A stretch of 32,000 nt of DNA, from contig CP075337.1 in NCBI GenBank assembly GCA_025349965.1, forward strand, positions 420,001-452,000. The letters run 5' to 3'. The DNA comes from Candidatus Saccharimonadota bacterium (GTDB lineage: Bacteria > Patescibacteriota > Saccharimonadia > Saccharimonadales > Saccharimonadaceae). The notes beneath the pieces are model-generated. The model saw only the letters and a program-made list of their open reading frames with translations. It was not told where the DNA came from and made no database searches. Positions 1-32,000 of the stretch are shown piece after piece. How positions within the stretch are numbered: the first letter of the stretch is position 1; each line of letters starts with the position of its first letter. The position numbers and the translations under genes were made by a program.

Positions 1-18
1 AAGAAGGGTCCAAAGCCT

Positions 19-723
19 GTGACCCGCTCAACACTTGAGCGCCGTGGTAAGAACTACCAAAAGGTTGCTGAAAAAGTTGAAAAGTCAAAGCTCTATACAC
101 TTGAAGAAGCGGTGAAGCTCGCAGCCGAGACAAACCCAAGCAAGTTCGACGCAAGCGTTGAAGTGCACGTGCGTCTTGGTGTTGACCCACGTCAAGCAGA
201 CCAGAACATTCGTGCAACTGTAAGCCTTCCTCACGGAACCGGTAAGAACGTTCGCGTTGCTGTATTTGCCCCAGAAGCAGAACACAAGGCTGCTAAGGAT
301 GCTGGTGCTGATATCGTTGGTGACGAAACTTTCCTTGCTCAGCTTGATAAGGAGGTCCTCGACTTCGACGTTCTCGTGGCCACTCCACAGTACATGCCAA
401 AGCTTGGCAAGTACGCACGTCTCCTTGGTCCACGTGGTCTCATGCCTAACCCTAAGAGTGGTACTGTTGCAGCTGACGTTGCAAAGGCTACTACCGAAGC
501 TAAGGCCGGTAAGGTTGAATACCGTGTTGACAAGCAGGCTATCGTGCACCTCGGTGTTGGCAAGGTAAGCTTTGGCGCTGACAAGCTTCTTGAGAACGCA
601 CAGAGCTTCTTTGATAGCCTTCAATCACAGAAACCATCAAGCATTAAGGGTGCCTATGTAAAGAGCATCACCCTTTCTACAACAATGGGCCCTGGTATTA
701 AGGTTGAAAACTTCGTAGCGTAA
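19..723 (+). CDS. rplA: 50S ribosomal protein L1
   Basis: 234-aa ORF with L1 hallmarks (RGKNY, SLPHGTGK, LGPRGLMPNPKSGTV). GTG at 19 is preceded by AAGAAGGG. The frame is open to base 1, so the true start could lie upstream of the window. Confidence 0.93.
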   Translation: MTRSTLERRGKNYQKVAEKVEKSKLYTLEEAVKLAAETNPSKFDASVEVHVRLGVDPRQADQNIRATVSLPHGTGKNVRVAVFAPEAEHKAAKDAGADIVGDETFLAQLDKEVLDFDVLVATPQYMPKLGKYARLLGPRGLMPNPKSGTVAADVAKATTEAKAGKVEYRVDKQAIVHLGVGKVSFGADKLLENAQSFFDSLQSQKPSSIKGAYVKSITLSTTMGPGIKVENFVA

Positions 724-740
724 TTGCTATAGAACCATAT

Positions 741-770
741 AAAAACACCCTCGTAATTGAGGGTGTTTTT
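741..770. terminator. Bidirectional intrinsic terminator between convergent rplA and the 790..1611 gene
   Basis: Perfect inverted repeat AAAAACACCCTC / GAGGGTGTTTTT with a 6-nt loop. A and T tracts sit on either side. Confidence 0.75.
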
Positions 771-789
771 ATTAGTGCAATTTGTACGT

Positions 790-1611
790 TTAATCTATAT
801 AGAGAGAGGTGCCATTTTCGGTAAGAACGGCTTTTTTCGCCGCAGTAACTGCAAGAGCATCAATATCAACAGAAACAGTCGGCTCCGTATTGATTTGAGA
901 AATTTCATGCTTCCTAAGGTGCTGTTCCGCTCCTGCGACGATGGTATTGCGATCGTTTGTGTCCACATTTTCCGCATCTTGCTTCCATTGTGCCTTTAGA
1001 TCTACCGCCGAACGCTGTGCATCGCTTGCCACCTGGGTGGCAACACTTTCAACAGAGGTAATAAAACCGCCAGAAAATACAGGGGCGCCATCTCGTAGAA
1101 CCATAGCACTTGATATAAGCTTTGTAAGACGGTCTGCAGTCTGCCTATTCGCACTACTTACCGCTTCAAAATTTTCAGCAAGTTGGGTAAGTTCATCTCT
1201 TTCCCTGACAAGACTCTCGCGAGTAACTCCATCAGGGGTTGCGAGGATCTTCTGTGCAACTTTTTCAGCTTTCTCTTCTAGAAAGAGCGCGCGGGTGAGT
1301 AATGCATTTTGCTGCTCCTCTTGGCTGTACATATCTCGCATTTCGCGTATTTTAAATAGCGTACGCTCTGCGGCAAGTTGAATATCGGGTTCGTCTTTTT
1401 CTTTAAGAAAATCTCCCATCAAAGAGTCCTGAATCGTACTCTCAATAAGCATTCGCGAACCCTGTAAGTTATCTGCGAGTTGGTTTGCAACGACCTCTTG
1501 TTCGCGGGTAAAGCGCTTTTTAGGTTCCACAGTGAAGGTTTCGGCAAAGAGTGTTTTATGCAGACCGTTTTCCGTATCGGAAGAAGATTGTTCGCGTATC
1601 AAGGTTTCCAT
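790..1611 (-). CDS. Hypothetical coiled-coil protein (273 aa)
   Basis: Long ORF rich in E/K/Q/L heptad-like sequence, with no signal peptide or TM segment. It is convergent with rplA and shares the terminator. I recognise no family. Confidence 0.6.
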   Translation of the reverse strand: METLIREQSSSDTENGLHKTLFAETFTVEPKKRFTREQEVVANQLADNLQGSRMLIESTIQDSLMGDFLKEKDEPDIQLAAERTLFKIREMRDMYSQEEQQNALLTRALFLEEKAEKVAQKILATPDGVTRESLVRERDELTQLAENFEAVSSANRQTADRLTKLISSAMVLRDGAPVFSGGFITSVESVATQVASDAQRSAVDLKAQWKQDAENVDTNDRNTIVAGAEQHLRKHEISQINTEPTVSVDIDALAVTAAKKAVLTENGTSLYID

Positions 1612-1741
1612 CGCAGTGTTTCCTTTTTTGTTTTAGCGCTTGATGCCACTAGTTTAACATGAGCAGTAACCCCACGGCAATACCATTTATGCTATTTTCT
1701 TTTTTATTTTCTTGACGAGGTGTCGAAAAGGTGGTCTTTTG

Positions 1742-1750
1742 TGGTACAAT
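1742..1750 (+). promoter_or_regulatory. Extended -10 promoter TGGTACAAT upstream of thyA
   Basis: TGnTACAAT lies 50 nt upstream of the thyA ATG. The TTGACG at 1712-1717 is 27 nt away, too far to serve as a -35. Confidence 0.4.
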
Positions 1751-1799
1751 GAATGCTAGGTGGCGCGCTAACGGAGTGCGCCTTGTTCATTGGAGAGAA

Positions 1800-2741
1800 A
1801 TGTCAGAAAACACAGGGGCGACGGACGAGATTCCGACGCCGTACGAGGATCTTCTTGTGGAGATCATGGACACGGGAAATGAGCGTGGTGACCGAACCGG
1901 CACGGGCACGAAGAGCTTGTTTGGCAAGCAGGTTCGTTATGACCTGTCCGAGGGGTATCCACTCCTCACGACCAAGAAGGTCTACTTCAAGAAGATGGCA
2001 ACAGAGCTGGTGTGGTTCCTTCGGGGCGACACCAACATTCGTTACCTTCTGGAGCGTGATGTTCACTTCTGGAGTGAGTGGGCCTACAAGGAATACCTGC
2101 TGTCAACAGATCAGGCAGTTCCTGAGTCCAGCTCGGATGAGTGGAAGCAGGGGATGCGTGAGTTCGAGCAGCGTATCGTGGCGGATGGTGAGTTCGCTGC
2201 CACGTACGGCAACCTCGGCCAGGTCTACGGTGCGCAGTGGCGCAAGTGGCAGACGACGACGGGTGAGACGATTGATCAGATTGAAGATGTTATCAACGAG
2301 ATCAAGACAAGTCCGGAGTCTCGTCGCCTCGTGGTGACGGCATGGAACCCGGAGTTCGTTCCGACGAGCGCCCTTCCGCCCTGCCACGTGCTGTTCCAGT
2401 TCTACGTAGCGAATGGGCGGCTTTCCTGCCACCTGTACCAGCGCAGTGCGGACATGTTCCTGGGCGTGCCGTTCAACATCGCCAGCTACGCGCTGTTGAC
2501 GATGATGATCGCTCAGCAGACAGACTTGGAGCCGGGAGAGCTGGTGATGACGTTCGGCGACGGACACATCTACAGCAACCACTTCGACCAGGTGCGTCAG
2601 CAGCTCGGTAATGAGCCCCGTCCATACCCGACGCTGCGGTTCGCGCGTAAGCCCGAGAGCATCTCTGACTACGACGTTTCCGACTTTATCGTCGAGAACT
2701 ACGAGAGTCACGAGCACATCTCGGCGCCGATCGCCGTCTAA
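1800..2741 (+). CDS. thyA: Thymidylate synthase ThyA, long form (313 aa)
   Basis: Motifs RTGTGT, LPPCH, [21 protein letters not shown] and DxHIY. The ATG at 1800 follows GGAGAG at 1792-1797. The listed ORF start at 1731 is an unsupported N-terminal extension. Sampled lines are about 63-65% GC. Confidence 0.95.
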
Positions 2742-2756
2742 GGTGAACACCTACCG

Positions 2757-2838
2757 TGTGGCTGGCTTCTTTTTGGGTAAAACCGAAGAAGCCAGCCACA
2801 CCACTCAATCTTTATCACCCCGAGAGGGTGTTTTTTAT
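2757..2838 (+). terminator. Two hairpins downstream of thyA
   Basis: A 15-bp stem TGTGGCTGGCTTCTT / AAGAAGCCAGCCACA spans 2757-2800 and has no U tract. It is followed by CACCC-cgaga-GGGTG plus T6 at 2816-2836, which overlaps the folA stop codon. Confidence 0.55.
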
Positions 2839-3335
2839 TTTGTACCCCTCCGTAGGTAGGTGGTGAACGCGTAATTAAACTTATTACGTGCGTCTGCGGA
2901 ATGCGCCTCGCGCTGTACTATTTCCCACTCATCTAAATTGATCATTGGAAAATAGGTGTCAGCATCGTTAATCGTCGTGTCTATCTCTGTTGCATCAATT
3001 CTGTCTACATAGGGAAGCGCCTCTTTGTAAAGTTGCCCACCGCCAATAATAAACGGTTCGTATTGTGCTTGTTCAAGCGCTTCTTCCAAGCTATGCGCCA
3101 CCAGAGCCCCTTCGATAGCTTTCTGCGACAATGACACGACGATATTCTCTCTATCCCGAAGTGGTCTAGAGGCTTCTGGCAGAGACTCGAAGGTTTTTCG
3201 CCCCATAATTACCGATTCGCCCCACGTAAGTTCTCTGAAATGTTGCATATCAGCCGGCAAAGCGCCCATCCAAGGGATATCGCCGTTTCTTCCGACGGCG
3301 CGATTTCTATCATAAGCAACAACAAGCCGATTCAT
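2835..3335 (-). CDS. folA: Dihydrofolate reductase (166 aa)
   Basis: The N-terminus AYDRNRAVGRNGDIPW and the motifs VIMGRKTFESLP and IIGGGQLY are typical of DHFR. It is convergent with thyA. Confidence 0.9.
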   Translation of the reverse strand: MNRLVVAYDRNRAVGRNGDIPWMGALPADMQHFRELTWGESVIMGRKTFESLPEASRPLRDRENIVVSLSQKAIEGALVAHSLEEALEQAQYEPFIIGGGQLYKEALPYVDRIDATEIDTTINDADTYFPMINLDEWEIVQREAHSADARNKFNYAFTTYLRRGTK

Positions 3336-3368
3336 ATCTTAAGCTTACCATCCTTTCGCTCCACCGTA

Positions 3369-3377
3369 TGCTACAAT
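3369..3377 (+). promoter_or_regulatory. Extended -10 promoter TGCTACAAT for the dcd-like gene
   Basis: TGnTACAAT lies 47 nt upstream of the ATG at 3424, whose SD is AGGGGAG. No good -35 is present. Confidence 0.4.
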
Positions 3378-3423
3378 AGAGAAAATATGAACTGCTGGGT
3401 GGGCAGTAAACAGGGGAGTATCT

Positions 3424-4146
3424 ATGCAGACTGGGGTGTATAGCAACACGCAAATCAAAGAGGCTATTGAGGCTGGTCAGATTGTTTTTCATCCATATCA
3501 GCCAGAGCACATCAACGGTAGTAGTGTTGATGTTACGCTTGGCCAGTGGTTCTTCCGAACCGATCGCAAGAGCCCTGTTAGTGTCTATAACCCCTTTGAT
3601 AAAGACGAGGTAGATCACTACTTCGGTGAGCCGCAAAAAGCTATTTCCCACAAAGAATGGTGCAAGCAGACCGGCAACGAACCGCTTGCAAATATTCCCG
3701 AAGACCACCCCGTTATTGTTCTAGAACCAGGCGAGCGCATTCTTGCACACACGCAAGAGTTTATCGGCATCCTTCCTCCAGGTACGACAAGCATGCAATC
3801 TCGGAGTACATGGGGACGTAATGGCGTTGCCGTCTGTTTTGACGCTGGCTGGGGTGATCCTGGCTACATTAACCGTTGGACAATGGAAATCTATAATCTT
3901 AATCAGCGGCACAGTGTTGTGCTGCCGGTAGGAGAACGCATCGCGCAAATCGTCTTTATGCATACCGGGGAGGTTGAGGGAAGCTACGATAATCTCAGCG
4001 GAAAATACGCTTCAGGGACCAACCTAGAGAACCTGATTGCTTCATGGGAACCACAACAAATGCTTCCACGAGCTTGGAAGGACCAGCGTAGTACGCCCCT
4101 TATTGTGACGAAGTGGGAAGATGACCCCCGCATTGAGCGCGCATAG
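3424..4146 (+). CDS. dcd: dCTP deaminase / dUTPase-superfamily protein (240 aa)
   Basis: The N-terminus (IKEAIEAGQI..., NGSSVDVTLG) and the core (RSTWGRNGV, GWGDPGY, ERIAQIVF) match the Dcd/dUTPase fold. It is longer than a typical Dcd of about 190 aa. Confidence 0.75.
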   Translation: MQTGVYSNTQIKEAIEAGQIVFHPYQPEHINGSSVDVTLGQWFFRTDRKSPVSVYNPFDKDEVDHYFGEPQKAISHKEWCKQTGNEPLANIPEDHPVIVLEPGERILAHTQEFIGILPPGTTSMQSRSTWGRNGVAVCFDAGWGDPGYINRWTMEIYNLNQRHSVVLPVGERIAQIVFMHTGEVEGSYDNLSGKYASGTNLENLIASWEPQQMLPRAWKDQRSTPLIVTKWEDDPRIERA

Positions 4147-5187
4147 CTAATTATTGTTTGAGTTGAAAAAGGCAATGCCGTCATCGGTATCAGGTGTACG
4201 GAAGGCAACGCTCGCAAGCCGCCTTGCAGCTAGTGAAGGCATGTTAAGGGGTGTTTTTTCTGTGTAGCAGAATAAGGTGGTGGATTCCGGCACAACAAAT
4301 GGCTCGGTCGCGTCAGTCTGTACGGTACGTTCAATAAACCCACGGCATCGCGTGTCAGAAATAAGTTCTTCAAACCGCTCATCACTTGTATTATCCCAAT
4401 AAAACGGCTTTTTTGGATTAGCTTTTGTTGCTTCGGCTGCCGCAACTTGCATTGCTTCGAGAATATCACGCGGGAATCCCGATGCTTCGTCCACGCGATA
4501 AGCGGCAACCTGTCGTTCAACAACACGAATAGTTTCCCCTTCGGCTTTTGGAATAAAGCCAAAGTCGTGCTTATAACGAACGATAAATCCGGTAATCCGC
4601 TGCTCGCCACCCTCTAATCTCTCGACATGAGGTGAGATTTTAACGCGACGATAGGCATTCTCGATGGGCTCAATCACTCCGCCGCGCTTAACGATTTCTG
4701 CGGCTGCATCAAGTCGCATTTTTGAAACATGCTCAATACGTTGCCAGTAGGGGTGCGTGACACGGCCAACTTCAAGCCCGCCATCAAGGTCAGTGAAAAG
4801 GGCTACGTCAAACACATCACCGGTTTCACCAAAGCCCGCCTCAACAAGCTGCACAATAGGCTCAAGAGATTCATCAAGACAAGGGTGAGACTGCCGCCAT
4901 TTCGCAAAGTTCTCATAATTAATCATACGACGACGCTCAACGTTAATGTAGTAATCATCAACTAAGAGTTGCTGGAATTCATGAGGTACATTAAGATCCT
5001 CTGGTGGGTGCTCGAATAACTTCGCAAATTCATCCTTAATAAGGGCCTGTCGATCTTTGATCTGCTCGTTAACATACGGATTCGCGGGCATTGCGCTATA
5101 GTGGCGGTCGTGAAGGGCGCCGCTAAAGGGCTCTGAAAACTCAGAAGGACACTCTTGACGGAGTGATAATTGTTCGGCCTCTGTCAT
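4147..5187 (-). CDS. Hypothetical protein (346 aa from the ATG at 5187)
   Basis: Long ORF of backbone GC content with no recognisable motif. The ATG at 5187 lies 10 nt downstream of TGATATAAT. The GTG at 5232 would sit inside the upstream gene's terminator hairpin. Its stop codon directly abuts the dcd stop codon. Confidence 0.6.
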   Translation of the reverse strand: MTEAEQLSLRQECPSEFSEPFSGALHDRHYSAMPANPYVNEQIKDRQALIKDEFAKLFEHPPEDLNVPHEFQQLLVDDYYINVERRRMINYENFAKWRQSHPCLDESLEPIVQLVEAGFGETGDVFDVALFTDLDGGLEVGRVTHPYWQRIEHVSKMRLDAAAEIVKRGGVIEPIENAYRRVKISPHVERLEGGEQRITGFIVRYKHDFGFIPKAEGETIRVVERQVAAYRVDEASGFPRDILEAMQVAAAEATKANPKKPFYWDNTSDERFEELISDTRCRGFIERTVQTDATEPFVVPESTTLFCYTEKTPLNMPSLAARRLASVAFRTPDTDDGIAFFNSNNN

Positions 5188-5197
5188 ACTTTTAATA

Positions 5198-5206
5198 ATT
5201 ATATCA
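5198..5206 (-). promoter_or_regulatory. Extended -10 promoter TGATATAAT
   Basis: On the minus strand the sequence reads TGATATAAT-tattaaaagt-ATG. Confidence 0.4.
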
Positions 5207-5228
5207 GATTTTTGTAAAAAAGTAAATG

Positions 5229-5288
5229 CCACCCCCTCGAGGGTGGCTGGGGGTGGCCTGGAGCAATTAAGCTCTGACAGGCCACCCC
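5229..5288 (-). terminator. Tandem hairpin terminator for the 5295..5642 gene
   Basis: An 11-bp stem GGGGTGGCCTG / CAGGCCACCCC spans 5250-5288. A second hairpin CCACCC / GGGTGG spans 5229-5246. On the minus strand a U-rich run (CATTTACTTTTTT) follows. Confidence 0.55.
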
Positions 5289-5294
5289 ATGACG

Positions 5295-5642
5295 TCAGGG
5301 AAGGCGAATACCAAGGACGTGCAGATTTCTTCGTATAGAGTTCGCAGTCGGAGGGAGCGCAGCCAAGATATCCGCGTATGCTCCGCCCATGTGGCGCGCC
5401 CCGACGATGTCACGCACCTTATTCAGCACCTCGACCACCGTCGAGCCCATGCGTCCACCATGAAGATCATTCATAGTGTTATAGATATCCATCTTGAGAC
5501 GAGCCATCTCATCTGGATTCATCGGACTCGCCGCCACGATACGAACGAAGTGGTCGATACTCCCGATAGCCGCTTCTCCGTAGCGGGCGATGTAGACATC
5601 TACATCCCCTGCGACGTTCGCACTTTTAACTTTTAGAACCAT
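5295..5642 (-). CDS. Hypothetical protein, high-GC orphan (115 aa)
   Basis: The ATG at 5642 is preceded by AAAAGGAGAACCC and terminator hairpins lie downstream. A sampled line is about 65% GC. The antisense ORF 5289..5636 looks like a high-GC artefact. Confidence 0.55.
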   Translation of the reverse strand: MVLKVKSANVAGDVDVYIARYGEAAIGSIDHFVRIVAASPMNPDEMARLKMDIYNTMNDLHGGRMGSTVVEVLNKVRDIVGARHMGGAYADILAALPPTANSIRRNLHVLGIRLP

Positions 5643-5746
5643 GGGTTCTCCTTTTCTCGAAATGTACAACTTATCTCTAAGTACTTGCTATAGTACAGCA
5701 TCTTATTATTTTTTGTCCATCAGGAGGTGCGTGTCGTGGTGAAGCC

Positions 5747-5775
5747 TTGACTTTTTCACAACGTTTCAGTATACT
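5747..5775 (+). promoter_or_regulatory. Sigma-70-type promoter of the rplJL operon
   Basis: TTGACT (5747-5752), 17-nt spacer, TATACT (5770-5775). Confidence 0.65.
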
Positions 5776-5781
5776 CTTTGA

Positions 5782-5987
5782 TAGACATACCAAAGACAGT
5801 AGCTGTGATGTACATCACTTAATCCGCTACCGAGGAACATGTGAGACAAACACACATTTCTACGTCTTTGGCAGTGCGAGAACCAAAGACGTTTTTTAAT
5901 TCTTAAAAAAACACTGCGGGTACTGCCATGTGTCGAACATTAACAGTTTGGTCAAATAGAGAACTAACAGAAACCAAGGAGATTTTT
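5782..5987 (+). promoter_or_regulatory. L10 (rplJ) leader with terminator/antiterminator
   Basis: About 205-nt leader between the promoter and rplJ. ACCAAAGAC occurs twice, at 5789-5797 and 5882-5890. Both copies are complementary to GTCTTTGG at 5864-5871, which gives mutually exclusive pairings. Confidence 0.6.
5862..5897 (+). terminator. Attenuator terminator inside the L10 leader
   Basis: 10-bp stem ACGTCTTTGG / CCAAAGACGT with an 11-nt loop, followed by T6. Confidence 0.7.
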
Positions 5988-6512
5988 ATGGCAATTAGTC
6001 GCGATAAAAAGAACACATTGGTTGCTGAGCTAACTGAGCTTCTTTCAAGTGCAAAAACAACTGCATTCGCGGCATATCAGGGACTTACTGTTGCTGATAT
6101 CCAAGAACTCCGCGCAACCGCACGTGAGGCAGGTGTTACCATCAAGGTGGTAAAGAACCGTTTGGTTCGTGTTGCACTCTCTGGAATCGACGCTTATAAA
6201 GATGTCGATACTTCTTCACTCAACGGTCAGCTGATTTACGCAGCAAGTGCCGAAGATGAAGTAGTACCAGCTAAGGTGCTAAACGATTTCGCTAAGAAGA
6301 ACCCTATGCTTGTTGTTGCTGGTGGTCTTTCACTCGAAAGTGGTCTTATGACTGCTGACGAAGTAAAAGCACTTGCATCACTTCCAAGCAAGGATCAGCT
6401 TATTGGCGAAGTTATTGCTCAATTGCTTTCACCTGTCAACGATGTTACCAACGCGCTTTCGGGCAACTTGCACGCATTGCTTGATGGCGTTGAAGCTAAA
6501 GCAACCAGTTAA
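5988..6512 (+). CDS. rplJ: 50S ribosomal protein L10 (174 aa)
   Basis: The ATG at 5988 follows AAGGAG. The sequence MAISRDKKN..., GLTVADIQELR is typical of L10. The ORF start at 5928 is a spurious extension. Confidence 0.95.
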   Translation: MAISRDKKNTLVAELTELLSSAKTTAFAAYQGLTVADIQELRATAREAGVTIKVVKNRLVRVALSGIDAYKDVDTSSLNGQLIYAASAEDEVVPAKVLNDFAKKNPMLVVAGGLSLESGLMTADEVKALASLPSKDQLIGEVIAQLLSPVNDVTNALSGNLHALLDGVEAKATS

Positions 6513-6601
6513 TTTTCTTTCACTTTTTAGTGAACTCGCACCCATCAGGGTGCAAACCCGGTGATATTTCACCACAATTTAAGATTTAAAAGGAGGCTAT
6601 C

Positions 6602-6979
6602 ATGGCTGATCTAAAGAAATTTGCGGAGACTCTTGTTGGTCTTACCGTACTTGAGGTAAACGAACTCAAGACTATCCTAAAAGACGAATACGGCATTGAG
6701 CCAGCTGCTGCAGCTGCTGTTGCTGTTGCTGCACCTGCTGAAGGCGGTGCTGCTGCTGAAGAAAGCAAGTCTGAATTCACTATCGTTCTTAAGGACGCTG
6801 GTGCTCAGAAGGTTGCTGTAATCAAGGCTGTTAAGGACATTACTGGTCTTGGTCTTGGTGAAGCAAAGGCTATCGTTGATGGCGCACCTGCAGACGTTAA
6901 GGCTAACGTACCTGCTGAAGAAGCTGAAGCAGCTAAGAAGACTCTTGAAGAAGCTGGCGCTAGCGTTGAGCTTAAGTAA
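6602..6979 (+). CDS. rplL: 50S ribosomal protein L7/L12 (125 aa)
   Basis: SD AAAGGAGG. The protein has an Ala-rich hinge and the C-terminal domain [27 protein letters not shown]. Confidence 0.97.
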
Positions 6980-7031
6980 TTCTAAGTTAATTACTATTTA
7001 AGATTCATTCACTCTATTTGACGAACTGTTC

Positions 7032-7067
7032 AAAAACCGCCTGTTTTCTGGGCGGTTTTTTGTTTTT
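7032..7067 (+). terminator. rplL intrinsic terminator
   Basis: AAAAACCGCC-tgttttctg-GGCGGTTTTTTGTTTTT. Confidence 0.8.
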
Positions 7068-7117
7068 GGCTTAAATAGACTATTATAAATAAGATACAAC
7101 TTATGTTTGGAGGGCAC

Positions 7118-8491
7118 ATGCGTAAAACTTCACTGCAAGGATTTACCATCGTCGAGCTTTTAATTGTTATTGTTGTTATTGCAGTTCTTGCAACCATAAC
7201 AATCGTCTCCTATAACGGCATTCAAGTACAAGCACATACAAGCGCTCTTAAGAGTGATGCTCGTACAGCTATGTCCTTTATGGAAACAGACAGGGTAACA
7301 AGAGGAGCCTACACCACCGACCCAAATATGCTCAACGCCGGAAGTGGCCTACCGGTAAATTCAGATCGAAGCTTTGCCTTCTATAGCGACGGTACGGCAT
7401 ACTGTATCTCAGTACATTCAACTCGAGTCAGTACAACATTTTATGTCTCGAATGAACAACCATCTCCCAAAGAAGGCCTATGTCCTCAAGATAGTGGCGC
7501 TAGTGTAGCTTCTCTTGCAGGAAACGGTTCGCTCGGGTATGCAAACGGTAGCGGTGAAGCGGCTGTACTCGCATCCCCAGTGGCCCTTTCATCTAGCTCT
7601 GGGAACGTTCTTTATTTCACTGATTCAAGCACTTCGCGCGTGCGACAAGTCACTACGGCCGGCGTCGTGTCAACGATTGCGGGAAATGGCCCAACGGGCA
7701 CCACAGAGGGTGTCGGCAATGCGGCGCTCTTCAATTGGCCGCAGGCAGTGACTATCGGGTTTAACGGGCATCTCTACGTTGCCGATTCAAACAATCAACG
7801 CATCAGAACAGTTCCTCTTAATAACACATCAACGTCTGTTTTTGCAGGCCTCACGGGGACTTCAACAACAACTGGATTCGCAGAGGGGACTGGCACCGCG
7901 GCACGTTTCAACGTACCTCGTGGAATTGCATTTGACTCAAATAATAATCTACTCTACGTAGCTGATTCGCAAAATAACCGAGTTCGTAGAATAACCGCAG
8001 GGCAGGTTGTCGACACCCTTGCGGGGCAGTCCGGCGGAGGCTTTGTCGACAATACAACAGGTACGCTTGCACAGTTCAACTATCCACAGGGCCTTGCAGT
8101 GAGCACCAACGGCACGATTTACGTCGCGGATACGAACAATCATAGAATTCGCATGATAACACCATCTGGAAGTGTATCGACACTAGCGGGCGGACTACAG
8201 GGCAATGTAGATAATGATGGTACTGCGGCACGTTTTAACAAGCCGAGCGCCGTAGCAGTATCTGCAAACGGTACGGTATATGTAACCGACACCGACAACC
8301 ATAGTATTCGCAAAATTACACCCGCTGGAAAGGTTTCTACAATAGCAGGTAACGGTATGGCAGGATACGCTAATGGAAACGGGAGTGATGCACGCTTCAA
8401 TGCTCCACGCGGCATTGCGCTTGGAAGCGACGGGCGTTTGTATGTAGCTGATACGGGTAATCATCGTATTCGAGTCCTTACGAATCTATAA
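7118..8491 (+). CDS. Modular type IV pilin / pseudopilin with a C-terminal six-bladed NHL beta-propeller (457 aa)
   Basis: The ATG at 7118 follows GGAGGG. The prepilin signal is MRKTSLQG|FTIVELLIVIVVIAVLA, with Phe at +1 and Glu at +5. A pilin globular head follows, with a Cys pair (YCISV...GLCP), then six NHL repeats. Confidence 0.85.
   Translation: MRKTSLQGFTIVELLIVIVVIAVLATITIVSYNGIQVQAHTSALKSDARTAMSFMETDRVTRGAYTTDPNMLNAGSGLPVNSDRSFAFYSDGTAYCISVHSTRVSTTFYVSNEQPSPKEGLCPQDSGASVASLAGNGSLGYANGSGEAAVLASPVALSSSSGNVLYFTDSSTSRVRQVTTAGVVSTIAGNGPTGTTEGVGNAALFNWPQAVTIGFNGHLYVADSNNQRIRTVPLNNTSTSVFAGLTGTSTTTGFAEGTGTAARFNVPRGIAFDSNNNLLYVADSQNNRVRRITAGQVVDTLAGQSGGGFVDNTTGTLAQFNYPQGLAVSTNGTIYVADTNNHRIRMITPSGSVSTLAGGLQGNVDNDGTAARFNKPSAVAVSANGTVYVTDTDNHSIRKITPAGKVSTIAGNGMAGYANGNGSDARFNAPRGIALGSDGRLYVADTGNHRIRVLTNL
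7506..8488 (+). repeat. Six tandem NHL-type repeats of about 55 aa (about 165 bp)
   Basis: Recurrent pattern (T/S)xAG...G.A.(A/L)RFN.P.G(I/V)A....G.LYVAD..N(H/Q)RIR.(I/V)T..G.VS. Blade ends read YVADSNNQRIR, YVADSQNNRVR, YVADTNNHRIR, YVTDTDNHSIR and YVADTGNHRIR. Confidence 0.8.
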
Positions 8492-8500
8492 ATGAGAGAA

Positions 8501-8528
8501 CCCCCGCCGACACAAAGGTCAACGGGGG
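8501..8528. terminator. Weak hairpin between the convergent pilin gene and the 8561..8998 gene
   Basis: CCCCCG / CGGGGG stem with a 16-nt loop. U tracts are poor on both strands. Confidence 0.35.
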
Positions 8529-8560
8529 CAATACCTCACAACAGAAAGGGCTAGGGGCGG

Positions 8561-8998
8561 CTAGTCTTCATCCCCTTGCATCTGGCGCATGAACTCTTCA
8601 AGTGTCATAGAGCTTTCGGGCATGCCCTTGACCACGTGGACGATTGCAACGTCCGACTGGTCGATGAAAGGGTAGTCGTTGAGCATCTTACCGATGCGCT
8701 TCAACGTATGGCTGTCGTAGATATCTCGGTGGGTATGCATGATAAGCAGCCCGAACGCATCCTTGGAGGGATCGTTCCTTTTGATGGAGTCACAAAACAA
8801 CTCCATAAAGGTAACGACGTTAATCTTGTGCTCATCCTGCTTAAGCGCGCGGATGGACGGATGGTGGGGGCGGTACACAACCGCTTCCCGGCCAATCACC
8901 TGGCATCCCTCGGTCTCTACCGGATGGACTTCAAGCGAGTAGTGGTGCCACTGGCTCAGCGCCGCCGGGACGATGGAGATGTAGACGATAAGCTTCAT
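8561..8998 (-). CDS. Hypothetical protein, elevated-GC orphan (145 aa)
   Basis: The ORF has its own TGCTATAAT promoter and an acidic C-terminus. It is about 53-63% GC by line. The antisense ORF 8576..9043 was judged spurious. Confidence 0.55.
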   Translation of the reverse strand: MKLIVYISIVPAALSQWHHYSLEVHPVETEGCQVIGREAVVYRPHHPSIRALKQDEHKINVVTFMELFCDSIKRNDPSKDAFGLLIMHTHRDIYDSHTLKRIGKMLNDYPFIDQSDVAIVHVVKGMPESSMTLEEFMRQMQGDED

Positions 8999-9050
8999 TG
9001 CTCTTCTTTCTGTAGAAATGTGAGGTGCATTACCGCAAGGTAATATTTAT

Positions 9051-9079
9051 ATTATAGCACAAAATGTTAAAATAAGCAA
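9051..9079 (-). promoter_or_regulatory. Promoter TTGCTT-N17-TGCTATAAT for the 8561..8998 gene
   Basis: On the minus strand: -35 TTGCTT (9079-9074), 17-nt spacer, extended -10 TGCTATAAT (9059-9051). The roughly 45-nt leader contains the hairpin ATTACC/GGTAAT at 9029-9044. Confidence 0.5.
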
Positions 9080-9151
9080 TATCAACACTCGCTGACATTA
9101 TTTACAACACATTGAAATTTAAATCTGTTACCTGTGTGGATAAGCGAAAGA

Positions 9152-9940
9152 TTATGTGTCTTTTGTAAGCCGTACACTCATGCCAAGGCCTTGAAATTTC
9201 CTCGTAACATAGACTGGCTGGCTTGGAGTGCTCAGCGTTGCATTGTAGTGATAGCCAAGATTATCAAACGCTTGTAGTTTTTCGGGGCTTTCAATACGGT
9301 TCACAATCACCCAATGAGCAAAAGCACCGCGCGCAATCTTAGAGTGAATCACCACGGGTTGCGGTTTTCCATCTTTGACCGTCAAAAATACGGGCGTAAT
9401 GACTTGAGCCCCGTCCATATATGGCAATACGGCCTTTGTATATTCTGGTACGGATAGATTAAGAATGATTCTGTTTTTTGGTAGCTGGGCGGCAATCGCA
9501 CCACCCCAGTATTCATAAAGATTTTGGATGGGTGCAGCGGGAAGTCTATACCCCATCTCAAGGCGATAGGGATGTACGTTATCAAGCGCACGCGCCACGC
9601 CGTATAAACCAGAAAGAATATAGAAGCATTCATGGGCATACTGGCGATCTTCTGTAGTAAAAGTACGCGCCTGAAGCCCGCTGTACATGTCGCCCAAGAA
9701 TGCATCAATTGCAGGAAGGGTGGAGCGGCGCTCTTGCCATTCCCCAAAAAGGGTCTGTGTCTTCTCAGCCAATGCAGGTGATATTTTCATTCCCCCTGAA
9801 AGCTCCTCTCCTGACAGCTTCCTCAAATGCGACACAAGCTCAACGGCACGCGTAAGAAGGGGCGGCTCGCTATAGGTGCGTAGTGATGCCTCGCTACTGG
9901 TGCGCATTGTTTTTGAAGAGTGAAAGAGAATAGTAAACAC
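9152..9940 (-). CDS. yaaA: YaaA-family (UPF0246/DUF328) peroxide-stress protein (262 aa)
   Basis: Collinear with E. coli YaaA as I remember it (GDxYxGLQA, LSGLYGV.R.LD...PYRLEMG, ..YEYWG). GTG start lies 6 nt after the FKBP stop codon, so the two probably form an operon. Confidence 0.85.
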   Translation of the reverse strand: MFTILFHSSKTMRTSSEASLRTYSEPPLLTRAVELVSHLRKLSGEELSGGMKISPALAEKTQTLFGEWQERRSTLPAIDAFLGDMYSGLQARTFTTEDRQYAHECFYILSGLYGVARALDNVHPYRLEMGYRLPAAPIQNLYEYWGGAIAAQLPKNRIILNLSVPEYTKAVLPYMDGAQVITPVFLTVKDGKPQPVVIHSKIARGAFAHWVIVNRIESPEKLQAFDNLGYHYNATLSTPSQPVYVTRKFQGLGMSVRLTKDT

Positions 9941-9946
9941 GGGAAG

Positions 9947-10333
9947 TTACCCGGCAATCGCCACCAGTTCAATATCAAACACGAGGTCACTATTTGGCGG
10001 AATATTAGCCGCGGCGCGGACTGACCCATAGGCCATAGTAGAAGGGATAATAAGACGGCGAATACCACCAACGCGCATGCCGGGTACTCCCTGTGTCCAG
10101 CCAGCAATCACTTGATCCAGACCAAAACTAATTGGCTCGCCGAAATCACGGCTACTCTGGAAAATGGTTCCGTCTGCACATAATGCCCCTGTGTAATGCG
10201 CGGTGATGGTAGCGCCCGGTGCCACCGCTTCACCTGTACCAACAACGGTATCAATAATCTGTAATTCTGCGACCTTATTTTTGCCGAGTGGCATAAAGTC
10301 AACAAGTTGGGTCCCCTCAAGTCTCTCATTCAT
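9947..10333 (-). CDS. FKBP-type peptidyl-prolyl cis-trans isomerase (128 aa)
   Basis: FKBP core: HYTGAL.DGT.F.SSRD.G.P.SF.L..VI.GW.QG..GM.VGG.R.L.IP...AYG. Confidence 0.9.
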   Translation of the reverse strand: MNERLEGTQLVDFMPLGKNKVAELQIIDTVVGTGEAVAPGATITAHYTGALCADGTIFQSSRDFGEPISFGLDQVIAGWTQGVPGMRVGGIRRLIIPSTMAYGSVRAAANIPPNSDLVFDIELVAIAG

Positions 10334-10339
10334 ACTATT

Positions 10340-10348
10340 AGTATACCA
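10340..10348 (-). promoter_or_regulatory. TGGTATACT extended -10 ending 6 nt before the FKBP ATG (leaderless type)
   Basis: The minus strand reads GTGGTATACT-aatagt-ATG. Confidence 0.5.
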
Positions 10349-10363
10349 CTGTAAACTTTTCTA

Positions 10364-10394
10364 TTGACACCTATTTCATGCGGTAGGGTATACT
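10364..10394 (+). promoter_or_regulatory. Possible promoter TTGACA-N19-TATACT for a long leader and the 83-aa ORF
   Basis: Consensus -35 and a good -10, but the 19-nt spacer is long. Confidence 0.3.
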
Positions 10395-10621
10395 AGGTAT
10401 AGCTATGTAGGTACTGGTGGATACCTTTTCACTTACAAGCTTGCATATTTACATCTATAGATGTATTTACACCTCCATCGTGGTAAACAGATTGGCGTTC
10501 TATTCCAAAAGAAAGATAGAGCGGTCGCCGGTCCTATCCACCGCTGGATAAAAGAAGGGCTTGCCCTTCGTACACTCCAAAATCCGTTCGCTTAAACAAT
10601 ATCTTAGGCAAGGAGTGGTGT

Positions 10622-10873
10622 ATGACCAACACAACAATTAACAAAGAGGTAAGCGTAACACGACTCGGGTTCAAAAAGAACATGACCGTGTATCCGCAAC
10701 AAGTAGAATTTGACGGTTCAACCATCAATTTTATCGATGCGGGAATCAGTTGTATCGTTCGCTCAGGTGAACGCATTGCGCAGATTTTTACCCTTACCGA
10801 TGGTCGCTCAGAGTTTCGGCTCCGGAGTGACAACAATGGTGGAGCGTGGACGTTGCTTTCTATAAGCGCGTAA
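10622..10873 (+). CDS. Small hypothetical protein (83 aa)
   Basis: SD AAGGAG lies 7 nt upstream of the ATG and a terminator follows. The sequence looks beta-rich and matches no family I recognise. Confidence 0.55.
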   Translation: MTNTTINKEVSVTRLGFKKNMTVYPQQVEFDGSTINFIDAGISCIVRSGERIAQIFTLTDGRSEFRLRSDNNGGAWTLLSISA

Positions 10874-10888
10874 ATCCTCCCGACAGAG

Positions 10889-10916
10889 ACGCAGCACTTG
10901 CTGCGTTCTTTGTTTT
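10889..10916 (+). terminator. Intrinsic terminator after the 83-aa ORF
   Basis: 7-bp stem ACGCAGC / GCTGCGT with a 4-nt loop, then TCTTTGTTTT. Confidence 0.65.
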
Positions 10917-10978
10917 ATGATATGATATGTTAATTCTGCACACCCGTGCAGTAGATCCTTTACGAATAGTGGAAGAAG

Positions 10979-11851
10979 GTGATGTATGTGATACTCACGG
11001 ATGAAACCCTGGAACATCTTCAGGAGCAAAAACTCTTGGCGGAGACTCGATATAGCCTGCTACTCAGCAAAAAGGACGCTATCGAGACCCAATGCGAAGC
11101 CGCTCGCGAAGAAGTGGGCGAGGTGGGCAAAGTATTGAGCGAAGCAAGGGTGTCCCTTGAGCAGTGTGCACGGAATGTATGCGCCGCCCAGAGAGAAATG
11201 GGGCGTGAGCTTCTTCGCCTCCTCAAGCGAAGGGATGACATCGCAGAACGTGCGGTTGATCATGAGCGTATCATGCTTCAAGCTCGTCAACGAGGAGAAG
11301 TGGCCACCGAAACGTGGCACAGGCTCTGCGCGGAGGCCGCACTACACATTGGGCATCACTACACGGAACAGATTAAAGCCGTGAAGCAACGCACCCAGCG
11401 AGTGGTTGATGTCAGCAATGAAGCCGCCCAGGCCTTGAGTCGCGCTCGAAACGCTTTTTGCGAAGCAAGGACGAAGCATGCTCGACTCAACGAGTTACGC
11501 GAAGAGGCTCGTCAGCGTTTTTACGTAGCCGAGACCGCTCGAAAGAATGCCCGCAGGAAGTACAACAACCACGCAAAAGCACTCAAGCGACGCGAGCAAG
11601 AAAGAGTCAAGAAGCTTGCGCGCTGGGCTGGCGTGCCGGAGCGATACCTTCATCAAACGCTCATCGTGGAAGGTGAAGGTACTACGTTGCACTTCTATTT
11701 CGGCCCAACTATCGAAGTCGACAGACGACTACGCCCCAACCATGGACATATCGTGGTGCGCGGGAACGTAGTAGTCTATAGACGATTTCCAGGCCAAAAG
11801 AGGAGCCGGCGGCATGGCGATACACTCATCCTGCTCCCGAAACTAAAGTAA
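10979..11851 (+). CDS. Hypothetical Arg-rich coiled-coil protein with a small C-terminal beta domain (about 290 aa)
   Basis: About 220 aa of E/R/A/Q coiled coil, followed by GVPERYLHQTLIVEGEGTTLHFYFGP...NHGHIVVRGNVVVYRRFPGQ. The start is ambiguous (GTG 10979, ATG 10982 or GTG 10988) because GGAAGAAGG abuts 10979. About 52-60% GC. Confidence 0.6.
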   Translation: MMYVILTDETLEHLQEQKLLAETRYSLLLSKKDAIETQCEAAREEVGEVGKVLSEARVSLEQCARNVCAAQREMGRELLRLLKRRDDIAERAVDHERIMLQARQRGEVATETWHRLCAEAALHIGHHYTEQIKAVKQRTQRVVDVSNEAAQALSRARNAFCEARTKHARLNELREEARQRFYVAETARKNARRKYNNHAKALKRREQERVKKLARWAGVPERYLHQTLIVEGEGTTLHFYFGPTIEVDRRLRPNHGHIVVRGNVVVYRRFPGQKRSRRHGDTLILLPKLK

Positions 11852-11857
11852 AGGATT

Positions 11858-11889
11858 ACCCGTAGGCTAACATAGCTTGCGGGTTTTTC
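11858..11889 (+). terminator. Intrinsic terminator
   Basis: 10-bp stem ACCCGTAGGC / GCTTGCGGGT including two G-U pairs, a 7-nt loop, then T5. Confidence 0.6.
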
Positions 11890-11891
11890 CT

Positions 11892-11920
11892 TTGCAAAAA
11901 TATTACTTTTATAGTATAAT
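11892..11920 (+). promoter_or_regulatory. Promoter TTGCAA-N17-TATAAT of the surface-protein gene
   Basis: -35 at 11892-11897 and -10 at 11915-11920. The leader is about 105 nt and holds two small hairpins at roughly 11956-11995. Confidence 0.6.
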
Positions 11921-12031
11921 ATAGTTGAGTATTTAGAGTTGGGTACTTTTGTGTACGATTCTGCGCTTTTCGCGCTGTTTTTGAGCACGAAAAACCTTCT
12001 AGATACTTGCACCTACACAGATTGGGGAGAA

Positions 12032-14002
12032 ATGACCAAAGAAAAACAGGGAGGTAAGCGCAAGTTTATTGCACTTGCACTCCTGAGCGCGCTCGTGACG
12101 AGCTTCTTCGTCGTGAGCGGACCGGTAAGTGGAGCTGAGGCGCACACCGGAGATATCACGGCCACGGCTGCCTGCAATGCAGGCACCGGGGAGTACGATG
12201 TCACTTACACACTGACGCTGCGCAATACGCCGCCGGGTCAGACTGCCTCAACCATGTGGCGGATCGGTAGCCAGAACTTCCAGGGGACGCCCAACAGCGC
12301 CGCCGGGATGGACAAGGGGCCGATTTCCTCCGCAGGTAACGGACAGGTGGTCCTCGGATCACATTCGTTGCCGGGTACTACCGTTGGCAATGGTCCTTGG
12401 GTCTACGCCTACACGAAGTGGAGCGGTGGCTACGGCTACGGTTCTGACACTCGCGTCGAGGGCCTCAAGGGCAACTGCAGCAAGCCCTTCGACTGGAACT
12501 GGCAGTACGCCGCACCGACGTGCGATGGACTGACGGTGACCTACCCGGCAGACCTGCCGGCGGGTCAGGCGAACGATGTCAACATCCGTGTGAAGAACAT
12601 GGAGACGGGCGAAGTTCGTACCTTCAACTTCCATAACAACACCGGCACCTGGTCGGGTACGCAGACGTTTGACGTCAAGGCGCACCCGGACTGGCCCGGA
12701 TGGAAGTACTACGAGTTCCAGTGGACTCAAGTGGCAGGTACCAACTACCACTGGCAGGGGAGTCTCATTTGCGGAACGCAGAAGCCCCCGAAGCCCGAGC
12801 CCAAGGTGGAGCGGACTCCCAAGGAGACCGTTGACTGCGCGGCGAACATCGTCAACATCGTCATCACGGTGAAGACGAGCGACCCCGTATGGAACGAGGA
12901 GCTGTACGACTGGGCCTACGGTGAGCCGGTTGTGACGACAGAGATGTCGACACGTCCACTGACCGATGCCGAACGTCTGCAGTGTGCGGGTGACAAACCC
13001 GAACCGAAGGTTGACGTGAAGACGACGGAGAAGGTTTCCTGTGAGACCGAGCTCGTCACCATCACGAAGACCACTACCACAGAAGTGTACGTCCTGGACG
13101 GCACCAAGTGGGTTCTGGGCGAGCCTGATGTGAAGGTGGAAACGAGTGATCGTCCTGCCACCATTGAGGAGCTCAACAAGGCCGAGTGCCCGCCGGGCAC
13201 CGAGCCGCCCCCGCCCGTTCATGAAGTGGATGTGAAGACGTCGCTGGACTGCACCACCGAGACGGTGACGACGACCACGACGACAACGGACATCCTGTAC
13301 GTCTGGAACACGGAGACGCGTACCTACGTCCTGGGTAAACCCGACGTGAAGGTGGAGACGAGCACTCGCCCCGCCACTATCGAGGAGCTCAACAGCGCCG
13401 AATGTGACCCGACCACTCCTCCCGAGCCAAAGGTGAAGGAGGAAGTGACTACGGTCATTGACTGCGCCACTGAGACGGCGACGGACACGAAGGTGGTTAC
13501 GACCATCGATCCGGTCTGGAACGCGGAGACGCGTACCTGGGTGGATGGCGAGCCCAAGGTCGAGTCCACCGACACAGTGCGGCCGGCAACGGTTGACGAG
13601 TTGAACGGCGCCCCGTGCGACCCGTCCACTCCGCCGCCACCGGTCGTCAATGTTACCAGCAAGGAAGTGCTTGACTGCACGACCAAGAAGGTAACAACCT
13701 CGACCGATGTCGCCGAGTCGAAGCCGACTTGGGACGTTGACACCCGCACCTGGGTGTTTGGCGACCCCGTGGTCAAGACCAGTGTCACTCAGCGTGACGC
13801 AACAGCAGCAGAGGTGAAGACCTGCCCGGCGACGCCGAGCAAGAACACTCCAGTGCCGCCCAAGACCACCAAGTCCGGCCTTGCCGTGACTGGCGGCGAA
13901 ACCATACTGCCTCTCGTAGGTGGTGCTGCCGCGCTGATTCTCCTCGGCGCAACCCTGACGATCCTCGCGGTTCGTCGCCGTCGTCAGAACGCAGACGCGT
14001 AA
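12032..14002 (+). CDS. Cell-wall-anchored surface protein with an LAxTG sorting signal and five tandem domains (656 aa)
   Basis: The ATG at 12032 follows GGGGAGA. Signal peptide MTKEKQGGKRKFIALALLSALVTSFFVVSGPVSGAEA. The C-terminus is LAVTG (13880-13894) plus a hydrophobic helix and an RRRRQ tail. About 60% GC. The ORF start at 11939 is a spurious extension. Confidence 0.85.
   Translation: MTKEKQGGKRKFIALALLSALVTSFFVVSGPVSGAEAHTGDITATAACNAGTGEYDVTYTLTLRNTPPGQTASTMWRIGSQNFQGTPNSAAGMDKGPISSAGNGQVVLGSHSLPGTTVGNGPWVYAYTKWSGGYGYGSDTRVEGLKGNCSKPFDWNWQYAAPTCDGLTVTYPADLPAGQANDVNIRVKNMETGEVRTFNFHNNTGTWSGTQTFDVKAHPDWPGWKYYEFQWTQVAGTNYHWQGSLICGTQKPPKPEPKVERTPKETVDCAANIVNIVITVKTSDPVWNEELYDWAYGEPVVTTEMSTRPLTDAERLQCAGDKPEPKVDVKTTEKVSCETELVTITKTTTTEVYVLDGTKWVLGEPDVKVETSDRPATIEELNKAECPPGTEPPPPVHEVDVKTSLDCTTETVTTTTTTTDILYVWNTETRTYVLGKPDVKVETSTRPATIEELNSAECDPTTPPEPKVKEEVTTVIDCATETATDTKVVTTIDPVWNAETRTWVDGEPKVESTDTVRPATVDELNGAPCDPSTPPPPVVNVTSKEVLDCTTKKVTTSTDVAESKPTWDVDTRTWVFGDPVVKTSVTQRDATAAEVKTCPATPSKNTPVPPKTTKSGLAVTGGETILPLVGGAAALILLGATLTILAVRRRRQNADA
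12785..13845 (+). repeat. Five tandem repeats of about 210 bp (about 70 aa) inside the surface protein
   Basis: Each unit runs from a P(E/V)PKV-type linker, through (V/L/I)(D/S)C, ...(P/Y)(V/T)WN.ETRTWV.GEP.V....RPAT..ELN.AEC. PEPKV-encoding 15-mers lie at about 12794, 12998 and 13421. Confidence 0.8.
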
Positions 14003-14052
14003 GCGTTTCTGCCCCTGAAGACACCCTAGCCGGGTAGTCCGGTGCTTAGAGC

Positions 14053-14100
14053 CTCAACAGCCAGTTGAGTCGCTCGGCACTGGGCCGCCCGGCCTTTTAT
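14053..14100 (+). terminator. Weak hairpins and a T tract after the surface-protein gene
   Basis: CTCAAC / GTTGAG at 14053-14069, and GGCC-gccc-GGCC followed by TTTTATTTT at 14083-14103. Confidence 0.35.
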
Positions 14101-14163
14101 TTTGTGATTATTTTCCAAACACTAGTTTAGCGTTATGGCCCTTGCTGAGTACGCTACATTTTC

Positions 14164-14192
14164 TTGACATTTACTTCTCAAATTGCTATAAG
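14164..14192 (+). promoter_or_regulatory. Promoter TTGACA-N17-TATAAG
   Basis: Consensus -35 at 14164-14169 and -10 at 14187-14192, 50 nt upstream of the ATG at 14243. Confidence 0.55.
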
Positions 14193-14242
14193 TAAAGCTA
14201 ATACTATTTCAAAACACATACAGATAAGGAAATTGCGAGACC

Positions 14243-14761
14243 ATGTCTGATTTACCAGAAAAACAAGTCAAGCGTCTCCACGCACTCATTCAAGAGGCGG
14301 AGACAAACCTAGCGGCAGCCAAAGAGCTCCTTATTAGCATTGTTGGAGATGACGGTGCAGTTATCACTCCGCGTAGTTCAGCGAACGAAGATGTTGGCGG
14401 AAAGATTATCGAAGGCGTTTTTGACGGCCAGAAGATGATTGGCCCTGACGGCAAAGAGTACCCAGTACCGGCTAACTACGCCAGCAAGTCAAAGCTTGTG
14501 GAAGGCGATCTTCTTAAACTTACAATTGCCGACGACGGCAGCTTCATTTACAAGCAAATTGACCCAGTGCCACGTAACCAGATTATTGGTACGATGTCTC
14601 AGCATGACGGTGCGTACTACGTTGAAGCAAACGGGCGTGAATACCGCATCCTCCTTGCTAGCGTGACGTACTTCCGTATTAACATCGGTGATCAGGTAAC
14701 AATTATTGTTCCTGCAGATAACCCAGAGGCAACCTGGGCAGCCGTAGAAGCAGCACTCTAG
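14243..14761 (+). CDS. Hypothetical protein (172 aa), backbone GC
   Basis: SD AAGGAA. It has an N-terminal helix (KRLHALIQEAETNLAAAKELL) and a C-terminal beta-rich region. No family recognised. Confidence 0.65.
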   Translation: MSDLPEKQVKRLHALIQEAETNLAAAKELLISIVGDDGAVITPRSSANEDVGGKIIEGVFDGQKMIGPDGKEYPVPANYASKSKLVEGDLLKLTIADDGSFIYKQIDPVPRNQIIGTMSQHDGAYYVEANGREYRILLASVTYFRINIGDQVTIIVPADNPEATWAAVEAAL

Positions 14762-14763
14762 AT

Positions 14764-14792
14764 TTGCACTTTATAGCCTAAAGTGTTATAAT
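14764..14792 (+). promoter_or_regulatory. Promoter TTGCAC-N17-TGTTATAAT
   Basis: -35 at 14764-14769 and extended -10 at 14784-14792, immediately after the upstream stop codon. Confidence 0.55.
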
Positions 14793-14863
14793 ATAAGTAT
14801 GGTAGTAGTCGTGTGAATGCACGGCTACTATTGTATCTGTCCACTAGAGAAATGGAGTTCATC

Positions 14864-15505
14864 ATGTTGATGAAAACGACACAGCTTCAGACACTTGGCG
14901 GTGTTGATGACGGAGGAGGTCCTCTCGTCACTGCAACCCTACACAATGACGCAGAGCGTATTCCGGGGAGTACCATTCCAACCATCAAAGACGTCTTCAC
15001 GCAGCCCGGCATCATGTCCGGCCATGTAGTAAAGATTCTCAACGAGAGGTTGTGCGAGAATATAGCGCCACTTCTCCTGATGTCCGGGCCATCTATGCGC
15101 AAGCTCGACGGTATCGGGCCCGGCAGGGCGGTTTTCATCCGCGACGCTCTCACTGCCGCCCAGCTTCGGCTACGGTATGAAGAGGAGCGCGTGCACGAGC
15201 GTGCCAAGATGCTGTTCGGTAGTATCGAACAAACGCCCATCCAGGCGCTGCTGGTTACCTCCGCACTGAGCGGTGGCTACGTGGCAGATGTACACGTGCA
15301 CAGTCCGGCTGTACAGCTGATTGCTCAGCGCACCTCCATCCGCACCATCGGTGAGCTGATGGGTCATCTGGCGTCGAAGACTCAGCTCGCACGCTATTTT
15401 GACCTCTCGGGGCTCGCTATCGATGCTCGCCATGTTCGCGACACGTTCGTTGAGCTGGAAAGCCGACTGCAACCCTGGAGGCTCTCACTGAACAGCGTGT
15501 CGTAA
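14864..15505 (+). CDS. Hypothetical helix-hairpin-helix protein, high-GC (213 aa)
   Basis: The ATG at 14864 lies 6 nt after GGAG. HhH-like segments are MRKLDGIGPGRAVFIRDAL and IRTIGELMGHL. A sampled line is about 65% GC. The ORF start at 14813 is unsupported. Confidence 0.6.
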   Translation: MLMKTTQLQTLGGVDDGGGPLVTATLHNDAERIPGSTIPTIKDVFTQPGIMSGHVVKILNERLCENIAPLLLMSGPSMRKLDGIGPGRAVFIRDALTAAQLRLRYEEERVHERAKMLFGSIEQTPIQALLVTSALSGGYVADVHVHSPAVQLIAQRTSIRTIGELMGHLASKTQLARYFDLSGLAIDARHVRDTFVELESRLQPWRLSLNSVS

Positions 15506-15522
15506 GATTCACTAGTGGATAT

Positions 15523-15552
15523 GCCCCGGTTTTTCGCCGGGGCTTATTCATT
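15523..15552 (+). terminator. Intrinsic terminator
   Basis: 7-bp GC stem GCCCCGG / CCGGGGC with a 7-nt loop, then TTATTCATTT. Confidence 0.7.
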
Positions 15553-15671
15553 TGTAAAAAACACCACACCAAAGCCTCGTCCCATAGGGTACAATGAGTG
15601 CAGGGTAGCGTTTCGTCGTACGCATGGGGATGCAGAGGAAGCGAACATAACAAAGAAATAGGGGAGTATAG

Positions 15672-17126
15672 GTGTCTAAAGCCTTGTATCGGAAATACCG
15701 AAGCACATCGTTAGATGAGGTGGTCGGGCAGGAGCATATTACAAAGCTGCTTAAGCGTGCGCTTGAAACAGGGCGAGTTGCACATGCCTACCTCTTTACT
15801 GGGCCGCGTGGGGTTGGTAAAACCTCAATTGCACGTATTATGGCCTATGAAATCAACAAATTGCCGTACGATGAAAGCGCACAAAACTTAGATATTATTG
15901 AAATCGACGCTGCCAGCAATAACGGCGTAGAAGATGTTCGTGATCTCCGCGAAAAAGTACAAATTGCACCTGTGTCTGCGGCTAAAAAGGTGTACATCAT
16001 CGACGAAGTACACATGTTATCAAAGCCGGCTTTTAATGCACTTCTTAAAACGCTTGAAGAGCCGCCAGAGCACGTTGTTTTTATTCTCGCGACAACAGAC
16101 GTCAATAAACTCCCTGCAACTATTATTAGCCGTACGCAACATTACGGATTCCGTGCTATTGCTCCGGAAGCGGCAGTGGCACATCTTCGCACTATCGCAG
16201 ACGCCGAAAAAATTCCTGCGAGCGATGACGCACTTCTCCTCATCGCAGAACGTGGTGGCGGAAGTTTTCGCGATAGCATTAGCCTGCTTGACCAGGTCGC
16301 AAACCTTCATGATAAAGAAATAACCGCCGAGCTTATCCAGGATGCACTTGGACTTGCCTCCTCAAAACATCTCGAGCTTTTACTCGCTGCGTATCAAAGT
16401 CATGATCTTAAGGCGGTTGTTGAACAGCTCGATGCCACCCAGCGCCAAGGCATTAACCCTATCGTGCTTGCAAGCCAGCTTGTTTCATACGTGCGCTCAA
16501 AGGTGGTTGCACAACCTGAACTCCTTTCACTTCTTGACGCACTTCTTGACGTCGCCAAATCATCTCATCCAGATATTAAACTCATTAGCGTGCTCGGAGC
16601 CTCTGGCACGCCTACACCGTCGGCAGCACCCCAGAACACTCGATCAGCTCCAACGCCAGGCCAAAAAAGCAAAAACATTGCACTTGCCGCACCGGTGCAT
16701 GAAGTGAGCGCATCAGTTGAATCGCTAAAAAAAGAGGTGAAGAGCACGCCGAAACCCACGCCAGCCCAGCCAGCTTCACAAAAAGCATCCAAAAAACCCA
16801 CACAAGCCCTAAGCACCGAATTTAATTGGGTAGCACTCATTGAACATACACGCCAGAACTATGTTGCGCTCTACAGTGTGCTTTCAAAATGCACACCGGA
16901 ATTAAATGGCTCAGAACTCACGCTCTATACGGGCAGCGCCTTCTATAAGAAGAAGCTTGATGATACTAAATACAGCACCACGCTCCATGAATCTATTCAA
17001 ATGCTTGGCATGCCAGACGTCGATATTACCACGCTTCCAGAGCGAGCACCCATGAAAGATAGCCAAGCATCGGCAATTGCTGATATTATGGGTGGAGGAG
17101 TAGAGGTTGCTCCAGAGGCTCTATAG
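15672..17126 (+). CDS. dnaX: DNA polymerase III subunit gamma/tau (484 aa)
   Basis: GTG start 5 nt after GGGGAG. Walker A GPRGVGKTS, DEVHMLS, SRTQ, and a P/A/K-rich linker followed by a C-terminal domain. Confidence 0.95.
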   Translation: MSKALYRKYRSTSLDEVVGQEHITKLLKRALETGRVAHAYLFTGPRGVGKTSIARIMAYEINKLPYDESAQNLDIIEIDAASNNGVEDVRDLREKVQIAPVSAAKKVYIIDEVHMLSKPAFNALLKTLEEPPEHVVFILATTDVNKLPATIISRTQHYGFRAIAPEAAVAHLRTIADAEKIPASDDALLLIAERGGGSFRDSISLLDQVANLHDKEITAELIQDALGLASSKHLELLLAAYQSHDLKAVVEQLDATQRQGINPIVLASQLVSYVRSKVVAQPELLSLLDALLDVAKSSHPDIKLISVLGASGTPTPSAAPQNTRSAPTPGQKSKNIALAAPVHEVSASVESLKKEVKSTPKPTPAQPASQKASKKPTQALSTEFNWVALIEHTRQNYVALYSVLSKCTPELNGSELTLYTGSAFYKKKLDDTKYSTTLHESIQMLGMPDVDITTLPERAPMKDSQASAIADIMGGGVEVAPEAL

Positions 17127-17152
17127 CCTACGCAACCGCTTAAAGAGAGACT

Positions 17153-18511
17153 ATGGCAGGAACATCCCAACCCACCAAAGATGCCGCAGGGCGCATACCA
17201 CCACAAAACCTAGATGCTGAAATGAGCCTTCTGGGTGCTGTTCTTATTGACGAAGAAACGTTGGCGGATATTTCCGAGCATGTCACGGCAAAGGACTTCT
17301 ACGATAAGCGCCACGGCATGATCTATGGCGGCATGATTGCGCTCTACGAAAAGCACAAACCTGTCGACCTCCTTACACTTACTGATGAGCTCAAACGCAA
17401 GAAGCATCTTGATGAGATTGGCGGCTCAGCTTACCTCACCGAACTCACTAATTATGTACCGACGGCCGCGCACGCCGAAGCTTACGCAGAACTTGTTTCA
17501 CAAAAGGCCGTTCGTCGACGCCTCATTAAAGCCAGTGCTGATATCGCAGAGATGGGGTATGACGAAGAAGAGAGTACACAGCTTCTTCTTGAGCGTGCAG
17601 AAGCAGAACTTTTTGCCGTCAGCGACCAGTCTACCAAGCAGGATCTTGTCGCACTCGAAACCATCCTTACTGACAGTTTTGACCGCATGGAAGAACTTCA
17701 CCGCAACAAGGGTGCACTCCGCGGTGTTCGCACTGGGTATCGCGACCTTGATAACATGACCGCTGGCCTCCAGCGCAGTGACCTTATCATTCTGGCCGCT
17801 CGTCCTGCCATGGGTAAGACCACCCTCGTGACGAACCTTGCCTACAACGTGGCGACCATTGCCAAAGCACCGGTGCTCTTCTTCAGCCTTGAGATGAGCA
17901 AAGAGCAGCTGGTTGACCGTATGTTGGCAGACGCATCTGGTGTGGATGCCTGGAATATTCGTACAGGTAATCTTTCGGATGATGATTTCAGCAAGCTATC
18001 CGAAGCAATGGGTGAAATGGCCGAAGCGCCAATTTACATTGATGACACACCGGGCGTGAGTGTACTTGAAATGCGCACCAAGGCGCGGCGTATTGCGCAC
18101 GAGCAACCACTCGGCCTTATTATCATCGACTACTTGCAGTTGATGCAGGGGAGTGGCAAGTCTGACGGAAACCGTGTTCAGGAAGTTTCTGAAATTTCTC
18201 GTGGACTTAAGTTGATTGCCCGTGAGTTGAATGTTCCAGTGATTGCACTGAGTCAGCTGTCTCGTTCAGTCGAAAACCGTAGTCCGCAGATTCCACAGCT
18301 TGCCGACCTCCGTGAATCAGGGTCGATCGAGCAGGACGCCGACATTGTGATGTTTATCTATCGTGAAGCGTATTACAACCCAGAAACGGAGCGCGAGAAT
18401 GTGACCGACCTCATTATCGCCAAACACCGTAACGGCCCAGTGGGGACAGTTGAGCTTTACTTCCACCCAGAACGACTTCGCTTCATGTCGCTTGATCGGC
18501 GCCACGAATAG
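17153..18511 (+). CDS. dnaB: Replicative DNA helicase DnaB (452 aa)
   Basis: PPQNLDAEMSLLGAVL at the N-terminus, Walker A ARPAMGKT, IIIDYLQLM and RESGSIEQDAD. Confidence 0.97.
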   Translation: MAGTSQPTKDAAGRIPPQNLDAEMSLLGAVLIDEETLADISEHVTAKDFYDKRHGMIYGGMIALYEKHKPVDLLTLTDELKRKKHLDEIGGSAYLTELTNYVPTAAHAEAYAELVSQKAVRRRLIKASADIAEMGYDEEESTQLLLERAEAELFAVSDQSTKQDLVALETILTDSFDRMEELHRNKGALRGVRTGYRDLDNMTAGLQRSDLIILAARPAMGKTTLVTNLAYNVATIAKAPVLFFSLEMSKEQLVDRMLADASGVDAWNIRTGNLSDDDFSKLSEAMGEMAEAPIYIDDTPGVSVLEMRTKARRIAHEQPLGLIIIDYLQLMQGSGKSDGNRVQEVSEISRGLKLIARELNVPVIALSQLSRSVENRSPQIPQLADLRESGSIEQDADIVMFIYREAYYNPETERENVTDLIIAKHRNGPVGTVELYFHPERLRFMSLDRRHE

Positions 18512-18521
18512 TAAGCATAAA

Positions 18522-18530
18522 TGGTATACT
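18522..18530 (+). promoter_or_regulatory. TGGTATACT extended -10 between dnaB and the membrane-protein gene
   Basis: Lies 11 nt after the dnaB stop codon and 15 nt upstream of the ATG at 18546. Confidence 0.4.
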
Positions 18531-18545
18531 AGCAAGAGAACAATT

Positions 18546-19985
18546 ATGAAGAAACCTGAAGATTTTTCGCACTACTTCCTTTACCGCTGGCGGTATGTCA
18601 TTGGCTACAGTCTTATCGGAGTGCTTTTAATTTCGCTGCTTTTGTTTGCAGGGCTCCTTACGCCAGCCGGGCTATCAGAGGCGGAGATGAATTCAGCTGC
18701 TACCAGTGCGTCACTTTCTTTCACCAACCCCGAAACGCTCGCGGTAACAAATTTACCGTATCGTCTTTTGCAGGCGGGTGTATTTAGTGTGTTCGGTATA
18801 TCTACGTTTACTATTAAACTTCCGTCACTCATTCTCGGCCTTATCTCAGCTGCAGGATTTATCCTCCTGCTCCGACGTTGGTTTACTCTCAACGTAGCAG
18901 TTCTCGCTTCGCTGATTGCGGTGACAACTGGGCAATTCCTTTTTATCGCCCAATCGGGCACCCCGAGTATCCTCTATATTTTCTGGCCGATTATCATCCT
19001 TCTCCTTGGTACGCAAATTACGCGTGTTAAGAAGCACCGTTTCGCTATGAAGGCAGCCTTTGTCGCAGCAGTGGCACTCAGTCTCTATACGCCACTAAGC
19101 ATCTATCCGTTACTTGCTATTATTTTAACTATCTTCCTCCATCCACACCTCAGAGCCGTACTCCGAAGGTTATCAAAGAAGCGACTTGCTATTATTAGCG
19201 TGCTTGCGCTTTTTCTCGTAGCACCACTCGTGTACCTTATCGTGAAAACACCAAGCCTTGGCATTAGCCTCATTGGACTGCCGGGGACTTGGCCGCCAAA
19301 TCTACTCGAAAACGCCATTACGGTATTTAAGCAGTATTTCTTGTTCTGGGAGCCAAGCGCCACAACAGTCATGACGCCCGTGTTCGGTCTTGGGTCAATG
19401 CTTGTAATTGCTATGGGGCTCTATCGCCTTATCCGCACTCGCGAGACGACACGAAGCTACCTCGTAACACTGTGGATTCTCTGTCTTATTCCGATTCTAC
19501 TGCTAAATCCATCGTACACGAGCGTGTCATTCGTACCCTCAATGCTAATGCTCGCCGCGGGACTCACGAGCCTCATTGGCTACTGGTATAGACTCTTCCC
19601 GCGTAACCCCTATGCGCGTATCGCCGGCCTCATTCCTATCGTCATTCTTGTGGCTGTATTTATTAGCACTGGCTTAATTCGCTATGCATACGGATATCAC
19701 TACACGCCAACGGTAGCAACACTCTTCTCAAAAGACCTTACACTACTGCCAAAGGACACTAAGACACTCTATGTCTCTGAAAAAGAGAAGCCATTCTATG
19801 CAGCTGTAGCAAAATATCGTGACGAGTTGACTATTGCAGACAAGCGCCCAGAAGCATCAAGCTTCACTGCGTCAAGGGCTGCAATTACTACTCCGCCGAA
19901 GGGATACAAGATTACTAGAGTAGTCACAAACAGCGCCTCTCATGAGTCTGACCGCTTCTTTGTCTACCAAAAAAGCGAAAAATAA
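18546..19985 (+). CDS. Polytopic membrane protein, probable GT-C (ArnT/PMT-like) glycosyltransferase (479 aa)
   Basis: At least 10 hydrophobic helices. The N-terminal pattern (LPYRLLQAGVFSVFGISTFTIKLPSLILG) resembles the PMT_2/ArnT family. The ORF start at 18450 overlaps dnaB and is unsupported. Confidence 0.55.
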   Translation: MKKPEDFSHYFLYRWRYVIGYSLIGVLLISLLLFAGLLTPAGLSEAEMNSAATSASLSFTNPETLAVTNLPYRLLQAGVFSVFGISTFTIKLPSLILGLISAAGFILLLRRWFTLNVAVLASLIAVTTGQFLFIAQSGTPSILYIFWPIIILLLGTQITRVKKHRFAMKAAFVAAVALSLYTPLSIYPLLAIILTIFLHPHLRAVLRRLSKKRLAIISVLALFLVAPLVYLIVKTPSLGISLIGLPGTWPPNLLENAITVFKQYFLFWEPSATTVMTPVFGLGSMLVIAMGLYRLIRTRETTRSYLVTLWILCLIPILLLNPSYTSVSFVPSMLMLAAGLTSLIGYWYRLFPRNPYARIAGLIPIVILVAVFISTGLIRYAYGYHYTPTVATLFSKDLTLLPKDTKTLYVSEKEKPFYAAVAKYRDELTIADKRPEASSFTASRAAITTPPKGYKITRVVTNSASHESDRFFVYQKSEK

Positions 19986-20022
19986 GGTACAATTACTCTA
20001 GTAAACGACGGAGGATGTTTTA

Positions 20023-20313
20023 ATGGCGTTTGACCAAATGAAAATGCTCAACAAGCTACGTAAAGCTCAGAGCGACCTAAAAAAAGAGATTATTGAAGTT
20101 GAAGCAGGTGACGGTGCGGTTGTCGTACAGATCACTGGCGAGCTCAAGGTGAAGAAGATTTCTATCAACCCTGAATCAGTTGACCTTGACGACATCAGCG
20201 AACTTGAACACTGGATTGAAATTGCAGTCCGTGACGGCCTTGCGAAGGCGCAGGAAGTTGCCGCAGAGAAGATGAAGCCGCTCATGGGTGGTCTCGGAAA
20301 CCTCGGACTTTAA
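20023..20313 (+). CDS. ybaB: Nucleoid-associated protein YbaB/EbfC (96 aa)
   Basis: SD GGAGG. Typical size and pattern (MLNKLRKAQ..., GDGAVVVQITGELKVKKISINPE) and the conserved position upstream of recR. Confidence 0.88.
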   Translation: MAFDQMKMLNKLRKAQSDLKKEIIEVEAGDGAVVVQITGELKVKKISINPESVDLDDISELEHWIEIAVRDGLAKAQEVAAEKMKPLMGGLGNLGL

Positions 20314-20332
20314 AAGGATAGTAGGCAGGACA

Positions 20333-20354
20333 GCGGGGCAATGACCCCGCTTTT
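20333..20354 (+). terminator. Hairpin and T4 between ybaB and recR (partial terminator or attenuator)
   Basis: GCGGGG-caatga-CCCCGC-TTTT. Confidence 0.45.
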
Positions 20355-20366
20355 GCCGCACATAGC

Positions 20367-20981
20367 ATGTCACAACTATTACCACGAGCCCTTGAAAAGC
20401 TCATCGAAGAACTCGGCCGCCTTCCAGGCGTAGGCCAGCGCACCGCAGAACGCTATGCGTATTATTTGTTACGTGCCAATACTCGTATTACAGACGGACT
20501 TTCTTCTGCTATTCATGACATTCACAGCCTTGTAAAGACGTGTCCTGTGACTTTTGCGCTTATCGATGCGGAGGAGGATGTCTCACCGCTCTACACAAAC
20601 ACTGACCGTGATAAAAAACTTATTGCGGTAGTTGAAGAGCCACTTGATATTATTGCTTTGGAGCGCACGGGGCAGTTTAAAGGAACGTACCATGTGCTTG
20701 GTGGCGCAATGAGCCCTATTGATGGTATTGGCCCAGAGCAACTGCATATTCCGGAGCTTGTTGAACGCATCAAGAATGATGACGTAGAAGAAATTATCAT
20801 TGCCACAAATGCCAGCGTGGAAGGGGAGTCAACCGCACTCTTCTTGCAGAAATATATTCAGGATGCCGGCCTTGAGGTGAAAATGAGTCGCCTCGCACGG
20901 GGAATTCCGGTTGGTGTTGACCTTGAGTATGCTGACCAAATTACGCTTTCGCATGCACTTGAAGGACGAAGGATTATTTAA
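20367..20981 (+). CDS. recR: Recombination protein RecR (204 aa)
   Basis: LIEELGRLPGVGQRTAERYAYYLL (HhH) followed by a Toprim region. Confidence 0.93.
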   Translation: MSQLLPRALEKLIEELGRLPGVGQRTAERYAYYLLRANTRITDGLSSAIHDIHSLVKTCPVTFALIDAEEDVSPLYTNTDRDKKLIAVVEEPLDIIALERTGQFKGTYHVLGGAMSPIDGIGPEQLHIPELVERIKNDDVEEIIIATNASVEGESTALFLQKYIQDAGLEVKMSRLARGIPVGVDLEYADQITLSHALEGRRII

Positions 20982-21003
20982 ATACATATCTATAAAAGTG
21001 AAG

Positions 21004-21047
21004 AGGCCCCATCTCATCTACTGGAGTGTAGAGAGATGGGGCCTTTT
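21004..21047. terminator. Bidirectional terminator between recR and the convergent 21062..21667 gene
   Basis: 12-bp stem AGGCCCCATCTC / GAGATGGGGCCT followed by TTTT. Confidence 0.75.
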
Positions 21048-21061
21048 GCGCTTCACAGCCG

Positions 21062-21667
21062 TTAGCCGGCTCGGACCGTCCGAGGCTCTTCCTGGGCCAT
21101 GATGGCATCGAGCTCTTGCGGTTTCAGCCCTTCGAACTGTCGACTCAGGGATTTCTCCTGTTCGTCGATCATCGCTCGGACAGCGTACAGCGATTTACTG
21201 TAGCCGTCGATGAACTGAAGCAACTCTACTCCGAAGCTCTGGCGAATCCGAACGGATCCGAAATTCGAGAGCAACGAACGCGAAGTAAGGATCAGTCTCA
21301 GCGAACGCCCATTCGATACCACCACAACCCGGAACACATCCGAATCGCTGCTCTTTTCGAGCATGACGGTGTAATTGAACAGATCGTTCACGAGCAGCAC
21401 CTCGGTCTGCGACTCCGGCAGCAGGGACTTGGTCAGTCGATACAGCCCGCCAACCGTCTGCCGCGTCATGTGGATGCTGAGCCACCTCCAGCAGAGAAAG
21501 CCCAGCACCGCGACGTAGGCGATGCCAGCCACAGCCAGCGGAAGGAGTACGAACCTCCCCGAATCCATCAGGATGGGCACCCCGACGGAAATCATGAGGA
21601 AGGCGTTGATCAGCAGGACCACCGTAGCGATTCTGATCATCTGAAACTTGAATTCCGAAAAGCGCAT
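21062..21667 (-). CDS. Hypothetical membrane protein, high-GC (201 aa)
   Basis: The ATG at 21667 follows AAAGGAG. Two N-terminal TM helices precede a soluble domain of about 130 aa. A sampled line is about 63% GC. The ORF start at 21730 is unsupported. Confidence 0.6.
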   Translation of the reverse strand: MRFSEFKFQMIRIATVVLLINAFLMISVGVPILMDSGRFVLLPLAVAGIAYVAVLGFLCWRWLSIHMTRQTVGGLYRLTKSLLPESQTEVLLVNDLFNYTVMLEKSSDSDVFRVVVVSNGRSLRLILTSRSLLSNFGSVRIRQSFGVELLQFIDGYSKSLYAVRAMIDEQEKSLSRQFEGLKPQELDAIMAQEEPRTVRAG

Positions 21668-21739
21668 CTTGCGCTCCTTTCGATTAGTGAACCTCGTCAT
21701 TGAAAAACACTGATAACATGCAGGGCGCAAGTTACGTTC

Positions 21740-21768
21740 ATTATAGCATAAGTTATTTATTTTGTCAA
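21740..21768 (-). promoter_or_regulatory. Near-consensus promoter TTGACA-N17-TGCTATAAT
   Basis: On the minus strand: -35 at 21768-21763 and extended -10 at 21748-21740. It drives the 21062..21667 gene. Confidence 0.7.
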
Positions 21769-21781
21769 TGTACCTCTATAA

Positions 21782-21790
21782 TGATATACT
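21782..21790 (+). promoter_or_regulatory. TGATATACT extended -10 ending 6 nt before the nrnA-like ATG (leaderless type)
   Basis: TGATATACT-gaaaac-ATG (21797). Confidence 0.5.
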
Positions 21791-21796
21791 GAAAAC

Positions 21797-22780
21797 ATGT
21801 TTGAAACCGCCAAAAGCTTGATTGATGCCGCTCAGAAAATTGTTATTATTCAGCCCGAAAACCCTGACGGCGATAGTCTTGCAAGCGCGCTCGCCCTTGA
21901 AGACCTCCTCGCCGAAGCAGGCAAACAGGTAACTCTTTTCTGTGCAATTGATATGCCGAAATATCTTCGTTATATCCAGGGCTGGGATCGAGTTGAGAAG
22001 GACTGGCCACGCGACAATGATCTTGCGGTAATCGTTGACACCACCAGCGCACTACTTCTTCAGCAAACCCTTGCCATTCCTGGCGCGCGCGCATTCCTTG
22101 AAACGCATCCGGTTGTTATTTTTGATCACCACCAGGAAGGCATCAATGACCTTCCATTCACCCCAGAGCTCGTCCTCAACACCAAGGCAGTTGCTGCTGG
22201 TGAAGTTGTCTATGAGTTCGCTAAAGAAGCCGGACTCACCGTCTCTCCTGTAGCAGCAGAGGCATTATTTATTGCCATTCAGGCAGATAGCCTTGGCCTC
22301 ACCACCCAGTCAACCACACCAGAAAGCTATCAAGTAGCAGCGGATCTTGTGAAGCTTGGTGCTGTTCCAGCGACTATTGAAGCGCGTCGCCGTGAATACA
22401 TGAAAAAACCGGCAGACATCTTGGCGTATAAGGGCGAATTGATTAGCCGCATTGAGTATGACCTCGAGGGTGTACTCGCAACAGTTCATATTCCATGGGA
22501 TGAGATTCAGCAGTACAGCGATCGCTACAACCCAAGCGTGCTCGTGCTTGAGGAAATGCGCCTGGTTGATACAGTTGAAGTAGCGGTTGCATTTAAGACC
22601 TATCCTGACGGCAAAGTCACAGGCAAAATCCGCACTAACGCGCCAATTGCCCACCACATTGCCGGTTATTTTGGTGGTGGAGGCCATGAATACGCAGCTG
22701 GCTTTAAAGTCTTTGAAGATTTCGCAACCATCCGTACCGAATTAATCACCGCCGTACAAAAGGCGCTCGAAGAGGCATAA
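21797..22780 (+). CDS. nrnA: DHH/DHHA1 phosphoesterase, NrnA-like (327 aa)
   Basis: Motifs DGDSLASALAL, VDT, FDHHQ, and GGGH near the C-terminus. Confidence 0.82.
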   Translation: MFETAKSLIDAAQKIVIIQPENPDGDSLASALALEDLLAEAGKQVTLFCAIDMPKYLRYIQGWDRVEKDWPRDNDLAVIVDTTSALLLQQTLAIPGARAFLETHPVVIFDHHQEGINDLPFTPELVLNTKAVAAGEVVYEFAKEAGLTVSPVAAEALFIAIQADSLGLTTQSTTPESYQVAADLVKLGAVPATIEARRREYMKKPADILAYKGELISRIEYDLEGVLATVHIPWDEIQQYSDRYNPSVLVLEEMRLVDTVEVAVAFKTYPDGKVTGKIRTNAPIAHHIAGYFGGGGHEYAAGFKVFEDFATIRTELITAVQKALEEA

Positions 22781-22781
22781 T

Positions 22782-24242
22782 ATGTTGCAGTTTCACAACC
22801 AACTCACTAAAAAAGTTGACCAGTTTACACCGTTAAAAGAAGGTGAAATCACGCTCTACACCTGTGGCCCAACCGTCTATAGCACGCCAACTGTTGGCAA
22901 CTGGGCTTCATATGTCCACTGGGATACGCTTGTAAGAACACTCCGTACCCATAAGTATGACGTAAAGCGCGTCATGAACATCACGGATGTTGGCCACCTC
23001 GTCAGCGACGGTGATGAAGGTGAAGATAAGCTTGAAAAAGGTGCGCGTCGCGAGGGAAAGACTGCGTGGGAAGTTGCCGAGTACTACATGCAAGACTTCC
23101 TCAACGGCATGGACGCGCTCAACCTCATCCCGCCAACCCATACACCACGAGCAACCGAGTTTATTGAGGAGCAGCTCAACCTTATTCGCATCCTTAAAGA
23201 AAAGGGGTATACCTATCAAATCTCTGACGGAATTTATTACGATACCGCCAAATTCCCAACCTACGACACCTTTGCCGGTCTTGACCTTGATGCGCAGAAA
23301 GCTGGCGCACGTGTAGAGTTTAATCCAGAAAAGCGTAGTGCAAGTGATTTTGCGCTCTGGAAGTTTACCCCAGCAGGGCAAGTGCGTGACATGGAGTGGG
23401 AGACACCGGCAGACCTCCTCGAACAAACTTCTACGGCTACTGCGATGGGATTTCCTGGCTGGCACCTTGAGTGTTCAGCAATGGCACTCAACCTTCTAGG
23501 TGATACAATCGATATTCATACCGGCGGCATTGATCACATCCCCGTGCATCATACTAACGAAATTGCCCAATCGGAAGCTGCGACCGGGCAACGTTTTGCA
23601 AATTACTGGCTCCACACGAATCACCTCAAGGTGAATGGTACAAAAATAAGTAAGTCGCTTGGCAATGGCTACACACTACAAGACCTTGAGAAACTCGGTT
23701 TTGACCCGCTTGATTTGCGCATGGCAATTCTCCAGGGTCACTACCGTTCTGAGGGTAACTTTACCATCGAAGGGCTTGAGGCTGCCCACAACCGTCGTCT
23801 CAACTGGCGGAATAGTGCTGCGTTGCGCCATCAAATGCACGATACAATCGAGAAGAATAGCGTCGAGAATAGCAAGCTCACCGTACGGTTTGAGGCTGCT
23901 CGTCGTGAACTTGTTGAGGCACTTGCAAATGACCTAAATACGCCAGAGGCGCTTGCGGTTGTTGATGCCCTCTTCAAAGAAATCGTTACACTTCCACTTG
24001 AGGAACTGTATGATGCTGGCTTCTTGCAATTCCTTGAGACAGCCGACGAACTTCTTGGGCTTGAGCTGCTTAGTAGCACGCCAGACATTTCCGATGAACA
24101 AAAAATGCGTCTTGTCCAGCGACTCCGCGCCCGAGAAGAGAAGGACTTTGCAACTTCAGATGAAATCCGCGACGAGCTTCTTTCAGATGGCATTGCGGTA
24201 CGTGACACGCCAAGCGGCACTGTTTGGGAATACGTCGCCTAA
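22782..24242 (+). CDS. cysS: Cysteine--tRNA ligase (486 aa)
   Basis: Collinear with CysRS: YTCGPTVY, GWHLECSAM, GGIDHIPVHHTNEIAQSEA, KISKSLGN and DDLNTPEA. The ATG lies 1 nt after the nrnA stop codon. Confidence 0.95.
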   Translation: MLQFHNQLTKKVDQFTPLKEGEITLYTCGPTVYSTPTVGNWASYVHWDTLVRTLRTHKYDVKRVMNITDVGHLVSDGDEGEDKLEKGARREGKTAWEVAEYYMQDFLNGMDALNLIPPTHTPRATEFIEEQLNLIRILKEKGYTYQISDGIYYDTAKFPTYDTFAGLDLDAQKAGARVEFNPEKRSASDFALWKFTPAGQVRDMEWETPADLLEQTSTATAMGFPGWHLECSAMALNLLGDTIDIHTGGIDHIPVHHTNEIAQSEAATGQRFANYWLHTNHLKVNGTKISKSLGNGYTLQDLEKLGFDPLDLRMAILQGHYRSEGNFTIEGLEAAHNRRLNWRNSAALRHQMHDTIEKNSVENSKLTVRFEAARRELVEALANDLNTPEALAVVDALFKEIVTLPLEELYDAGFLQFLETADELLGLELLSSTPDISDEQKMRLVQRLRAREEKDFATSDEIRDELLSDGIAVRDTPSGTVWEYVA

Positions 24243-24251
24243 TAAAAAGAA

Positions 24252-24277
24252 AAGACGGCTTCTAGGCCGTCTTTTTT
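24252..24277. terminator. Bidirectional terminator between cysS and the AI-2E gene
   Basis: AAGACGGC-ttctag-GCCGTCTT flanked by A and T tracts. It overlaps the last codons of the minus-strand gene. Confidence 0.8.
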
Positions 24278-25374
24278 GTTGTCTTTGTTTTTGGGGCTAT
24301 TTTTCTATCGTTGCGAGCAAGGTGCTCATCAATCAACACACGGATAACCCCAGCAATTGGGATAGCGATGATACCTCCGACAACACCGAACATGTACAAG
24401 CCGATTGTTACGGCACCGAGCACCATCAATGCAGATAAGTCAATTCGCTTTGCCTGAATATGTGGTGAGATGAAGTTATTTTCAACTTGCTGATAAATAA
24501 CGAAGAAGACAGCGTAAGTAATTGCTGCAGGAATGCTATTAAGCGCGAGGAGGAGACAAATTATAACTCCACCGATAGTTGCACCGAACATTGGAATTAA
24601 TGAAAGTACAAAAGTGATTGCGGCGGTTGGCATAGAAAGACTTGCCTCAACCGGTGGAAAGATGAAGCTCAACGCGAAAACAGCGAGACCGGCCGCGGTT
24701 GCACCAATTGCAGATACAGTAAGCTGTCCGGTGATGTAGCCACTCACTACAGAGTACATGCGTCCTGAAATGCGACGGTGCTGCTTCATCTTTTCTTTAT
24801 CCTTATAAAGGCGCCAGATGCGGTTCATCCATTCAGGACCCTCAATCAACATCAAGAAAGTAAGGACAAGTACGAGAATGAGTGCCGCGAAGAAGGAGAA
24901 GAGTGAGCCAATCCCAGCAACAACTTGGCGTCCAACATCACCCGCCCATCCAGCTGCATTATTCTTGATAGATTCGAGTGCAGAGTCAACTTGAGCCTGT
25001 AGACCATACTGTTCTACGAGATGATTAAGGCCCTGCCACTGATTAGTCGCTGAATCAACAAACTCAGGAACATTCTGTGCAAACCGAGCAGTCTGTTGAA
25101 CAATAGGTGGAATGACAAGCACGACCACGGTGGCGAGAATTGCAATTACCGCAACATAGGCAAGCGCTGTTGCACCAACACGGCTTCGTCCCGGCAGCTT
25201 ATTGGCAATCCACGTAACAGGGCGGTGGAGGGCCATCGTAAGAAAGAAGGAGACGCCAAGGATAATCAAACCAACCTGCGCCTTATATAGTAAGAATCCG
25301 GCAAGGCCGATAGCGAAAACTACCAACCAAAACCGTACAAATGTCTGTGTGTCAATTTCTATACGGGTTCTCAT
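24262..25374 (-). CDS. AI-2E family (UPF0118/PerM-like) transporter (370 aa)
   Basis: About 8 TM helices and the characteristic C-terminal region (YQQVENNFISPHIQAKRIDLSALMVL). Confidence 0.82.
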   Translation of the reverse strand: MRTRIEIDTQTFVRFWLVVFAIGLAGFLLYKAQVGLIILGVSFFLTMALHRPVTWIANKLPGRSRVGATALAYVAVIAILATVVVLVIPPIVQQTARFAQNVPEFVDSATNQWQGLNHLVEQYGLQAQVDSALESIKNNAAGWAGDVGRQVVAGIGSLFSFFAALILVLVLTFLMLIEGPEWMNRIWRLYKDKEKMKQHRRISGRMYSVVSGYITGQLTVSAIGATAAGLAVFALSFIFPPVEASLSMPTAAITFVLSLIPMFGATIGGVIICLLLALNSIPAAITYAVFFVIYQQVENNFISPHIQAKRIDLSALMVLGAVTIGLYMFGVVGGIIAIPIAGVIRVLIDEHLARNDRKIAPKTKTTKKTA

Positions 25375-25380
25375 GTTATC

Positions 25381-25389
25381 AGTATACCA
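25381..25389 (-). promoter_or_regulatory. TGGTATACT extended -10 ending 6 nt before the AI-2E ATG (leaderless type)
   Basis: The minus strand reads GTGGTATACT-gataac-ATG. Confidence 0.5.
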
Positions 25390-25440
25390 CTACTTAACCC
25401 TAGACAAACCGCTTGTGCCTCTCTATAGTTATAGGAAGAT

Positions 25441-27102
25441 ATGGAGCAGCTGATATCACAGCTTAGGGGGGCGCTTTCTGGTACTATTTCAACGAGCCAG
25501 ACGGCTCGAACTGCCGTACGTCGAGACGGGAGTCTTTTTGAGAGTATCCCTGATGCTGTAATGACGCCTGCAACCGCCGCTGATGTATCATCGCTCGTGA
25601 AGTTCGTCGTTAAACATAAAACAAGTTTTCCGAAACTTGCCATTACCGCACGCGGAGCAGGGACGGACATGTCTGGAGCGGCGATTGGTTCATCAATTAT
25701 ACTGGACACTTCGACACTTTCAACTATACAAGCCTTCAATGGGCGCTTTATTCAAGCCCAGCCTGGCGCGCGCATCGATGACATGCAGCGAATTCTCTAT
25801 GCGCACAACCTCACACTTGCTTCAGCCCCCTCAAATCAGCACCTCACCACACTTGGGGGGATGGTGGCTAATAATAGTGCAAGTGCCGATTCGTTCCGTC
25901 ACGGAACAACTGAACGGTGGGTAAGGGCGCTAAAAGTGGTGCTCGCGGACGGTAATGAGTATGTCGTTCGACCACTGAATAAAAAAGAACTTGATAAGAA
26001 AATGGCTCAACCGACGTACGAAGGGCGCCTTTACGCACATTTATATTCGTTGCTTAACAAAAATTATGATTTAATTCGTAACGCACGGCCACACACAACC
26101 AAAAATACGAGTGGTTACAATCTATGGAATGTATGGGACAAGGAGAATGGTATTTTTGACCTCACACAACTCTTCACAGGAAGCCAAGGTACGTTGGGCA
26201 TCATCACCGAAGCAACACTTGAAGCAGTTAAACGACCCGCCTTCACAGGGACACTTCTCGTACACATACCGTCGCTGAGAAAACTTGACCTTGTCTTGAG
26301 CACCATTAGACGCCACAACCCCTTGAGTATCGAGGGATTTGACGATCTATCATTTATGCAAGCGCTCCAGTCTCACGCAACACTCCGCAAGCGACTCGGC
26401 AAACGTGAATATATAAAGCAGCAAGCACGCCTCACTTCATCGGCACTTTCACTGCGCTCAAGCGGCAACCAACTTCTTTTGGCGGTTACAGTAGATGGCG
26501 ATACACAGGACATCGTACTAAAAAAGATTGAGTCGCTGTACGATGAGCTCTCTCGTTATAAGGTCGGGCTCGATATCTCTATAGATTCCCAGTCGCAGAC
26601 CCAAGGTCGTCGCATGCGCCAATCAACGCTTGCACTGATTCAAGATCAGATTACCACGTGGCACGCTTCGCCGTTTATCGATGACATGGCCGTTCATCCA
26701 ACGCGCGTTGCCGCTTTTCTTCCACGACTACAGAAAATCCTCAAGAAGTATTCGTTTCCAGCGATAATTCACGGTCACTTTGGAGACGGAAATTTCCACA
26801 TTGTCCCGCTAAAAGATGTCTCCTCTGCAAAAGAGCGAGCAAAGCTCGAGCCAATGATGCGAGCCATTAGCGCGCTCATTATCGAATTTGACGGTACGCT
26901 CTCAGGCGAGCATGGCGATGGAATGATACGTGGCCCTTGGCTTCCGGCACAGTTCAACCAAGAGGTGTACGCGCTCTTTAAAGGCGTAAAAGAACTTTTC
27001 GATCCGTTGTATATTTTTAACCCCCACAAGAAAACTGACGCCTCATGGGAATACAGCATGTCACAGCTTCGCCCAGAAGCGAAAATGGGACAAAAGCGCT
27101 AA
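25441..27102 (+). CDS. FAD-binding (PCMH-type) oxidoreductase, GlcD/D-lactate dehydrogenase-like (553 aa)
   Basis: N-terminal FAD_binding_4 pattern (ARGAGTDMSGAAIG, LGGMVANNSAS, GSQGTLGIITEATL) and a C-terminal FAD-oxidase domain (HGHFGDGNFH, SGEHGDG). Confidence 0.82.
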   Translation: MEQLISQLRGALSGTISTSQTARTAVRRDGSLFESIPDAVMTPATAADVSSLVKFVVKHKTSFPKLAITARGAGTDMSGAAIGSSIILDTSTLSTIQAFNGRFIQAQPGARIDDMQRILYAHNLTLASAPSNQHLTTLGGMVANNSASADSFRHGTTERWVRALKVVLADGNEYVVRPLNKKELDKKMAQPTYEGRLYAHLYSLLNKNYDLIRNARPHTTKNTSGYNLWNVWDKENGIFDLTQLFTGSQGTLGIITEATLEAVKRPAFTGTLLVHIPSLRKLDLVLSTIRRHNPLSIEGFDDLSFMQALQSHATLRKRLGKREYIKQQARLTSSALSLRSSGNQLLLAVTVDGDTQDIVLKKIESLYDELSRYKVGLDISIDSQSQTQGRRMRQSTLALIQDQITTWHASPFIDDMAVHPTRVAAFLPRLQKILKKYSFPAIIHGHFGDGNFHIVPLKDVSSAKERAKLEPMMRAISALIIEFDGTLSGEHGDGMIRGPWLPAQFNQEVYALFKGVKELFDPLYIFNPHKKTDASWEYSMSQLRPEAKMGQKR

Positions 27103-27146
27103 AAAATTGCATAATTGTTACTTGTTAATGTATAGTAAAGGTACTT

Positions 27147-27455
27147 ATGCAAAAACAGACAATTGGATGTGTAAAGGCGGCAACGGCAGTACTCGGAGAT
27201 AAATGGACTCCTCAGCTTCTTCGCTTTTTCGCAAATGAGCCAGCTGTTCGTTTTGGAAGCATTCAAGACTTCGTAGAAGGAATTAATCCTCGTACACTTT
27301 CCGCGCGTCTTGGCAATTTAGAGCAGGAGGGGGTTATCCAAAAAATAACCAAGCCAAACACAACTCGGTGCGAGTATTGTCTCACCGAGAAAGGTAAGGC
27401 GCTCATCCCAATTCTCACCGCCATGGAGACATGGAGCCGAACCTACGAATCTTAA
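27147..27455 (+). CDS. HxlR-family winged-helix transcriptional regulator (102 aa)
   Basis: LGDKWTPQLLRFF..., F..I......INPRTLSARL..LE..G.I, typical size. Confidence 0.82.
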   Translation: MQKQTIGCVKAATAVLGDKWTPQLLRFFANEPAVRFGSIQDFVEGINPRTLSARLGNLEQEGVIQKITKPNTTRCEYCLTEKGKALIPILTAMETWSRTYES

Positions 27456-27494
27456 CGATAGGTTAAATATCAGCACACTCTCAGAAAAGTGGCG

Positions 27495-27500
27495 TATACT
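27495..27500 (+). promoter_or_regulatory. TATACT -10 box ending 6 nt before the response-regulator ATG (leaderless type)
   Basis: TATACT-agtact-ATG (27507). Confidence 0.4.
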
Positions 27501-27506
27501 AGTACT

Positions 27507-28181
27507 ATGAGAGTGTTAATTATCGAGGATGAACACAAAATTGCTCGGGCCTTAGGCAAGGCTTTGCAACAAGAGACGTATGCTGTTGATATCGCTTACG
27601 ATGGAGACGAGGGCTACGCCATGGCAACAACCGAGCCATACGATATTGCGATTATCGACCGTATGATTCCTGGCGAGTACGATGGGCTTGCTATCGTAAA
27701 GGCAATGCGTGACGCTAAAATTCACACACCCGTACTATTTCTCAGTGCGCTCGATAGCATCCACGAACGCACCAAAGGCCTCGACGCCGGCGCGGATGAT
27801 TATCTTGTAAAACCTTTCGCCCTTGAAGAGCTTCTCGCCCGTGTACGCGCGCTTCTTCGCCGGCCAACAGAACAGCAGTCAACTATCCTCTCAGCAGGCG
27901 ATCTTACGCTCGACCCAGCAAACTTCAATGTTGAACGCGACGGCACTCCAATTCAGCTCACAAGCAGGGAATTTGCCCTACTTGAATATCTACTTCGCAA
28001 TCAAGGTCGTCCCATCAGTAAAGAAACTATCATTTCACATGTCTGGGACTACGACGCGAACGTTCTTCCAAATACCGTCGAAGTGTATGTAAAGTATCTC
28101 AGAGCAAAGGTGGACGCTCCATTTAAACAGCCGCTTATTCATACTGTGCGCGGGTTTGGATATAAGCTCGAGGCTGCATAA
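27507..28181 (+). CDS. OmpR/PhoB-family response regulator (224 aa)
   Basis: MRVLIIEDE start, receiver Asp (IAIIDRMIPG), the KPF motif and a winged-helix C-terminus (LTSREFALLEYLL...VRGFGYKL). The alternative GTG at 27489 adds 6 aa. Confidence 0.92.
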   Translation: MRVLIIEDEHKIARALGKALQQETYAVDIAYDGDEGYAMATTEPYDIAIIDRMIPGEYDGLAIVKAMRDAKIHTPVLFLSALDSIHERTKGLDAGADDYLVKPFALEELLARVRALLRRPTEQQSTILSAGDLTLDPANFNVERDGTPIQLTSREFALLEYLLRNQGRPISKETIISHVWDYDANVLPNTVEVYVKYLRAKVDAPFKQPLIHTVRGFGYKLEAA

Positions 28182-29234
28182 ATGCAGCTCTTTCGCTCGG
28201 CCACACTTAAGCTTACAGTTTGGTATCTTGCTATACTAATGGCTATCAGTCTCGCGTTCAGCGTACTGCTCTATCAACTCAACGTTCGTGAAGTGACCGT
28301 GCGCCTCCAGACGCTTCAGCATAACCTCTTAGGCGACACCATTACGTTACCTTTTCTCCCGCAAACTCCGTCTTCTCCCGCAGCAACGGCGGACTCTCTT
28401 GTCCGTGCAGAGCTCAATACGGCCTCTCGCCAGATGATCACTTCACTCATTTGGGTTAACCTTGTGGTTCTTATCGCCGGTGGCGCAGGTTCGTACCTTA
28501 TGGCACGAAGAACACTTCGCCCAATTGAGGCAGCCCATGAAGCGCAGAGCCGCTTCACAAGTGACGCGAGTCACGAACTGCGAACTCCACTCTCGGCAAT
28601 GAAGGCGGAGATTGAGGTAAATCTACGCGACCCGCAACTAACCGCCAATGAAGCAAAGGAGCTTCTTGAAAGTAACCTCGAAGAAGTAAATAAGCTCATC
28701 TCTCTTACGGAGATGCTCCTCCACTTGTCGCGACTTGAATATGACAAACTTGAGGTCTCTGAAGTCGACATCGCCCTATTAGTAGAAGATAGTGTACAGA
28801 AAAGCGCGCAGGGCAACCGGTTCTCGGTAAAGACTCGCAAGAAGGCTAGTACATTAGCAAACGAAGCCGCCGTTACGGAAGTAATTGATATTCTTATGGA
28901 AAATGCCCTTAAGTACAGTCCAGCGGATGCACCAATCCTTATTCGAATTTTTGAACAACGCGGACATATAGCGTTTCGCATCAAAAACAACGGCCCTGCC
29001 ATAAGTAAGCAAGCAATTGACCGACTTTTTGACCGCTTTTACCGTGCGGATCAGTCTCGCGCCCGCATAGGCCAAAAAGGCTACGGCCTAGGCCTTTCTA
29101 TCGCGAAGAAGATTGTAGAAATCCACGGGGGGTATATTACTGTATCGAGTAATACCCGCGAAACAGCGTTTACCTTCTTTCTCCCCATTGTGAGAAAAGC
29201 GACACACAAACCATCCAAGTCTCAAGCTAAATAG
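28182..29234 (+). CDS. Sensor histidine kinase (HisKA + HATPase_c, 350 aa)
   Basis: Two TM helices, H-box SDASHELRTPL, N-box ENALKYSP and G-box GYGLGLSIAKKIVEIHGG. The ATG directly follows the response-regulator stop codon. Confidence 0.9.
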   Translation: MQLFRSATLKLTVWYLAILMAISLAFSVLLYQLNVREVTVRLQTLQHNLLGDTITLPFLPQTPSSPAATADSLVRAELNTASRQMITSLIWVNLVVLIAGGAGSYLMARRTLRPIEAAHEAQSRFTSDASHELRTPLSAMKAEIEVNLRDPQLTANEAKELLESNLEEVNKLISLTEMLLHLSRLEYDKLEVSEVDIALLVEDSVQKSAQGNRFSVKTRKKASTLANEAAVTEVIDILMENALKYSPADAPILIRIFEQRGHIAFRIKNNGPAISKQAIDRLFDRFYRADQSRARIGQKGYGLGLSIAKKIVEIHGGYITVSSNTRETAFTFFLPIVRKATHKPSKSQAK

Positions 29235-29383
29235 ATCAGCTCTTTAAAGGATAAAAAATACAACGATTTAGCATACATACTTAAGGAGTATTTCAGAAAC
29301 CAATGGGATACTGAGGGTAGTAGCACATTTAGCTACGAAAGAAACAGCCACTAGGCCAATAAAAAGGAAGGGAGTGAACACCT

Positions 29384-29881
29384 ATGAACACCACCACCGC
29401 ACAAACATACCGTACTGCGACCCAACAACCAATTCTTATCAGCAAAAGGGGCATGAAAGACCTTAAAAAGTCTATCGCGCAGTTAGAGCAGGATCTTTCT
29501 GCTATTCAACGAAGTCTTAAAGAAAGTGACAAAACCCACGGTCATGACGACAGATTTGACCGTATTGAGAAACTCCAGCGCCTTGAAGGTATTGAAGCAG
29601 AGCTTCACGATAAAAAGCAAACGCTCTCGCAGGCAAGACTTATTCCGTCAAAGCGCACTCGCCTCAAGGTAGCAGTTGGATCGGTCGTTGACCTTATCGA
29701 TCAGCAAGGACGAATGTTTAGATACACGCTCGTCGAAAGCATCGAAGCCAACCCGAGCGATGGACGCATCTCAACGCTCAGCCCAATTGGCAAAAGCCTC
29801 GTAGGGAAGACCGTCAAAGATGTCATCGAATGGGGAAGTGGCCCAAGTTATCGCAACCTGCAACTCGTTAAAATATCGTAA
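29384..29881 (+). CDS. GreA/GreB-family transcription elongation factor-like protein (165 aa)
   Basis: SD GGAAGGGAG. An N-terminal coiled coil is followed by a C-terminal GreA/B domain (VAVGSVVDL......Y.LV.......DGRIS..SPIGKSLVGK.V.D). Confidence 0.72.
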   Translation: MNTTTAQTYRTATQQPILISKRGMKDLKKSIAQLEQDLSAIQRSLKESDKTHGHDDRFDRIEKLQRLEGIEAELHDKKQTLSQARLIPSKRTRLKVAVGSVVDLIDQQGRMFRYTLVESIEANPSDGRISTLSPIGKSLVGKTVKDVIEWGSGPSYRNLQLVKIS

Positions 29882-29903
29882 TCACTGTAACGACCTGCTT
29901 AGT

Positions 29904-29932
29904 AAAAGCCCAGCAACAATGCTGGGCTTTTC
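29904..29932 (+). terminator. Intrinsic terminator
   Basis: AAAAGCCCAGC-aacaat-GCTGGGCTTTT. Confidence 0.78.
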
Positions 29933-29949
29933 TCGCTCGGAGTACAAGC

Positions 29950-29958
29950 TGGTATACT
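29950..29958 (+). promoter_or_regulatory. TGGTATACT extended -10 upstream of the methyltransferase gene
   Basis: Lies 15 nt upstream of the ATG at 29974. No leader-peptide ORF fits between them. Confidence 0.45.
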
Positions 29959-29973
29959 ACAGTAAAGAACACC

Positions 29974-30738
29974 ATGAAACGAAACACACAAACGCATTCT
30001 CAGAACTTCCTTCGCTCACCCAAGTTGGTTGCGGAACTTCTTCGTAAATCTTCTATTAAATCTTCTGACACCGTGTATGATATCGGTGCAGGAAGCGGGG
30101 TGATTACTTCTGTGCTCGCTCCTTGCGTCGCCGAAGTCGTTGCAATTGAAGTTGACCCAAAGACTGCCGACATACTGCGTCGTAACGTTGAAGAGATTCA
30201 CAAATTTAAGAATGTCACCATCATCGAGAAAGATTTCTTATCATTACCACTCCCCAAGAACCCCTACAAGATTTTTTCAAATATTCCGTTTCACATTAGT
30301 GCCAAAATAGTACGTCGCCTCTTTAATACTCCTTTCAGCCCAGAGGCGGCATATCTTATCGTCCAAAAACAATTTGGTCAAAAGCTCATCTCCTCAGATA
30401 CAAAACGCTTTACAAGCCAGATTGGCATGCTCCTCGGTGCAGAATATGCTATCAAGATTATCAAAAATCTAAATAAAACAGACTTCACCCCCGCACCGGC
30501 GGTGGATACGGTCTTTATTGAATTGAAAAAACGCCCCCAACCACTCGTTGAACGCTCCCGACTCCCTGCCTATGAAGCATTTACTGAACGCTGCTTCTCA
30601 GACCCTCGCTTTCTCGCAAAACAACACCTTGAACTAATCGGTGCAACCCCAGGACTTTCGCCATCACGCCTGTCGCTCAGTCAATGGCTGCTTTTATTCA
30701 ACGCGAGCGAACTGCCCGCCAGCCAACAGAATAGGTGA
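29974..30738 (+). CDS. rRNA adenine N6-methyltransferase, Erm-like (254 aa)
   Basis: HSQNFL at residues 8-13, SAM motif VYDIGAGSGVIT, AIEVD, and YKIFSNIPFHIS followed by AAYLIVQKQF. By memory this organisation matches ErmB/ErmC better than KsgA/RsmA. Confidence 0.68.
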   Translation: MKRNTQTHSQNFLRSPKLVAELLRKSSIKSSDTVYDIGAGSGVITSVLAPCVAEVVAIEVDPKTADILRRNVEEIHKFKNVTIIEKDFLSLPLPKNPYKIFSNIPFHISAKIVRRLFNTPFSPEAAYLIVQKQFGQKLISSDTKRFTSQIGMLLGAEYAIKIIKNLNKTDFTPAPAVDTVFIELKKRPQPLVERSRLPAYEAFTERCFSDPRFLAKQHLELIGATPGLSPSRLSLSQWLLLFNASELPASQQNR

Positions 30739-30754
30739 AATAGCTAAAACCCTT

Positions 30755-30760
30755 TATACT
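30755..30760 (+). promoter_or_regulatory. TATACT -10 box ending 7 nt before the cls ATG
   Basis: TATACT-agagggc-ATG. The spacer could instead act as a short SD (GAGGG). Confidence 0.3.
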
Positions 30761-30767
30761 AGAGGGC

Positions 30768-32000
30768 ATGGATGACATCTCGTTAACGACGTGGTTTATC
30801 ACGATACTTATTTTTGGTATTGATTTACTTATTCGCATTTGGCTGGTGACCTACGTACCAAAGCGCCGCAAACCCACCGCTGCCATGGCGTGGCTCCTGC
30901 TTATTTTCATTATTCCTATTTTCGGAACAGTCCTTTTCTTCATTATTGGAAATACAAAACTCTCCCGCAAACGTCGAGCAGAACAGGTGCAAATAACCGA
31001 TATGCTCCGCCACTATACAAAAGAGCTTAATAAAGCAGCCTTGACGCAAGAAATTGTATATCCGTATGATGCGACTGCAAATCTCGCCACAGAGCTCACT
31101 GGCCTTATGCCCACCAAGCACAATGCAGCGCATATCCTTACGGGGTACGATGAAATTATTGACGATATCATAGAGAAAATTAACGCTGCCACTCATTATA
31201 TCTACATTGAGTTTTACATTATTGCCCTCGATGCAACAACGGAGCCATTCTTCCAAGCATTAGAAGACGCCAAAAAACGCGGCGTCGCGGTATACGTACT
31301 CTTTGACACCTGGGGTTCTCACAAGTTCCCTCGCTACAAAGAAATGATGAAACGGCTAAGTGAAGTAACAACCGATTGGCGCAAGATTCTCCCCCTAGGA
31401 CTTTCTTTCAAGAAGTACAATCGCCCCGATCTCAGAAACCACCGCAAAATAGTTGTAGTTGATAATACCGCTGCATATATCGGGTCACTCAACATGATTG
31501 ACAAAACATATCACCGCAAAGATGACATTAGCTACATTGAACTTGCCGTGCGCCTCGAAGGCCCTTCGGTAAACAATGCCGCTGCGGTGTTCGCAAGCGA
31601 CTGGTATAGCGAAACAAATATCGCACTGACCAATTTTATGACGAATTCTACCATCGCTAAGTGCGGCGAGACGCCAATTCAAATCATCCCAAGTGGTCCG
31701 AGTTATCAGTATCAAAACAACCTTAAAACATTTGTATCACTTATCTATAGCGCCCGGCACTCTATTGTCATTACCAATCCCTATCTTGTACCGGACGAAT
31801 CGCTTCTGAGCGCCCTTATTTCAGCAGCAAAAAGAGGTGTAAAAGTCTCCGTGCTTAACTCTGAAGCAATGGACCAGTGGCTCGTGGGGCATGCGCAGCG
31901 CTCGTACTATAGCGAACTTCTTGAGGCTGGCGTTTCAATTTCGCTCTACAAGAAGCCGCAGCTTGTTCACGAAAAGTATATTTCGATAGACGACACTATT
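30768..32000 (+). CDS. cls: Cardiolipin synthase (PLD superfamily), 3'-truncated by the window end
   Basis: My own translation shows 411 codons open to base 32000. This ORF is absent from the supplied track because it has no stop codon. It has N-terminal TM helices (PKRRKPTAAMAWLLLIFIIPIFG), a first HKD motif NHRKIVVVDN, and a second HKD motif beginning VHEKYISIDD. Confidence 0.9.
   Translation, partial: MDDISLTTWFITILIFGIDLLIRIWLVTYVPKRRKPTAAMAWLLLIFIIPIFGTVLFFIIGNTKLSRKRRAEQVQITDMLRHYTKELNKAALTQEIVYPYDATANLATELTGLMPTKHNAAHILTGYDEIIDDIIEKINAATHYIYIEFYIIALDATTEPFFQALEDAKKRGVAVYVLFDTWGSHKFPRYKEMMKRLSEVTTDWRKILPLGLSFKKYNRPDLRNHRKIVVVDNTAAYIGSLNMIDKTYHRKDDISYIELAVRLEGPSVNNAAAVFASDWYSETNIALTNFMTNSTIAKCGETPIQIIPSGPSYQYQNNLKTFVSLIYSARHSIVITNPYLVPDESLLSALISAAKRGVKVSVLNSEAMDQWLVGHAQRSYYSELLEAGVSISLYKKPQLVHEKYISIDDTI

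Follow-up and report, generated by a model that had tools for sequence, protein, structure and literature searches.

Bacterial chromosomes reportedly contain hot spots of horizontal transfer that are flanked by core genes. The thymidylate synthases ThyA and ThyX are likewise said to undergo non-orthologous displacement and lateral transfer, and the class III 'horizontally transferred' genes of E. coli are reported to form a codon-usage class. Codon-biased translation of stress regulons is also known. In Neisseria, strain-variable genes between conserved neighbors have been described as minimal mobile elements (MMEs), following the definition that PMC3082526 quotes from Saunders & Snyder 2002 and Snyder et al. 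2007. For Saccharibacteria, published work describes natural competence and homologous recombination (PMC10633639).

The window analyzed here, a stretch of 32,000 nucleotides, is a segment of a Saccharibacteria (Saccharimonadales) chromosome with a Saccharibacteria backbone whose gene order is conserved in about 60 relatives. It contains seven GC-rich ORFs (Table 1), which the original prediction attributed to repeated piecemeal acquisition from high-GC donors. We tentatively propose that they are instead genes of hypervariable slots, exchanged by recombination, with a GC-ending codon usage that is most likely maintained by selection. Most of the seven appear to be long-standing, rapidly changing occupants of set positions between housekeeping genes rather than recent high-GC imports.

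Table 1. GC-rich ORFs of the window and associated features (window positions; GC and GC3 of the coiled-coil ORF were computed over 10979-11851).
Feature	Coordinates	Strand	Slot	GC (%)	GC3	Promoter or promoter-like site; ribosome-binding site	3' hairpin
thyA, long (L. casei / E. faecalis-type) thymidylate synthase	1800-2741	+		57.7	0.76	1723-1750 (+), TCGAAA-16-TGnTACAAT, 9/12 consensus matches, consensus match only	2816-2830 (+), terminator-like
115-aa orphan ORF	5295-5642	-	361-aa hypothetical gene/L10 leader	53.7	0.58	5719-5690	5247-5228
Ribosomal protein L10 leader (Rfam RF00557, 63.4 bits vs gathering score 44)	5772-5906	+					
145-aa orphan ORF	8561-8998	-	pilin-NHL gene/yaaA	53.9	0.75	9070-9042	8529-8500, 12 bp
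Coiled-coil orphan ORF, 289 aa	10982-11851	+		54.5	0.56		11858-11884
LAVTG sortase-type surface protein	12032-14002	+		61.1	0.755	11891-11920	
213-aa orphan ORF	14864-15505	+	conserved 172-aa gene/dnaX	57.5	0.65	14763-14792, TTTGCA-18-TGnTATAAT; GGAG 7 nt 5' of ATG	15523-15543
Membrane-protein ORF	21062-21667	-	recR/dhh	56.4	0.75	21768-21740 (-), perfect TTGACA-17-TGnTATAAT; AAAGGAG 5' of ATG at 21667	

The 25 other genes of the window present GC contents of 45.6-51.9% (mean 48.4, sd 1.6) and GC3 values of 0.31-0.53. All seven ORFs, with the extents originally predicted, exceed the top value among these genes (GC 53.7-61.1%, z = 3.4-8.1; GC3 0.56-0.76, z = 2.2-6.1), although 10979-11851 and 5295-5642 are only mild outliers for GC3. 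The predicted contrast was thus real, but several of its values were overstated: the 63-65% given for thyA, 5295-5642, 14864-15505 and 21062-21667 is too high by 6-11 points and matches only the richest 60-nt lines. The outliers are single genes, as had been predicted, and the compositional steps match the ORF ends, folA being normal at a distance of 94 nt from thyA. Promoters of TATAAT type and 3' hairpins had also been predicted and most were found, the promoter-like sites being resident in style. A consensus scan found no promoter-like site for 10979-11851, and at 21062-21667 the search for a terminator gave no clear candidate.

Only third codon positions carry the GC excess; GC1 and GC2 are native. 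Across 37 GC3-rich variable ORFs, GC1 is 0.583 and GC2 0.392 (backbone: 0.604 and 0.386), and GC2 of 8561-8998 is just 0.30. This restriction does not fit proteins that evolved in a genome of 65-70% GC. The codon usage of the GC3-rich ORFs is sharply distinct from that of the backbone: CTG, ATC, AAG, CCG and TAC are favored and A-ending codons are nearly absent, while CGT and GGT are still frequent. Ribosomal-protein genes present the opposite preference, for A/T-ending codons, which indicates that the GC-ending usage is not ordinary translational optimization. Since other fast-evolving slot genes (790-1611, 4147-5232 and folA) have normal GC3, rapid evolution alone is not the source of the anomaly. 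Across the three closest genomes, the window has the highest GC3 of the class, and the L162/L082 lineage has the lowest for five of the seven genes. Cassettes occupying the same slots in a GC-richer sister clade exceed their backbone in AT instead, a pattern consistent with exchange between lineages that differ in GC.

The GC-rich ORFs occupy six slots: L1/folA, 361-aa hypothetical gene/L10 leader (the leader being the conserved right flank), pilin-NHL/yaaA, yaaA/172-aa gene, 172-aa gene/dnaX and recR/dhh. Compared with the closest relative (DnaB 93% identical), the window has non-alignable blocks that fall on the outlier ORFs. Their lengths are similar in the two genomes, except for the 3-kb surface-protein block (3017 vs 2399 nt). 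The ORFs within them lie on the same strand and are 22-37% identical or have only a C-terminal motif in common. Orthologous loci had been expected to lack the insertions. In fact, six of the seven positions hold a same-strand, usually similar-sized and weakly homologous ORF in the closest relatives, and the seventh holds a thyA orthologue that is 82-86% identical. For 5295-5642 the minus-strand frame is the true one, with 30-34% identity to co-located minus-strand ORFs of L082/L162 and L164; many relatives carry a minus-strand ORF of 83-107 aa there (GC3 0.52-0.79). The same-strand counterparts of 8561-8998 measure 146 aa in L082 (145 aa as called in L162) and 148 aa in L164; the last is 27% identical (E 3e-14), and the one in L162 is recognized solely by position and a common C-terminal motif. 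At the position of 10982-11851, L164 has a 289-aa ORF with a C-terminal motif in common, and the ORF is absent in L082/L162. The ORF at 21062-21667 is 22% identical (E 5e-13) to the same-slot, same-strand ORF of L082, and promoter and first codons are conserved at the nucleotide level. Finally, 14864-15505 has homologues in the same slot in L082 (37%), L107 (two copies), L129/L130, L085 and L088, and belongs to a narrow family with 23 representative relatives among 1.84 billion proteins.

ORF replacement at such slots was observed in relatives of the window's genome. In L129 and L130 (96% identical), different ORFs lie upstream of L10; the replaced segment runs exactly from start to stop codon, and the ribosome-binding site before it and the hairpin (terminator) after it are both conserved. 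Gene-sized indels separate L104 from L106 at two slots, and a group of 92% identity carries alternative cassettes in the same slots. Per-gene identity between close strains is mosaic (88-100%), a spread that indicates recombination. Synonymous differences are about five-fold (L084/L087) to nine-fold (L129/L130) fewer in GC3-rich ORFs than in flanking genes; this low divergence is equally compatible with recent gene-specific transfer.

The surface protein is the only one of the seven genes linked to a high-GC phylum. It comprises a signal peptide, an N-terminal region of tandem beta-sandwiches, five T/P-rich repeats, the LAVTG motif, a transmembrane segment and an RRRRQ tail. Its AF2 model is all-beta (pLDDT 77), with weak matches to Fn3/Ig/adhesin-like folds. 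Proteins of Agromyces, Demequina and Nocardioides match the N-terminal domain at 51-61% identity (residues 13-248: 60.6% with Agromyces, E 4e-93), and among the matches listed all named homologues are Actinomycetota. Full-length homologues (63-70% identity) are found on contigs of 0.8-1.2 Mb. In this slot L082 encodes a different LAITG protein, of 796 aa, and nucleotide homology returns only in the last 70 nt; the tail, RRRRQxxDA, is of a local Saccharibacteria type that this unrelated protein also carries. To our knowledge, Actinomycetota is the only phylum with known hosts of cultivated Saccharibacteria. The beta-sandwich domain probably came from an Actinomycetota donor; the high-GC origin originally predicted would hold for part of this protein and is wrong for most of the seven genes.

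The gene thyA was identified from family and structure matches (Pfam PF00303, E 4e-112; NCBIfam NF002496, 442 bits against a cut-off of 325; PDB matches). The synteny L1-hyp-thyA-folA-dcd is kept with orthologues that are 82-86% identical in L162 and L164 and 61-65% in L165-L167. The nearest homologues come from other Saccharibacteria and share this synteny, contrary to the foreign best matches originally expected, and Actinomycetota reach only 59%. GC3 of thyA in seven lineages of its clade is 0.76, 0.70, 0.62, 0.82, 0.77, 0.83 and 0.55, against 0.28-0.54 in neighboring genes; in L168 (0.55) the rise is just mild. In six of these lineages, identity at four-fold sites of dcd is 0.27-0.44 for an expected 0.24-0.28, which is near saturation. 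The thyA anomaly has outlasted this near-saturation, which is incompatible with a single old transfer followed by neutral decay. The thyA phylogeny follows the backbone in clade A, and the gene, common to the whole clade in synteny, does not represent a recent replacement. Elsewhere among relatives, the position holds thyA-folA or thyX, closely related backbones carry unrelated thyA alleles, and the slot has at least four unrelated alleles. One is an actinophage-like ThyX (GC3 0.82; in L129, 62-64% identical to ThyX of Streptomyces and Gordonia phages), an observation that speaks for the original prediction.

These results suggest that a slot, where examined, retains its own promoter, ribosome-binding site and terminator while the ORF between them evolves very fast and, among close strains, is replaced as one complete unit bounded by its start and stop codons. 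The likely route, by analogy with Neisseria MMEs, would begin with natural transformation, the incoming DNA then recombining homologously via the conserved flanks. Because the GC3 excess of thyA persists across its whole clade, selection on synonymous sites of this gene class is the most likely maintaining force, possibly through codon-biased translation or mRNA stability; a fading donor-genome signature is unlikely.

Continuous allele turnover, in which flanking homologous recombination re-seeds the slots from a GC-richer gene pool, is a possible but rather unlikely alternative. Alleles last carried by GC-richer Saccharibacteria (55-60% GC) or other carriers would be replaced before amelioration, and codon selection would be unnecessary. 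The ORF-precise replacement and gene-sized indels between near-conspecific genomes, the mosaic identity and the diversity of the thymidylate-synthase slot all agree with this scenario, and the low synonymous divergence of GC3-rich ORFs is expected after recent spread. The family spans 38-57% GC, with cassettes deviating downwards in the GC-rich clade, and a relative of 55-60% GC would be similar in amino-acid composition, which makes such a source compatible with native GC1 and GC2. However, thyA follows the backbone in clade A with high GC3 in six of the seven lineages, sampling of GC-richer relatives yielded no homologues of the window's orphan ORFs, and GC-rich cassettes are absent from low-GC relatives. 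Moreover, efficient recombination requires near-identical flanks and, with them, donors of the same backbone GC. Separate, fairly recent acquisitions from high-GC donors such as actinobacterial hosts, with each gene entering between housekeeping genes, coming under a native promoter and keeping un-ameliorated donor GC, are decidedly unlikely. The usage of CTG, CCG, AAG, ATC and TAC does resemble GC-rich genomes, the LAVTG domain and the L129 ThyX have actinobacterial or actinophage relatives, fkbp, and tdk in relatives, demonstrate gene-sized insertions, and Actinobacteria are the hosts on which cultivated Saccharibacteria live (PMC10633639). Yet all seven genes have positional counterparts in relatives, GC1 and GC2 are native, and CGT and GGT remain frequent. 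Recent acquisition is largely refuted for thyA by its Saccharibacteria matches and synteny, and for the 14864 ORF by its narrow, positional family.

GC-biased gene conversion, with slots as recombination hot spots where biased heteroduplex repair raises third-position G/C, is very unlikely. It would account for the strong recombination signal in and near the slots, for the anomaly falling on the most variable loci, and for the slightly raised GC1 and fewer FYMINK residues of ThyA. It does not explain the steps at ORF ends next to a normal folA, the other hypervariable slot genes that are not GC-rich, or the lack of the expected GC gain at first and second positions of fast-evolving proteins. 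The GC3 excess of 0.2-0.45 is also far above the effects reported for bacteria. An assembly or binning artefact joining foreign high-GC fragments into a Saccharibacteria contig has a negligible probability: the source is a metagenome-assembled contig, but a second, independent contig of 780 kb carries the same proteins, relatives assembled independently from other samples share the layout and GC3-rich counterparts, and start and stop codons mark the boundaries, native ribosome-binding sites being present. As originally predicted, a single mobile element is not involved: the genes are independent, there is no tRNA in the window, and no integrase or transposase domain was detected among the 30 ORFs scanned, up to 27102.

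The proposed recombination-exchanged slots under codon selection resemble the MMEs of Neisseria in several respects. Two conserved genes flank whole-gene cassettes that differ by strain, integrases, transposases and repeats are lacking, and the organisms are naturally competent, with exchange here presumably by homologous recombination of the flanks. Unlike the unrelated genes of MMEs, however, the slot alternatives are mostly distant homologues of equal size and strand, and in the one slot whose junctions were read the ORF alone changes while promoter, ribosome-binding site and terminator remain in place. A DUS-like uptake sequence was not seen here. The cassettes share a GC-ending codon usage, unlike meningococcal strain-specific accessory genes, which are of low GC according to PMC3082526.

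As in core-gene-flanked hot spots, accessory genes are gathered at a small number of sites flanked by conserved core genes, and many of these sites have no mobile-element genes; the slots differ in holding one ORF each, in being conserved across a family-level clade, and in a deviation that is upward in GC and purely synonymous. The thymidylate-synthase position recalls ThyA/ThyX displacement in its alternative thyA-folA or thyX content and its unrelated thyA alleles within closely related backbones, unlike the clade-wide thyA of the window. The LAVTG protein shares with Actinomycetota LPXTG/LAXTG adhesins a signal peptide, beta-sandwich domains, repeats, the LAVTG motif, a hydrophobic segment and a basic tail, and its N-terminal domain has 60% identity with proteins of Agromyces, but it is encoded in a Patescibacteria genome and ends in a local Saccharibacteria tail. 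Finally, like known codon-usage gene classes, the GC3-rich ORFs are a discrete minority with a coherent usage unlike that of ribosomal-protein genes and the bulk of genes; unlike the AT-rich, mobile class III genes of E. coli, they are GC3-rich and positionally fixed.

The seven single GC-rich genes of the original prediction are real, gene-sized outliers, although the 63–65% GC that it gave for four of them is 6–11 points too high. The analysis covered the 32-kb window of this metagenome-assembled genome and loci fetched from relatives, designated here by L and a number. The overall GC of the window is 49.4%, and its 25 other genes range from 45.6 to 51.9% in GC and from 0.31 to 0.53 in GC at third codon positions (GC3), with the lowest GC3 (0.31–0.34) in ribosomal-protein genes. 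Each of the seven had been credited with a 3' hairpin and most with a promoter of their own; promoter-like sites and hairpins were found for most of them but not for all. The 21062 ORF has a perfect TTGACA-17-TGnTATAAT promoter-like site and an AAAGGAG ribosome-binding site before its ATG at 21667, and the 14864 ORF has a TTTGCA-18-TGnTATAAT site upstream. As predicted, no tRNA lies in the window and no integrase or transposase domain was detected among the 30 ORFs scanned, up to position 27102.

Features of the window, with ORFs named by start coordinate, and the blocks that do not align with the closest relative (L082)
Feature	Window (strand)	GC	GC3	Non-alignable block, window	Non-alignable block, L082
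thyA	1800–2741 (+)	57.7%	0.76		
5295 ORF (small)	5295–5642 (−)	53.7%	0.58 (mild outlier)	5228–5783	1978–2516
8561 ORF	8561–8998 (−)	53.9%	0.75	8476–9047	5217–5801
10982 ORF	10979–11851 (+)	54.5%	0.56 (mild outlier)		
LAVTG surface protein	12032–14002 (+)	61.1%	0.755	10915–13931	7290–9688
14864 ORF	14864–15505 (+)	57.5%	0.65	14842–15552	10602–11268
21062 ORF	21062–21667 (−)	56.4%	0.75	20969–21636	16670–17358
273-aa ORF between L1 and thyA	790–1611 (−)		0.39		
L10 leader (RF00557, 63 bits)	5772–5906 (+)				
Pilin–NHL protein	7103–8491 (+)				
FKBP-type peptidyl-prolyl isomerase	9947–10333 (−)	0.51	0.45		
Conserved segment	10364–10914				
83-aa ORF in conserved segment	10622–10873				
Antisense ORF	2103–2750 (−)				
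Antisense ORF	8576–9043 (+)				
Antisense ORF	12359–13222 (−)				
Antisense ORF	21116–21703 (+)				

In six of the seven genes the excess is restricted to third codon positions (GC1 0.55–0.67, GC2 0.30–0.42). First and second positions are thus not donor-like in these genes, which contradicts the proposed recent import from a high-GC donor; the LAVTG protein, a predicted sortase-type surface protein, is the only one of the seven with a GC2 of 0.51. The shift is visible in the codons CTG (0.37 in the seven genes versus 0.06 in the backbone of conserved housekeeping genes), ATC (0.72 versus 0.33), AAG (0.81 versus 0.50), CCG (0.49 versus 0.22) and TAC (0.82 versus 0.47), and is absent from the Gly and Arg families. 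Third-position A falls to 0.07–0.10 in the four most extreme genes and reaches 0.24 in the 10982 ORF, against 0.18–0.29 in the backbone. The same class of genes exists in relatives: of the 120 variable ORFs in 15 related loci, 37 lie at least 0.15 above the GC3 of their own backbone (mean +0.23), with GC1 of 0.583 and GC2 of 0.392 compared to 0.604 and 0.386 for the backbone. The GC3 of the class is highest in the window, and the L162/L082 lineage has the lowest values for five of the seven genes. Between close strains, GC3-rich ORFs presented 24 synonymous differences in 678 codons versus 633 in 3692 backbone codons for one pair, and 4 in 398 versus 272 in 2878 for another, with synonymous and non-synonymous changes in about equal numbers in these ORFs. 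Fast evolution does not by itself entail the anomaly: the slot genes at 790–1611 and 4147–5232 and folA evolve fast and have normal GC3. Long antisense ORFs lie opposite several of the GC3-rich genes; one of 324 aa, which spans thyA of L165 in full on the opposite strand, was even annotated by a gene caller. These are probably not overlapping genes, since long antisense ORFs are expected where A-ending codons are scarce and arise here because TTA, CTA and TCA codons are nearly absent.

The backbone includes the genes for L1, folA, dcd, L10, L7/L12, yaaA, dnaX, dnaB, ybaB, recR, a DHH phosphoesterase and cysS, whose nearest relatives are found in Candidatus Saccharibacteria/Saccharimonadales genomes. 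The order L1 .. L10-L7/L12 .. 172-aa gene-dnaX-dnaB-pmt-ybaB-recR-dhh-cysS is retained in about 60 related genomic and metagenomic loci, and so is that of the genes and elements flanking the variable positions, or slots (L1, folA/dcd, the L10 leader, pilin–NHL, yaaA, the 172-aa gene, dnaX, recR and dhh). The closest relative of the window is L082, whose sequence matches that of L162 exactly throughout their overlap. DnaB, L10 and dcd of L082 share 93%, 94% and 91% identity with those of the window, and its backbone can be aligned at 65–84% nucleotide identity. This alignment is interrupted by five non-alignable blocks, four of near-equal length in both loci, and every block contains an L082 ORF on the same strand, similar in size except in the surface-protein block. 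The prediction that related genomes would lack these genes is therefore not borne out, since the positions are occupied by counterparts: same-strand ORFs are present at six of the seven positions in L082/L162 and at all five positions covered by the contig of L164, another close relative. The L082 counterparts are 30% (5295 ORF), 37% (14864 ORF) and 22% (21062 ORF) identical, and the 8561 ORF shares only a C-terminal motif with its own. L164 counterparts of the 5295 and 8561 ORFs are 34% and 27% identical; the 10982 ORF has a counterpart in L164 only, a 289-aa ORF sharing its C-terminal motif. Among the related loci fetched, the 5295, 8561, 10982 and 21062 ORFs have no relatives other than such positional counterparts. 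The 14864 ORF belongs to a narrow family (23 representative relatives among 1.84 billion proteins) that occupies the same slot in L082, L107 (two copies), L129/L130, L085 and L088. A minus-strand ORF of 83–107 aa with GC3 of 0.52–0.79 precedes the L10 leader in many relatives, and this leader is the conserved edge of the 5295 ORF slot. PHROGs and PADLOC searches gave no family for any orphan ORF.

The FKBP gene, of native composition, has no counterpart at this place in L082/L162 or L164, whose yaaA lies only about 50 nt from the next conserved block; it is a gene-sized indel that is not GC-rich. The 273-aa ORF has no detectable similarity to the 268-aa (L162) and 244-aa (L164) ORFs at the same place and constitutes a hypervariable slot gene lacking the GC anomaly. 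The conserved segment at 10364–10914 shows 80–82% nucleotide identity in L082 and L164, above most of the coding backbone, and has no match in Rfam, Pfam, PHROGs or PADLOC; its 83-aa ORF is also called in L162 and L164. The pilin–NHL protein joins a type IV pilin N-terminal methylation motif to beta-propeller domains made of NHL repeats and has 70% identity in close relatives; nearby, L084 and L087 carry three paralogues in tandem, each about 760 aa long and pilin-like at the N-terminus. The recR-dhh slot of L107 (17409–20125) holds a MoxR-like AAA ATPase and a vWA-domain protein, a two-gene cassette whose GC3 (0.76 and 0.71) is far above that of its own backbone (0.47). Finally, the dnaB match of L138 is split by about 1 kb (11185–11820 and 12853–13545), which suggests an intein or another insertion.

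Closely related strains differ at the slots. L129 and L130 are 96% identical, and the ORF upstream of L10 is replaced exactly between them (L129 5150–5484 versus L130 591–862); conservation begins again with the ribosome-binding site at one end and the terminator hairpin at the opposite end. Gene-sized indels distinguish L104 from L106 at two slots, and a group of genomes about 92% identical (the L145–L161 group) presents three or four alternative cassettes that directly follow the 172-aa gene's stop codon. The slot cassettes of a GC-richer sister clade deviate downwards in GC. Per-gene identity varies from 88 to 100% between L129 and L130 and from 87 to 99.7% between L084 and L087, a mosaic that points to frequent homologous recombination. 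Saccharibacteria have been shown to be naturally competent and to recombine (PMC10633639). A search for an over-represented, uptake-sequence-like k-mer found none. The window's own relatives are only about 75% identical at the nucleotide level, a distance at which replacement is inseparable from extreme divergence, and ORF replacement was seen in the relatives only. These loci show that Saccharibacteria possess fixed positions in the chromosome where strains exchange single ORFs while the resident regulatory signals stay in place, which gives a very small genome a simple way to diversify its surface and host-interaction proteins rapidly.

The gene thyA encodes a long, L. casei-type thymidylate synthase (PF00303 374 bits, cut-off 24.3; NF002496 442 bits, cut-off 325). 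Its best database matches are 80–86% identical, followed by matches at 60–74%, with Firmicutes and one Brachybacterium at 57–59%; a phage search yielded nothing above 55% identity. The contigs encoding six of the best matches are all from Saccharibacteria and share the neighbourhood L1-hyp(−)-thyA-(folA(−))-dcd. Identities are 80–86% among the window, L164 and L162, 71–75% among L165, L166 and L167, and 61–69% between the two groups, values that track the backbone. GC3 of thyA is 0.76, 0.70, 0.62, 0.82, 0.77, 0.83 and 0.55 in seven lineages, compared to 0.28–0.54 in adjacent genes. At four-fold sites of dcd, identity across six of these lineages is 0.27–0.44 where 0.24–0.28 is expected, which is near random. 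A single old transfer of thyA should therefore have lost its compositional signal, and the anomaly is maintained. In a sister clade, thyA has normal GC3 (0.34–0.47) in several lineages, L092 and L110 carry outlier alleles (0.83 and 0.64), and three loci have thyX of GC3 0.67–0.82 in place of thyA-folA after L1 (L094 3488–4552, L104 4244–5314 and L129 3273–4034). The ThyX of L129 is 62–64% identical to those of Streptomyces and Gordonia phages. Alternation of thyA and thyX is a classic case of non-orthologous displacement. The thymidylate-synthase slot therefore does undergo replacement, yet the thyA of the window is a clade-wide resident.

The LAVTG protein differs from the other six in its apparent origin. 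It comprises a signal peptide, five T/P-rich repeats, LAVTGG, 20 hydrophobic residues and an RRRRQNADA tail; the putative sorting signal scores 20.8 bits with NCBIfam NF058582, below the cut-off of 27, and no sortase gene is present in the window. An Agromyces protein matches residues 13–248 at 60.6% identity (E 4e-93), and all named homologues of this N-terminal domain among the matches listed are Actinomycetota, including Agromyces, Demequina, Nocardioides and Isoptericola. Full-length homologues (63–70% identity, same C-terminal tail) lie on contigs of 0.8–1.2 Mb, as large as Saccharibacteria genomes are, and likely belong to Saccharibacteria. The same slot of L082 encodes an unrelated 796-aa LAITG protein, and nucleotide homology returns over the final 70 nt of the gene. 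The N-terminal 306 residues, modelled with AlphaFold from an eight-sequence alignment, are predicted to be all-beta (pLDDT 77), with weak matches to Fn3/Ig/adhesin-like folds. Viral-contig scans gave no relatives of this protein or of the 14864 ORF, and a plasmid search gave no match to it. Sequence similarity thus supports a probable origin in a high-GC phylum for this one gene, a cell-surface protein that bears on how the epibiont attaches to its host. The predicted high-GC donors are consistent with this N-terminal domain and not with thyA, whose best matches are Saccharibacteria in synteny, or with the 14864 ORF and its narrow same-slot family.

For the composition of the slot genes, we tentatively favor a codon regime kept by selection in genes that are exchanged by recombination: selection on synonymous sites of this class would maintain GC-ending codons. 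Such selection would fit the persistence of the anomaly, its ORF-precise extent, its restriction to third positions and the lowered synonymous divergence of GC3-rich ORFs, as well as the class GC3 being highest in the window and lowest for five of seven genes in L162/L082. A somewhat less likely possibility is the continuous import of alleles from a GC-richer pool of relatives, which agrees with the ORF replacements, the low synonymous divergence and the downward deviation of cassettes in the GC-richer sister clade but not with the vertical pattern of thyA. Recent transfer from high-GC, actinobacterial donors, as originally proposed, is improbable as a general explanation: it accounts for the LAVTG protein and, in relatives, for ThyX, and it leaves unexplained the positional counterparts, the relatives confined to Saccharibacteria, the native first and second codon positions and the persistent anomaly of thyA. 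GC-biased gene conversion is more doubtful still. It would fit the recombination signal, but neither the ORF-sharp boundaries (folA, 94 nt from thyA, is normal) nor the unchanged first and second codon positions. Independent assemblies agree, and a chimeric assembly is so improbable that we reject it. A prophage or genomic island was rejected based on the lack of mobility genes among the ORFs scanned up to 27102 and the ORFs' own promoters, and integron gene cassettes based on these promoters, the lack of an integrase in the same scan and the hairpins, which are ordinary terminators that stay with the slot.

Selection on silent sites could also have a more specific role, which we advance as speculation: a second, GC-ending codon regime would mark independently transcribed, strain-exchangeable genes (thymidylate synthase, surface proteins and membrane proteins) and serve codon-dependent control. 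The regime might control translation or mRNA lifetime, for example if attachment to the host governed tRNA supply or wobble modification. The GC anomaly would then be a functional label and not the footprint of a foreign origin. Atypical GC or codon usage is routinely taken as horizontal transfer, especially in metagenome-assembled symbionts whose hosts have a very different GC. For most genes here this reading fails: the anomaly is synonymous-only and positionally inherited, and it outlasts a divergence at which neighboring genes are near synonymous saturation.

The closest known parallel is the minimal mobile element of Neisseria, defined as a pair of conserved genes between which homologous recombination exchanges differing whole-gene cassettes (PMC3082526). 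The behavior of the slots appears to match this definition. As in that account, the slots of the window are bounded by genes conserved in about 60 relatives; the slots of the relatives undergo whole-ORF replacement and indels and hold alternative cassettes; and there are no mobility genes of their own among the 30 ORFs scanned up to 27102, and no tRNA. Homologous recombination after natural transformation is also a plausible common route, given the mosaic identity of 88–100% and published competence (PMC10633639). Relative to the Neisseria elements, three differences emerge: the regulatory signals remain with the slot, at least in the slot whose junctions were read; most alternative cassettes are equal in size and distantly homologous; and a high GC3, not a low GC, characterizes the cassettes.

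Follow-up and report, generated by a model that had tools for sequence, protein, structure and literature searches.

The gene directly downstream of rplL in the stretch of DNA that we have analyzed (32,000 nt, called the window from here on) codes for a type IV pilin which ends in an NHL beta-propeller. The protein can be regarded as a genuine modular type IV pilin, since it has the prepilin signal, the fold and the predicted disulfide of a pilin, joined by a short and rigid linker to a propeller. The best explanation for this gene, which comes from a Candidatus Saccharibacteria (CPR) bacterium and lies on a contig of 780,698 bp, is that it is an orphan, low-abundance, modular minor pilin which would show a binding propeller on pili, with a probability of about 0.7.

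The pilin module and the propeller

The gene and the protein contain the following features:

7103..8491, plus strand: open reading frame, 457 amino acids when started at the ATG at 7118
7109..7113, plus strand: Shine-Dalgarno sequence GGAGG, 4 nt 5' of ATG 7118, read from the sequence
7118..7141, plus strand: prepilin leader MRKTSLQG, residues 1–8, cleavage predicted between G8 and F9
7142..7303, plus strand: alpha-1 helix, residues 9–62, with hydrophobic alpha-1N and Glu13 (modelled helix 11–62, pLDDT 92–96)
7304..7492, plus strand: globular pilin head, residues 63–125, ending in a G-x-CPQD junction (model and conservation)
7493..8488, plus strand: six-bladed NHL beta-propeller, residues 126–457 (Pfam NHL, AlphaFold2, Foldseek)
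Propeller blades: residues about 129–179, 183–232, 240–293, 297–347, 352–400 and 405–455

We prefer the start at ATG 7118 to the in-frame upstream ATG at 7103 because GGAGG precedes it. The gene is under purifying selection. When it is compared with three orthologues, pN is 0.21–0.34 and pS about 0.8: Replacement differences are far below silent ones, so this is not a chance reading frame. Silent sites are saturated in the head and the propeller, which makes dN/dS unusable for these parts, and pN, pS and dN are given instead. The alpha-1N segment (residues 9–36) has a dN of 0.05 and a dN/dS of 0.02–0.04. Constraint is stronger on the propeller (dN 0.17–0.21) than on the head (0.61). In fact, the globular head evolves fastest, with 42–45% identity in orthologues which are about 71% identical overall and whose propellers are 77–79% identical. 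Neighboring housekeeping genes are 90–98% identical where the pilin gene is 71% identical; such fast divergence relative to its neighbors would be typical of a surface protein. Gly, Ala, Ser and Thr make up 43% of the residues, which is within the range given for exposed pilins (PMC11623550).

The signal consists of MRKTSLQG followed by FTIVELLIVIVVIAVLATITIV, in which Gly, Phe and Glu occupy positions -1, +1 and +5. The initial annotation had recognized it as a class III signal, and this holds: NCBIfam TIGR02532 gives 24.0 bits with a cut-off of 16.3. A search with pilin and NHL profiles had also been proposed. TIGR02532 and NHL pass, while Pfam N_methyl (PF07963) reaches 20.8 bits, 0.4 bits under its gathering score of 21.2. 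Among the 139 closest cluster representatives of the pilin head, 134 match N_methyl at E<=0.001. In a PDB sequence search the first residue of mature pilins falls on F9, as seen with Geobacter PilA (E=6e-8), and residues 9–101 match Thermus PilA (6xxd, E=6e-6). At least 90% of the 139 relatives share G8, F9 is nearly invariant, and E13, at position +5, is invariant.

The pilin module has about 115 residues. In the model, a long N-terminal alpha-helix and an antiparallel beta-sheet form the "lollipop" pilin fold with a pLDDT above 90; strands are found at 84–90, 95–101 and 107–111, plus a short one at 118–119 (pLDDT 90–96). The cysteine pair at the C-terminal end of the head, also noted in the initial annotation, is formed by C96 and C122, the only cysteines of the protein. 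Both are invariant in four orthologues and at least 90% conserved among the 139 relatives. They are predicted to form a disulfide, the C-terminal staple of the pilin head. A pilin from a canonical PilB-PilC-pilins-PilM-PilO operon (L144) is 45% identical to the first 70 residues or so of the head.

A linker of about 6 residues (CPQDSGAS) separates C122 from the first propeller strand at 129, and pLDDT is 94 at the junction. This short linker and well-modelled junction agree with the definition of modular pilins given by Raynaud et al. 2021. The relative orientation of pilin and propeller is a prediction of the model.

Pfam NHL (PF01436) matches the propeller with 159.5 bits (E=4e-48, five scored stretches, above the gathering score). 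Six NHL repeats had been described, each ending in a signature. Six blades are indeed present in a closed propeller, as modelled, but the statement on the signature was slightly overstated, because the blade 1 version is degenerate: The strict motif YV[AT]D..N..[IV]R is found five times (residues 220, 280, 335, 388 and 442), and blade 1 (129–179) has YFTDSSTSRVR at 166–176. A first AlphaFold2 run, with four sequences over the propeller, gave open blades (pLDDT 74, TM 0.2–0.36, rmsd about 18 A). The closed-propeller model comes from a later run on a deeper alignment, with pLDDT 95 and pTM 0.89, where 24 strands form six four-stranded blades. Structure prediction, suggested as a check in the initial annotation, thus gives both the pilin fold and a closed six-bladed propeller.

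Foldseek comparison of this model with solved six-bladed NHL domains gives target-normalised TM values of 0.80–0.88 and rmsd of 1.6–3.3 A. The matches are SOQ1, NHLRC2, Thin and Pizza6 (among them 7djj, 6g7w and 6xg7), with 22–28% identity in the Foldseek alignments. PDB sequence matches of the propeller range from TRIM71 (2e-56), through teneurin and PknD, down to Brat (about 1e-9). The known NHL propellers (the PknD sensor of M. tuberculosis, TRIM71, Thin, teneurin, SOQ1, NHLRC2) share the six-bladed fold and the repeat signature with our protein, but none of them is joined to a pilin. Their ligands are RNA, proteins or unknown, and do not directly indicate what this propeller would bind.

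The locus

The surroundings of the pilin gene include these features:

5928..6512, plus strand: rplJ (Pfam Ribosomal_L10)
6602..6979, plus strand: rplL (Pfam Ribosomal_L12), the pilin gene starts 138 nt downstream
7032..7060, plus strand: intrinsic-terminator-like hairpin with a T-run, from a terminator scan, folding at -14.7 kcal/mol
8499..8529, no strand assigned: G+C-rich hairpin past the stop codon of the pilin gene (8489–8491) and before a convergent 145-amino-acid reading frame, scored by the terminator scan as a terminator of the minus-strand gene

The synteny is conserved. The pilin locus is maintained across orthologues of 50–72% identity, and the order rplJ-rplL upstream of the pilin gene is kept in five loci (L001, L002, L003, L164 and L165). 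In three of them (L001, L003 and L164) the position of the hairpin after rplL is also conserved, with compensatory changes in its stem: CCGCC/GGCGG, CCACTCC/GGGGTGG and TCACTCC/GGGGTGA. This hairpin sets the pilin gene apart from rplJL. Judging by its position, the hairpin at 8499..8529 may also end the pilin transcript of the plus strand. A sigma-70 scan finds no promoter between the rplL terminator and the pilin start codon; a conserved TATAAT-like box, a putative -10, is visible upstream of the gene in the alignment of orthologues.

The initial annotation described the gene as standing alone, in the place where rpoB normally follows rplL. The gene does follow rplL, but its position in the rpoB slot has little weight, because this lineage has already lost the continuity of rplKAJL-rpoBC between rplA and rplJ, and rplL is followed by a conserved terminator. 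Its isolation from other pilus genes is borne out: A comparison of the 27 reading frames of the 32-kb window with Pfam, in which about ten have no significant match, detects no T2SSE, T2SSF, PilM/N/O or peptidase A24. A second credibly placed prepilin motif is absent from all frames of the window; the only other match (about position 21503, minus strand) is located 60 residues inside a reading frame of 162 amino acids. We also considered the convergent 145-amino-acid reading frame as a conserved partner and rejected it: Only the closest relatives have a homologue of it, which is highly divergent, and the reading frames of about 144 amino acids found at other loci are unrelated to it.

A family sharing one pilin head

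A census of fusions was obtained from an exhaustive search of representatives. NHL is the most frequent recognizable module of the head family. According to a Pfam scan it is found in 27 of the 139 closest representatives, followed by RCC1 (12), LRR_5 (8), CBM_4_9 (8), Fib_succ_major (5), Laminin_G_3 (4) and others. Discoidin (F5/8 type C) modules are also found on relatives of the head, as detected in a separate search for homologues with short queries. All these modules are of adhesion or carbohydrate-binding types. About 20 representative clusters align with the full length of the pilin-NHL protein, at 33–50% identity.

Two other searches do not bear on these numbers. The short-query searches listed proteins of up to about 330 amino acids only, so they missed full-length fusions. 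A scan of contigs with NHL peptide patterns is no survey of the fusion either: Apart from a single true orthologue, it gave 79 NHL proteins of other phyla which are not pilins.

The rarity of the fusion implied by the initial annotation is therefore contradicted by the 27 representatives, by the 20 or so full-length clusters and by a published case, since Dataset S1 of Raynaud et al. 2021 contains one protein with IPR012902 and three IPR001258 (NHL) (PMC8179133). Their survey lists an NHL pilin once, but in our census this form is not a singleton. The same InterPro survey also finds NHL repeats within PilC/PilY1 architectures (PMC8179133). We have found no experimental work on any NHL-bearing pilin in the literature. 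The initial annotation had considered that the fusion might turn out to be a common, already annotated architecture. It is common and has been published once, but its annotation is poor: Relatives are named 'serine/threonine-protein kinase', 'sugar lactone lactonase YvrE' or simply as a generic prepilin domain protein.

Function and alternative readings

Several known systems resemble this protein. PilX2 of Nanosynbacter lyticus TM7x is a close parallel: This minor pilin carries an RCC1 propeller, is needed for host binding and is a proposed type IV pilus adhesin (Grossman et al. 2024, PMC11623550). Both proteins come from the same phylum and combine an N-terminal pilin module with an entire beta-propeller behind it, and the RCC1 architecture of PilX2 is that of 12 of our 139 nearest head relatives. 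Nevertheless, PilX2 has seven RCC1 blades instead of six NHL blades, it is reported to lack a predicted PilD signal, whereas our protein has a canonical one, and its gene shares a pilin locus with that of the major pilin, PilA2, instead of standing alone after rplL. Deletion of PilX2 lowers host binding, with the same defect as mutants in the major pilin and the ATPase (PMC11623550), while our protein is known from its sequence and a model. It is not an orthologue of PilX2, although by analogy it may work in a similar way.

The modular pilins of Raynaud et al. also have a small pilin module, a short loop and a bulky module, and are predicted to display the grafted module for adhesion, probably at the tip, as in S. 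sanguinis PilB (PMC8179133). The S. sanguinis proteins carry different modules, vWA in PilB and a lectin in PilC, and have eukaryotic protein targets, while our protein has NHL repeats and belongs to a CPR epibiont, whose presumed target is a bacterial cell. PilY1/PilC of type IVa pili also places a beta-propeller at the pilus tip for adhesion. PilY1 is not a pilin, however: It uses an IPR008707 propeller to dock on minor pilins, while the NHL propeller is covalently fused to the pilin itself. If PilX2 of TM7x and PilB of S. sanguinis are taken as analogues, the pilus-displayed binding module proposed in the initial annotation is the function with the best support.

In this mechanism the prepilin would enter the membrane through its hydrophobic alpha-1N, and prepilin peptidase would cut the 8-residue leader between G8 and F9. 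The pilin module would then join the type IV pilus through the alpha-1 helix (Glu5) and serve as the carrier of the rigidly attached 330-residue propeller, which starts just past the second cysteine. The propeller appears too bulky for every subunit, so the protein would be of low abundance and most likely located at the pilus tip; on the same steric grounds the shaft subunit also suggested in the initial annotation seems unlikely. The propeller would bind a ligand on the host bacterium, or on another surface, and so help attachment of the epibiont.

Three other readings should be compared with a pilus-displayed adhesin. The signal and the head could serve just to bring the propeller out of the cell and hold it at the membrane or on a short pseudopilus-like stub, giving a surface-anchored protein outside any filament. 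We consider this unlikely, although it would agree with an orphan gene in a window lacking pilus machinery. Relatives with 35–43% identity also sit among housekeeping genes, and a GspE-type ATPase is found within 10 kb at only one of about 90 pilin loci scanned. The head also has a weak match to GspG, the pseudopilin of T2SS (27.6 bits, below the cut-off), and the very wide range of modules on a single head looks like a general display system. Such a protein would resemble the 'bindosome' of Sulfolobus, formed by archaeal sugar-binding proteins with class III signals. On the other hand, the whole family keeps Glu5 and the disulfide pair within a full pilin fold, and the dN of alpha-1N is as low as expected of a subunit which packs into a filament. 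PilX2, the analogue with an RCC1 propeller, acts like a pilus component (PMC11623550).

The propeller might also be catalytic, making the protein a pilus-displayed or surface enzyme (similar to SMP-30/gluconolactonase, Vgb lyase or arylesterase) which acts on the host envelope. Pfam SGL, which we take to be a propeller family related to NHL, scores 48.5 bits over a gathering score of 26.3, and there are weaker Vgb_lyase, Arylesterase and Phytase-like matches. This SGL match covers only 87 of the 246 profile positions (131–217) and overlaps the much stronger NHL match. JGI gives the lactonase name YvrE to many homologues, and peptidase modules occur among modular pilins (PMC8179133), but the best PDB matches of the propeller, by sequence as well as by fold, are ligand-binding, non-catalytic NHL domains. 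We consider an enzyme improbable.

It is very unlikely that the protein is the major subunit of a distinct, propeller-decorated filament: The short T4a-like leader, the canonical head, the putative -10 box and ribosome-binding site of its own and the conserved locus would fit, but a 330-residue propeller on each subunit seems sterically implausible, following the modelling argument in PMC8179133, and the major pilins of Saccharibacteria, PilA1 and PilA2, are relatively small (PMC11623550).

The low-abundance adhesin reading involves no new principle: Modular pilins and a propeller-bearing pilin of Saccharibacteria have both been published already. Type IV pili are 'nearly universally encoded' in Saccharibacteria (PMC11623550), and most of their genes are essential in S. 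epibionticum (PMC10633639). Type IV pili and PilX2 are so far the main molecular handles on how ultrasmall CPR epibionts recognize their hosts and attach to them.

As a tentative and rather doubtful suggestion, a single conserved head (about 115 residues) would serve Saccharibacteria as universal carrier, and swapping its modules would set which host surfaces are recognized by their pili. The exchanged modules may include NHL, RCC1, LRR, CBM, discoidin and lectin, and in this lineage the NHL type may have become fixed in a housekeeping locus, just past the terminator of rplJL. If some transcripts from the strong promoter of the ribosomal-protein genes read through this terminator, a low level of adhesin expression could be coupled to growth. 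If this is true, the repertoire of modules on orphan pilins would predict host range. In any case, the NHL-propeller pilins are a well-populated, conserved and badly annotated family on a shared carrier head, which provides candidate adhesins and a catalogue of modules for the study of host specificity.

The pilin head and the NHL propeller

The open reading frame spans 7103 to 8491 on the + strand of the window. GGAGG is found at 7109-7113, four bases 5' of the ATG at 7118, so this start, the one chosen in the initial annotation, is the likelier and gives a protein of 457 residues. The N-terminus, MRKTSLQG followed after the predicted cleavage site by FTIVELLIVIVVIAVLATITIV, shows the features of a class III (prepilin) signal, as had been proposed. 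NCBIfam TIGR02532 gives 24.0 bits (cut-off 16.3), and Pfam N_methyl gives 20.8 bits, 0.4 under the gathering score of 21.2. Solved pilins in the PDB match the head by sequence, and in these alignments F9 falls on the first residue of the mature chain. The E-values are 6e-8 for Geobacter PilA, 6e-6 for Thermus PilA of 6xxd (head residues 9-101) and 4e-4 for S. sanguinis PilE1. C96 and C122 are the only cysteines of the protein.

Pfam NHL repeats are detected from residue ~126 on (E=4e-48). PDB sequence matches of the propeller include TRIM71, teneurin-like proteins, NHLRC2 and the sensor domain of M. tuberculosis PknD. A signature had been described at the end of each of the six repeats; five have the strict form YV[AT]D..N..[IV]R, and that of blade one is degenerate. 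An AlphaFold2 model from a shallow alignment had a confident pilin module and a badly packed propeller (pLDDT 74, Foldseek TM 0.2-0.36). A second model, based on an alignment of 63 sequences, had pLDDT 95 and pTM 0.89. Its head has a helix (11-62), a small sheet of three strands (84-90, 95-101 and 107-111) and a short strand (118-119). The propeller has 24 strands in six four-stranded blades, the closed form suggested initially, and superposes on solved six-bladed NHL domains, among them SOQ1 (7djj/7djk), NHLRC2 (6g7w), Thin (6xg7), Pizza6, TRIM71 and TRIM2 (target-normalised Foldseek TM 0.80-0.88, rmsd 1.6-3.3 A). Only about six residues join C122 to the first propeller strand (CPQDSGAS). This junction has a block pLDDT of 94 in the second model, and CPQD is invariant in the four closest orthologues. 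The pilin-NHL fusion is therefore confirmed in all essentials.

Gene setting and transcription

Features of the window (coordinates, strand where assigned, description)
19-723, rplA
5928-6512, rplJ (Pfam), upstream of the pilin gene with rplL
6602-6979, rplL (Pfam), directly upstream of the pilin gene
7032-7060, hairpin then T-run (terminator scan, folding), between rplL and the pilin gene
7118-8491 (+), pilin-NHL gene
8561-8998 (-), 145-aa ORF without family match, convergent with the pilin gene
11939-14002 (+), 687-aa ORF without Pfam match

The hairpin after rplL is found at the same place in the window and in three loci from other genomes (L001, L003 and L164), its pairing kept by compensatory stem changes. 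A TATAAT-like box lies 3' of it in the same four-genome comparison. Because of this conserved terminator and the box which follows, the pilin gene is probably a separate transcription unit, with some read-through possible.

The gene stands alone after rplL, as first noted. A Pfam scan of 27 window ORFs gave no match to pilus machinery; about ten had no significant match, and the scanned ORFs include dnaX, dnaB, recR, cysS, a two-component system and ksgA. A search of all frames of the window for further prepilin motifs gave none at a credible place; the one other match, at ~21503 (-), lies 60 residues inside a 162-aa ORF. The remark that the gene occupies the slot of rpoB has no special meaning, since the classical rplKAJL-rpoBC cluster has been broken up in any case: thyA, folA, dcd and two unknown ORFs stand between rplA and rplJ, and neither rpoB nor rpoC is found within the window. 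L001 and L003 share this fragmented ribosomal-protein gene order (19-6979).

Two other genes of the window may be mentioned. The 145-aa ORF shares only 26% identity with the ORF at the same position in L003 and can scarcely be aligned with that in L001, with flanking genes at 70-98%. The 687-aa ORF has 60-62% G+C, compared with ~45-55% in the rest of the window. It has a signal-like N-terminal segment, five or six internal ~55-aa repeats (..DPVWNAETRTWV.GEP.V...RPAT..ELN.A.C) and a C-terminus with LAVTG, a hydrophobic stretch and RRRRQ, resembling a LAxTG sortase sorting signal. It may have been acquired horizontally and encode a surface protein anchored in the cell wall.

Orthologues and module swapping

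Full-length orthologues are found at 64-72% identity (P0009, P0016 and P0039) and at 50% (P0242). The gene again follows rplJ-rplL for P0009, P0016 and P0242 (loci L001, L002, L003, L164 and L165). The genes of more distant full-length members (35-43% identity, L084-L088) have housekeeping neighbours of no related function, for instance ksgA/metG/tatD, an HD-domain gene, a SurA-like gene with sodA, and clpB/murT; the orphan status is therefore a trait of the family. One member, P0318, adjoins another small pilin (L166).

The pilin evolves faster than its neighbours, in the manner of surface proteins: it has 71% identity in comparisons in which the neighbouring housekeeping proteins reach 90-98%. 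Silent sites are saturated, and replacement changes are much scarcer, with pN 0.21-0.34 against pS about 0.8 between the window gene and its orthologues.

Divergence of the pilin segments (segment, dN, identity, description)
alpha-1N (hydrophobic N-terminal part of alpha-1), 0.05, almost frozen
globular head, 0.61, 42-45%, most variable
propeller, 0.17-0.21, 77-79%, intermediate

A relative of the head is also found in a pilus operon. In L144, a pilin 45% identical to the first ~70 head residues lies in an operon with PilB (T2SSE + MshEN, E=1e-125), PilC (T2SSF), three more small ORFs, PilM and PilO. In L164, at 11603-15129 (-), the 50% orthologue is accompanied by genes for two proteins resembling minor pilins (286 and 135 aa) and for a 759-residue protein with RCC1 propeller and ricin-type lectin domains. 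An N_methyl + Laminin_G_3 pilin is encoded upstream in this locus, near rplA.

An exhaustive HMMER search of 1.84 billion cluster representatives with the head alone (residues 1-130) gave 13,014 matches at E<=1e-3 and 1,210 at E<=1e-10. In the top 150, the protein length is mostly 300-520 residues and the match stops at the second cysteine. Pfam was scanned in 139 sequences, the window protein and 138 of these matches: N_methyl is found in 134, NHL in 27 (window protein included), RCC1 propellers in 12, LRR_5 and CBM_4_9 in eight each, Fib_succ_major in five and Laminin_G_3 in four. About 20 representatives (436-480 residues) align full length with the window protein at 33-50% identity. A profile search with the head and first blade adds discoidin, DUF1566-like and more lectin modules; in its results, one contig of 0.7-0.95 Mb may encode several of these pilins. 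The head is thus a carrier module, with NHL as its commonest recognisable cargo. Homologue searches with 130-185-aa queries under-report such fusions, since they list nothing above ~330 aa and lack the window's own 457-aa protein. Where the databases name these relatives, the label is unspecific or mistaken: 'prepilin-type N-terminal cleavage/methylation domain-containing protein [Candidatus Saccha...', 'serine/threonine-protein kinase', 'sugar lactone lactonase YvrE'.

In L124 (4828-10900) and L136 (9000-12850), four or five pilin genes (~300-335 aa) with the same alpha-1N stand in tandem, which suggests local duplication of modular pilins. The window's pilin head recurs in P0460 (37% identity, covering 67% of the query), a 301-aa protein encoded on a contig of 2.38 Mb and named 'type IV pilin protein [Schaalia sp. 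JY-X169]'. Schaalia is a host genus for oral Saccharibacteria; the match could stem from host-epibiont transfer or from contamination, or the head could be more widely distributed.

The fusion had been thought unusual and undescribed. This does not hold: it is common in Saccharibacteria, has been catalogued before and has an experimentally studied close analogue, PilX2, a minor pilin of Nanosynbacter lyticus TM7x with an RCC1 propeller. The definition of modular pilins comes from Raynaud et al. 2021 (PMC8179133), whose count in InterPro came to 264 architectures. Their Dataset S1 contains one protein in which IPR012902 precedes three IPR001258 (NHL) repeats, and their Dataset S2 contains PilC/PilY1 architectures with internal NHL repeats. 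Our literature search found no description of an NHL-bearing pilin.

A putative pilus-borne binding module

The analysis shows the architecture, fold, conservation and synteny of the protein and its gene. The best-supported reading is that the window protein is an orphan modular minor pilin. The prepilin would be processed between G8 and F9 and built into a pilus via alpha-1. The rigidly joined propeller would then be displayed on the pilus, most likely at its tip, and bind a ligand on the host-cell surface. S. sanguinis PilB was shown to display a vWA module, in a study which argues for tip display (PMC8179133). Grossman et al. 2024 (PMC11623550) demonstrated two type IV pili in N. lyticus TM7x; they also report orphan pilins (PilJ and PilK) and a nearly universal presence of type IV pili across the phylum. 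In S. epibionticum, most type IV pilus genes are class I essential (PMC10633639).

A bindosome-like surface anchor outside any filament is unlikely. We give somewhat less credit to a displayed enzyme: the SGL match is above the Pfam gathering score but spans only a third of the profile. That the protein is the major subunit of a decorated filament is very improbable.

In summary, the initial description of the pilin-NHL fusion was accurate, and a binding role for its propeller is a reasonable suggestion. The finding is of moderate value: it provides a candidate family of host-recognition adhesins and an example of module swapping on one pilin carrier.

Follow-up and report, generated by a model that had tools for sequence, protein, structure and literature searches.

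The window, a 32,000-nucleotide stretch of DNA, carries a gene whose product is 100% identical to KI440_02330, a hypothetical protein encoded on the 780,698-bp contig of Candidatus Saccharibacteria bacterium TM7i (Table 1). TM7i grows on Leucobacter aridicollis J1 (PMC9894109), as expected of the epibiont of Actinobacteria that an earlier note on this DNA had supposed, and type IV pili are its sole published attachment factor (PMC9894109). The protein comprises a signal peptide, two modules (named A and B), five repeats (named R1 to R5), and a C-terminal LAVTG pentapeptide followed by a hydrophobic helix and an RRRRQ tail. One pair of cysteines is found in each of the seven modules, giving 14 in total, four of which lie in the N-terminal part. 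The earlier note had described a Sec signal peptide cut at AEA-H, four N-terminal cysteines, five tandem units of about 70 residues with one Cys pair each, and the LAVTG-helix-RRRRQ ending, and all of these elements were located in the translation, by residue positions or by pattern scan. Its single N-terminal domain of about 215 residues needed revision: the four cysteines are there, and they belong to two modules with a Cys pair each.

Table 1 Features of the KI440_02330 locus, with nucleotide positions in the window unless marked aa.
Feature	Position	Strand	Basis
Sigma-70-like promoter match, TTGCAA-N17-TATAAT	11892..11920	+	10/12 consensus positions
Shine-Dalgarno-like GGGGAG just 5' of ATG	12024..12029	+	read from sequence
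Coding sequence, 656-aa surface protein KI440_02330	12032..14002	+	ORF call, protein comparison
Signal peptide (aa 1-37), predicted cleavage between AEA and H	12032..12142	+	read from translation
Module A (aa 38-152), beta-sandwich, Cys48-Cys149	12143..12487	+	AF2 model, seven strands
Module B (aa 153-252), beta-sandwich, Cys164-Cys247	12488..12787	+	AF2 model
Repeat R1 (aa 258-327), Cys269-Cys318	12803..13012	+	
Repeat R2 (aa 328-397), Cys337-Cys386	13013..13222	+	
Repeat R3 (aa 398-468), Cys407-Cys458, modelled unit	13223..13435	+	AF2 model
Repeat R4 (aa 469-539), Cys478-Cys529	13436..13648	+	
Repeat R5 (aa 540-607), Cys549-Cys598	13649..13852	+	
Cys pairs	48/149, 164/247, 269/318, 337/386, 407/458, 478/529, 549/598 (aa)		motif scan
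Cell-wall sorting signal: LAVTG (13880-13894), hydrophobic helix, RRRRQNADA tail	13880..13999	+	pattern scan
Long terminator hairpin (65 nt), then U-run	14029..14101	+	folding, terminator-like scan

The gene is bounded by signals that are shared with its closest orthologue, on contig L001. The -35 and -10 hexamers of the promoter match already pointed out in the earlier note, and the nucleotides that directly follow each of them, can be aligned to the region upstream of the L001 orthologue, and this element probably acts as a promoter. The block CAGATTGGGGA at the Shine-Dalgarno-like site is kept in L001 as well. Downstream, L001 retains the terminator hairpin (folding energy -47.8 kcal/mol, z = -4.7) with about 90% conservation, and the homology between the two loci stops at the T-run. 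An Rfam search of the gene and its UTRs gave no match.

The base composition of the gene differs sharply from that of its surroundings. Its GC content of 0.611 and GC3 of 0.755 compare with averages of 0.492 and 0.476 for the other 28 ORFs of the window (z = +3.8 and +3.3, respectively), and GC falls to 0.34-0.38 directly outside the gene. The contrast of about 60% against 48-52% GC noticed earlier is thus real, and it extends to GC3, for which a comparison had been suggested. Thr, Pro, Gly, Ala, and Val are abundant in the protein and raise GC1 and GC2. The window also contains a high-GC3 thyA gene, for which an actinobacterial origin was considered and found unsupported; its best solved relatives are of the long 316-aa type (3uwl, 1lca).

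Database searches with the whole protein returned no family in Pfam at E<=1, including Cna_B, SpaA, G5, Rib, SdrD_B, Big, and FN3, and nothing in NCBIfam and PADLOC beyond a sub-threshold match to an LAVTG sorting signal (see below). Sequence and profile searches of the PDB gave no match. Modules A, B, and R are unnamed modules with no relative in Pfam, NCBIfam, or the PDB; for the repeat, this agrees with the earlier note, which had not recognized it as any named domain, and its fold gave no PDB match either.

The signal peptide consists of a basic n-region (MTKEKQGGKRK), a hydrophobic core, and an AxA site, as read from the sequence. In all 24 proteins that bear module A, an AxA-H junction stands where TM7i has AEA-H, and A follows the signal-peptidase site directly, with His as the first mature residue (24/24). 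Asp occupies position 4 of the module in 22 of the 24, and no second His is conserved among them. The AF2 model of A and B (pLDDT 93.3) shows two all-beta sandwiches. When this model was compared with the PDB and BFVD by Foldseek, no match went beyond generic tandem Ig/FN3 domains (TM 0.2-0.3), as they occur in adhesins, transglutaminases, and phage tail proteins, and no ligand-binding family or fold was recognized for either module by Pfam, PDB, or Foldseek. The head formed by A and B might be exposed on the surface without being a host adhesin, acting as a metal or redox module through the N-terminal His in the manner of a copper-binding histidine brace, or simply as a coat or spacer. The invariant His with its nearly invariant Asp would suit such a function, as would the absence of a specific match between A or B and a known adhesin fold. 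However, the missing second conserved His and the absence of LPMO, CopC, and YcnI structures from the best 50 Foldseek matches of the A and B model speak against a histidine brace; the empty PDB profile search also argues against a metal or redox head, whose whole basis is one conserved residue. We consider a head of this kind unlikely, and prefer one that binds the host or something in the shared niche.

The repeats share 38-57% amino acid identity with R3. The AF2 model of R3 (pLDDT 86.6) contains three long antiparallel strands and a short helix. Foldseek found no relative of R in the PDB (best E-value 0.076), and the matches to levivirus coat, SSB, and capping proteins were set aside as reflecting a common 'sheet plus helix' shape only. 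The repeats are old at the DNA level, where identity reaches at best 78%, over a stretch of 77 nt, and a tandem array was not called on the repeat DNA. A recent internal duplication is ruled out by this divergence, with DNA copies at most 78% identical. An R profile retrieved 725 cluster representatives (50% identity clusters) at E<=1e-3, and a single protein can contain as many as 11 copies. In other proteins R neighbours unrelated heads, such as LRR, SpaA, Big_9, DUF285/MBG, and M6 peptidase domains, and indels of whole repeats separate the TM7i protein from the orthologue on L001 (five versus three). We propose that R may serve as a generic stalk.

At the C-terminus, the tripartite sorting signal is complete, reading LAVTG (aa 617-621)-GETILPLVGGAAALILLGATLTILAV-RRRRQNADA. 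With Ala as its second residue, the pentapeptide fits the LAxTG motif recognized by class E sortases (PMC5148588). The closest curated model to this anchor is the Micrococcales-type 'LAVTG' sorting domain of NCBIfam (NF058582, 'Microco_LAVTG'), which is matched over positions 1-34 of 34 with E=3e-4 and 20.9 bits, below the 27-bit cut-off; the match is a resemblance and not curated membership. LAxTG-type signals (LAVTG, LAKTG, and AAHTG) are kept in the Saccharibacteria homologues. Searches for the enzyme gave no match to the sortase family PF04203 among the ORFs of the window, and the TLxTC sortase motif was absent in scans of all fetched Saccharibacteria loci. On a phage-like contig (L011), a sortase gene adjoins the homologue; used as a query, this sortase retrieved class E sortases from Nocardioides and Propionibacteriales together with unnamed matches, two of which lie on long contigs that are actinobacterial by context.

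These observations bear on whether the TM7i protein reaches the wall at all. It might stay unprocessed and tethered by its C-terminal transmembrane helix, with the imported LAVTG accepted by no TM7i sortase. The lack of a sortase in the Saccharibacteria sequences examined (the window and the fetched loci) and the likeness of the signal to a Micrococcales-type model point in this direction, as does the L011 homologue, which brings its own adjoining sortase and thereby hints that a matching enzyme is needed. Yet the pentapeptide and tail are kept in two orthologues (P0002 and P0003; dN/dS 0.19) despite saturated synonymous change, and LAxTG-like signals recur in four other Saccharibacteria homologues. 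Sortases with predicted sorted proteins have also been reported in a TM7 genome (PMC3812714), and a sortase family is present in more than half of CPR genomes, as are DsbA-like and VKOR proteins (PMC6744442). A permanent membrane tether thus seems quite unlikely to us, and anchoring of the protein to the wall is plausible.

The relatives of the modules point to high-GC Actinomycetota as their source. In Agromyces, Demequina, Isoptericola, and Nocardioides, LAxTG/LPxTG surface proteins carry A, B, and R in shuffled arrangements, with many more architectures and lineages than in Saccharibacteria, and the actinobacterial genes carrying them have the native GC3 of Micrococcales and Nocardioides (0.91-0.99). 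Module B occurs singly or duplicated in Nocardioides, Demequina, Isoptericola, and Luteimicrobium, and is 75% identical to that of P0018, encoded on an actinobacterial contig of 73.5% GC. R repeats with an LAQTG anchor are further found in Microbacterium jumbo phages. Identity between the TM7i modules and their nearest actinobacterial counterparts is only 65-76%, which implies either an unsampled donor or an old transfer, and Leucobacter is not among the named matches.

In Saccharibacteria, the homologues appear as islands. GC-discordant copies were found on five other contigs (Saccharibacteria or Saccharibacteria-like), four of them at different sites, and two of these four break an otherwise conserved gene order. 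The L010 and L004 homologues lie between greA and an rRNA dimethylase gene, where TM7i has 92 bp; that of L008 lies between rpsJ and tuf, and that of L012 adjoins the cox operon. Their GC3 ranges from 0.57 to 0.91 on backbones of 0.46-0.51 GC. Against the L001 orthologue, which like L002 was assigned to Saccharibacteria by context and composition alone, dN/dS is 0.13 overall, 0.106 in A, and 0.045 in B. Synonymous sites between the two genes are saturated (pS 0.67), and both still show raised GC3, a combination that is not easily explained by a single old transfer. In the tree of module B, most Saccharibacteria copies fall in one clade with the actinobacterial P0018 nested inside, which is a hint only, as this is a neighbour-joining tree of about 100 aa with no support values. 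The moderate module identities, the missing Leucobacter match, and the clustering of most Saccharibacteria B copies suggest that the transfer was neither recent nor specific to TM7i. Both the horizontal origin and the later domestication proposed in the earlier note are borne out, the former by modules that are common in Actinomycetota at native GC3 and form islands at non-homologous sites in Saccharibacteria, the latter by the AT-rich promoter and own terminator alignable with those of L001 and by the low dN/dS. A transfer from Actinomycetota followed by domestication is well supported by these sequence comparisons.

The direction of transfer could also be questioned, with the family native to Saccharibacteria or passed from them to Actinomycetota, and the high GC owing nothing to a foreign origin. 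The grouping of most Saccharibacteria B copies in one clade, the raised GC3 that persists at saturated synonymous sites, and the amino acid composition that lifts GC1 and GC2 would be in line with this; but amino acid content does not explain the GC3 of the Saccharibacteria copies against their backbones. Moreover, the actinobacterial genes match their own genomes and are richer in architectures and lineages, the Saccharibacteria genes break conserved synteny in different places, and P0018 sits within the supposedly Saccharibacteria clade. A native family is highly improbable on these grounds. We reject an assembly artefact that joined Leucobacter DNA into the TM7i genome, which the sequencing from a co-culture with a high-GC host and the sharp GC island might suggest: the island coincides exactly with a single transcription unit that has an AT-rich promoter and a terminator of its own, its GC3 is intermediate and not actinobacterial, orthologues or paralogues lie on independent metagenome contigs with 46-51% GC backbones (several syntenic with the window), and dN/dS indicates long co-residence.

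Taking the transfer from Actinomycetota as the preferred history, KI440_02330 is very probably an actinobacteria-derived, secreted, and anchor-bearing modular surface protein. After Sec export, signal peptidase would cut behind AEA, leaving His38 as the first mature residue. The seven modules would then fold outside the membrane, each locked by one disulfide bond if the observed Cys pairs are oxidized. LAVTG, the helix, and RRRRQ would retain the protein in the membrane until a sortase cleaves between Thr and Gly and joins it to peptidoglycan. The five R modules, elongated and separated by Pro-rich PEPKV/PPPPV linkers, may form a generic spacer that keeps the functional head of A and B off the wall. 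The cassette appears to stem from high-GC Actinomycetota, with Micrococcales, to which the TM7i host Leucobacter belongs, as the most similar order, and would since have been under purifying selection in Saccharibacteria. The likeliest role of the head may be to bind something on the envelope of the actinobacterial host or in the shared niche. To this whole account, a stalk-and-head, sortase-dependent surface protein of Gram-positive type with actinobacterial origin and host or niche binding, we assign a probability of roughly 0.6. The narrower claim of a host-contact adhesin is tentative. A bolder scenario, in which Saccharibacteria repeatedly capture wall-anchored surface cassettes of the host clade, possibly via phages that encounter both partners, and use them as host-recognition or mimicry adhesins with the His of A as a new ligand or metal site, is speculative and on balance doubtful. 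Mimicry of this kind could mean, for example, binding the same envelope ligands as the proteins of the host, or the host proteins themselves.

Several known systems resemble parts of this design. Class E sortase substrates, as described for SrtE1 of Streptomyces coelicolor (PMC5148588), share the Sec signal peptide, LAxTG, helix, and Arg-rich tail, whereas the passenger modules of TM7i are unrelated to the characterized substrates and the carrier is a Saccharibacterium instead of an actinobacterium. The LASTG proteins of Agromyces (P0005, P0009, and P0011; loci L005-L007) have A (60-65% identity) and B (about 60%) in the same order after the signal peptide, and are also anchored by an LAxTG-type signal. 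They differ in having other stalk repeats and, in some cases, an insert of about 75 aa between A and B, and the GC3 of their genes (0.96-0.99) is in line with genomes of 71-74% GC. In the rod-like stalks of Gram-positive surface proteins (SasG/Aap G5-E, Rib, and SHIRT), an N-terminal head is held out from the wall by small beta-rich modules in tandem. The tandem modules and a copy number varying by whole units are common to these stalks and the TM7i protein, but R matches neither them nor any Pfam repeat in sequence or fold, and, unlike in those stalks, a disulfide presumably closes each unit and Pro-rich linkers lie between the units. The gp278 protein of the Microbacterium jumbo-phage A3Wally (also present in Zooman, Pumpernickel, and Big4) combines a signal peptide and an LAQTG anchor with two R repeats that share about 40% identity with R1-R2; it has another N-terminal region without A or B and is encoded by a phage of Microbacteriaceae. 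In Actinobacteria, pilins are folded oxidatively by MdbA/VKOR according to work cited in PMC6744442. The TM7i protein resembles such substrates in its one Cys pair per extracellular module, which suggests oxidative folding after export, but it is not a pilin, as the pilin motif and a pilus-sortase context are absent.

How an ultrasmall epibiont recognizes and holds its host matters in the TM7i-Leucobacter pair, where only type IV pili have been implicated, and the gene offers a concrete, testable candidate for host contact in a cultivable system. If no function were ever demonstrated, it would be an ordinary transferred hypothetical surface protein. Beyond this gene, the comparisons reveal a pattern in which surface modules of the host clade are inserted at several sites across related epibiont genomes, while phages of the host family carry relatives of the same modules. 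With A, B, and R, the work defines three extracellular modules that had no name, and R alone accounts for the approximately 725 cluster representatives.

The 656-aa product of the surface-protein gene matches, at 100% identity, the hypothetical protein KI440_02330 (780,698-bp contig) from Candidatus Saccharibacteria bacterium TM7i. TM7i is a cultivated epibiont of Leucobacter aridicollis J1, which is an actinobacterium from cicada slough (PMC9894109). All the elements named in the earlier note were recovered. The n-region, core and AEA|H cleavage site of the Sec signal peptide were all read in the translation, and the five tandem units of about 70 aa (R1-R5) are present. A pattern scan gave each unit one Cys pair in addition to four N-terminal Cys, and all 14 Cys fall into seven successive pairs (48/149, 164/247, 269/318, 337/386, 407/458, 478/529, and 549/598). 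The repeats are 38-57% identical to R3 at the protein level, and at the DNA level they diverged long ago, with no more than 78% identity over 77 nt. The C-terminus carries the proposed LAVTG, hydrophobic helix and arginine-rich tail (RRRRQNADA), in that order. The NCBIfam sorting-signal model 'Microco_LAVTG' matches it end to end with 20.9 bits, below the 27-bit cut-off. Overall, a signal peptide, seven Cys-paired extracellular modules and a tripartite LAxTG sorting signal make up a surface protein that is outside the curated NF058582 membership and outside every Pfam repeat family.

Features of the surface-protein locus in the window
Feature	Position	Strand	Remark
Promoter match TTGCAA-N17-TATAAT	11892-11920	+	directly behind terminator of upstream gene
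Surface-protein ORF	12032..14002	+	encodes 656 aa
Signal peptide	before His38	+	basic n-region, hydrophobic core, AEA|H site
Terminator hairpin and U-run	14029-14101	+	65 nt, -47.8 kcal/mol, z = -4.7

The N-terminal domain of about 215 aa keeps its four Cys but is not a single domain. It consists of two modules, since the mapping of 87 homologues separates A (aa 38-152) from B (aa 153-252), each with one Cys pair, and A without B and B without A both occur in other proteins. The AlphaFold2 model of A+B (67-row alignment, mean pLDDT 93.3) contains two all-beta sandwiches, for which Foldseek returned generic tandem Ig/FN3 arrangements alone (E>=1.4e-3, TM 0.2-0.3), including transglutaminase C-terminal barrels, RbmA, adhesin extender repeats, and phage baseplate/tail proteins. 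The single repeat R3 was modeled (60-row alignment, pLDDT 86.6) as three long antiparallel strands and a short helix. A disulfide may close this unit, because Cys407 is placed at the first turn and Cys458 directly past the helix. Foldseek found no relative of the R3 model among solved structures, the best match (E 0.076) sharing the 'sheet plus helix' shape only. Nothing was found for A, B or R in Pfam, PADLOC, PDB sequence searches and PDB profile searches, and the sorting signal was the sole match in NCBIfam. The repeat is no named domain, as the first reading had supposed.

The first mature residue, right behind the AxA signal-peptidase site, is His in 24/24 module-A proteins (His38 here, window 12143-12145), which suggests a functional N-terminus. 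The mature N-terminus reads HTGD, HTAD, HQGN or HVGD among the window protein and its homologues (P0002-P0081), with Asp at position 4 in 22/24. Judged from sequence, the invariant His could mark a histidine-brace-like site; no histidine-brace structure appeared among the top 50 Foldseek matches of the A+B model.

Outside Saccharibacteria, LAxTG/LPxTG-type surface proteins of Agromyces carry both A (60-65% identical) and B, in the order A, at times an insert, B, other repeats, and LASTG. B is also present in other Micrococcales (Demequina, Isoptericola, Luteimicrobium, and one Microbacteriaceae isolate), and is duplicated and unanchored in Nocardioides. A profile search with R against 1.84 billion cluster representatives gave 725 matches at E<=1e-3 and 262 at E<=1e-10, some with up to 11 copies per protein. 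The head domains beside R in other proteins are unrelated ones (LRR, SpaA, Big_9/cadherin-like, DUF285/MBG, and M6 peptidase), and the TM7i protein has five repeats versus three in its closest orthologue, via two in-register deletions, each of exactly one repeat length. From this architecture, we infer that R is a generic stalk unit and A+B a specific head.

The composition of the gene sets it apart from the other 28 ORFs of the window, which average 0.492 in GC and 0.476 in GC3 (z = +3.8 and +3.3, respectively), in agreement with the roughly 60% GC first read against lower flanks. The GC step is sharp, from 0.34-0.38 directly upstream and downstream to 0.55-0.66 across the whole gene. The homologues in Saccharibacteria are GC islands against their own backbones.

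Composition of surface-protein genes and backbones at six loci of Saccharibacteria or Saccharibacteria-like organisms
Locus	Source	Gene GC	Gene GC3	Backbone GC
Window	TM7i	0.611	0.755	0.49
L001	JGI contig	0.562	0.605	0.491
L012	ENA contig ERZ27247376	0.612	0.723	0.497
L008	Ca. Saccharimonas	0.561	0.569	0.458
L010	702-kb contig	0.654	0.888	0.491
L004	Ca. Saccharibacteria 49-20	0.647	0.906	0.507

The insertion sites also differ. L010 and L004 share the gene order of the window region 22782-30738, which runs from cysS to greA and the dimethylase gene, and the encoded proteins are 58-85% identical in amino acids. In both loci, the interval separating greA from the dimethylase gene holds a cation ATPase gene and a B+R surface-protein gene of high GC (GC3 about 0.9), and L010 has an additional small ORF between these two. 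The TM7i gap is 92 bp only (window 29881-29974 versus L010:6517-12739 and L004:5896-11509). In Ca. Saccharimonas (L008:10001-11092), a B-module LAKTG gene (GC 0.56 versus 0.46) separates rpsJ from tuf, in opposite orientation and at an operon junction that is usually conserved, and the homologue gene of L012 adjoins the cox operon. The actinobacterial homologues (L005-L007 and L009) have GC3 of 0.91-0.99, in line with their 71-74% GC genomes. GC islands, differing insertion sites and the GC3 of the donor clade bear out the proposed foreign origin from a high-GC actinobacterial donor. Contamination with host DNA was ruled out because the island is a complete single transcription unit with an AT-rich promoter and intermediate GC3, and because the pattern recurs in independent metagenome contigs.

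In a neighbor-joining tree of B (about 100 aa, without support values), most Saccharibacteria copies form one clade, which also holds P0018 from an actinobacterial contig, P0004, and P0006, with Luteimicrobium, Isoptericola and Demequina as neighbors. This topology would fit a few transfers from one donor group and subsequent spread within Saccharibacteria, though the B tree cannot count events. P0004 (A-B-R3-LAHTG, GC3 0.877) is the closest full-architecture relative beyond the orthologues P0002 and P0003, and is encoded in a three-gene island of 62-66% GC (L002:842-4695) on a contig of about 51% GC.

Domestication was assessed by comparing the TM7i gene with the orthologue P0002 on L001, a contig that is probably from Saccharibacteria, judged by its 49%-GC backbone and its topA, sigma-70, T4SS ATPase, and pilin-like genes. 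Over the whole gene, dN/dS is 0.13, with values of 0.106 in A, 0.045 in B and 0.19 in the sorting signal, and the gene is under purifying selection. Synonymous sites are saturated (pS 0.67); that GC3 is high despite this is possibly due to independent acquisitions from related donors, to cassette movement among Saccharibacteria, or to slow amelioration. Nucleotide homology extends from 17 nt upstream of the start codon to the terminator T-run, and the ribosome-binding site and the -35 and -10 hexamers of the promoter, found as predicted, are also alignable. The 3' UTR hairpin is about 90% conserved versus 71% for the coding sequence, and the homology ends exactly at its T-run. The two loci have different neighboring genes, and the shared unit is therefore a promoter-to-terminator cassette. 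The low dN/dS and the common promoter, ribosome-binding site and terminator uphold the view in the earlier note that the gene has since been domesticated.

For phages as the vehicle of the cassette, the evidence is circumstantial. A tblastn search of 50,697 phage records detected R repeats in six, which belong to five jumbo phages of Microbacterium (186-195 kb), among them A3Wally, Zooman, Pumpernickel, and Big4. A3Wally gp278 (L013:1504-3708) combines a signal peptide and an LAQTG anchor with two R repeats and a DGDKDG motif. By its sequence, this protein, which also occurs in Zooman, Pumpernickel and Big4, is a putative phage-borne sortase substrate and kin of the TM7i stalk. The 118-kb metagenome contig L011, which looks phage-like because of many small unannotated ORFs and RNA ligase and NAMPT genes, encodes an A-B-R4-LPNTG homologue, whose 3' end is overlapped by the directly following 201-aa sortase gene with class E sortases as named relatives (L011:8001-10392). 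Some CRISPR spacers of actinobacteria reportedly target phages of Saccharibacteria (PMC10746230).

In the proposed mechanism, Sec would export the protein with cleavage at AEA|H, and its modules would fold oxidatively; DsbA-like and VKOR proteins are common in CPR genomes (PMC6744442). A sortase is predicted to cut at Thr620-Gly621 and attach the protein to peptidoglycan. LAXTG is the class E sortase signal (PMC5148588), sortases and sorted proteins have been reported in a TM7 genome (PMC3812714), and no sortase was found among the genes of the 32-kb window. The five R units and Pro-rich linkers would form an extended stalk presenting A+B, a candidate head that we hypothesize to bind some constituent of the envelope of the actinobacterial host. 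The protein is of a recognizable kind, namely surface proteins that have a repeat stalk and are wall-anchored in the sortase manner. It consists of three modules named in no database, and it is a foreign cassette from the clade of the host inside a CPR epibiont. The pattern of transfer and the three unnamed modules are firm and useful findings; the putative host contact would be the biologically exciting part.

The remaining window genes are housekeeping genes, including those for ribosomal proteins L1, L10 and L7/L12 with the L10 leader, thyA, folA, dcd, dnaX, dnaB, recR, and cysS, together with a two-component system, greA and the rRNA adenine dimethylase gene. The second compositional outlier is thyA (1731-2741; GC 0.573, GC3 0.739), next to normal folA and dcd. 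The best solved relatives of its product are long 316-aa thymidylate synthases (3uwl and 1lca), and an actinobacterial origin is therefore not indicated. Two genes 3' of the surface-protein gene, a 230-aa ORF (14813-15505) with raised GC3 (0.64) has no above-threshold Pfam family. A 462-aa protein (7103-8491) combines an NHL beta-propeller with a sub-threshold type IV pilin-like N-terminal methylation motif; its N-terminus is similar to pilin-like proteins of L001 and L008, and it may be relevant to the pilus-dependent attachment that has been reported for TM7i.
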